Shown: in pieces, positions 1 through 32,000 of the stretch
Position numbering within the stretch: position 1 is the first letter of the stretch
Layout: each line of letters starts with the position of its first letter
Assembly (NCBI GenBank): GCA_965231145.1
Contig: OZ246420.1
Coordinates: forward strand, 30,001 to 62,000
DNA length: 32,000 nt
Reading direction: 5' to 3'
Source: Candidatus Saccharimonadota bacterium
GTDB lineage: Bacteria > Patescibacteriota > Gracilibacteria > Absconditabacterales > Absconditicoccaceae
The notes under the pieces: model-generated
The model's database searches: none
Told to the model about the DNA's origin: nothing
The model's input: only the letters and a program-made list of their open reading frames with translations
Translations under genes and position numbers: made by a program

Positions 1-2
1 GA

Positions 3-404
3 AAATACTTTGGTATGGGGAAAACAGAGCTTCACTATATTTGAAGAGCGCTTGATAAGTATGGCGCGTGGGCGATCGTGCTCAGTAAATGGAATGGTTA
101 TGCACGCGGTATTATCCCATTTATTGCAGGGACAAGCAAGATGGGGTGGGGAAGATTTATGTTATTCAATTTCATAGGCTCTGCCGTTTATGCTATCATA
201 CTTATTACGCTTGCAAAGATATTTGTAGGATATTATGAGATCATTATCCCGTATATTCGCTGGATTATGCTGGGAATCTTGCTAATTGCAGGTTTATATA
301 TGTGGTTTTTCAAAAGAGACTCTCTCAAAAGATATATTCGCGCGAAAGAAAAGGAGCTTGAAGAAGCGGAAAATGTGTTAACAGAAGTGGAACATAAGCT
401 TTAA
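3..404 (+). CDS. DedA/SNARE-associated family membrane protein, 5' end cut by window edge
   Basis: The frame is open from the window edge. ...YGAWAIVLSKWNGYARGIIPFIAGTSKMGWGRFMLFNFIGS... resembles the DedA C-terminal core. One in-frame TGA (42-44) is read as Gly. TAA stop at 402-404. Confidence 0.75.
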
Positions 405-460
405 ATCCTCCGTCCACATTGTGGTGTGGACACCTCCTTTGCAAAAGGAGGCTTCTATAG
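403..460 (+). repeat. Two-hairpin repeat element, copy 1 (intergenic, overlaps the dedA-like stop codon)
   Basis: AAATCCTCCGTCCACATTGTGGTGTGGACACCTCCTTTGCAAAAGGAGGCTTCTATAG. Hairpin 1 is GTCCACA/TGTGGAC and hairpin 2 is CCTCCTTT/AAAGGAGG. Similar to elements at 20242, 21557, 23639 and 31969. Confidence 0.85.
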
Positions 461-465
461 TGTTT

Positions 466-528
466 TAGCAGTTAGCAATTAGCATATAGCAGGTAGCAAA
501 TAAAATGCTATTTGCCATCCGCTATAAT
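466..528 (+). promoter_or_regulatory. TAGCA word-repeat tract followed by a GCTATAAT -10-like box upstream of rsuA
   Basis: tagcagttagcaattagcatatagcaggtagcaaata, then TATAAT at 523-528, 25 nt before the rsuA ATG. Related in sequence to the module at 30078-30119. Confidence 0.4.
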
Positions 529-552
529 CTATCTGCTTTTAATTATAATAAG

Positions 553-1269
553 ATGATAGTAAGACTTGATAAGTATTTAGCAATGCTCGGATTGGTTTCT
601 CGTCGCGATGCTGCAAAGGCAGTGAAGAGCGGGAGTATTTTGGTCGATGGCGAGATTGCGACGAAAAGTGATATGAAGATCGGTGAATGACAAACTATTT
701 CTTTTTATGGTCAACAGATAGAGGTCAAAGAGCATGTGTATGTATTGCTGCACAAGCCAGCATGATATGTATGTTCAGAGCTTGATGAGGGCGGGCATCA
801 TTCGTATAAGATGTTGCTGCAAGATTGTCCTTATGCGCCCATGCTTCACGTCGCTGGGAGATTAGACCGAGATACAGAGTGATTGGTTTTCTGCACAAAC
901 GATGGTAATTTTACGCATGAAATTATTTCGCCAAAAAAGAAAGAAGAAAAAGAATATTATGTCGAACTTGCGTTGCCGATATCGGACGAAGATATTGCAA
1001 AGTTTGAAACATGAATACATATCAATGATGCGGAGGGTGAATTTACTTGTATGCCTGCAAAAGTAAAAAGAGTGTCTGAAAATAGTATTCTTTTGACCAT
1101 TCATGAAGGTAAGTATCATCAGGTGAAACGTATGGCGCAGGCTGTGAATAATGAGGTAATATATTTGAGGCGCGAGAGAATTGGGTCGTGGATGTTAGAG
1201 GGATTGGAGAAGTGAGAGTGGAAATATATTCAAATTCAAAAATCAGAGAGCAAAGAGCAGAATGTATAA
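553..1269 (+). CDS. rsuA: 16S rRNA pseudouridine synthase, RsuA family (S4 domain + catalytic domain)
   Basis: N-terminal S4-like RLDKYLAMLGLVSRRDAAKAVKSGSILVDGE, then HKPA-G-YVCS and GRLDRDTE-G-LVF motifs in which the Gly is encoded by TGA. Five in-frame TGA codons, no TAA/TAG until 1267-1269. Confidence 0.85.
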
Positions 1270-1290
1270 GGAATAATCATTGATCTATGT

Positions 1291-1323
1291 AAAATAAAAA
1301 AGACGCCCCTCAGCGTCTTTTTC
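1291..1323. terminator. Bidirectional intrinsic terminator between convergent rsuA and the 1334-2194 gene
   Basis: Stem AGACGC (1301-1306) / GCGTCT (1312-1317), flanked by an A-run upstream and a T-run downstream. Confidence 0.75.
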
Positions 1324-1333
1324 TGTAGTCATG

Positions 1334-2194
1334 TTAATGTGTAAATCCACATAGCTGTCGGTATTGGCGAGCAACTGAGTGGTTGACTGCGCATGTTTCA
1401 AGCATTTGTTGTGCTGCTTGTACAGACGGGAAGTCTTTGTTGATGATCGTCCCGTTGCTACGATTGATCTTTACATAGTTGTTGTATCTTCGTATACCGT
1501 AACGCTTGCCGTTTGGCGCAACAAATACGAGGCGGTTTTGATAGTCGAGGTAGTTGAGTATTCACTGCAATGTGCGGGCGTGTCTTTCTGAGACAACATT
1601 GGTACTGTTTCCTCTGCTAAATGAGAAGATCTGATTGTTTTGCCGGATGGTATACAGCCTTCCATTGAGCGTATAGTAGGTGTCGAGATAGGTGAAGCTG
1701 TTGCTTGTCCACTGAGTTGTGTTGTTTGTTCCCTTAAATACTCTTATGACTTCCTGAGTAAGGAAGTAGAGATATGCGAACTTAGTCCTTTCTGTCGTGC
1801 TCAGTGAGCTATCACGATATCTCTGCCACATGTCTGATGAGACGTTTTGGAGTGAAGCCCTTAGTTTTACCTTTGTATTTGCTCCTTCATCGAACCACAG
1901 ATGGTAAATGAGACCGGTGAAACTTCTATTGAACTCAGCTCTTTGCTGACGACTTGGGATAAAAATGTTTCCCCAATTGTTTCTTTGTTCGTCTAAAAAT
2001 CTACTGTAAAAATTGTCATATACGATAACAGAGCTGATATCGCTAATAGATTCGGGGATAGTACATGTATAACTATCGATAAATCTCTGTTCCCGGCTTG
2101 CATATGGGGAGACGCTACATGCAAAAGAGACTCAGAAAGAGCTTATGATAGCCGCGAAAGAGAGAAAACCTCGCTTGAGGATTTGACGATTCAT
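1334..2194 (-). CDS. Hypothetical secreted protein / putative lipoprotein (286 aa)
   Basis: Two standard-code fragments join in one frame through TGA at 1562-1564 and 2132-2134. N-terminus MNRQILKRGFLSFAAIISSFGVSFAC looks like a signal peptide with a lipobox-like SFAC. TAA stop at 1334-1336. No family recognised. Confidence 0.6.
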
Positions 2195-2201
2195 GGGGTA
2201 T

Positions 2202-2230
2202 TTGACAAAATTGTAAATGTGTGTATTGTA
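2202..2230 (+). promoter_or_regulatory. Candidate sigma70-type promoter for ruvX
   Basis: TTGACA at 2202-2207 and TATTGT about 16 nt downstream. Confidence 0.35.
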
Positions 2231-2303
2231 ATGCTTTTTCCTAGTAATGCAATGGATGTTTCGTATTATATACACGAATTACTTATTAATAACAAGTGTG
2301 CGT

Positions 2304-2711
2304 ATGATGAAACAGAAAAGCTCAGTGCTAGCTATAGACTGGGGAAAAAAATATATAGGTGCGGCCTATGCTCTTCAGGGATCAACGGTGGTTTTTCCTA
2401 TCGGCTATTTGACAAATGATAAAAGCGTTTTTGCGGCTCTCGGCGAGCTTATAGTTCGCTATAGAGTAAAAACGATTGTGGTTGGACTTCCTCGCGACTC
2501 ATGGGCGAGAGATCAGATCGAAAGATTTGTTCATTCCTTTGTGGGGACGCTTTCTGATGATATTGCTGTGGAGCTTTTCGATGAAGACTATACAAGCGTG
2601 CAAGCGGGAGAGAAGATTGGAAATTTTCAAAAAAACATTGCAGAAGACACGCTTGCTGCAATGCTTATTTTAGAGCGCCGACTTAACCAACCCACTTCTA
2701 CTAGTAATTAG
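2304..2711 (+). CDS. ruvX: Putative pre-16S rRNA nuclease / Holliday junction resolvase-like protein YqgF (RuvX)
   Basis: VLAIDWGKKYIGAAYA... then TIVVGLP, typical of the YqgF/RuvX fold. Start taken at ATG 2304, TAG stop at 2709-2711. Confidence 0.8.
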   Translation: MMKQKSSVLAIDWGKKYIGAAYALQGSTVVFPIGYLTNDKSVFAALGELIVRYRVKTIVVGLPRDSWARDQIERFVHSFVGTLSDDIAVELFDEDYTSVQAGEKIGNFQKNIAEDTLAAMLILERRLNQPTSTSN

Positions 2712-2770
2712 ATGTTGGATATTAGATATTGGCAAGGTGCTACAATCTAATATCTATAATCTAACTGCTG
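2712..2770 (+). promoter_or_regulatory. Orphan promoter-like module (word repeats + TGCTACAAT) pointing antisense into the adhesin gene 3' end
   Basis: ttggatattagatattggcaaggTGcTACAATctaatatcTATAATctaactgctg. Related to modules at 30078-30119 and 19354-19375. No + strand gene follows it. Confidence 0.3.
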
Positions 2771-2784
2771 TATGCCGCGGTGTG

Positions 2785-5700
2785 TTATTGTGGTGTAGTT
2801 GGTGGAGGCGGTGTTGTAGTCGTAGTTGTCGGAACTGAAGGTGGTGGAGTAGCAGCAGTATTGTTTGCTGGTACCATAGGTACGCTTCCTGCGTTTGCAT
2901 TGTCTTCTTCTTTTTTCTGCATCCTTGCCTTAAGCGCAAAGATGATAACGAGGATAACAAAGCCACCTCAGAGAATTCCAACGATCCATATGATGATAGT
3001 AAGAACCGTTCCCCATCCGCTTGATTCTGTCGCTGTTGCTACTGGTTCGGGTGTCGTCGTATCTTCTGATGCACATGTTGTACCGTCTATGCTATAGTAG
3101 TTTATGATGCGACATCTTTCTTGTTGTATCTGTGAGAAATCTTCCGCATCGATCTCGTTGTTATCAAAGGCTGCTTGTGCCTCACTCATGATTTTATCGA
3201 GATCGTCTCTTATCACGCCCTTATCTCCATCCGCAGATTCGATACCAATGAAAACATTTTCCACATTGAGTCTTCTTGTTCCCGGGAGAAGGTAGAGAAT
3301 ACCTTGTTTCGCATTTTGATATTCGGTTCCACCGAGGGCAGATTGCCCGCTTTCGTTGGTGAGTAATACAATCGTCTGGATAATGCGTGTTCTGAGATCG
3401 CCTGTTATTTGATCGGGATTTGTATCAAGATAGTCATGTATTTGTATGATGATAGACTGCGCAGATGCCGGGTCTATAAGATTGTTTCTGAGATTGAGGA
3501 GAAGAGTTTTGAGGAATGCCGCACTTTCTGGAGCCGCATCGATAAGCTGGTTAAGTTCATTGTATGTATTCTTCAAACTCTCCGGGAGAGTATTGTCGAA
3601 GTCTATGAATTCGATGCTTACGTCTCTTGTAAGGAGTACCCCATCTTTCTCGTAATATGCTCTTGCGATAGATGAGTCGTACTGAGGAGTATATTTGATC
3701 ATCGTCTCCTGGTTACATGCAATGTCTCTGTCCTGATCTGGAGTCCCGTCTTTATTGCTGTCACTCGTAATGTCCTTGTCGACATAACAGTCTCCTTTTC
3801 CGTCATATGCAACGTAGAAGAGCACGGTATTATCGAGTCCCTTACCGATCTGCACTGTTGCGTTGCCACCTGTTGTTACATCCGGTGCAGGAAGCGTCAC
3901 GATGAGAGCATCGGTTGCAGGAGTTGGTCCAACAATATCTAACAGACCTCTCTGTCTTGAACTATTTCCAAATCTATCTGCAACATCATACTGGATAGCA
4001 TACCTTCACGCTACCGGGTAGACTACAGTAAAGTAACTTCTGTTTTCAATGAGGAGATTACTGTTTGTCTTACAGGTCTTGATGTCGAGACAAAATGTTT
4101 TTGCTGTGATGTCTCCAAGACTGATATCTCTGATAATCACTCTGTCGCCTATGGTTGCATAGAGGAATTGGGCTTTCGTTCACTTCTCTACATTTACTGA
4201 CTGTCATTTTGCGATACCGCTACGGCCTCTGTAGATGACTTTTGCTCTTGGGGTAAAGATACCATCTTTCTCGTAAATATATGTTACTTTAGTGTCTCTT
4301 GTGGAAAGATCGTCTGTTCCGTCTCCATCAAAGTCGTATCTGATAACTCTGTTTGCTGCAAAGTCATCCATATTGGTAAGGACGCTCGACTTTACTTCGA
4401 GGTTCACTGTTTCTCCAACTTTTGCTGTTGGTCTATCAACAATAAGCGTCACGATAGGGATGTCTGGATTTTTGCTGTCTGGTGGAAATACCACGATTGG
4501 TCCATTTCCTATAATGTCTTCGCTTCTTATACCTGTTGCGTCATCATTGTCGTACATTTCCACACCAAATCTATATTCTCCTGCAATTCTCGGAATAGAG
4601 AAGAATACGTACGGCGTATTTCCTGGTGTGACTTTCACTTCCAGTATTCTTTCTGGATCCTGCGTGTTATAGTAGTACCATCTGTATTTGCTTACTCACT
4701 GTACGCCTCCGTCTATATCTCTTGGATTGACTGCGTCAATTCTCACGATAAGCGGATCATAGTTGAGTGTAAAAATATCTTGCTGAGCGCTTTGTCCAAA
4801 TCCAATACCCTGAGTATTTCCATACTGAGGAAATGAGATTCTTAAATTATCCAGCGTTGGTTTGCTGTTTTGTACATTGATCCAGATCTTTGCGCTTGAT
4901 GTTTTTCCTGACTGAGTGTCTTCTACCGTAAAATCTACTACATGACATCCGAGCTGATCGAAGCTGTGTCTCATCTGCTGGTTTTGTGTCACGTCGTCGT
5001 TTGCTGGCTTGAAGTAGTATCTAAGATTGTTTCTTTGGCCATTGATGTTGATAGACTCACTGCCGTCTATGGTTACATCTTCATATCTATCTATATTATA
5101 TGCTGGTACACTTCCAAGATTTGGCTGATTACATACGCCTTCCGGCATCACCACAGTTCCCTGTCTATTGAAGATCCTATATGATGGGATAGGGGCGTCT
5201 CTGTCTCCAATGAACGCCATAGCTTGTACTTCGTTTTCTTCTCCCGATGGAGAGGTCGCAATAAGCTTCACTCTATATGCTCCGCTTTGTTTGTAGGTGT
5301 GAGACGTCTTGTCTGTTTGTACAATGTTTTTTTGCTGATCTCCGAAATCCCACTGGTAACTCACAAGTGTTTTATTTGACTTCACGAGGAAGTTGGTTGT
5401 GTTTCCAAGAGTCGTTGCGATTGGTGTCACGAAAATATATGGTCTCAAAGAAGACGCGATATCGAGCTTCTTTTCGATGCTGGCAATCTTTCCAAACTTA
5501 TCTTTTACGGTAAGTCTAATATTGTATGTTCCTTTTTCTTCAAATGAAACGAGAACTCTTTTTCCATCATCAAATGATTGCTCTACTTTTGCACTTTCAC
5601 CGTTGGAGAAATTCCATTCGTATGAGAGAGCGTCGCTACCATTGGTTACATCGTAGTCGCTACTTGCTGAAGCGTTGAAAATATACTCTGAGGCATATTT

Positions 5701-7044
5701 CCGCTGTTGTGTTGGAAGCATAGTAAACTGAGGAACTGGTGCAGTTGAATCAACAAATACTTTTACCATATCCTGATTTTCTTGTCACTGTTCGTCGGTG
5801 ATCTTGAGAACCACTGTATAGTTTCCTGGCTTTGGAAACTGTTTTTGAATAGTTTTTTGGTTTTGCAACGCTTCTAGTATGTTTCCATTTTCATCATAGA
5901 TCGTCCAAGAGAAGGTCTTAAGATTGGAAATTACCGAATACGATGTGCTTGCATCAAATGAGTATGTCGTTGTTGTGTTTCCCCCATTGGCAGGCGATTG
6001 TTTGATTGTCGCTACCGGATCAGAGATAACTAGCTGATATGTTTTGCTTACAGTATTGCCTTCGTTGTCTCTTACCGAAAGCTTTACGGCGTAGAGCCCA
6101 TTGTTTGGCAATGAAAGCTGTAGTACGTTTGGCGATGTATTTGCAGATGAAACTTGAGAAAATCTATTGTCTCCTTGTATCTGCCATTCGTGCCAGAGGA
6201 TCTGTCTTCCTCCAAGTGGGGTTGTAGCAGAGCCATCAAACCTGATTCCCTTTTGAGCTTCCTGTGTTCCAAGTTTTGTTGGAATCTGGTCGTTCATCTT
6301 CTTGCCATTTGCGAAGATAGCAATGTTTGCTGCTTGAGGAGCGACATTGATGTCTATGACCTGTTCGCCATCGAATATGCCGGCATCAGAATTGTTCACA
6401 CTTCTTACCGTAAGGCGAACCTTGTAGTTGCCTGCCTTTGTAAATGTGTATTTTACGACGCTTCCATTTCCAATGATCTTTTCTTCTCCGTCCACGTCTC
6501 TGTAGTACCAGTAAAAGTGGTCGGTAGGGATCGTAGTGTTTGATGGATCCTGACTGAGCCTTGCATCAAATGTTACCGTAAGCGGCGCTGAGTTAGATGT
6601 AGTATCATAAAGCGCTTCTGCTTTAGGAGTAACGGTATAGTTGGTGTTGATTTCTTTGATGATAGACTGAAGAGGGCCAAAGCAGTTGTTGTTGAACAAA
6701 GAAAAATTGTTGTAATCAAACCCACGAGAAAGAGTCTGCGTTGTGATGAGACATTGTTCATAGACTGTTCTGAACTCTGGTTTTTTAGGAAAATGATCGA
6801 AAACATATGAAAAATTTTCATAGAGTTTTGTGAAAATAAGTGTGTCGATAGAGCTTCCCACCTGCTTACCTGCCTGTATCTTGACGAGAAGATCCTGGAT
6901 ATCGTTCCACTGAGAGCTGATCTTGTAGTTTGGGGTATACTCGACAGGAATTGCTGCTTCGAGGGGATCAGCATGCATGAAAATCTGCGTAAGGGTCAAG
7001 ACCATCCACGATGCAGTGAGAATATGCTTTAGTCGCGATTTCAT
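2785..7044 (-). CDS. Giant surface protein (1419 aa): signal peptide, multiple PKD-like Ig repeats, Asp-rich Ca-binding-like motif, C-terminal TM anchor and Pro/Thr-rich tail
   Basis: Four standard-code ORFs (5785-7044, 4696-5769, 4204-4638, 2968-3900) share one frame and are joined only by TGA (for example 5785, 4696, 4204, 4180, 4006, 2968). N-terminal MKSRLKHILTASWMVLTLTQIF is signal-like. The pattern FDAS.S....W.....G...........G.Y.V.L.V.D..G recurs. DSNKDGTPDQDRD motif. TM segment WGTVLTIIIWIVGILGGGFVILVIIFAL, then KARMQKKEED...PPPPTTPQ. TAA stop at 2785-2787. Confidence 0.85.
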
Positions 7045-7077
7045 AAATCGATGCGATAATAAAATAAACTTTTTTCT

Positions 7078-7106
7078 ATTATAGATACATAAGGTCTATT
7101 TACCAA
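7078..7106 (-). promoter_or_regulatory. Candidate promoter of the PKD giant gene
   Basis: On the minus strand: TTGGTA (7106-7101), a 17-nt spacer, then TATAAT (7083-7078), about 34 nt upstream of the ATG at 7044. Confidence 0.5.
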
Positions 7107-7143
7107 AAACAGAGTGTGTTTATGCACTTCTTCATCATAATTT

Positions 7144-7174
7144 AAAAAACTGTCAACAATGCTGACAGTTTTTT
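7144..7174 (-). terminator. Intrinsic terminator after the 7246-8145 gene (symmetrical, could act on both strands)
   Basis: Stem CTGTCA (7150-7155) / TGACAG (7163-7168), with a 6-nt A-run and a 6-nt T-run on either side. Confidence 0.7.
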
Positions 7175-7245
7175 AACGGACTTTTAGGGAAAACGTCTAT
7201 TATCGTTTTTGCATGGATTCCAGATCGGGTCCGGAATAATGCTCA

Positions 7246-8145
7246 TTATTTTGCTCCTCTAAATTTGTAAACGACGTAGATAAGCATCATGAGGAAGGTG
7301 CTCATCAGGATAATATTGAGACCAGGACCTGTTTGTGGTGTTCCTTTTCCAGGCACGTCACTGATAGTATCAACTTTAACATTGAGGATTCTCTCACTAC
7401 CAACTGTGTTGCCATTTGCATCCATACCAACGATCTTTACGTTGTATGAACCAGCCTTACTGACAACAAATGAAAACTGTTGATCAGTAGATTTGGCGTT
7501 TCCTACTGACTTGTAGTCAGTGTCGTTGATGTTTTTGAGAGAGAATTGATAGTTACTTACTGCTGCGCTAGCATTCCATTTGAGCATAACATTACTTCCA
7601 GAGACTACGTAGGTGAAATTTACATTTGCATCTGTCGGTGCGCCAACAGATGTGTCTACGGGTGCATCTGGAATGTTGTCTGGAGTGCTACCGAGAGTAG
7701 TGAATGAACCTTCTGTAGAAAAGTCTCCTGAAATTCCATCTTTGTTTGTTGGCTTGATGATGAAGTAGTAGAGGGTTCCTACCTTCAATCCAGTCACCTG
7801 AAGTTGGACTGTTCCCTGGCTTACTGCCGCAGCATCAAGAGTGAACTTTTGTTCGAAAAGATCTTGTGGCTCTGCAACGCTGATACTTTTACCAACGCTG
7901 TAGACCACTGAATACTGGAGGATGTTCTCTCCATTTGCTTTTACGACAGGAGCTTGGATGATAGCTCCCGTTGTTGTCATACCAGTTGCAGTGATAACAT
8001 CTGAAGGAGTGAATCCCCAAGAGATTGTGCTACCGAAAATAGAATCTATCGAAGAATCCGCCGCTAAAGATACAGATGTGATAACTGCAAGTCCTGCTGT
8101 TGCTGCAAGTGTATAGCCCAAAACTTTTTTTGACCACGTTTGCAT
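7246..8145 (-). CDS. Secreted beta-rich (Ig/FN3-like, tentative) surface protein with C-terminal TPQTG cell-wall sorting signal
   Basis: Signal-like MQTWSKKVLGYTLAATAGLAVITSVSLAA. The C-terminus ...GKGTPQTGPGLNIILMSTFLMMLIYVVYKFRGAK has LPXTG-type architecture (motif, hydrophobic stretch, basic tail). True TAA stop at 7246-7248. Confidence 0.8.
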   Translation of the reverse strand: MQTWSKKVLGYTLAATAGLAVITSVSLAADSSIDSIFGSTISWGFTPSDVITATGMTTTGAIIQAPVVKANGENILQYSVVYSVGKSISVAEPQDLFEQKFTLDAAAVSQGTVQLQVTGLKVGTLYYFIIKPTNKDGISGDFSTEGSFTTLGSTPDNIPDAPVDTSVGAPTDANVNFTYVVSGSNVMLKWNASAAVSNYQFSLKNINDTDYKSVGNAKSTDQQFSFVVSKAGSYNVKIVGMDANGNTVGSERILNVKVDTISDVPGKGTPQTGPGLNIILMSTFLMMLIYVVYKFRGAK

Positions 8146-8429
8146 GGAAACAATTTGTATAGAATATAAAAACATAATACCACTGTTTGATACCAATACT
8201 TCAACAAAAATCAAGACTCTTTGTGTAAAGATTGTCTAATCAATGATGAAAAAATGTGGATATTCCTCTTGTAAGGCAGCAAACACCTTCCTTTAAGCTC
8301 ATTTTATCAAAAAGAAAAAAATAATTTACAAAAGTGGTAATTGATGTGTGATACATGTTGAGTCGTTGCAATTGAAGCCTCTTTCTGTACACTCATATCG
8401 TTTTATCTTTACACATATTTCTTACAACT

Positions 8430-8984
8430 ATGCTTACGTCGTCGTACAAGTCACATATGGAAAAAGTAATGCAGCATCTCCAACAGGAATTTTCTACACT
8501 TCAGATCGGAAGAGCATCAACAGGACTGGTGGATAACATAGATGTGTTTATCCCAGCATATGGGATGACGCAAAAACTCCCACAATTGGGAAATGTGTCG
8601 CTTATGGATAGTCAAACCATCAGGATCGAAGCGTGGGATAAGAGCGTCTATTCGTCCATAGAAAAGGCGATTTATGACTCAAATCTTTGACTTACCCCAC
8701 AAAACCAAGGTGAGTATATCATGATCAAAATACCACCTCTCACAACAGAGAGAAGAAAAGATCTTACAAAGCTCGTTTCGAAGATGGGTGAAGATGCGAA
8801 AGTAAAACTCAGAAATGTTCGTCATGATGCTATTGATGAGATCAAAAAAGAGTTTAATGAGAAACTTATTTCTGAAGATCAGAAGAAGGCTTACGAAGGC
8901 GAGATGGACGACATGACAAAAGATTTTGCTTCAAAAATTGATGCTGCAGTAAAAGCAAAATCAGAAGACATTATGAAGGTCTAA
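8430..8984 (+). CDS. frr: Ribosome recycling factor
   Basis: ...[40 protein letters not shown]...ISEDQKK... Two fragments (8430-8690, 8721-8984) share a frame, and the TGA sits on the conserved Gly of the SDLGLNP motif. Confidence 0.92.
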
Positions 8985-8992
8985 TTTTTCTT

Positions 8993-9045
8993 ATAATTTT
9001 AAATGTTGAATTCTAAATTTTAAATATACCAAGGGCGTTTATCTT
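8993..9045 (+). repeat. AT-rich AATTCTAAAT-type word-repeat module, copy A (3' of frr)
   Basis: ataattttaaatgttgaattctaaattttaaatataccaaggg, starting 9 nt after the frr stop. Related copies at 19472, 21901, 23530 and 24893. Confidence 0.75.
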
Positions 9046-9102
9046 TGTATTCCCAATACAATAAGGTCATATGCCACTTTCACTCTATCTATTCACTTAG
9101 AG

Positions 9103-9131
9103 AAATCTCCGTAAAACCGGAGATTTTTTTA
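9103..9131 (+). terminator. Intrinsic terminator downstream of frr
   Basis: Stem ATCTCCG (9105-9111) / CGGAGAT (9118-9124) followed by T7. Confidence 0.75.
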
Positions 9132-9144
9132 TATGTTCCATTAT

Positions 9145-9173
9145 TTGCATTTTTTCGTTAAAACCTATACAAT
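9145..9173 (+). promoter_or_regulatory. Candidate promoter of the 1670-aa giant gene
   Basis: TTGCAT (9145-9150), a 17-nt spacer, then TACAAT (9168-9173). Confidence 0.5.
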
Positions 9174-9202
9174 ATAAGGGAGTTTATTTTTAAGCATGAG
9201 AG

Positions 9203-12200
9203 ATGCCAAAAAATCCGCAAACAGAAGGGCCACAGAACAAATCGCAAGCCGCTGCTCCTCAGCATCAGCGTTTGTCGAATCATACAATAACCGCTCTCAA
9301 GAAAAGCCTTGCGACGTTTTTGGATAAAGAAAAGAAAAGCTATAAAGATCTCAATAATGACCTTATACAAGCTTTTCTTGCTCGGAATGCGACCCATGAA
9401 AAAGATGGCCTATTGCAAACTTTAACACAAGATATTGCGAGAATAACTATAGCTGCAGATGAAATAGGATGACCTTCTCGTCCAGCATTGAACCTTGCAA
9501 CACAGCAGGCGTTGGTAGAAACGTCTATCGGTAAAATAAAGAGAGCTTTGCAGTGAGCAAAGGTAGAGAAAACTGTGCAAGATGCGTTTGATGTCTTATT
9601 TGCAGCCGATGCTTTCCAGGATATAGAACTTCTGCAGACAGCACTGACTAATTTTGCTGCATGACAACCGACACTTACTGCTGAGCAGAAAAAGGCTCTT
9701 GAGGCTGCGAGTCAGATTTCTCTCGTCGATATGCTTCGTACGCTTGCTGCGAAAAAACAAATTACTGCGGAAGATGTTACGAACTTTGAACAAAATGGTT
9801 TTGTGGGAGCAAGAGCAGAAATTCAAGAGATCGTTCGCGACTTGTTTGGCAAGGTTGTTATTCCACAGGAGATCTCGTCTATCGCAAAAGAGATCGATGA
9901 TCAAGATGCTATTTCTATAAAAACATTTTCACGTATTCCAGGGCTTTCGTCGCTCTTGAAACAGTATGATCTGTCAGCCGACACACTTCGTAACGCAGAC
10001 CCTGCATATGCGACCGTCGTGTCAAATGTGGCAGCGACGTCGCATGAAAAAATCCAAGCTGCAGTTAAGGCTATGGTGAAAGCTATCGAAACTAAAGATC
10101 AGAAGCTGGCTTCATTTCTCAACTCTCTCGTGACGCATAATTTTGTTCTTTCTCAGTGTTCACCAGAAGAACAACAATACTATCTCAATTCTGTGAAGCA
10201 AGGGTGGCTCGATTCGAAAGAGGGAAAGCAAATTTTTGCGCTCTTTGCTTGACTCAATGTGTCTGATGAGCGAAAGAAAAATGTGCTCGATCAACTTTTT
10301 GATCTGAGCAAAGATTCGTTGGAACTGACGAATGACAAGGGACAGACCATGCATATTCCTTTGCGTAAACATATTACACTTAACGGCTGGAAGGGTGATA
10401 CGCTTTCTGAACAACTTGATTTTCCACTGCCATTGGTGTTTGAGATAGATGGAAATATTTTTGAGGGTGACAATGAGTACATCCGCGAAAAGATTGTACG
10501 TATGCTGGGGTCTCATAAGGAAGTAGATGCCTTTGAGTGGAATGGTGTTCGCGTTGTGCCAGGAAATACTGTTCGTATTACTAATAAGCTCAATTCATCA
10601 GGTAAGATAAGCGACAAAGATAATCTGAGCGATTACAAGTATGCAAGAAAAGGTCCCGATGGAAATATTCTCCTTTCAAAAAAGCCATGAGCGACAAACT
10701 ACTTGTCTATTCCTCAGGAAGATATTGCAAACTATACTGTTGAGATAGAAAAACCAACCTATCATATTTCGGGAACGTCGTTCCCATCAGTCGTTGCACT
10801 TCTGATGCAGATGAAGCATGCAAGTGAATTGTCTGCTGCAAAAGCGCAAGAAGGAATTAATGAATGGAATAAGGATATTATCGAAGAGTCTGCGAAGGCA
10901 GAATTTGGTAAGGATGCTGAAAAAGAAGAAGCAAAGGAACAAGCAGAAAAAGTAGAACAACTAATAGATGCTCCTTTCGATGAAAAGATTCTCGAATGAC
11001 TTACTCTACAAGAGCTCAAATATGCTGCAGACTCACTTGCACAAAAGCAAGCTGGGCTTTCTCAGGAAAGAAAAAATATTGAGAAGAATATCCAGCAAAC
11101 AGCAAAATCAATTAACTCGCTGGAAAATCAGATACAATCTTTGGAGCAACAGCAGCCGACTAATGCAAGAAAGCTTCAGCAGATGCAACAGCAACTGCAA
11201 CAAAAGAAGCTTGCTGCTGCTCAGTTACAAGAAAAACTACATGATGTTGCAGAGCAACAAGCTAAAATAGCTTCCCTCCAAAGCAAAGTGCAAGAACAGC
11301 TTGTGAAAAAAATAAACTCGCCGGAAGGCGAGGCGGAAGCTGCTCGTGAAGGAAAAGCGGAGCAGGAACTTGAAGCTGCGCGTAAGGATTTTGGAGAAAG
11401 ATGGAAATGATTATATGGAGATGAGTCTCTTACAAGACCTGAAGTAGGACAGGTTATGCTTTGTCAGTTGCCCGATGCAATTTCGCCATTTCCGGGAGCA
11501 ACCGCAACATGGGTAACCGCAGAGATCGTATGAATTGATAAGGACGGTATCGATATAAAATGGTCTGGTATCGAATGAAAACTTGCAGGCGCTGAAGGTA
11601 GGGTTACAAGAATACATGTGTCATCAAATAGTGTTGAGTCAGCAAGTGGTATGGAAGATTTTATTAAGACTTTTGGTAAGGTCTATAAGCTTCCGAAAAA
11701 TACAGATATGGTTTCATGGGGGATGAAACTGAAAGACCCAAACTCGAAGTGGAAGCTTGATTCGAAATATGCTGACTGGATAAAGATGATGCAACAGAAG
11801 GTCGATTTCAGTAGTATGGTAAAGCAAGACACCAAAGCAAAAGTCCAATATTTTGGGGCTACCGTTGGAGATGAAAGGCTTTGGTATAAGGTGGATTTTT
11901 CGGGGAAACTCGCGACTATTGTTGGTAAAGATAGAACTAATAAGATGGTGAAACAAACCATGGATATGAATGGATTTATGATCTTTGCTGCAGAAAAAGG
12001 ACTTCATCCGTACTCTCAGGAGGAGGTTGATAAGGCAAATGGTGGAGATCAGGATAGCTCTATGAAAGGGCTGGATCGTATCCTTACAGGAAAGGAGGCG
12101 CTAGAACACAATAAATTTATGCAACCCGAAGAAAGAAAGTGAACATGGTGGCAGAGAAATATGGTGTCTATAGCGTCGATTGCATCTATCTGGAAAGATA

Positions 12201-14215
12201 CTAAGGCAAGTGTGAAAACCTACTTTGAAGAAAAACAGAAAAAAGGTATAGCGAGAACGAAAAATAGATTTCTCAAGTCGGGATGATATAAATTATTGCA
12301 GAAAATTCCGTTTGGCGTCGGCGCTGCCATCGGTGAAATGGGCGCGGGTATTGATGCAAAACTCAACACAGAAAAGACAAAAAAAATTAATGAATATAAG
12401 GAAGAGATTGATAAGAATAAGTCAGATGGTGGAAATGGCGGTACAGACTATATTATCAATACTCTTTTTAAAGACAATGATGAGATGCTTAAGAATCCGC
12501 TGAGAGCAGCAGGATATTTTCTGTGGGCGTTGGAGCAGGGTGATCCTTACATCAGATCTCTTGGGCCGTATGAAAAAGATGCCATGTGGGTGAAAGCGAT
12601 TCTCTGAGAGGATGCAGTTTCAGAATATCGAAGATATATGGAGCGTATGAAAGCAGAGGCTCTTACAAGTACTGATGCTGCATTGGCTGTAAAAAAAGCA
12701 GAACTTTGATTTATGCAGTATTATTTTCAGGCGACAGATAAAGAGAGAAAGACAGATCTTATTGGCGTGTTTGGTGAAAAGTACTTTGGGGGTACTCTCT
12801 GAGCTGCCACATATAATTTATGGTATAATAGATCAAAAGTACAGGAAGAATATAAAGCAGAAGCGAGTAAAGGAGCGTTTTCTGATATTGCAATCGATGC
12901 TGTATACAATGATCGTGGTGGAGACTATTACAGCTACGTTGTTCAAGGCAGAATGCGTAATCACTTAGGTGCTCTGCAGGCCATGGCTGAAAAAGTTGGC
13001 CCAAGCAATGAGAATTATAAAAAATGGATGTCAGCGATGATCTATCCTTACATTGCAGGTAAGATGGAAACAAAGATGGCGGACCCTTTTGCTGATGAGT
13101 ATAGGAGCCTTGGAAGAAAGACGGCTTTCCCTTTCACGCAGTATGTGAATGATCCAAGGGCTCAGCAAAAAATTACAATACTGTTGGATGTTTTCTCGAA
13201 GAATTTTGTGAACATTAATTGATCTTCAGGTAAGTTATCAGATAATGTAAAGGAAAAGGATCCTAAAGAGCTAGCGAAAGCATTTTATAAGTGGTGGGAA
13301 CAACACGCTGATGAGCTTCTTAAAATTCTCAATGATCCAGGTGCTCTGATCCGTATAAGAGAGTCGTATAGACCGAAGCCGGGTGAGCGCGATCAGGTAA
13401 AGATGAATACTTTTGCATTGCTCAATGAGTTTATTGAAGAAAAGATGCAAGATACTGACGCAAGTAGATTTAACGATGATTTTTCTGGAGATTCGAAGAT
13501 CTTTGAAAGCCATATCTACAACGCTACTGCAGGGTTGATTTCGTCTCAGATGACAGATAGCTCAAATGGGAACTTCAAGGGAGCTGCTGCGAAAAACGGA
13601 CAGAAACTCTGGGAGGCTATGAACAACAAGATGAGAAATGTAAATCGTGAAGTAGAAAATCTGAAGGCAGCGGGAGACCATGAAGCGGCTGCTCGTATTT
13701 ATGCGTACACCATGAAGAATTTCTTCAGGCAATTTTCTGGACAGCTCTGAGGTGATGAGGCAAAGAGAAAGATACTTGTGTCGCTTAGATATTACGAGCG
13801 TATTAAGGGTGAAACAGACATCGACCCGCTACAGATGTTCATCAGAGGAAAATATGATACCAAGATGAATGGTGAAAGCCTTCCGGATGTGATGAATCAG
13901 GGATTGAAGATCTATGAAAGCTTTCTGCTGAAGCACAAAGACTTGATTGACTATGCGTATCAGAATATGGACCGGAATCTTCTCGAAGTTGCAGTAGGAA
14001 AAGATATGAATGGAAAGAAAGTATACTACCAGAGCAGTATTAAAGAGTTGTCAGAACAGATTTCGAGTCGTAAAGAGATGATGAAGCAGATCAAAATGCT
14101 CCAGGCTGCCGGCATGAGTCCAGGAATGTATAACCCTAATCTTATGGCTGCGTCTGTTGACGATGAGGAAGAGGACGATGAAGATGAAGACGAACGATTT
14201 GCCCGTAGAGCATAA
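9203..14215 (+). CDS. Giant hypothetical protein (1670 aa): no signal peptide or TM segment seen, long central coiled coil, acidic C-terminal tail
   Basis: Ten standard-code ORFs (9203, 9731, 10259, 10703, 11141, 11618, 12296, 12953, 13403, 13778) all share one frame. I read every junction, and the only in-frame stops are about 16 TGA codons. There is no TAA/TAG for 5 kb in AT-rich DNA. Q/E/K-rich heptad-like region near 11000-11400. The C-terminus is DDEEEDDEDEDERFARRA, with TAA at 14213-14215. No enzymatic motif recognised. Confidence 0.8.
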
Positions 14216-14318
14216 ATAATTTTTTGTCACAAAGTAATGACTTATTCGTATCCCTCAGTAGAAAAAGAGTAGAATTGTTGCTGACAAGAGCCGAAAAGGT
14301 AGAAGAATAAGCCATTTA

Positions 14319-14327
14319 TGCTATAAT
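14319..14327 (+). promoter_or_regulatory. Extended -10 box (TGcTATAAT) upstream of the 14344 gene
   Basis: TGCTATAAT ends 17 nt before ATG 14344. No clear -35. Confidence 0.4.
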
Positions 14328-14343
14328 TTTGTGTATTTACTTT

Positions 14344-15624
14344 ATGAATCTCCGCGACTACTTTGAGCAGAAGAAGACGTTGTCTCTAGATCCGACTCGT
14401 AAGATGGAGCTCTATGAGAAGATTGTTCACCAGACGCATGTGCCGGTGAGTATTTTCGCGAGATTTAGTTTTTATACAAAAGTGGCGCTCTATACGTTTG
14501 TCGGACTTATTTTCCTAGCATCGCTTTACATACCATACTTTTCATCGCTTTTCCAGCAGACAGACGGTATCATCACCACCTCTTTAGGAGGAGCAACGGT
14601 ACAGGCTGATTATATCGCGCAGATTATCGAAACGAAGTGAGATATAGCTATTTATAACAATGGAGAGAAGGTGGAAAGTTCACTCTTCCGCGCAGGAGAT
14701 AGGCTTGTCTTGCCAGCAGGAGGTGAAATACTTTTCCATGTCACTACTATCGCTCAGGCAAAAGTAGTATGACCAGCAGAATTTATTGTGGAGAAAAATG
14801 ATCATGGATATAGTATCCATTTGATCAGTGGAAAATACGCAGAGATACAATCTTTAAGCGGAAGCGCAGATAGTGGAGAGGCTCTTGGATTTAAGTCTGC
14901 CCGCATCTCTATCAGACCAAAGAAAGCAGAAAAAGTCCACTTCACCTATACAGAACAAGGAGAGGGTGCTATCATAGATAATCAATGAGACACGGAGCTT
15001 GTTGTCGCTCAGACAAATGATGTTGCCCAAGAAGAAGTGCTTGGAACTCATACGATGGCATCGGTTGCTTCAGCAGAAAGTGGCGCTCTTGTACTCGATA
15101 CTATCAGAGCAACAGGAGATAATATCCTTACTCCGGTACAGGTTGCAAAAGCTCTCTCGGATGCGCCTCATCAAAATGCTGATGAAAAACGCATGATCTC
15201 AGGCGCGGAACACGAAAATATCAAAGCGATCCTTGCTGCCGAGTTTCTTGCAACAGATCTTCAGAAATTCACGACATCATATCTTAAATCAACACAGCGT
15301 GACTACGATATAGCATATACTAATCTCTACAATAAAATTAATCAAATCTATATCATCATGAACATCCCAGTGCCGCAATACATTGTCGATGCGCGCGTGA
15401 CATGATCAGTCAAGGTTCTCATTGCGATGATAGAAAATCTCCTCACAGAGATGGATCAAAATTTCTATATTGCGCAGTCTCATCCAACAAGACTTAAGAA
15501 AGTGCTGGGTTGGCTGTATGCATTGGGTGATAAGAACTTTGGAAGCATGAGCGGATCAAAGCTTTCAGGAACAGACCTCCTAGAAACGTTGGATCTGAGC
15601 GAGTATAAGGAGCTTACAAACTAA
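14344..15624 (+). CDS. Bitopic membrane protein (426 aa), short cytoplasmic N-terminus, one TM, large external domain (FecR-like beta segment, tentative)
   Basis: Four same-frame fragments are joined by TGA at 14638, 14770, 14986 and 15403. TM segment VALYTFVGLIFLASLYIPYF. The post-TM stretch GDIAIYNNGEKVESSLFRAGDRLVLPAGGEILFHV resembles FecR-type domains. TAA at 15622-15624. Confidence 0.7.
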
Positions 15625-15697
15625 TTTACTACATAAACATAGATATTGGGTAGAGATATAGGTCGATCCTCTGTCTATATTTAGAGTCTGTATCTTC

Positions 15698-15727
15698 AAA
15701 AAACAACTTCTGCAAGTTGTTTTTTTG
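15698..15727 (+). terminator. Intrinsic terminator after the 14344-15624 gene
   Basis: Stem ACAACTT (15703-15709) / AAGTTGT (15714-15720) followed by T6, with an A-run upstream. Confidence 0.75.
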
Positions 15728-15805
15728 TTATGTCAATTATTTTGTGTAGTAATCGTAAAAGTGCATAGTCTTTGCTGTCTTTTCGACGCTGAGTCGGGGG
15801 CTTTT

Positions 15806-15834
15806 TTGACAAAAGCGAATGGGGGAAATACAAT
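15806..15834 (+). promoter_or_regulatory. Near-consensus promoter of the sortase operon
   Basis: TTGACA (15806-15811), a 17-nt spacer, then TACAAT (15829-15834). Confidence 0.6.
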
Positions 15835-15876
15835 AAGATATACACGTTTATCCCTCATAAACACAAAGCAAAACAG

Positions 15877-16764
15877 ATGCACTATGTGACGCTTGAACAG
15901 ATAGATCAATACATTGCCAGAAAAGCCTACGCTAAGAAGCATTTTTTCATGTGGCGTATAGCAAAAGAGTCTTTTCAGTTTGGTGTGATCTTCGTGGGAG
16001 TATTTCTTTTCAGTACAATTGCCGTCAATGCAAACTTGTTTTATCATACGATGAAAAACATGATATCTCCTGTCAGTGCACAGGATGTGGGAAGTACGAT
16101 CAGTGCTCTTCAGATGTCTGCAGAAGAGCAGATGACAAATGAAGCGGTAGATGATCAGGCGCTCTTTTTGCAACAACAGGTAAAAGCATCGTTGGAAACA
16201 AGTAGTGTCTTGCCTGATCATACAGAGACCATGAGTTCATATCTTTCAGCAAAGATGAAAGCTGCAGCTTTTCAGTTCAATACGCTTCCTCCGGAAAACA
16301 GACTTATCATCCCTGCGATCGGAATCAACGCTCCTATCGTCGATGTGTCTGTAACGACAGAACATAAGATAAGACAAGGAGACTTTGATGACGAGCTCTA
16401 TAGTGGGGTGGTGAAGTATCCTTCAACACCGGAGCCAGGAGCTATGGGAAATGCACTCATTTTCGGTCATACGAGTTACTACTGGCGAAAGAAGAATCCA
16501 TTTGCAGAGGTGTTTGCCAAGTTACCAGCACTGCACACAGGAGACATCATCCAGACACTCTGGCATGGACAACTGAGTGAGTTTGAGGTTGTTGCTAAGA
16601 TCGTGGTCAATCCAAACAAGGTTGATGACACTTATATGAAATACACGGATGGAAGCTATATCACACTCATGTGATGTTATCCGATCTGATCAGATGCAAG
16701 AAGAATGCTCATCATAGCAAAGAAAAAAACGACAACATCTACACCTACTTTAGCACGTCCATAG
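15877..16764 (+). CDS. Sortase family transpeptidase with N-terminal membrane anchor (295 aa)
   Basis: TM segment FGVIFVGVFLFSTIAV. Catalytic-His region ALIFGHTSYY. Cys motif YITLM-G-CYPI-G-SDARRMLIIA, a TLXTC-like motif plus conserved Arg, with both Gly residues encoded by TGA (16672, 16687). TAG stop at 16762-16764. Confidence 0.85.
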
Positions 16765-16773
16765 TATCGATCG

Positions 16774-18687
16774 ATGAAAAAGATTTTATGAATAGCAAGT
16801 CTTATAGCATTTTGTACGATAGTGGTGCTTCAGCCATCTTTTGCTGAACAGTGAGATCTTCAGACCCGTATCCAAGATACGATTTCCCGTTATGAAAAGA
16901 TAAAGGCTGATAGCGTGTATTTTGATATAAGCCTGGGAACAGGCTTTGATACTAAGCAGGCTATCGAGACGGTAAACTCTCTTGGGAAGGATGTCTCTAC
17001 CGTGATTGATGAGATAGACGCGGTCCAGAAAAAGAAAAAAAATAATGATAGTAATTATAATGCAGTCCTTGAGCAGGTGAGAAAAGTCGTTATTGATATC
17101 ACCGAAACGAAGAAAGTGGTAACTGATGCTGTGACGAAGATACAAATTGCTAATAAGGATATCGTGACTACGGTAGGAGATTTGCAAGATGCAAGAAAAT
17201 ATATCGCCGCATCAAAGAGTTCACTGAGTCAGCTTGTACAGCTTTTGTATCTGATACAAAACGATTATTATGGCGGCGGAAATATAGATGACATCAAACT
17301 TCTTTTAAAGTCAGACAATATTAGCGATACGCTTTCGGCGGATGATATCATGAATACGCTGACGCTTCAGTTCGATGCGCTAATTGATGATCTGACGATC
17401 CAGCAGGAGAACTATCAGAAGCAATTTGCGAGACTGACGGAGCTCAGAGATGAGTATAAACATACGGTGATCGCCTATGAAGATAAGATGAAGACGCTTC
17501 AGGAACAGAAGGCATATCTGCTGGATTTCTTAAAGCTCTATAAAGCAAACAGGATCGAAATTACTGCAGAGATGAAAAACCTTTTCCAGACCAGAGCACA
17601 GCTCAAAGCGAAGCTTGCGACACTCGTGAGCGGACTTCGTGATTTTAAACACAACCAAGCGTTGATGTCTCATCCTGGTTATCAGGAGTTTCTCAAGCTG
17701 ACGGATGACAGAGAGAAAAGAAAAAATTTTTTCTTGTGGCCAGTGTTGCCGGTGAAGGTAATAGATCAATATTTTTCTACAGGTGTTGATAGTGAAGAAG
17801 GGTTTGTAGGAATCAGAATACATGCAAACCAGTACGATGCGATCTATGCGCCAGCAAATGGTATGGTCTACAAGGTGTCTGACCAGGATGGTATGGCGAT
17901 TAACTGGATTATACTTGTACATAATGACGGATATATGAGTGTGTTTACCAACATTAATCAGGCATTGGTTAAAGAATGAGAGGTAGTAAAACGTTGAGAG
18001 ATGATCGCGCTTGTTGGTGGACAACAAGGAACAAGAGGAGCGTGATTCCAATCACAAGGAGAAGGACTTTACCTCCAGCTCTATAAAAATGGGACACCAA
18101 TAGATCCTCTTTCAGAGATGGACTTGAGTGTTATCCCTGAGGAAACAACATTGCCTACGGTCTATACCGTCAAGCGTAATCTTGATAAGCAGATGAGAGA
18201 TACGCCAATCAAGATGTCTGATGTGCCATTTGTTGATGGAGATACACCAGAACAAAGAACAAGAGACTTCCTGAAGAGATATGCGGCAGGACCATATGCT
18301 ATGTATGCGCTCTGGGTAGCAGCAGCAAAAGATACAAATGTGGATGTAGATCTTGGTATCTGTATCGGTCTTGCAGAGACATCGCTTGGAAGATATTTTG
18401 CATCAGCAAATAATATCGGTAATGTAGGAAATAATGACCGTGGAGATAGAGTGGATCAGGACTCACCACTTGTCGGAGCAAGATCGATTTACTATACGCT
18501 TAACAATAGCTTCTTGGGTGGTTATCATACGATCTACGAGCTTTCGGGCTACGGAAATAAGAATGGCGCAATTTATGCGTCGTCACCATATAACCGGCAG
18601 AAAAATGTAACGAGATGTCTTTCAAGTATCAAAGGATATATTGTTCCGGAGGACTATCCGTTTAGGACATATAAGGTGAACAACTAA
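16774..18687 (+). CDS. Secreted EnvC-like protein: signal peptide, coiled coil, degenerate LytM (M23) domain, C-terminal glycosidase-like (GH73-like, tentative) domain (637 aa)
   Basis: MKKILGIASLIAFCTIVVLQPSFA signal peptide, then a long heptad-like region. The M23-like block is WPVLPVKVIDQYF...FVGIRIHANQYDAIYAPANGMVYKV...GEMIALVGGQQGTRGAGF...LYLQLYKNGTPIDP. It lacks the HxxxD and HxH metal ligands. C-terminal IGLAETSLGRYFASANNIGNVGN resembles the GH73 ALESGWG...NNxFGI motif. In-frame TGA at 16789, 16843, 17977, 17995 and 18043. Confidence 0.75.
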
Positions 18688-18723
18688 AACCTCACACCTT
18701 AAAACTTGAATCTCAATTAATGG

Positions 18724-18750
18724 AGCTCAGCATCGTGCTGAGTTTTTTTC
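18724..18750 (+). terminator. Intrinsic terminator after the sortase/EnvC-like operon
   Basis: Stem CTCAGCA (18726-18732) / TGCTGAG (18736-18742) followed by T7. Confidence 0.8.
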
Positions 18751-18778
18751 TTGTAAAAACATATGTTCAGGCTATACT
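18751..18778 (+). promoter_or_regulatory. Candidate promoter of the cupin gene
   Basis: TTGTAA (18751-18756), a 16-nt spacer, then TATACT (18773-18778). Confidence 0.4.
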
Positions 18779-18810
18779 GTAGTCAAATTTTATCATTATT
18801 TTTGATAATC

Positions 18811-19194
18811 ATGCATGCATTTTGTGGAAATATAGAACAGCTCTCATTGGACAATAGGTATTTCAGAAAGGTAGTTCATACCAGTCATCATTCGCAGCTT
18901 GTGGTTATGTGTCTGCAGCCTGGAGAAGATATTGGTGAGGAGACACATGATAAAGAAGACCAGTTTATCAGAGTAGAAAGAGGAACAGGAACCGCTTTGA
19001 TCGCTGGAGAAAGTTTCTCGCTTTCAGACGGTGTGGCGGTTGTCGTGCCAGCAGGAACAAGGCATAATATCATCAATACATCTTCATCTTCAACATTGCA
19101 TTTATACACGATCTACTCGCCAGCGCATCATCCAGAAGGAACAATCCATCAGACAAAACAGGATGCTATGGATGCAGAAAATCATCATAACTAA
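18811..19194 (+). CDS. Cupin domain protein (127 aa)
   Basis: Motif 1 region GEDIGEETHDKEDQFIRVERG and motif 2 GVAVVVPAGTRHNIIN. The start is taken at ATG 18811, downstream of the promoter. Confidence 0.75.
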   Translation: MHAFCGNIEQLSLDNRYFRKVVHTSHHSQLVVMCLQPGEDIGEETHDKEDQFIRVERGTGTALIAGESFSLSDGVAVVVPAGTRHNIINTSSSSTLHLYTIYSPAHHPEGTIHQTKQDAMDAENHHN

Positions 19195-19199
19195 AGAAA

Positions 19200-19224
19200 A
19201 AAGCCCCGCATGACGGGGCTTTTC
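19200..19224 (+). terminator. Intrinsic terminator after the cupin gene (short T-run)
   Basis: Stem AGCCCCG (19202-19208) / CGGGGCT (19214-19220), then TTTC. An A-run lies upstream. Confidence 0.6.
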
Positions 19225-19347
19225 ATACATAGCAATGTGAAGTGTTGGTTGAGTCGCTGTATCATGTCGTGTGTCCAATATTGTGCTTCTATAACCTATC
19301 GTCCTACCTTTCCTTCATCGGAGCATGAAAGTTGTTTGTTTCCAATG

Positions 19348-19375
19348 TTGATTTTTGGCAGTAGTTTGCTACAAT
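19348..19375 (+). promoter_or_regulatory. Candidate promoter of tRNA-Thr
   Basis: TTGATT (19348-19353), a 16-nt spacer, then TGcTACAAT (-10 at 19370-19375). The tRNA starts 15 nt later. Confidence 0.5.
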
Positions 19376-19389
19376 TCTTTAGCCGATAT

Positions 19390-19462
19390 GCCGCAATAGC
19401 TCAGACGGTAGAGCGCACCCATGGTAAGGGTGAGGTCACGGGTTCGATTCCCGTTTGTGGCT
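19390..19462 (+). tRNA. tRNA-Thr (anticodon GGU), CCA not encoded
   Basis: GCCGCAA acceptor arm pairs with TTGTGGC. D-arm is TAGCTCAGACGGTAGAGC. Anticodon stem CACCC/GGGTG with loop AT-GGT-AA. T-arm is GGGTTCGATTCCC. Confidence 0.9.
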
Positions 19463-19471
19463 AATAAACTT

Positions 19472-19517
19472 ATAATTCTACATGTTGAATTCAAAATTCT
19501 AAATATAATAAGGAGGT
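19472..19517 (+). repeat. AT-rich AATTCTAAAT-type module, copy B (3' of tRNA-Thr), ends in ATAAGGAGG
   Basis: ataattctacatgttgaattcaaaattctaaatataataaggagg. Confidence 0.75.
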
Positions 19518-19545
19518 GTCGATGAGTCGATACTTTTCTTTTTCA

Positions 19546-19573
19546 TTGACAAATGGGTTTGTTGGGCTATAAT
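19546..19573 (+). promoter_or_regulatory. Consensus sigma70-type promoter of the 19598 gene
   Basis: TTGACA (19546-19551), a 16-nt spacer, then TATAAT (19568-19573). Confidence 0.65.
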
Positions 19574-19597
19574 AGAGCCGCTAAAACACACAATTGT

Positions 19598-19897
19598 ATG
19601 AAAAAATTTATTGGGATAGTGGCTGTAGTTTTCTTAGTCGCCTCTCTTTGTTGTGCCGCAGCAAACGATAAGTATGAGGTTAGTAGACTGAAGTCAATAT
19701 GCTCTTTATGGAGCAGCCCATCGGACGAGGAATTATCCTCGCTGGACACAGTATCTCGACCTATATACCTTCAAGCTGATAATATACAGCGCTACGATTC
19801 AAGTATGTGTCGCAGATATTCATGGGGAACCTGCTGGGGAGACCATGGGTATTGATGGTATGAGTTTGAGGGAAGATTACTTCCCTCTTTTTTTTAA
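19598..19897 (+). CDS. Small secreted Cys-rich protein (99 aa under code 25; 85 aa if TGA at 19853 terminates)
   Basis: Signal-like MKKFIGIVAVVFLVASLCCAAA, then 4 further Cys. TGA at 19853-19855 is followed by 13 more codons to TAA at 19895-19897, which lies inside the terminator T-run. Confidence 0.6.
19868..19895 (+). terminator. Intrinsic terminator overlapping the code-25 3' end of the 19598 gene
   Basis: Stem GAGGGAAG (19868-19875) / CTTCCCTC (19880-19887) followed by T8. Confidence 0.8.
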
Positions 19898-19956
19898 TCC
19901 CATATTGCAATATATGAGGGAAATAGCTACAAATACGGCGTATTTAGTGATTTTTG

Positions 19957-21888
19957 ATGCACATGATAATAGATCAGTATAAGAAAAAATTTGGTGAGGT
20001 GCTTGCGAGTAAGACAGGGATGGCAGTAGAAGACATTGTACTGCTTATCGAAACGCCACCACAGAGTGATATGGGAGATCTTGCATTTCCTTGTTTTTCA
20101 CTGGCGAAAGCTTTGAAGAAAGCTCCGCCTGCTATTGCCGCTGAATTGACTCAAGGGATGAGGGATGAGGGACAAGGCATGGAGATTAAAGCAATGGGAC
20201 CCTATATTAATGCATTCATAGAGAAATCTGATTTCATAAGCAAAATCCTCCGTCCTCAATGAAGCGAGGACGCCTCCTTTACAAAGAAGGCGTCTACAGA
20301 CAAGGTACTGTTAGAGTACATGAGTTGAAATCCAAATAAGCCGCTTCACGTAGGACATGCAAGAAATGTGTGTCTGGGAGACACACTGCGCCGTATTTTT
20401 GTGGCGCAATGATACGACATCACCTGCTCGCACTACGGTGATGATAGTGGAGTAAATGTCGGGTATAATCTCGTTGGTCACTTGTATTATAATATACCAT
20501 TGGGAACAGAGAAGAAATTTGATCACTACTGTGGTGAAGTCTATCTGCAGATGCGTCAGCGTGATGAAGATACTGAATTTAAGCAGCACTTGAGCGAAAC
20601 ATTGCTTGCAGTAGAGAAAGGAACTGATCCAAAGATCAATGAGCTTCATAAAGAGTATGTGAAGAAGTGTACGATTGAACAGCTTCGTACTTGCTGGAGA
20701 CTTGGTGCATCATTTGATATGATCAACTGGGAAACAGACATCCTGCACCTCAATCTTTTTGAAGAGGCAATGGAGATGCTTAAGAAAAACGGGCATGTAA
20801 AATATATGGAAGATGGAGATGCAAAAGGATGTCGGGTGATAGATCTTTCTTCGCTTCCGGAATATGCGAAAGAAGAAAAACAGTATCAGATATTGGTCAA
20901 ATCGGACGGTGTAGCGACATATGTGGCGAAGGATATTGCTTTTGCGATGTGGAAGCTTGGCTTTCTGAGTAAACAATTTCACTTCTATACGTTTACCCAG
21001 GATCCAACAGGAAAGACGGTCTACTCAACGACGTCTGATGCGAGCAAAGATGAACATAAGGATCTGGGCAATACGAATCTTGCAATCACGATCATCGACT
21101 ATCGCCAGATCCCACCACAAACCGTAGTAAGATCATCGCTGCAACTTATGGGCTTGCTGCGCGCGGACAAAGAGTACCAACCGCTTGGATATGGAGTGCT
21201 TTATCTGACGCCTGCGACATTGCTCCAAGGTGGATTTACGCTGACTGACGAAGAGAAACAGGAGGCTCGTTTGCCGTTTGCATCTCGTAAAGGGTGGACG
21301 GTAACGGTAGACCAGATGCTTGATCTGCTCCACGAAAGAGCCCTTGAGGAAACAAAGAAACGCAATGAAGACAAAGACGATGCGTGGTTGCATATGACTG
21401 CAGAGAAGATTGCTATCTCTGCGCTCAGATTTTTCCTCACAAAGACTGATCTTATGAAGGACATCACATTTGACATAGATGAGGTGCTTGATATGGAGGG
21501 AGAAACGGGAGCTTATGTGTTGTATACGTATGCGAGGCTTAGTAGCGTAATTACCCAAAATCCTCACCCTCATATAGCTGAGGGAGCTCCTTTACCAAAG
21601 GAGCCTGCTTATGATCTATTAAGTGATGAGCTTGAGCGGGAAATAGTGAAAGAGATTGATAAGCTTGAAAGTGTGATGAGCGAGGCGAGAGAGCAGCTCG
21701 CTCCACATCTGATGTGTCGCTATGTCTTGTCTCTTGCTGCTTTGTTCAATAGTTACTATAGCAAAGTGAATATTAAACTCAGTGAAGAGCCGGTGAAAGC
21801 TATGAGATTGCAACTACTTGCTCAACTTCAGAACACACTTCGTACAGCGATGAATATTGTTGGACTGCAGGAGGTAGAGAGAATGTAG
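19957..21888 (+). CDS. argS: Arginyl-tRNA synthetase
   Basis: HIGH region S-G-NPNKPLHVGHARNV, with Gly encoded by TGA. Also AQ-G-YD, the class I core, the anticodon-binding end ...YYSKVNI... and the terminal ...QEVERM typical of ArgRS. Fragments 19954-20262 and 20482-21888 share a frame. The start could be ATG 19957 or 19963. TAG stop at 21886-21888. Confidence 0.92.
20242..20299 (+). repeat. Two-hairpin repeat element, copy 2, inside the argS reading frame (encodes KILRPQGSEDASFTKKASTD)
   Basis: AAAATCCTCCGTCCTCAATGAAGCGAGGACGCCTCCTTTACAAAGAAGGCGTCTACAG. Collinear with copy 1, with compensatory stem changes (GTCCACA/TGTGGAC versus CGTCCTC/GAGGACG). Confidence 0.8.
21557..21612 (+). repeat. 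Two-hairpin repeat element, copy 3, inside the argS reading frame (encodes QNPHPHIAEGAPLPKEPAY) in a different frame from copy 2
   Basis: AAAATCCTCACCCTCATATAGCTGAGGGAGCTCCTTTACCAAAGGAGCCTGCTTAT. Hairpins CCCTCA/TGAGGG and GCTCCTTT/AAAGGAGC. Confidence 0.8.
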
Positions 21889-21900
21889 TGCACTACACGC

Positions 21901-21935
21901 AATTCTAAATGTTAAATTTTAAACAACATAAGGAG
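21901..21935 (+). repeat. AT-rich AATTCTAAAT-type module, copy C (3' of argS), ends in ATAAGGAG
   Basis: aattctaaatgttaaattttaaacaacataaggag, starting 13 nt after the argS stop. Confidence 0.7.
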
Positions 21936-22002
21936 TGTTAATAAATATATTTACCCATTCCTATCAGCATGTCTTGGAGCGGGGATATAGTTCGTTTGAG
22001 AA

Positions 22003-22031
22003 ATAAAAAAGAGCCGTAAGGCTCTTTTTCT
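22003..22031. terminator. Bidirectional intrinsic terminator between convergent argS and the 22032-22595 gene
   Basis: Stem AGAGCC (22010-22015) / GGCTCT (22020-22025), with an A-run upstream and a T-run downstream. Confidence 0.75.
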
Positions 22032-22595
22032 TTATTGGTTTTTTTCCATATTATCGAGCCAGTATTGTTGAAAGTTTTTGTGCTCTGAATGGTAGGTAAA
22101 CATGGCTTGTAGAAGTTCGAGAGATCTTTCAGTAAATGTCTCGTCCTTTAGATCCATGTCATCAGTGTATATTCTGCCGTTATCAAATTTTACAGACAAT
22201 ACACGATTTGAAAGTTCTCACTCTTCGTCGGGTTTCTGAAAAATAAGCTCATATCTATTGTAGTTAGTTTCCCATTTGATAGTAGAAAAAACATATTTTT
22301 TGTCTGTATCGGGAAACTGAATATATGTATCGTGGAACATCTTATTGAATCTTTTTTCAAATGTCGCTTTAGCATTGTTATTGAGCTCTTGTTCTTCGCG
22401 TCCGGCTTGTTCATGGCTCATAAATTGTTTCATGGGAAAACTTTCTGTTTGCCACAAAAGGAGAGCTTCCTTCATGAGTTTTTTGTCTACCCGCTTTTCG
22501 AAAGGATTTGTTCTCTCTGGAATTTTCTCGATCTTTTCTTTCGATGAGCGTCATGTAAGTGACAACAATGTGTTTAGTCCCATGGTGTTTTTCAT
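22032..22595 (-). CDS. Hypothetical cytoplasmic protein (187 aa)
   Basis: Frame of ORF 22218-22475 extended through TGA at 22218 and 22551. ATG at 22595 lies about 18 nt downstream of a consensus promoter. TAA stop at 22032-22034. No family recognised. Confidence 0.55.
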
Positions 22596-22612
22596 ATATG
22601 ATGAATAGTATA

Positions 22613-22641
22613 ATTATACGGATTTGAGCAATTTGTGTCAA
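22613..22641 (-). promoter_or_regulatory. Consensus promoter of the 22032-22595 gene
   Basis: On the minus strand: TTGACA (22641-22636), a 17-nt spacer, then TATAAT (22618-22613). Confidence 0.7.
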
Positions 22642-22656
22642 ATATGTCACAAAGTC

Positions 22657-22684
22657 TTGCAATGAGCGTTATTAAGGGTATAAG
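22657..22684 (+). promoter_or_regulatory. Candidate promoter of the 22717 gene (divergent from the previous promoter)
   Basis: TTGCAA (22657-22662), a 16-nt spacer, then TATAAG (22679-22684). Confidence 0.45.
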
Positions 22685-22716
22685 GCGGTCGATTTAGTTC
22701 ATAACCCCTCTAAACA

Positions 22717-23526
22717 ATGACGAAAAAGATATTAGTGAGCGCGTTTTTAGCGCTGTTTGGTCTGGCTATGACCAATATTACGTTAGCAAATCATGAGGAT
22801 GTGATGTGTACTCAACAATATGCTCCAGTATGTGGCGAAGTACAAGTGCAGTGTATCAAAGCACCATGTTATCCAGTAAAGCAAACGTTTGGTAATGCAT
22901 GTATGGCGGGAGCTGCTCATGCGACAAATATTAAGGAAGGAGAATGTGACGGAACTCCATATAATCGTTTGGCAAATACAGCATGGAAACTCCAGTCGTT
23001 CGATGGGGATGTGGTAACAGCAAAAGCAACGCTTTCGTTTGACTCAGACAAGCTTTCAGCAAGTGTTTGTAATAGCAAATCAGCATCATATGAGGTTTCA
23101 GGAAGCACACTTCTTGTTGGACCAATGATGAGTACGCTTATGTTTTGCGAAGGTCCTTTAGGAACATATGAAACAGCGTTTGATCTTTCAGGTGCGAACT
23201 ATGAGTTCTCAACTGAAGGTGGAAATCATCTTATGATAACGACAGATGCAGGACATCAGTTCCAGTGGATGAAAGTTGGTGCAGATACTCCTAAGCCAAG
23301 CACAGCATCGCAAGACAGAAGATATGGATTTATTTTTTGGCAGATACATCAGATAGAGAAGTTGAAAGGGTATGATACTGTAGAAGAGAAACAAGCATTT
23401 ATTATGTCTCTTATAGAAAAGATTAACGATATCATGATCAGAAGCTCTATGACTCCATCTCAAAATGCGGCTATGATGTTTCTCAAGAATGCATTTCAGT
23501 ACTACTATGATTACAAAATATCGTAA
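22717..23526 (+). CDS. Secreted protein with Kazal-like Cys-rich module and META (HslJ-like) domain (269 aa)
   Basis: Signal peptide MTKKILVSAFLALFGLAMTNITLA. Kazal-like CTQQYAPVCGEVQVQCIKAPCYPVKQTFGNACMAGAAHATNIKEGEC. META-like WKLQSFDG...ATLSFDSDKLSASVCNSKSASYEVSGSTLLVGPMMSTLMFCEG. No TGA codons. TAA stop. Confidence 0.75.
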   Translation: MTKKILVSAFLALFGLAMTNITLANHEDVMCTQQYAPVCGEVQVQCIKAPCYPVKQTFGNACMAGAAHATNIKEGECDGTPYNRLANTAWKLQSFDGDVVTAKATLSFDSDKLSASVCNSKSASYEVSGSTLLVGPMMSTLMFCEGPLGTYETAFDLSGANYEFSTEGGNHLMITTDAGHQFQWMKVGADTPKPSTASQDRRYGFIFWQIHQIEKLKGYDTVEEKQAFIMSLIEKINDIMIRSSMTPSQNAAMMFLKNAFQYYYDYKIS

Positions 23527-23529
23527 TCT

Positions 23530-23572
23530 TTAATTTTAAATGCTAAATTTTGAATTTTAAATTGAATAAGGA
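23530..23572 (+). repeat. AT-rich AATTCTAAAT-type module, copy D (3' of the 22717 gene), ends in ATAAGGAG
   Basis: taattttaaatgctaaattttgaattttaaattgaataaggag, starting 4 nt after the stop. Confidence 0.75.
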
Positions 23573-23602
23573 GTAATCATTGATTGTGTTTTGTGAATAT
23601 AA

Positions 23603-23631
23603 GAAAATCGCCCCTACAGGGGCGATTTTTG
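23603..23631. terminator. Bidirectional intrinsic terminator between the 22717 gene and the MIP channel gene
   Basis: Stem ATCGCCCC (23607-23614) / GGGGCGAT (23619-23626), with A4 upstream and T4-5 downstream. Confidence 0.75.
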
Positions 23632-23638
23632 TATTATC

Positions 23639-23695
23639 TAAATTCTCACCCTCGCATTAGATGAGGGAGCTCCTTTACAAAGGAGACTTCTATAG
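23639..23695 (+). repeat. Two-hairpin repeat element, copy 4 (intergenic, ends 4 nt from the MIP gene stop)
   Basis: TAAATTCTCACCCTCGCATTAGATGAGGGAGCTCCTTTACAAAGGAGACTTCTATAG. Confidence 0.85.
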
Positions 23696-23699
23696 TTTT

Positions 23700-24314
23700 C
23701 TAGTCGTCCGAGAGAGAAATGAGGCCTCCAGCAATAGCACCTCCGAGAAGAGTTGCGAGAAGATAGATCCAGAGATAAGAGAGAGAAAGACCTCCATTGA
23801 AGATATCTACGAGTATGGGTCCTGTAGCAACAGCAGGATTGAACACGCCGCCAGTTACCCTTCCGACACACATGATACCTACAAAGACAGTCAAACCGAT
23901 CGCAAGTCCCCAGTAGCTGTTACCTGCAGTTTTCTTTGAAACAGCAACGAGATAGACAAGCATGGCAAGGAGAAATGTGAAGATGAACTCTCCACTGAGG
24001 ATTGCCCAGATAGAAACTCCGTCACTTGGGAGGATGAGCATCGTAGAACCTTTGATAGCCCAATAGATGAGCGCTCCAACTACCGCTCAGATGATCTGCC
24101 ATACCCAGTATTTTACCGCTTCACCCCACGTTACCTTCTTTGCAACAGCGAGTGAGAGTGTTACTGCTGGATTGAGATGCCCGCCAGAGATAGCTCCTGT
24201 CGCGTAGACAAGGATCATAAGCGCAACTCCTACTGTAAGTGCATCACCACCGCTAAGACCGATGATAAGCACGAAGAAGAGTGTACCAAGCATTTCTGCC
24301 ATATATCTTTTCAT
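23700..24314 (-). CDS. MIP family channel (aquaporin/glycerol facilitator-like, 204 aa)
   Basis: Two NPA boxes (GGHLNPAVT and GGVFNPAVA). Fragments 24087-24380 and 23700-24041 share a frame and join through TGA at 24087. The start is taken at [11 protein letters not shown] (ATG 24314). TAG stop at 23700-23702. Confidence 0.85.
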
Positions 24315-24402
24315 GAGAAAGGAATAAATGATAAAAGGATAAAAATGTGATAGCGTTCTTGGTGTGGGTTGCAATACCAAATGAAATCAGTACAACAATA
24401 AC

Positions 24403-24465
24403 AACTTAAAACTTAAACCATAAAACTAAAACTGGTTTTGAGTTTTCAGTCTTTAGTTTTTAGTT
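24403..24465. repeat. AACTTAAAAC-type word repeats containing a near-perfect palindrome, between divergent genes
   Basis: aacttaaaacttaaaccataAAAACTAAAACtgGTTTTGAGTTTTcagtctttagtttttagtt. The palindrome is at 24422-24446. The right half is the reverse complement of the tract at 26572-26606. Confidence 0.6.
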
Positions 24466-24466
24466 A

Positions 24467-24883
24467 ATGAGTATGAAAGACGGACTTAAGAGAACGCTCT
24501 CAGTTATCCTAGGAGCGATCGGTATAGCATATATTGTGTGGATGATGGCGCAACAACAAACATTTGTTATAGACTCGCTTATCCCATATCAGATGATCGT
24601 AGGCGTAGGATTTATCGTTTTCTTTGCAATATTTATCTTTGCTCTTGGACTCAAGCCAGTTGCAGTCAAAAGGCTTAAGTGGTGGGTGGTTCTCTATGCG
24701 ATTGTGCTTATATTCCTTGGAAATTATATGCTTATCGATAACGCAGCACAGGGAGTATTTGCAGGAGATCTTATCGTACTTCTCGGTGTTATTATTTTCT
24801 TTCTTGGTCTCGCTGGAGTGCTTCTCACGAAGAAGGTAAAACAGGAGGTTGAAAAGGCAATGCAGGAGATCATCGAAGTCTAA
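24467..24883 (+). CDS. Hypothetical integral membrane protein (138 aa, about 4 TM)
   Basis: Uninterrupted ORF with four hydrophobic segments and a TAA stop. The stop lies in the loop of the hairpin ATCGAAGTC-taatc-GACTTCGAT. Confidence 0.7.
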   Translation: MSMKDGLKRTLSVILGAIGIAYIVWMMAQQQTFVIDSLIPYQMIVGVGFIVFFAIFIFALGLKPVAVKRLKWWVVLYAIVLIFLGNYMLIDNAAQGVFAGDLIVLLGVIIFFLGLAGVLLTKKVKQEVEKAMQEIIEV

Positions 24884-24892
24884 TCGACTTCG

Positions 24893-24937
24893 ATAATTCT
24901 ACATTTTGAATGCTAAATTCTAAATATAATAAGGAAG
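24893..24937 (+). repeat. AT-rich AATTCTAAAT-type module, copy E (3' of the 24467 gene), ends in ATAAGGAAG
   Basis: ataattctacattttgaatgctaaattctaaatataataaggaag. Confidence 0.75.
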
Positions 24938-24946
24938 TATTTATTC

Positions 24947-24974
24947 TTGTTCTGGCAAGTAAAATGTATATACT
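24947..24974 (+). promoter_or_regulatory. Candidate promoter of tRNA-Gly
   Basis: TTGTTC (24947-24952), a 16-nt spacer, then TATACT (24969-24974). The tRNA starts 12 nt later. Confidence 0.45.
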
Positions 24975-24985
24975 TGCTAGTACAT

Positions 24986-25062
24986 GCGGAATTAGCTCAA
25001 TTGGCTAGAGCGCGTCCTTGCCAAGGACGAGGTTGCGAGTTCGACCCTCGTATTCCGCTCCA
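24986..25062 (+). tRNA. tRNA-Gly (anticodon GCC), CCA encoded
   Basis: Acceptor arm GCGGAAT/ATTCCGC. Anticodon stem CGTCC/GGACG with loop TT-GCC-AA. T-arm GCGAGTTCGACCCTCGT. 3' TCCA. This is not the UCA suppressor-type tRNA expected for UGA decoding. Confidence 0.9.
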
Positions 25063-25064
25063 AG

Positions 25065-25092
25065 AAACAACGCTTACGGGTGTTGTTTTTTT
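25065..25092 (+). terminator. Intrinsic terminator after tRNA-Gly
   Basis: Stem ACAACGC (25067-25073) / GGGTGTTGT region (25078-25086, with G-U pairs), followed by T6-7. Confidence 0.55.
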
Positions 25093-25095
25093 GTT

Positions 25096-25123
25096 ATAAA
25101 AAAACTCCTTCTGGGATCAGAAG
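25096..25123 (-). terminator. Intrinsic terminator at the 3' end of the 25117-25701 gene; the hairpin contains its terminal TGA
   Basis: On the minus strand: CTTCTG-atcc-CAGAAG (25123-25108), then GAGTTTTTTTAT. Confidence 0.55.
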
Positions 25124-25701
25124 AAGTACGTGTAGGCCATACACAGGATGTAAATGGCGCTCATGAAGACGCCGTAGCCGGGAATGATGAGATTCTCTTT
25201 GCTCTTTTTTTCTTTGTTGATCTGCCTTATGAGTAAGGCGTAAGAGATGAGATTTACCAGCCAAAAGGTCATGTGAGAAACGTTGAAGTCGCCAGGATGC
25301 GATATGATGGCGGTAATGTACATATAGGCACCAATGCAGTAAGCTGCTATTTGTCCCCATAAGCCAAATGTTCGGTTCTTGACTATCTTGCGTGAGATGA
25401 TGAATGCCCCAGCAGAAATAGCAATCATGGCAACATACGCGCTCTTTAGTTCTCCCATATTGTGAAAGAACTTTGCCGAAAGGAACACGTACGTGACCAC
25501 TTTGGTGGTCCATAGCGCTACGCCTACCTTGTCTTTAGTAAGTAGTATTTCTGTGAGAATAATGCCTGCAGTGATGTTGAACGTCAGGAATCCCCAGAAT
25601 GAGCCATGGCCGCCAGTAGCGAAGAATAGTATGAGAAACGCCAGCGCATTGAGCGCTATCTGAATGGCGTCTCGCTGTGAAATATTTCGTAGTATTTTCA
25701 T
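25117..25701 (-). CDS. Hypothetical polytopic membrane protein (194 aa to the TGA; strict code-25 reading extends to TAG at 24913-24915)
   Basis: Uninterrupted hydrophobic ORF ending ...CMAYTYFF-TGA. Under UGA = Gly, 67 further codons run through the terminator and antisense across tRNA-Gly. The body of the gene is confident. The 3' end is unresolved. Confidence 0.6.
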   Translation of the reverse strand: MKILRNISQRDAIQIALNALAFLILFFATGGHGSFWGFLTFNITAGIILTEILLTKDKVGVALWTTKVVTYVFLSAKFFHNMGELKSAYVAMIAISAGAFIISRKIVKNRTFGLWGQIAAYCIGAYMYITAIISHPGDFNVSHMTFWLVNLISYALLIRQINKEKKSKENLIIPGYGVFMSAIYILCMAYTYFF

Positions 25702-25768
25702 ATTGGTTGTGTTTGAATTGATATTCTACTTAGCAGAAATTATAAGTCAATAGCTGCTAAGCGAGCTC

Positions 25769-25797
25769 TTGCAAAACATTTTTACTCCTTTATATAT
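25769..25797 (+). promoter_or_regulatory. Candidate promoter for the small + strand gene at 25828
   Basis: TTGCAA (25769-25774), a 16-nt spacer, then TATATA (25791-25796). An upstream inverted repeat CTTAGCAG (25729-25736) / CTGCTAAG (25754-25761) could be an operator. Confidence 0.4.
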
Positions 25798-25827
25798 GAA
25801 ACTACTTTATCTTTTTTTTCTTTTCTC

Positions 25828-25995
25828 ATGACAGAAAAAAATGGTGGCGGTAATCTTACGGTAGCAATTATTATTGCGCTTATCGTCGGTATCGTGGTAT
25901 ACTTTCTTATAGATGCAAAGCCAGTAGGCGAAGTGCATGCGCCAACAACGATGAGCAGTGGCATGGTAACTACTGGTAGTGTTACTGGTTCATAA
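25828..25995 (+). CDS. Small single-TM protein (55 aa), below the ORF-track cutoff
   Basis: MTEKNGGGNLTVAIIIALIVGIVVYFLIDAKPVGEVHAPTTMSSGMVTTGSVTGS. Preferred over the antisense ORF 25782-26015 because of the upstream + strand promoter and the clean N-in TM layout. Strand choice is uncertain. Confidence 0.45.
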   Translation: MTEKNGGGNLTVAIIIALIVGIVVYFLIDAKPVGEVHAPTTMSSGMVTTGSVTGS

Positions 25996-26066
25996 TTTGT
26001 AATATAGATTTGCAAATGAGAGACGCATGATAATGTCTCTTTACAATTTATTATTCATTACAGTCG

Positions 26067-26570
26067 ATGTACGACCAACACTCACATCATTACGAACATC
26101 ATCACCAGCGTGCTCATTACACACATCCATGGGCTTTTCTTAAGCAACTGGAAAACATGGGTGATGAGTATCTTGTTAGAAAAGCGCCATGGATCCTTCC
26201 TCATAATCGGAAGGCGGCTATCGCTAAAGTGCTTCCTGTGCTTGCGCTTATCATAGCAATTGTTTCCATACCACATATTATCTCGTCTGCGCTTTACTTG
26301 CTGGGTCTAGGAGGGTGGTTCGTTGGAGGTTATGATAGATCATACATCATGACGCTAATCCAAACACTCATTGCTGTGCTTGTTGCAGCGTTCTATTTCA
26401 GAGCTTTTGATCGTCTCAGAAAAAGGCAATATTCGTGATGGGTGTATACATTTTATGCCATTTTACTTTCGCTTATAGGTAATGTGCTCGATGGAGGTGT
26501 CTTCCGGGCGATCGTCAGCTTCCTCTTAACTATGTATCTCTTATTTCAGGCGAAGGAAATCTATCGCTAA
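26067..26570 (+). CDS. Hypothetical membrane protein with His-rich N-terminus (167 aa)
   Basis: MYDQHSHHYEHHHQRAHYTH..., then 3-4 TM segments. TGA at 26436 is read as Gly and continues into a further TM segment (WVYTFYAILLSLIGNVL...). TAA at 26568-26570. Confidence 0.7.
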
Positions 26571-26612
26571 TTAACTAAAAACTTAAAACCTAAAGCTGAA
26601 AACTTAAATATT
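26571..26612 (+). repeat. AACTTAAAAC-type word-repeat tract 3' of the 26067 gene
   Basis: ttaactaaaaacttaaaacctaaagctgaaaacttaaatattg. Related to 24403-24465 and 18688-18722. Confidence 0.6.
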
Positions 26613-26643
26613 GAAAAAATCATCCGTAAAGGGATGATTTTTC
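26613..26643. terminator. Bidirectional intrinsic terminator between the 26067 gene and VKOR
   Basis: Stem ATCATCC (26619-26625) / GGATGAT (26632-26638), with an A-run upstream and a T-run downstream. Confidence 0.75.
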
Positions 26644-26651
26644 ATAGTAAT

Positions 26652-27092
26652 TTATTGTGTTTCATCTTCTGTTCTCCCAATGAGAGAGAGGACGAATATG
26701 GTGATGATGATTCATGTGCATAATAAGCAGAGTGGGCAAAATGCTTTTATGACAATAGCTTCTGTCATGATAAAGTAGCTATTGAATAATATGCCGGCCA
26801 TAGAAAGATAGGTAAGAATGTTTGCGGCATGACTATATTTTTTACGACGAATGCCCCAGAGCGCAATAAGAAAAATGATAGGATAGACTGCGATCGCAAC
26901 AGCAGGAAATGGAATTGGGCCGAGCCATGCTTCCTGAGCAGCCAATACATTTGAGCATGACAAGTTATTGGTTAGATCACAAAATCCTTCTGCGGATGAT
27001 CATCCTTTAATTTCAAAAGCTCTTCGGGTGAGATAACTTGCATTGGTGAGCGCTATAAGAGAAAGGATACATATGGTTAATAATTTTTTCAT
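26652..27092 (-). CDS. Vitamin K epoxide reductase (VKOR) family thiol oxidoreductase (146 aa)
   Basis: MKKLLTICILSLIALTNASYL...FCDLTNNLSCSNVLAAQEAWLGPIPFPAVAIAVY...FCPLCLLCT-G-IIITIF. A loop Cys pair plus a CxxC motif in a TM segment. In-frame TGA at 27000 and 26712. TAA at 26652-26654. Confidence 0.8.
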
Positions 27093-27232
27093 GTGCGTAA
27101 AAAGAAGAGATAAAGATGTTAGTTTTGTCTTTCATTTTTGCGCTTAGGGTGTTCTTTTATGACATCCCACATAATATAAGTAAGATAGATGGTTTTATAG
27201 TGCATATGCTATATGAAAAAGGATATAATGAA

Positions 27233-27964
27233 TTATTGTATGAGCATAAAATATTTCATTACCATAATGACGCCGGTGATAAAGATGAAACCTAATACAA
27301 ACTGGCGAAATCTTTGTTGTGAAATGCGTCCAATAATCACCTTACCAAGGTATGAGCCGATAAATGCAACTCAAATAAGACCCATAACGTATAGTAGATT
27401 GATATTATCCATATAGCCCTGGAAAAAATATACGACCGAGCGGCTAGCATCTACTCAAAAGTCGATTCATGCCGATGTTGCTATATAGATACTTTTTTCC
27501 AGATTGAGTGTGGTGAGGGCCATCCCGCGAATGACGCCTCCTGTACCAATAATTCCGGCAAGCCAACCAGCAAATGATCAGCTTGCTATCATGTTGCGAG
27601 AGGTTGCTTTGATGACAAACTTTGAAACAACCAAGAAGAAAAGACTAAATGCGATACAAAAAATTCATAGTACTAAGCTTGCAATATCGCCTTTAATGTA
27701 CTGGCTCATGTAAGCTCCGATGATAACAAAGATGACACTGGGAATGCCTATAAGTAAAAGCAGTTTCCAGCGAATGTGTTTGTAAAAAAACACAAGCTTT
27801 GCGATATTGCTAAATACATGAAACAGTGCTGTCACTCCAAGCACTTCATGAAAAGGCAGGAAAAATCCCGCTAGCGGTACAAACAAAATAGATGATCAAA
27901 ATCCTCATACAGTTCCTACTACCTCTGCAATAAGAGCGAGAAGAAAAAAGAGTGCATATGTCAT
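27233..27964 (-). CDS. TauE/SafE (DUF81) family anion exporter (243 aa)
   Basis: MTYALFFLLALIAEVVGTV-G-GF-G-SSILFVPLAGF... Seven in-frame TGA codons, several within the Gly-rich signature. TAA at 27233-27235. The standard-code track shows only the 27665-27886 fragment. Confidence 0.85.
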
Positions 27965-27988
27965 GTATCCAAAGCGAGAAGTGAAATA

Positions 27989-29881
27989 CTACCATACTCT
28001 ATTTTTATACTCTTCGACCTTTTCTGCGATGAACTGGTCGGCTGAGAGTGTCATTTGTTCTTTCGTCTTATAGACGCGGACAGAAACAGTTTTTGCTGTG
28101 ACTTCTTCTTCACCGATGATGACAATGTATGGGATCTTGTCGAGTTCTGCATTGCGGATTTTCTTGCTGAAACTGTCGTCGCTTGTGTCGACTTTCGCTC
28201 TGAGATTTTGTTTTGCACAAGCCGTTTTGAGTTCATGACAATAGTCGACAAACTTTTCTGCAACCGGAACGAACATGATTTGTGTTGGCGCGAGCCAGAG
28301 CGGGAACGCTCCTGCAAAGTGTTCTATCATGACGCCGATGAAACGCTCAAATGATCCCATGATCGCACGATGGATAACCACTGGTCTTTCTTTTTCTCCC
28401 TGTTCGTTGACGTATGAAAGATCGAATCTTTCTGGTTGATTGAAGTCGAGCTGACATGTCGCAAGTTGCCATTCACGACCGATGGCGTCTTTGAACATGA
28501 AGTCGAGTTTTGGTCAGTAGAAAGCTGCTTCTCCTTTTCATTCTTTATAAGGAAGATTCTCTGCTTTGCACACTGCTGTCAATGCGTTTTCTGCAATAGT
28601 CCATACTTCGTCTGAACCGAGATAATTTTCTTTGACGTCGTCTCTGAGAGAGAGTCTTACCCAGTAACCTTCCATCATACCCATAGTCGTATAGAACTGT
28701 TTGATGATCTGTACGACAGTCGACACTTCTTCGTGGATTTGACTCACGCGACAGAAGAGATGTCCATCGTCTTGTGTAATAGATCTCACGCGAGCAAGAC
28801 CAGAGAGTTGTCATGTCTTCTCGTCACGATAGACAGTTGCTGGTTCGAAATATCTGATAGGCATGTCACGATATGAGAACTGATTGTCGGCGAAGAGCTG
28901 CATATGATGAGGACAGTTCATTGGCTTAACGTAGAAGTCCTCGTTTGATGTTCCGCCATGGACACTGAACATGTCTGACAAGTAATGTCCTGCATGTCAT
29001 GACATCTTATAGAGTTCTTCCTTCGCGAGATGAGGAGTCCATACTCTGTTGTATCCTCTGTCTTTGTGTAGCGACCACAGATACTCTTCGAGTTCTTTAC
29101 GAATGATTGCTCCATTTGGTTGGAAGAGCGGAAGTCCAGAACCAACGAGTTCTGAGATCGTAAAGAGTTTCAATCTTGCTCCAAGTATTCTATGATCGCG
29201 CTTCTTTGCTTCTTCCATCATAGTCTGATATTCTTTGAGCTTATCTTTTGACTCAAACGCGAGTCCATAGATTCTTGTCATCTGAGGGTTTGTCTCTTTT
29301 GCTTGCCAGTATGCACCAGCGATCTTTTCTAAGACAAACGAACCCGGATCGATTTCCTTTGTTGTCTCCACGTGAGGACCTTCACAGAGGTCGAGGAATG
29401 TTACGAATTGCTCCGATGCTATCGCTCCTGTGCCATGAAAGTATTCAGAAATGTTTTTGTAGATAGATTTATAGTCGTCTTTTGCGTATCCGAGGATTTT
29501 CTCTACAGCTGCTGCTGGGATAGTATTGAGATAGAAAGTATATTCGTTGATCCCTTTTTCAGCGAACTTTTCGATAAGTTCTTTCTTGAAGCGAGCAGCG
29601 TCACCGAAAAATGACATAATCTTTTCTGCCTCCGCTTTATCTTTTGCTGTATAGAAGACGAAAGCCTGATTTTGCTTCACAATTCCTTGTATCACTTTTG
29701 TGAGTTCTTTCAGATTTTCTTCTTTAAACTCTATTCATTCGTTGAACAGAACGTCATAATAGAAGCCATCTTCGACTGCAGGACCAGTTCCCAATGCTAC
29801 ATGAGCATCTACAGTTTGCTGGATGGCTTGCGCTAAGAGATGGGCTAATGAATGTCTGGGTTTCAAGATTTCTAATTCCAT
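27989..29881 (-). CDS. thrS: Threonyl-tRNA synthetase lacking the N-terminal TGS domain (630 aa)
   Basis: Starts [21 protein letters not shown] (N2/editing-domain HxxxH region). Class II motifs present. TGA lies on conserved Gly in [21 protein letters not shown] and AAFY-G-PKLDF. Fragments 28997-29695, 28538-28789 and 27989-28498 share a frame. TAG stop at 27989-27991. Confidence 0.93.
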
Positions 29882-30050
29882 GGGTCGTGATCTTATCATA
29901 ATAAAGAAAAACTCCTCAGTCGTAGGACGTGAAGAGCTTTATGAGACATAAACGAAACTCTACCGTCCTATTAAGGGGTTGTACCAGTGGTAGTTGTTGT
30001 CGTAAGCTGTCTTGCCTGTTTCATAGCTCCATGATAGCTTTACTTTATAC
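29882..30050 (-). promoter_or_regulatory. thrS 5' leader with mutually exclusive terminator/antiterminator pairings (T-box-like candidate)
   Basis: GGACG-GU-AGAG...CUCU-UCA-CGUCC can pair and sequester the 5' half of the terminator. CUACC upstream can pair with GGUAG of that antiterminator. A CACUGGUACAAC segment resembles the T-box core GGUGGUACC. Confidence 0.4.
29903..29936 (-). terminator. Leader (attenuator) terminator about 20 nt upstream of the thrS start codon
   Basis: On the minus strand: CTCTTCA-cgtcctacgac-TGAGGAG, then TTTTTCTTT. It sits inside the 5' UTR, not after a gene. Confidence 0.65.
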
Positions 30051-30077
30051 AAATACAAGAGGAAACGCTTTTGATTT

Positions 30078-30119
30078 TTGCAGCTAGCAACTAGCAATTG
30101 GCAACTAGTATGCTACAAT
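30078..30119 (+). promoter_or_regulatory. TAGCA word-repeat tract + TGCTACAAT module upstream of / overlapping the start of the pilin-like gene
   Basis: tgcagctagcaactagcaattggcaactagtaTGcTACAAT. Related to 466-528 and 2712-2770. Confidence 0.4.
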
Positions 30120-30559
30120 TTATCTACTATCTGCTGCCTGCGTTCTGTTGCAATGATAAGTACTTTTGCTATAGTGAGAGTATTTATTGTTTGCAGAAAA
30201 CTATGGTGCAAAAAGTGTATGCTGAAGAGGCCGCGGGTATTGATTGTGGGACAAATGCGGAAAAACTGGCCAACGGCCAGTGTACGTTCAATATCTATAA
30301 AACCGTGGGAATAAGAGAGCAAAATCAGGAACCAGACGCGAAGGCGTTTATAGAAGATATTTTTTTGTCTGCGACGTTTTTTATTGGTACTGTAGTGGGT
30401 GTGGGGCTGATTTATTCAGGTCTTATGTATATCCTTGCAAAAGATGACGGTGCAGCCGGTAAGGCGAAAAACGGTATTAAATGGTCTCTTATCGGACTTG
30501 CGCTCGTGATGTTCAGTTACACGATTATTAGGCTCGTGCAGTATATTGCTCAAGGCTAA
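30110..30559 (+). CDS. TrbC/VirB2-like small membrane protein (the 'type IV secretion pilin' type common in CPR genomes), 149 aa
   Basis: Possible long signal peptide ending KVYA/EE. Then two hydrophobic helices separated by a charged loop: FIGTVVGVGLIYSGLMYILAKDDGAAGKAKNGIKWSLIGLALVMFSYTIIRLV. The start is uncertain (ATG 30110 overlaps the -10-like box; ATG 30203 is the alternative). TAA stop at 30557-30559. Confidence 0.6.
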   Translation: MLQFIYYLLPAFCCNDKYFCYSESIYCLQKTMVQKVYAEEAAGIDCGTNAEKLANGQCTFNIYKTVGIREQNQEPDAKAFIEDIFLSATFFIGTVVGVGLIYSGLMYILAKDDGAAGKAKNGIKWSLIGLALVMFSYTIIRLVQYIAQG

Positions 30560-30577
30560 ACGCAGTTCAAGGTTCTT

Positions 30578-30618
30578 AAAGTTCATAAAGTAGAAACAAA
30601 TAAGATTTTATGAACTTT
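30578..30618 (+). other. 12-bp perfect inverted repeat followed by tandem AACTTTATA words, between the pilin-like gene and tsaB
   Basis: AAAGTTCATAAA (30578-30589) / TTTATGAACTTT (30607-30618) with a 17-nt loop, then aactttataaactttataaac. Possibly a weak terminator or an operator. Confidence 0.4.
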
Positions 30619-30646
30619 TAACTTTATAAACTTTATAAACTGTACT

Positions 30647-31339
30647 ATGTTGTACACAAATATTTCTGCGGATAAGATACAGTTTATTGTCGATGGAAAA
30701 GAGACGATTATTGAAAATGGGGAGCTAGAGAAAACGATTTCTCATTTTCTCAATTCACAAATCACAGGTCACAGTCCACAATTACAAAAGGTGTGTATTA
30801 TTAATGGACCTGGGTCGTTTACCAATATACGCATTGTGACGCTCGCGTTGAACATGTATAACTTTTTGCATAATAACGAGCTCGATTTCTATTCGATCGA
30901 TAAGATAACGCTCTATAAAAAACTGTATCAAAAAAATATTGTTCCTCGCGTGTGTTACATGTTCATTGGACAGAGAAAGAACTGGTGGCGTGTTGATCTT
31001 GAGGATGGTTCTCATGAGCAGATTCGTATAGAAGAGGTGCTGACGAGAGATGGATTTATAGATTATGTGTTTGATACAGATCATTTTCCTGGTCTTGTAG
31101 CGGGAGCTGCGCTTTCAGAGGGACACTTGCTTATTGAAAATATTCTCGATGATCTCTGAGTGACGAACTCACAATGAGGCATGATAAAGCTTTCATGGAA
31201 AGCGGAGCAGCTGGAAGTTACGTATGATAATAAGACAACATATATTTCTCTGGATGATCTTGCTGTCAGCCCGGTAAAGAGCGTAGAAGCGAATTATATG
31301 ATGGAAGCGAATGTGACACTTATCCCTCATAAAAAATAA
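30647..31339 (+). CDS. tsaB: tRNA t6A37 biosynthesis protein TsaB (YeaZ-like), divergent (230 aa)
   Basis: KVCIINGPGSFTNIRIVTLALNM matches the TsaB GPGSFTGLRIG motif. TGA at 31157 and 31175 is read through. TAA at 31337-31339. Confidence 0.7.
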
Positions 31340-31383
31340 TACATAAAAGATAAAAAATATTTATTTAGCGATATGAAGTAGAA

Positions 31384-31944
31384 ATGAGCGTAAGAAAAAT
31401 TCCCGCTGATGCGAAGAAAGTGTTTGAAAATCAGTTGTTTGTAGCATATGAGAAAGAAACAGAGTTGTTTGATGGGACGACGAAGACATTTGAGTGGGTA
31501 AGAGCATATGATGTGGTAAAGGCAATCTGTGTAGTGGATGGGAAAATTCTTGTGCTCGCAAGTGAGCAGCCATGAACAAGTACATATTATACGATCCCAG
31601 GCGGTATGATTGACAGTGGTGAAGAGCCAGATGCTGCTATAGTGAGAGAAGTGGCAGAAGAGACGGGAATCACATTTAACGAGTTTTTTCCGCTTACGTC
31701 TGTGTCGAGTAATGTAGGGTTGGTTGAATCATATAAGCACTATTATCTGGCTCGTGGTCCGCTCTCATTTGGAGAACAACAGCTTGATGGGGGTGAGCTT
31801 ATTTCGGTAGAATATATTTCTTTTGAAGATTTTATAGAACACGTGAAGCGTGGAGACCTATTCTACGATCTCGGTAATTGGTTTTTGAGAGAGTATGTTG
31901 TGCCTGGAAAGATAGATGAGTTGAAAGAGCTTTTGTTCTCATAG
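31384..31944 (+). CDS. Nudix hydrolase (ADP-ribose pyrophosphatase-like, 186 aa)
   Basis: Nudix box PGGMIDSGEEPDAAIVREVAEETGI. Fragments 31384-31575 and 31606-31944 share a frame and join through TGA (EQP-G-TSTYY). TAG stop at 31942-31944. Confidence 0.85.
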
Positions 31945-31968
31945 TAAATGGTTATATTTGCTATTATG

Positions 31969-32000
31969 AAAATCCTCACCCTGATATAGCTCAGGGAGCT
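31969..32000 (+). repeat. Two-hairpin repeat element, copy 5 (3' of the Nudix gene, cut by the window end)
   Basis: AAAATCCTCACCCTGATATAGCTCAGGGAGCT. Differs from copy 3 by a compensatory C/G swap in the stem (CCCTGA/TCAGGG versus CCCTCA/TGAGGG). Confidence 0.8.

Follow-up and report, generated by a model that had tools for sequence, protein, structure and literature searches.

CGTC-tagged REPs are a group of repeats that includes RPE-4 and RPE-6 of Rickettsia conorii and dRS3 of Neisseria (Di Nocera, De Gregorio & Rocco, 2013; PMC3733652). BoxC/PIT/TMECO sequences (Hoyne et al., 2000; Holder et al., 2015, PMC4666352) are intrastrand triplex repeats known from E. coli and further Proteobacteria; those of the BoxC/TMECO type are reported to adopt triplexes in vitro and to be markers of unstable loci (PMC4666352). 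RPE-1 to RPE-3 are Rickettsia palindromic elements (Ogata et al., 2000, 2002; via PMC3733652 and PMC3767692). Five copies of a repeat in the window (the whole stretch of DNA analyzed, 32,000 nucleotides) are members of a small, probably selfish DNA repeat family of many bacterial phyla. We lean toward reading it as a REP/RPE-like, non-autonomous interspersed repeat with a BoxC-like intrastrand-triplex layout that spreads selfishly.

The repeat unit is approximately 45-57 nt and has three parts: a conserved 5' segment (S, AAATCCTCC); a variable hairpin (H1) with many compensatory changes, often tagged CGTC…CCA like known CGTC REPs; and a conserved polypyrimidine/polypurine hairpin (H2, CCTCCTTT-loop-AAAGGAGG). 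Direct reading and alignment confirmed the five plus-strand copies and coordinates of the original prediction (Table 1), and a covariance model run with filters off found no further copies on either strand of the window. This model, trained on 24 units from other phyla and containing nothing from the window, recovered c1 to c4 with E-values of 9.4e-14, 2.2e-8, 1.6e-8, and 1.7e-5 (55.7, 36.4, 36.9, and 26 bits), while c5, truncated by the window end, scored 7.9 bits. The H2 pattern had six matches against 1.0 expected, which together with these E-values indicates that the five copies exceed chance. All five are single units, and for every complete copy the two-hairpin fold has a z-score between -1.8 and -3.9 relative to shuffles (c1, -3.9). 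H2 of c2 has one G>A break. Copies c3 and c5 are 94% identical over 32 nt, and H1 of c5 (CCCTGA/TCAGGG) is compensatory relative to that of c3.

Table 1. Repeat copies, their parts, and the gene hosting two of them (window positions).
Feature	Position	Strand	Subfamily	Description
c1	403-460	+	A	S AAATCCTCC 403-411; H1 412-431; linker A 432; H2 433-451; tail 452-460
c1 H1	412-431	+		stem GTCCACAT/GTGTGGAC, CGTC tag in front
c1 H2	433-451	+		CCTCCTTT-GCA-AAAGGAGG
c1 tail	452-460	+		lineage-specific CTTCTATAG
argS	19957-21888	+		arginine--tRNA ligase, 643 aa with TGA as sense; hosts c2 and c3
c2	20242-20299	+	A	S 20243-20251; H1 20252-20271; H2 20273-20290; then tail to 20299
c3	21557-21612	+	B	S AAATCCTCA 21558-21566; H1 21567-21584; H2 21586-21604
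c3 H2	21586-21604	+		GCTCCTTT-ACC-AAAGGAGC
c4	23639-23695	+	B	intergenic; S 23640-23648; H1 23649-23667; H2 23669-23686
c4 tail	23687-23695	+		CTTCTATAG
c5	31969-32000	+	B	S 31970-31978; H1 31979-31996; H2 cut by window end

Across the family, 92-93% of hairpin cells are paired; shuffling lowers this share to 80%, and sliding the partner lowers it to 45-65%. Changes on both sides are present in 253 cells. Every H1 pair has such two-sided changes, which supports selection on structure; the compensatory H1 changes from which this had been proposed were quoted correctly. The two-hairpin layout of the original prediction was right as far as both hairpins go, but it missed S, which covaries with H2. 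In 141 distinct units aligned by a model that leaves the S columns unpaired, changes in S track those in the H2 purine arm in parallel register, with 67 double changes and not one violation; because much of the covariation separates a few subfamilies, independent events are fewer than such cell counts suggest. S column 10 against H2 column 82 is U.A in 99 units and C.G in 41, and S column 11 against H2 column 83 is C.G in 114, U.A in 26, and U.G in one, with no other combination at either. Of 39 distinct units in which the H2 arm is not itself mirror-symmetric, 29 have an S that mirrors it exactly and none has the direct repeat; mirror matches number 97 of 123, compared to a shuffle maximum of 60. 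Watson-Crick pairing cannot explain this parallel covariation and a triple helix can: at the level of aligned sequence, S varies with H2 as the third strand of a triplex would.

The geometry is suitable: through H1, S is brought with its 3' end to the base of H2, where it adjoins the 5' end of the pyrimidine arm. A single strand of the unit would fold into the variable H1 and then the polypyrimidine/polypurine H2, with S placed to occupy the H2 major groove as third strand and H1 serving as the connecting loop. The window plus strand has the order Hoogsteen-Y-R, which would give a pyrimidine-motif triplex of RNA or DNA requiring protonated cytosines. The complementary strand has the order Y-R-reverse-Hoogsteen, the purine-motif layout of E. 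coli BoxC/TMECO, which would be DNA only and independent of pH. The AAA of S is invariant and a CACCC variant occurs, and both fit the DNA-only purine-motif triplets rather than the pyrimidine motif. Against a triplex, the stem offers only six to eight triplets, and one on the plus strand would require four C+.G-C triplets at neutral pH.

H2 could also be read as a translational control module, in which a perfect Shine-Dalgarno (SD) sequence, AAAGGAGG, is hidden by CACCUCCUUU, which mimics the 3' end of 16S rRNA, with S as the alternative partner. AAAGGAGG is a consensus SD, CACCTCCTTT is the same as the usual 3' end of 16S rRNA, and GAATAA-N-ATG follows some Patescibacteria units. We consider such a module very improbable, and regulation of a downstream gene or titration of ribosomes by it just as improbable. 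Just 8 of 146 units are followed, at a distance of 3-12 nt, by the start codon of an ORF that is 80 codons or longer, and no copy in the window has a start codon downstream of it at ribosome-binding distance. Variants that are not SD sequences (AAAGGGAG, AAAGAGGG, AAAGGGGG) are common, and in these S is a mirror rather than a reverse complement, so it cannot form antiparallel pairs with the SD arm. The position statistics already largely refute this reading, and a role for H2 that rests on its likeness to an SD is not supported.

Reading TGA through doubles the long-ORF content of the window, indicating that TGA is a sense codon here. With it, argS is a single continuous ORF, with c2 and c3 inside it in two different frames, as predicted; c2 has an in-frame TGA in its H1 loop. 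The argS product has homologues of PF03485, PF00750, and PF05746, and its best full-length match is 60% identical. Copy c2 encodes KILRPQGSEDASFTKKAST in the linker before the HIGH motif, and c3 encodes QNPHPHIAEGAPLPKEPAYD in the linker after YARLSS, both in-frame. The claim that these sites are variable loops holds: both linkers are hypervariable across 60 orthologues, and in an AlphaFold ArgRS model c3 is a coil, with confidence lower than anywhere else in that model. Whether the segments are lineage-specific insertions was a question raised with the original prediction. The corresponding sites are empty in a relative. Copies c2 and c3 stand in place of native linkers, for a net gain of 4 and 5 aa, and are not clean 19-aa additions; both junctions resemble the native sequence of that relative. 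Simple cut-and-paste insertion does not predict such replacement and native-like junctions, which counts against the reading we favor.

One pattern scan, with about three matches expected by chance, placed at least 119 loci of the family in Patescibacteria, Oscillospirales, Rickettsiales-like and other Alphaproteobacteria, Bacteroidia, and more. The family is therefore not peculiar to this SR1/Absconditabacteria-like genome or to code-25 CPR bacteria, for which no equivalent had been known to the original prediction. In 730 kb of sequence from these loci, the covariance model detected 188 units at E<=1e-3, and one Oscillospiraceae MAG has near-identical copies. Units lie between genes or in-frame in homologues of IleRS (a clean 46-aa insertion relative to solved structures), PolA, UvrC, UvrD-like, Mfd, ClpB, and MurD. 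The closest relative (75% identical) has no element at the three orthologous sites, those of c2, c3, and c4. The predicted RPE-like behavior is borne out by units that sit in-frame in variable loops of proteins. The most frequent protein family beside units occurs at 5 of 119 among the matches listed, and this absence of a recurring neighbor suggests that the element is selfish rather than gene-linked.

Conservation of the core sequence across phyla could instead reflect a domesticated DNA structural site that the host keeps for binding or pausing of nucleoid, topoisomerase, or replication proteins. BIME/REP sequences are sites for gyrase and IHF. The five window copies share one orientation where GC skew is uniformly positive, but this gives only p ~0.06, and family-wide the singletons show no strand bias when scored against local GC skew (39 versus 34). 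The latter also gives no support to an ssDNA mechanism of the IS200/IS605 type that is specific to one replication strand. According to PMC4666352, triplexes of the BoxC type stall DNA polymerase in vitro. We regard a host-kept site as distinctly unlikely, as the distribution among close relatives is patchy (no copies in 5, 22, and 22 kb of three relatives, compared to five in 32 kb here) and copies disrupt essential proteins in-frame.

Three copies lie within 25 nt of a gene end, as had been noticed. A VTT/DedA-type gene ends in a TAA (402-404) that c1 overlaps, the first two A's of the copy completing the codon (0 nt, again as predicted); the stop (23700) of a minus-strand MIP gene is 4 nt away from the end of c4; and c5 starts 25 nt past the stop of a NUDIX gene. 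At these gene 3' ends the three copies are in sense orientation, and an RNA role would fit this placement too. Classical REPs have been proposed to act by blocking 3'-to-5' exonucleases or ending transcription, and ENE triple helices have such action in eukaryotic and viral RNAs. A host-beneficial RNA element, transcribed along with the gene upstream, whose hairpins and pyrimidine-motif RNA triplex do either and whose intragenic copies are by-products, is nevertheless rather unlikely in our judgment. It would agree with the four of five window copies that are sense to the host or neighboring gene and with folds more stable than shuffles. Described REPs are mostly directly downstream of ORFs (PMC3733652), and RNA is able to form pyrimidine-motif intrastrand triplexes, according to PMC4666352. 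On the other side, units occur within ORFs in both orientations and several frames, and also as inverted pairs; the same gene ends lack the element in relatives; a search of Rfam matched no family; and the invariant AAA of S and the CACCC variant do not fit the motif that RNA would use. H2 has no downstream U-tract, and c4 sits past a separate intrinsic-terminator-like hairpin (~23604-23630, 3' of a META-domain gene), between it and the MIP stop.

For the selfish repeat that we favor, the folded single strand may be recognized by trans-acting copying or insertion machinery, or may stall replication and so provoke copying. Copies would land anywhere, and selection would keep those between genes, often right after stop codons, along with in-frame, stop-free copies in tolerant surface loops such as the two ArgRS linkers. 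Spread would be by transposition, in keeping with the lack of copies in relatives, the empty orthologous sites, the likeness of c3 to c5, and the near-identical copies of one MAG. Target-site duplications were not seen, nor was a transposase or an insertion polymorphism within populations, and this counts against the reading.

Like the present family, MITEs are small, non-autonomous, multicopy, and hairpin-capable, and head-to-head pairs of units resemble elements with terminal inverted repeats. The family differs from MITEs in that no target-site duplication or related transposase-bearing parent element was seen for it, and in that single units are common, as in the window. RPE-1 to RPE-3 are likewise selfish palindromic DNA found in-frame in surface-exposed loops of functional proteins, but they are longer (~100-150 bp) and are described as specific to Rickettsia.

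With BoxC (PMC4666352), the family shares the one-strand block order of pyrimidine arm, purine arm, and mirror purine arm ("class II"): its strand complementary to the window plus strand reads CCTCCTTT-loop-AAAGGAGG-[H1]-GGAGGATTT. Both tolerate T opposite A.T pairs (GGGTG variants), and each occurs in multiple copies with a patchy distribution among relatives. The sequences are unrelated, and stems are 8 nt of mixed A/G here compared to 9 nt and G-rich in BoxC. The second loop is a REP-like hairpin of 17-30 nt rather than 3 nt, so the published ITxF search, with loops of 1-6 nt, could not find the present family. No BoxC within ORFs is reported in the text of PMC4666352 covered here; the TMECO triplex has been demonstrated in vitro, whereas that of the present family is predicted from sequence.

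The kind of element is not new, since CGTC-tagged REPs, including RPE-4 and RPE-6, were already described with the same habit (PMC3733652). Both groups are short palindromic interspersed repeats, and in most units of the present family H1 has the form CGTC-stem-loop-stem-(G)CCA, with the defining tag and tail of CGTC REPs. Members of both sit right after ORF ends or in-frame within ORFs; prefer UvrC, UvrD, PolA, photolyase, and tRNA synthetases; and have no known dedicated transposase (PMC3733652). Both form inverted dimers with essentially no head-to-tail pairs (PMC3733652); here, neighboring units are head-to-head 18 times, tail-to-tail 13 times, and never head-to-tail. However, classical CGTC REPs from Sphingopyxis ileS, Neisseria, and Azospirillum (CGTCATTCCCGCGAAAGCGGGAATCCAG, read directly) have neither S nor H2, and they encode VIPAKAGIQ and SFLRKQES compared to …SFxKGG and NPPS… in the present family. 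In the window, the CGTC tag is missing from c3 to c5, and no copy has the A.T-first stem or an exact CCA tail. The hosts of the present family extend to Oscillospirales and to Patescibacteria, including TGA-recoded SR1.

The original prediction placed five copies of the repeat on the + strand (c1 to c5 in the table), and reading and aligning the sequence returned them at the same coordinates. Complete copies follow the order AAATCCTC(C/A), termed S below, a first hairpin of variable sequence (H1), a linker of 1-2 nt, a second hairpin (H2) of the form (C/G)CTCCTTT-loop-AAAGGAG(G/C), and a tail near CTTCTATAG. S is carried by all five copies, and H2 also by the four complete ones. The H1 arms quoted in the original prediction are correct, and RNA folding yields exactly H1 and H2 (z -1.8 to -3.9). 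H1 stems in the window are 5-8 bp with loops of 4-9 nt and tails of ACC, GCC or AG, and they have no A.T-first pairs. In c1, S mirrors the H2 pyrimidine arm, which makes it the parallel complement of the purine arm (TCCTCC with AGGAGG), and the same relation is seen in c3 and c5 (TCCTCA with AGGAGC). The S of c4 (TTCTCA) has one mismatch to the H2 mirror, and c2 has one break in H2. All window copies are singletons, two of them in argS.

Repeat copies and associated features in the window
Feature	Position	Strand or orientation	Context
Repeat copy c1	403-460	+	Overlaps stop of VTT/DedA-type gene, upstream of RsuA-type pseudouridine synthase gene
Repeat copy c2	20242-20299	+	Within argS
Repeat copy c3	21557-21612	+	Within argS
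Repeat copy c4	23639-23695	+	Between META-domain gene and convergent MIP gene
Repeat copy c5	31969-32000	+	3' of NUDIX gene; cut by window end
argS	19957-21888		One continuous ORF
In-frame TGA in argS	20260, 20326, 20410		One within H1 loop of c2
AT-rich repeat family, ~45 nt, TATAATTCTAAATGTTGAATTCTAAATTTTAAATATAATAAGGAGGT	8993-9038, 19472-19517, 21901-21936, 23530-23575, 24893-24938	+	
A-rich repeats of type AAAACTTAAAACC	18678-18710, 24399-24471, 26567-26608	direct and inverted	At gene ends
tRNA	19390-19462	+	Sole Rfam match in window, 66.5 bits

The window copies belong to a family that extends over many phyla. Species-representative genomes scanned with the pattern AAATYCTC-N18-30-CTCCTTT-N2-3-AAAGGAG gave at least 119 loci, with about three chance matches expected (an estimate from the collection size). 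The matches listed share features outside the pattern: a C following AAATCCTC, a hairpin that begins with G or CGTC, a CA ahead of CCTCC, and a G behind AAAGGAG. Hosts among the matches listed include many Patescibacteria classes (Parcubacteria groups, Saccharibacteria, 'Peribacteria', Gracilibacteria, and SR1), Oscillospirales, Rickettsiales-like and other alphaproteobacterial MAGs, Bacteroidia/Flavobacteriales, Spirochaetota, Omnitrophota, and others, some of the MAG assignments being clearly unreliable. Twenty-four units of other phyla served to build a covariance model of S, H1, and H2, which detected 188 units (E<=1e-3) in the 730 kb covered by the loci of the matches listed. Because no window sequence was used in the model, its scores in the window are an independent test of membership. 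With filters off, c1 scored 55.7 bits, c3 36.9, c2 36.4, and c4 26.0 (E 9e-14 to 1.7e-5), the truncated c5 scored 7.9 bits, and no further copy was found on either strand.

Database searches returned little else. Rfam has no family for the repeat at gathering score in the window, and a head-to-head pair of units from another locus (L012) had only chance microRNA-type matches at E<=10 (~20 bits vs. gathering scores of 80-100). One unit had no blastn match in plasmids and phages. The pattern scan of 2.9 million viral contigs found only two loci, so phages are no obvious vehicle. Metagenomes scanned with the lineage-specific tail CTTCTATAG gave zero matches, and a second metagenome scan found a related low-GC subfamily, not the window organism.

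Compensatory change in H1, originally proposed from the window copies, persists when more copies are aligned. H1 is free to vary in sequence while remaining paired. In 141 distinct model-aligned units, 92.8% of cells are standard pairs (80% when shuffled, 47-65% when partners are slid) and 253 cells are changed on both sides, figures that lean towards structure because the alignments were fitted to it. A hand-checked alignment of 24 sequences agrees. S covaries with H2 as well. When the H2 arms are other than CCTCC/GGAGG, S mirrors the pyrimidine arm (CTCCC with CCCTC; CCCTC with CTCCC or CACCC; CCCCC with CCCCC). Exact mirrors occur in 29 of 39 informative distinct units and direct repeats in none, and mirror matches overall are 97/123, compared to at most 60 in shuffles. 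The model alignment leaves the S columns unpaired and was thus not fitted to this relation. Across the 141 distinct units, S column 10 and H2 column 82 combine only as U.A (99) or C.G (41), and S column 11 and H2 column 83 only as C.G (114), U.A (26), or U.G (1).

This parallel covariation of S with the purine arm does not come from Watson-Crick pairing, because that needs antiparallel complements. Pairings within inverted dimers were also considered as its source, and none would produce it. By contrast, a third strand in the H2 major groove does predict it, and we infer a putative triplex. The topology fits: H1 links the 3' end of S to the 5' end of the H2 pyrimidine arm, and the two ends come together at the H2 base. 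On the + strand of the window, the order Hoogsteen-pyrimidine-purine would give a pyrimidine-motif triplex (T.A-T and C+.G-C triplets). On the minus strand, the order pyrimidine-purine-reverse-Hoogsteen would give a purine-motif triplex (G.G-C, A.A-T, and T.A-T triplets), and a position-by-position check of the purine motif gives allowed triplets at 8/8 positions. In the pyrimidine motif, neither the invariant AAA of S nor the CACCC variant is canonical, which mildly favors single-stranded DNA of the minus strand as the one that might form the triplex. Purine-motif triplexes do not form in RNA (review text, PMC4666352). We tentatively propose, as a possible and somewhat doubtful reading, that the functional core conserved in a pan-bacterial REP-like family (CPR, Firmicutes, Alphaproteobacteria, Bacteroidota) is a hairpin-clamped intramolecular triple helix, most likely of the purine motif in single-stranded DNA, and that this structure is recognized or exploited for copying. 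If true, it would be the first natural bacterial triple helix with phylogenetic covariation behind it, and it would suggest that short repeats can move by a novel route independent of the host, essential genes of ultra-small TGA-recoded bacteria being among their targets. The covariation-backed putative triplex is the part that merits experiments.

Across genomes, units of the family behave like REP or RPE repeats. Neighboring units at most 60 nt apart are always inverted (18 head-to-head, 13 tail-to-tail, and no head-to-tail pairs). In several phyla, units, single or paired, lie in-frame within long conserved ORFs in both orientations and several frames. In the IleRS of a Rickettsiales-like MAG, alignment to solved IleRS structures places a clean 46-residue insertion where the homologue is contiguous. 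Other in-frame host proteins are MurD-like, Mfd-like, and UvrD/AddA-like proteins, UvrC, PolA, photolyase, ClpB, and ABC ATPases. All-against-all ORF clustering, aimed at linked transposases, found no recurrent protein family beside units (maximum 5/119 of the matches listed), which makes the element non-autonomous and unlinked to cargo. Only 8/146 units lie at ribosome-binding-site distance before a long ORF, and a riboswitch or SD-sequestration reading was rejected because of such positions and the non-SD variants. The five of five copies on the G-rich strand in the window are not significant, and no replication-strand bias of that kind is echoed across loci. In the Oscillospiraceae MAG Th196P3bin17, near-identical units at two loci (L006 ~3300-3340 and L007 ~4025-4065) have downstream of them the sequence GGCTTGACAAAT-N17-TATTCTAAT, resembling a sigma-70 promoter with its -35 box abutting the unit. 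In that MAG, ~25 nt of sequence upstream of S are also conserved, indicating that the mobile unit is larger there.

Copies c2 and c3 were originally described as lying within argS in different frames, and this proved to be the case; c2 has an in-frame TGA. Long-ORF content in the whole window doubles when TGA is read through, and at the TGA of the ArgRS motif EYMS-TGA-NPNKPLHVGH the residue in orthologues is G, A, or W, the W stemming from gene calls made with code 4 in the source data. TGA is therefore a sense codon, and in the window organism it would most simply encode Gly (code 25). SR1/Absconditabacteria proteins rank first among the ArgRS matches (60% identity full-length, 75% for one fragment). 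The element copies encode the predicted peptide stretches KILRPQGSEDASFTKKAST and QNPHPHIAEGAPLPKEPAYD.

Lineage-specific insertion in argS was also raised in the original prediction. The contig of the closest available relative (L120), in which ArgRS is 75% identical and the argS-META-MIP order is the same, lacks the element at the c2, c3, and c4 sites. No convincing model match was found in L120, in 22 kb of a 60%-identity relative, or in the 22 kb surrounding argS in RAAC1, a closed SR1 genome, in contrast to five copies in 32 kb of window. The argS copy c3 and the intergenic c5 are 94% identical over the available 32 nt. Together the window copies have the pattern of an apparently recent, lineage-specific expansion. 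The assignment of both argS copies to variable loops agrees with 60 ArgRS orthologues, in which the linkers at the two sites are hypervariable and rich in indels. AlphaFold2 modeling of residues 153-643 (mean pLDDT 90) gives the c3 segment as coil between two helices, with the lowest confidence of the whole model (76 and 60); the c2 site was judged from alignments alone.

Element-bearing ArgRS linkers are 17 and 20 residues long vs. 13 and 15 in L120, for a net gain of 4 and 5 amino acids. Window positions 20226-20300 and 21540-21615 were compared to L120 1930-2010 and 3235-3300, and native L120 DNA resembles the element at both junctions (5' AAAT; 3' AAGGCG..ACAGA or AGAGGAGAC). CATAAGC immediately upstream of S is common to c1 and c2. 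In the argS linkers, native sequence appears to have been replaced by the element, which does not fit simple insertion. Insertion with compensating deletion under a length constraint, microhomology replacement, and chance are all possible at the junctions, and the junction sequences could be a sign of replacement through microhomology instead of plain insertion. Other SR1-type ArgRS orthologues have different, longer insertions at both linkers, before HIGH in P0008, P0020, and P0026 and after YARxxS in P0015 and P0019, and P0008 has a duplicated LRSTWQE segment. The two loops appear, from these alignments, to be recurrent landing sites. The peptide NNPEP in SR1 orthologues is similar to QNPHP, which c3 encodes, but a relation was rejected since the RAAC1 DNA has no hairpins or model match there; the likeness is treated as chance or native microhomology.

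The window has other repeats, including a second family that is AT-rich. Its copies have internal AATTCTAAAT-like sub-repeats and an SD-like end, and each lies 4-13 nt past the stop of a + strand gene or past the tRNA.

The spread of transposase-less REP/RPE repeats and their frequency in repair and translation genes have been in question for more than 20 years. We somewhat favor reading the family as a selfish, non-autonomous REP/RPE-type repeat with a hairpin-clamped triplex-forming fold as its conserved core. The family provides a structural handle on the question, since one particular fold is predicted by the covariation of its three modules. Essential enzymes of genome-reduced CPR bacteria, ArgRS among them, can accommodate peptides derived from repeats, and such peptides bear on annotation, protein-family alignments, and lineage markers based on insertions. 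Intergenic copies could additionally stabilize or terminate transcripts, and three of the five window copies are intergenic or at gene ends. In c1-c4, H2 is followed by CTTCTATAG, CGTCTACAG, or CCTGCTTAT with no U-tract, which is not the format of an intrinsic terminator, and c4 lies downstream of a separate hairpin-plus-T-run; we consider this added role unlikely.

No description of the family was found in the searchable literature, where raw sequence strings matched only primers and shRNA constructs, and nothing relevant was found on repeats in Patescibacteria. Unlike MITEs, single units have no terminal inverted repeats, c1-c5 have no target-site duplications, and no protein family recurs beside units. 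The original description as RPE-like was right in kind; its host range was too narrow for a family of many phyla, and it missed the third conserved strand, S. No unit was found in 50 kb of the Rickettsia plasmid pRF, and an RPE peptide search had no match.

CGTC-tagged REPs combine a CGTC tag with a stem of 8-9 bp, a loop of 4-5 nt, and a CCA tail. Five phyla have them, Alphaproteobacteria above all, chiefly as head-to-head dimers, and they insert in-frame into genes for UvrA/B/C/D, PolA, photolyase, and tRNA synthetases. R. conorii RPE-4 and RPE-6 belong to them, as does Neisseria dRS3, and they have no known transposase (PMC3733652). The present family is similar in its inverted dimers, in its in-frame copies in repair and tRNA synthetase genes, and in the H1 of most units, which has tag and tail (e.g., CGTC-ACGCC-TGAC-GGCGTG-CCA). 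The tag may be CGTC or TGTC/CCTC, and CGTC is present in most units of other phyla; in the window, c1 and c2 have CCGTCC, and c3-c5 have CCTCACCC, which fits the loose CCTC variant only. The stem, loop, and CCA-tail format is found in alphaproteobacterial units (e.g., CGTCATCGCACTTCGTGCGATGCCA at locus L088) but not in the window copies. Classical CGTC REPs read directly (Sphingopyxis inside ileS, Neisseria, and Azospirillum) differ in having neither S nor H2, and the text of PMC3733652 has no mention of GGAGG, CCTCC, mirror, or triplex.

BoxC/PIT/TMECO repeats are intrastrand triplex repeats that formed triplexes in vitro and are associated with unstable loci (PMC4666352). Complete window copies have the same order of Y-R-R(mirror) blocks on the minus strand (CCTCCTTT / AAAGGAGG / GGAGGATTT), but their sequence differs and does not follow the BoxC/TMECO consensus CCCTCNCCC-N3-6-GGGNGAGGG-N3-GGGNGAGGG with loops of 1-6 nt. 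The second loop in the present family is the 17-30 nt H1 hairpin, whereas BoxC loops are 3-6 nt. The published triplex search was blind to a hairpin-loop motif because its loops were limited to 1-6 nt (PMC4666352). Immediately 3' of one unit on a low-GC metagenome contig (L135 ~7890-7940) is a BoxC/TMECO-like motif, cccctctcc-taat-aggagaggg-tta-gggtgag, so the classical short-loop and hairpin-loop forms co-occur. Overall, the family looks like a REP-like hairpin set in a BoxC-like triplex frame, and it joins two hitherto separate literatures, those of REP/RPE elements and of BoxC-type intrastrand triplexes.

Follow-up and report, generated by a model that had tools for sequence, protein, structure and literature searches.

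Cytoplasmic coiled-coil scaffolds that belong to a single bacterial lineage include HMW2 of the Mycoplasma pneumoniae attachment organelle, Scy and FilP of Streptomyces, crescentin and DivIVA. The 1670-aa protein described here (the giant) resembles them in that it is large, apparently cytoplasmic, free of enzymatic motifs, fast-diverging, confined to one lineage and equipped with a coiled coil that may dimerise. With HMW2 it further shares its setting, a reduced-genome organism with a host-attached way of life and a specialised structure for that attachment. However, no sequence or fold similarity between the giant and any of these proteins was detected, the Pfam EAGR-box and IF-like models found nothing in it, and its coiled coil takes up about 100-190 aa (6-11%) as against most of the protein in the known scaffolds. 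Most of the giant consists of two globular regions, and its helical domain of ~600 aa is without counterpart in them. With about one tenth of its length in coiled coil, the giant is unlike classical bacterial cytoskeletal proteins.

A second point of comparison is offered by acidic C-terminal docking tails, such as SSB-Ct (DDDIPF), the tails of the archaeal and eukaryotic ribosomal P-stalk and the C-terminal peptide of FtsZ. The giant and its family likewise close with a disordered linker leading into an acidic run, with an aromatic residue at the C-terminus or close to it; this ending is seen in 13 of the 15 members. This resemblance is compositional only, however; the rest of the giant is unrelated to those proteins, and conservation of the motif is not strict, as two members (P0018 and P0006) lack it. 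In the subclade of the target, a basic tip (..RRA, ..QAA or ..RAA) is appended to the acidic/aromatic tail.

The giant and its surroundings were analysed in a window of 32,000 nt, i.e. the whole stretch of DNA under study, which contains the following features:

2785..7044, minus strand: PKD-repeat surface protein of 1419 aa, bearing a signal peptide and anchored by a C-terminal TM segment; conserved cluster
7246..8145, minus strand: fn3/PKD surface protein of ~300 aa, with a C-terminal sortase sorting signal (TPQTG, hydrophobic segment, basic KFRGAK); conserved cluster
8430..8984, plus strand: frr, ribosome recycling factor (RRF, E 1e-52)
9098..9131, plus strand: intrinsic frr terminator, preceding the giant (hairpin of dG -17 kcal/mol, z -6.05, then a T-run)
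9144..9173, plus strand: promoter-like hexamers, plausibly placed (TTTGCA-18-TACAAT or TTGCAT-17-TACAAT)
9203..14215, plus strand: giant ORF, complete, 1670 aa under code 25, TAA stop at 14213-14215, with full-length colinear orthologues
14344..15624, plus strand: bitopic membrane protein of 426 aa, no Pfam family, adjoining the giant in the target's subclade
15877..16764, plus strand: sortase (PF04203, E 2.6e-17), syntenic
16774..18687, plus strand: EnvC-like M23 peptidase (PF01551, E 1.2e-18), syntenic

The initial annotation had described a single frame of 5013 nt open through about 16 TGA codons read as Gly. Translation of the window gave exactly 16 in-frame TGA codons, no internal TAA or TAG and a terminal TAA. 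In an alignment with a 55%-identical orthologue (P0001), the TGA positions of the giant faced Gly 19 times and Trp once, and TGG-encoded Trp faced Trp at 16 of 21 positions, which supports TGA as a Gly codon (code 25) in this ORF. An identical copy was found in two independent Logan assemblies (L003 and L004), the first of which shows 0 differences from the window across the whole cluster. Colinear full-length orthologues occur in at least 11 other assemblies from different samples; these ORFs encode 1523-1921 aa, carry 12-85 in-frame TGA codons and always end in a single TAA stop. Sequence conservation spans the full length of the giant, and confidently modelled AlphaFold domains extend across the TGA positions. 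The stretch from 9203 to 14215 is one genuine gene with a 1670-aa product.

The position of the gene downstream of the frr terminator was borne out by the hairpin listed above, and since this strong terminator lies between the two genes, frr and the giant are not co-transcribed here. The promoter of its own with which the giant had been credited fared less well. Its hexamers are present, but matches of this kind occur about as often in shuffled sequence (11.0 +/- 3.2 expected, 10 observed).

The protein itself divides into the following regions, all on the plus strand:

9203..10882, plus strand: N-terminal region, residues 1-560 (AlphaFold and family alignment; profile searches empty)
10883..11422, plus strand: acidic linker and central coiled coil, residues ~561-740 (heptad test, AlphaFold and family alignment)
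11453..12025, plus strand: conserved beta-module, residues ~751-941 (residues 41-231 of AlphaFold model m0c44a01bb571; alignments)
12053..12184, plus strand: low-confidence, probably disordered linker, residues ~951-994 (pLDDT <50 at model residues 241-284)
12161..13972, plus strand: helical region, residues ~987-1590 (AlphaFold pLDDT 85-95; family alignments)
13985..14212, plus strand: C-terminal tail, disordered, residues ~1595-1670, ending in an acidic run and an aromatic/basic tip, DDEEEDDEDEDERFARRA

The AlphaFold structure, which is that of the orthologue P0001 with TGA mistranslated as Trp at 26 positions and not of the target protein, is usable overall (pLDDT 76, rising to 85-95 in the helical core). 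The N-terminal region opens with a polar, disordered leader of ~30 aa and is mostly helical thereafter, with a small beta-rich patch at about residues 380-525. Its identity, 47-49% with close orthologues, drops to 14-24% with distant ones, indicating rapid divergence. Long helices are predicted over residues ~545-740 (pLDDT 79-89); within them only residues 601-702, i.e. nt 11003-11308, show significant heptad periodicity (maximum 0.82 vs a shuffle 95th percentile of 0.68), a feature expected of the coiled-coil scaffold class. The strong heptads are interrupted by the Pro of QQQP, the peptides LENQIQSLEQQQ...QQMQQQLQQKKLAAAQLQEKL lie at about residues 637-690, and the length of the region differs across the family (120-247 aa). 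Thus, the coiled coil which the initial annotation had placed at roughly 11000-11400 is present, as are the acidic run and basic tip that it saw at the C-terminus, but its description of the whole as a coiled-coil protein goes too far, since the conserved part is the beta-module together with the globular helical domain.

In the beta-module a small beta-barrel of 5 strands precedes an alpha/beta unit (beta-beta-beta-beta-alpha). The module carries the motifs VDFSSM, YFG, WYK and F.FAAEKGL.PYSQEEVD and is 22-41% identical to distant family members. The helical region begins with two long basic helices (KR 20 vs DE 14 in residues 1001-1100) and continues as an all-alpha globular domain of ~500 aa. 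It is predicted better than any other part and varies least in length across the family (567-651 aa); with few exceptions, its invariant residues are aromatic or Gly. In the family alignment, length and sequence are preserved in the beta-module and helical domain and vary in the N-terminal half and coiled coil. Foldseek found no structural match for the helical region in PDB or BFVD. The top PDB hits of this domain were alpha-solenoid adaptors of the ARM/HEAT/PUF kind (beta-catenin, importin-alpha, Not1 and Puf-A), which are likewise large, all-alpha and protein-binding in appearance; however, these hits are non-significant (E 0.25-1, probability <=0.12, TM <=0.17) and Pfam detects no repeat periodicity in the giant. 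The resemblance is one of gross class only.

By hydropathy heuristic, the giant has neither a TM helix (best 19-residue Kyte-Doolittle mean 0.99) nor a signal peptide, its N-terminus (MPKNPQTEGPQNKSQ...) being polar. A motif scan for Walker A, HExxH, DEAD, CxxC and LPXTG returned nothing, in agreement with the first reading of the sequence. Hydrophobic N- and C-terminal segments and an LPXTG-like motif, the marks of a sortase substrate, are thus lacking. To judge from its sequence, the giant is a protein with no sign of enzymatic activity.

Searches with Pfam, NCBIfam, PHROGs, PADLOC and PDB sequence profiles placed the giant in no recognisable family, and the AlphaFold model matched nothing in PDB at E <0.1 or in BFVD at E <0.03. 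To this extent the initial annotation, which had found no family, was right; relatives do exist, however, and they form a small family of their own. Twenty-five matches were obtained in 1.84 billion representative proteins. About 12 relatives are full-length (1523-1921 aa), all of them in TGA-recoded Patescibacteria including Absconditabacterales/SR1, and colinear alignments were obtained between the target and 11 further full-length members (phmmer E 1e-54 to 0). Every long member open to examination belongs to a TGA-recoded genome: four members re-translated from DNA contain 66-85 in-frame TGA codons, and three further ones are Trp-rich, as expected for TGA read as Trp. The genome of one member has been published as Absconditabacterales (PMC11008151). 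The hallmark of the family is the beta-module (VDFSSM/YFG/WYK/PYSQEEVD) with the ~600-aa helical domain (AGYF..., PY.R.L, MWV) C-terminal to the coiled coil, and the target has this arrangement in a code-25 genome. These alignments show that the giant belongs to a previously unnamed small family, by all appearances restricted to TGA->Gly-recoded Patescibacteria (Absconditabacterales/SR1 and relatives).

The proximity to envelope genes that had been pointed out initially (bitopic membrane protein, sortase and EnvC-like protein) proved to be part of a conserved arrangement. In 9 of 11 family loci the giant adjoins frr, tandem or divergent and ~200-260 bp away, within a cluster of PKD giant, sortase with its TPxTG substrate, and M23 peptidase. 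The synteny of PKD giant, fn3 anchor, sortase and M23 persists, local strand flips notwithstanding, among members sharing only ~25% identity. The M23 peptidase combines a signal peptide, a helical N-terminal half, the M23 domain and a conserved C-terminal extension ending ...KGYIVPEDYPFR, and a homologue of the 426-aa bitopic membrane protein is present in the distant locus L008. An independent scan of GTDB genomes with RRF as bait recovered a homologous giant ORF by frr in 4 of 5 testable loci. The recoded genome L014 has none adjoining frr, and one member (P0018, in L009) has a different neighbourhood. The wider context is chromosomal housekeeping (rsuA, ruvX, frr, ArgRS, ThrRS and tRNAs), syntenic in the clade over at least 9 genomes, with no phage genes near the giant. 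A T4SS-pilin-like ORF was also observed in the window at 30098-30559, 16 kb from the giant.

Based on these observations, we tentatively propose, with a probability of roughly 40%, that the giant is a clade-specific cytoplasmic scaffold or adaptor that dimerises via its coiled coil and is linked to the envelope or attachment apparatus. A scaffold is favoured because the giant is single-copy, vertically inherited and positionally fixed. Against it stand P0018, which lies elsewhere, and L014, without a giant by frr. The link between giant and envelope is drawn entirely from gene neighbourhood, and as frr, the most constant neighbour, encodes a translation factor, the adjacency may be a matter of positional inheritance and not of functional coupling. 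The giant is also the fastest-evolving gene of the cluster, with identity falling abruptly to 32% in L011 as against 60-84% for its neighbours, and standing at 26% vs 40-53% in L013 and L015. A core structural hub would not usually evolve at such a rate, which fits host interaction as well.

This pattern, typical of host-interaction proteins, keeps alive the idea of a protein used against the host or prey cell, either as an effector (secreted or injected) or as part of a surface fibre, which would leave the cell by a non-Sec route (e.g. type IV or type VII-like) with the disordered ends or acidic tail as export signal. Relatives in culture are predators that depend on contact and have giant surface proteins (PMC8080830). 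The giant itself lacks a signal peptide yet lies inside a surface/attachment gene cluster, both of its termini are predicted to be disordered, and the window holds the pilin-like ORF; that ORF is 16 kb distant, though, and the cluster is without a secretion ATPase. A sub-threshold match to WXG100 (PF06013, E 0.038, 14.7 bits vs a cut-off of 27.3) falls at residues ~1452-1490, the wrong position, in a region without WXG, and does not recur in P0010; nor is there an EssC-like gene in the window, as would accompany a T7SS WXG100/LXG substrate. Effectors are usually patchy, multi-copy or mobile, whereas the giant is present once per fetched locus, fixed in position and colinear over very deep divergence. 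Its C-terminal region, where a toxin tip would be variable, is the most conserved part, the giant contains no domain recognised as a toxin, an enzyme or a known secretion signal, and its tightly packed helical domain of ~600 aa would be a poor substrate for unfolded export. We consider export unlikely, and of the two candidates named by the initial annotation, a scaffold and a secreted effector, the evidence leans to the former.

The constancy of frr as neighbour could instead point to translation or to RNA/DNA handling, with the giant as a nucleoid- or ribosome-associated organiser whose beta-beta-beta-beta-alpha module binds nucleic acid and whose acidic tail serves as a DNA-mimicking, SSB-like regulatory tip. 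In SSB-type proteins, acidic tails that end in an aromatic residue are known to act as docking peptides, and in the giant the long helices that follow the linker are basic, although its overall net charge is -10. The beta region gave weak Foldseek matches to Pur-alpha (probability 0.41), Agenet/Tudor (0.38) and ModE, all non-significant (E >=0.1, TM <=0.28), and Pfam found no OB, KH, S1, HhH or other nucleic-acid-binding family, even domain by domain. The terminator separates the giant from frr, and translation factors and their partners normally evolve slowly, whereas the giant is the fastest in its neighbourhood. This makes such a role quite improbable.

Size and central coiled coil might also suggest a divergent member of a known long helical family, i.e. 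an SMC/MukB/Rad50-type ATPase, a tape-measure protein of phage tails or some other protein of prophages or defence. Like the giant, SMC-type proteins exceed 1000 aa and have a central coiled coil with a break and globular ends, but the giant lacks their Walker A/B and signature motifs, its coiled coil is 5-10 times shorter, and Foldseek matches to SMC arms stand at E ~1. The NCBIfam SMC matches (best E 0.0024; TIGR02169, 15.6 bits vs 729.4; TIGR02168, 13.6 vs 567) cover only the coiled coil, no Walker A motif GxxxxGK[ST] was found in the target or any close orthologue, nor Walker A/B in any close member, and Pfam SMC_N and AAA gave no match; an SMC/MukB ATPase was therefore rejected. Tape-measure proteins are similarly very long and helix-rich, with a Gly-rich segment and often no annotated domains. 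Their Pfam model (PF09718, Tape_meas_lam_C) reached 13.6 bits vs a cut-off of 23 (E 0.075) over 46 residues (13-58), and the BFVD matches include two of them (E 0.19-0.31); no PHROGs tape-measure family was hit (best match E 0.07, a family of unknown function) and IMG/VR holds no relative. This identity was rejected as well, the neighbours being frr, sortase, M23, ArgRS, ruvX, rsuA and tRNAs and not a phage tail module. PADLOC-DB returned 0 families at E up to 0.1, which gives no indication of anti-phage defence, and the housekeeping context is syntenic across the clade. The profile and structure searches that had been recommended have hence assigned no well-known family, and membership of one is very improbable.

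Finally, a fusion of genes by assembly error or frameshift, or a spurious ORF open only through sense TGA, is suggested by the 17 pieces into which table 11 breaks the frame and by the 12 small ORFs of the public gene calls in L003, but is refuted, with practically no probability left to it, by the Gly facing TGA, the same colinear ORF in at least 11 independent assemblies, the end-to-end conservation and the folded domains over TGA positions.

If the giant is a cytoplasmic scaffold or adaptor, as we prefer to read it, its coiled coil would dimerise or extend the protein, its conserved C-terminal core would be the binding site for a conserved partner in the cell, its acidic/aromatic tip would serve as a short docking peptide and the variable N-terminal half may hold lineage-specific contacts. 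The initial annotation had reasoned that 5 kb spent on one protein in a reduced genome implies an important role, and conservation and synteny over a deep clade argue for this. The likeliest site of the giant would be under the membrane, where it may organise or anchor the envelope or host-attachment machinery encoded nearby.

The single frame described in the initial annotation was borne out: the ORF at 9203-14215 (+) runs uninterrupted for 5013 nt, with exactly 16 TGA codons and no internal TAA or TAG, and ends in TAA to give a product of 1670 aa (the giant). TGA has to be read as sense for long ORFs to appear anywhere in the window. Its sole close homologue in an index of 5.8 billion proteins, P0001, was found in two Logan assemblies; it is 1678 aa long and 55% identical to the giant, with TGA mistranslated as Trp in the record. 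When the two were aligned, TGA codons of either protein were observed opposite Gly 19 times and opposite Trp once, and Trp encoded by TGG stood opposite Trp in 16 of 21 cases, which supports code 25 (TGA as Gly). TGA accounts for 15% of the Gly codons of the giant, an unremarkable share given the range of 0-28% across the window. Comparison with the locus L003 at strain level gave no information, as the two sequences are identical. The terminator claimed for frr was recovered as a hairpin (dG -17 kcal/mol, z -6) with a T-run after it. The hexamers proposed as the giant's own promoter are present at 9144-9173, but shuffled sequence gives as many (10 vs 11.0 +/- 3.2), so they are no evidence for a promoter.

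Relatives were sought among 1.84 billion cluster representatives by an exhaustive phmmer search, with P0001's conserved C-terminal 916 residues as the query; it returned only 25 matches, 14 of them at E<=1e-10. These matches include giants of 1523-1921 aa, in which about 750-850 aa are shared at 21-29% identity, and four giants re-translated from DNA were observed to contain 66-85 in-frame TGA codons and a single TAA stop, at 27-33% GC. One genome bearing a family member (JAZHDC...) has been published as an Absconditabacterales (SR1) MAG (PMC11008151). As an independent test, the neighbouring ribosome recycling factor (RRF, the frr product) rather than the giant was used as bait against GTDB species representatives. 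Six loci were returned, five with flank on the relevant side of frr, and a TGA-rich giant ORF lay beside frr in four of these five (phmmer to the target, E 1e-54 to 5e-185); the labels at these giant loci included 'Candidatus Absconditabacterales', 'Candidatus Peribacteria' and 'Patescibacteria group bacterium'. All family members examined come from recoded genomes, and the giant is a real, single gene of a new family restricted to such genomes.

Other searches for relatives returned little. None were found in IMG/VR, and scanning GTDB with conserved peptides of the giant itself returned nothing; the 7-member family alignment is too divergent for pattern design. Word-indexed searches matched P0001 alone with the whole giant, close fragments only with the C-terminal family profile, and nothing, not even P0001 itself, with the N-terminal profile, but since their 8000-candidate prefilter was saturated by low-complexity words these negatives are uninformative. 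The ten largest proteins of Vampirococcus lugosii include a 1723-aa 'hypothetical protein' (VAMP_54_69) and a 1396-aa 'PKD repeat-containing protein' (PMC8080830, Supplementary Table 1), which by size alone fit the giant (1720 aa in the locus L013) and the PKD-repeat giant of its cluster.

The absence of a recognisable family was also confirmed, since Pfam, NCBIfam, PHROGs and PADLOC yielded nothing above threshold for the giant. The queries comprised the whole protein, its halves, six separate domain segments and five other family members, and no weak match in these libraries was shared between divergent members. SMC matches reached 15 bits where the cut-off is 729, in the coiled coil only, and a match to the lambda tape measure reached 13.6 bits where 23 is required. 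An SMC-like identity, a tape-measure identity and a fusion of several genes had been named beforehand as outcomes contradicting the annotation; each was tested for and none was found. Nothing below E 0.2 came from PDB sequence profiles, whether the query was the C-terminal pair, the C-terminal family or the N-terminal family. With Foldseek, no match at E<=0.001 was obtained for the C-terminal model against the PDB (best E 0.11, query-normalised TM <=0.12) or BFVD (best E 0.038), nor for the N-terminal model against the PDB (only generic helical hairpins, E about 1); the top matches of the models are generic alpha-solenoids or helical hairpins. A description of the family was sought in the literature consulted and not found. 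We regard the family and its predicted fold as new, a view that does not extend to mechanism.

Several properties attributed to the protein from its sequence were upheld. Its best 19-residue hydropathy window averages 0.99, hence it has no TM helix; its N-terminus is polar, in line with the lack of a signal peptide; and both sequences quoted for it, the coiled-coil peptide and the tail DDEEEDDEDEDERFARRA, occur in it. The giant and its close orthologues contain no Walker A, HExxH, DEAD or CxxC motif, as had been claimed of catalytic motifs, and no LPXTG motif. The description as a coiled-coil protein stands only in part. A central segment is present, with heptad periodicity above shuffles at residues 601-702 only and four long helices predicted by AlphaFold across approximately residues 545-740 (P0001 model numbering), but it makes up only 6-11% of the giant, which is therefore better described as multi-domain, the coiled coil lying at its centre. 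The models were built on substrings of P0001 with TGA read as Trp, and so represent the orthologue and not the target itself. The C-terminal AlphaFold2 model (P0001 residues 721-1678, 37-row alignment) was usable, with a mean pLDDT of 75.8, a pTM of 0.60 and pLDDT blocks of 85-95 throughout the helical domain; the N-terminal model was poor (pLDDT 59.6).

Architecture of the giant (residue ranges mapped from the P0001 model)
1-30: polar disordered leader
about 30-560: helical, apart from a small beta patch; identity with distant members 14-24%
about 561-740: acidic linker and coiled coil; length variable, 120-247 aa
about 751-805: small beta-barrel; conserved at 22-41% together with the next module
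about 826-941: beta-beta-beta-beta-alpha module with VDFSSM, YFG, WYK and PYSQEEVD motifs
about 951-994: disordered linker
about 987-1590: two long basic helices, then an all-alpha domain of about 500 aa; 21-34% identity, constant length (567-651 aa)
about 1595-1670: disordered tail; acidic and aromatic tip in 13 of 15 members

The conserved core of the giant consists of the beta-module and the helical domain. Family-wide invariant columns are nearly all W, F, Y or G, which points to structural rather than catalytic conservation, and to the extent that motifs and profiles can show it the protein is non-enzymatic. In the target's subclade and in the homologue P0018 the C-termini read ..RRA, ..QAA, ..RAA or ..SAA (window 14150-14212 in the giant); such Ala-rich ends recall ssrA-type ClpXP degrons and may hint at regulated proteolysis. 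The AT-rich members (L008 3139-8904, L010 6094-11460, L013 4577-9739 and P0019) carry an extra insert of about 60 aa directly before the coiled coil, with the conserved motif YTxxQ[IL]KRKxxILxxAG[LF][ST]xxQxxxL[LI]RAGI[AT]G; it is absent from the giant and has no Pfam match.

Of the neighbours named in the initial annotation, RRF, the sortase and the EnvC-like protein, an M23 peptidase, were confirmed by Pfam.

Genes around the giant
2785-7044 (-): PKD-repeat protein (PKD giant), 1419 aa, with signal peptide and C-terminal TM anchor; upstream of the giant (Pfam)
7246-8145 (-): fn3/PKD protein, about 300 aa; upstream of the giant (Pfam)
8430-8984: RRF (Pfam)
14344-15624 (+): bitopic membrane protein, domain-less
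15877-16764 (+): sortase (Pfam)
16774-18687 (+): M23 peptidase, EnvC-like layout (Pfam)
elsewhere in the window: cupin, ArgRS, ThrRS, RuvX and RsuA (Pfam)

Also in the window are a small ORF matching the type IV secretion system pilin family (PF18895; 30098-30559 (+), E 1.6e-6, 28.6 bits with the cut-off at 26.6) and a tRNA-Gly(GCC) at 24986-25062 (+), called by ARAGORN and by a local Rfam scan (64.6 bits) and missed by the whole-window Rfam gathering scan; the tRNA overlaps the 3' portion of a code-25 ORF, 24913-25701 (-), whose ends were over-extended mechanically.

The fn3/PKD protein ends in GKGTPQTGPG-LNIILMSTFLMMLIYVVY-KFRGAK. This sorting signal (TPxTG, a hydrophobic segment and basic residues) is kept in the nine orthologous loci in which the gene is correctly delimited, and its hydrophobic segment is almost invariant, even between loci in which the remainder of the protein is only about 40% identical. 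With a sortase gene 7.7 kb away, the cluster thus pairs a sortase with its likely substrate. No such signal is present in the giant itself. The M23 peptidase continues past its M23 domain in an extension of about 190 aa with no Pfam assignment, whose end motif ..KGY[IV]VPEDYPFR.. is conserved across the clade, and the PKD giant has a Pro/Thr-rich cytoplasmic tail of about 50 aa in the target's subclade only.

Among the 11 loci with context, the giant adjoins frr in nine, in tandem in the target's subclade (41-44% GC) and divergently in the AT-rich subclades. In seven of these nine, one side of it is occupied by the PKD giant and the fn3 anchor, the flank on that side being missing or incomplete in L008 and L010. 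A sortase and/or M23 gene lies on the opposite side in seven loci with enough flank, and L012 fits this arrangement as judged by its neighbouring ORFs rather than by Pfam. The exceptions are L009 (the locus of P0018), where the neighbourhood differs, and L014, where frr has no adjacent giant. The bitopic membrane protein has a homologue in the distant L008 (16546-17856 (-), E 6e-41), 7.6 kb from the giant and not adjacent. This pattern indicates vertical inheritance at one chromosomal position across the clade and not a mobile element, and the position of the giant inside a surface-protein cluster is conserved.

Comparison within the same pairs of genomes shows that no other gene of the cluster evolves as fast as the giant.

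Identity of the giant and of its neighbours, by locus compared
L006: giant 57%, neighbours 62-83%
L011: giant 32%, neighbours 60-84%
L013 and L015: giant 26%, neighbours 40-53%

At 74-77% identity with L006 and L011, the PKD giant is unusually well conserved for an exposed protein, far above the presumably cytoplasmic giant. The L011 orthologue (10699-15594) is only 32% identical although all six syntenic neighbours are at 60-84%, about as in L006, and this suggests either that the gene has accelerated in this lineage or that a divergent allele has replaced it.

The explanation we favour, at a probability of about 0.4, is that the giant is a cytoplasmic scaffold or adaptor. The coiled coil would dimerise it, the C-terminal core would bind a conserved partner, the acidic and aromatic tip would serve as a docking peptide, and the variable N-terminal half would make lineage-specific contacts. 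Most plausibly it would act under the membrane, tied to the envelope or attachment machinery. That link is drawn from gene neighbourhood alone, and adjacency to frr may be mere positional inheritance; the rapid evolution of the protein is atypical for a hub and is a weakness of this explanation. The same fast evolution would suit an effector or fibre component exported by a non-Sec route, as would the predatory habit of cultured relatives (PMC8080830), but the strict single-copy synteny and the conserved C-terminus speak against export, which we consider rather unlikely. A more specific proposal, which we hold to be distinctly unlikely, is that SR1/Gracilibacteria-type epibionts have a clade-specific apparatus for attachment or predation of which the giant is the cytoplasmic core, a new kind of scaffold with a new helical fold. 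Such a core would couple internally to the surface proteins encoded nearby, sortase-anchored as well as PKD-repeat; the rapid change of its N-terminal half would follow partners that differ by host or lineage, and it would resemble the mycoplasma terminal-organelle cytoskeleton in function and not in ancestry. A nucleoid- or ribosome-linked role is improbable, the adjacency to frr and weak, non-significant matches to Pur-alpha/Tudor-like folds being the points in its favour. Membership of an established family (SMC or tape measure, for example) is very hard to credit, and an artefactual ORF even harder; what probability remains goes to functions outside all of these.

SR1/Absconditabacteria and Gracilibacteria are recoded, ultra-small and host-dependent or predatory, and to our knowledge almost nothing is known of their cell biology; co-culture systems now exist for such organisms. 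CPR genomes commonly encode large orphan proteins. The giant gene takes up about 0.45% of a genome of about 1.1 Mb and keeps one chromosomal position across a deep clade. A conserved cluster specific to a recoded clade would be useful to specialists rather than astonishing. Should the giant prove to be an envelope or attachment scaffold, it would offer a way into how these cells assemble their site of host contact; as an exported effector, it would be a candidate predation factor. Under either reading, the conserved cluster of PKD giant, sortase, TPxTG substrate, M23 peptidase and giant is a concrete, testable module.
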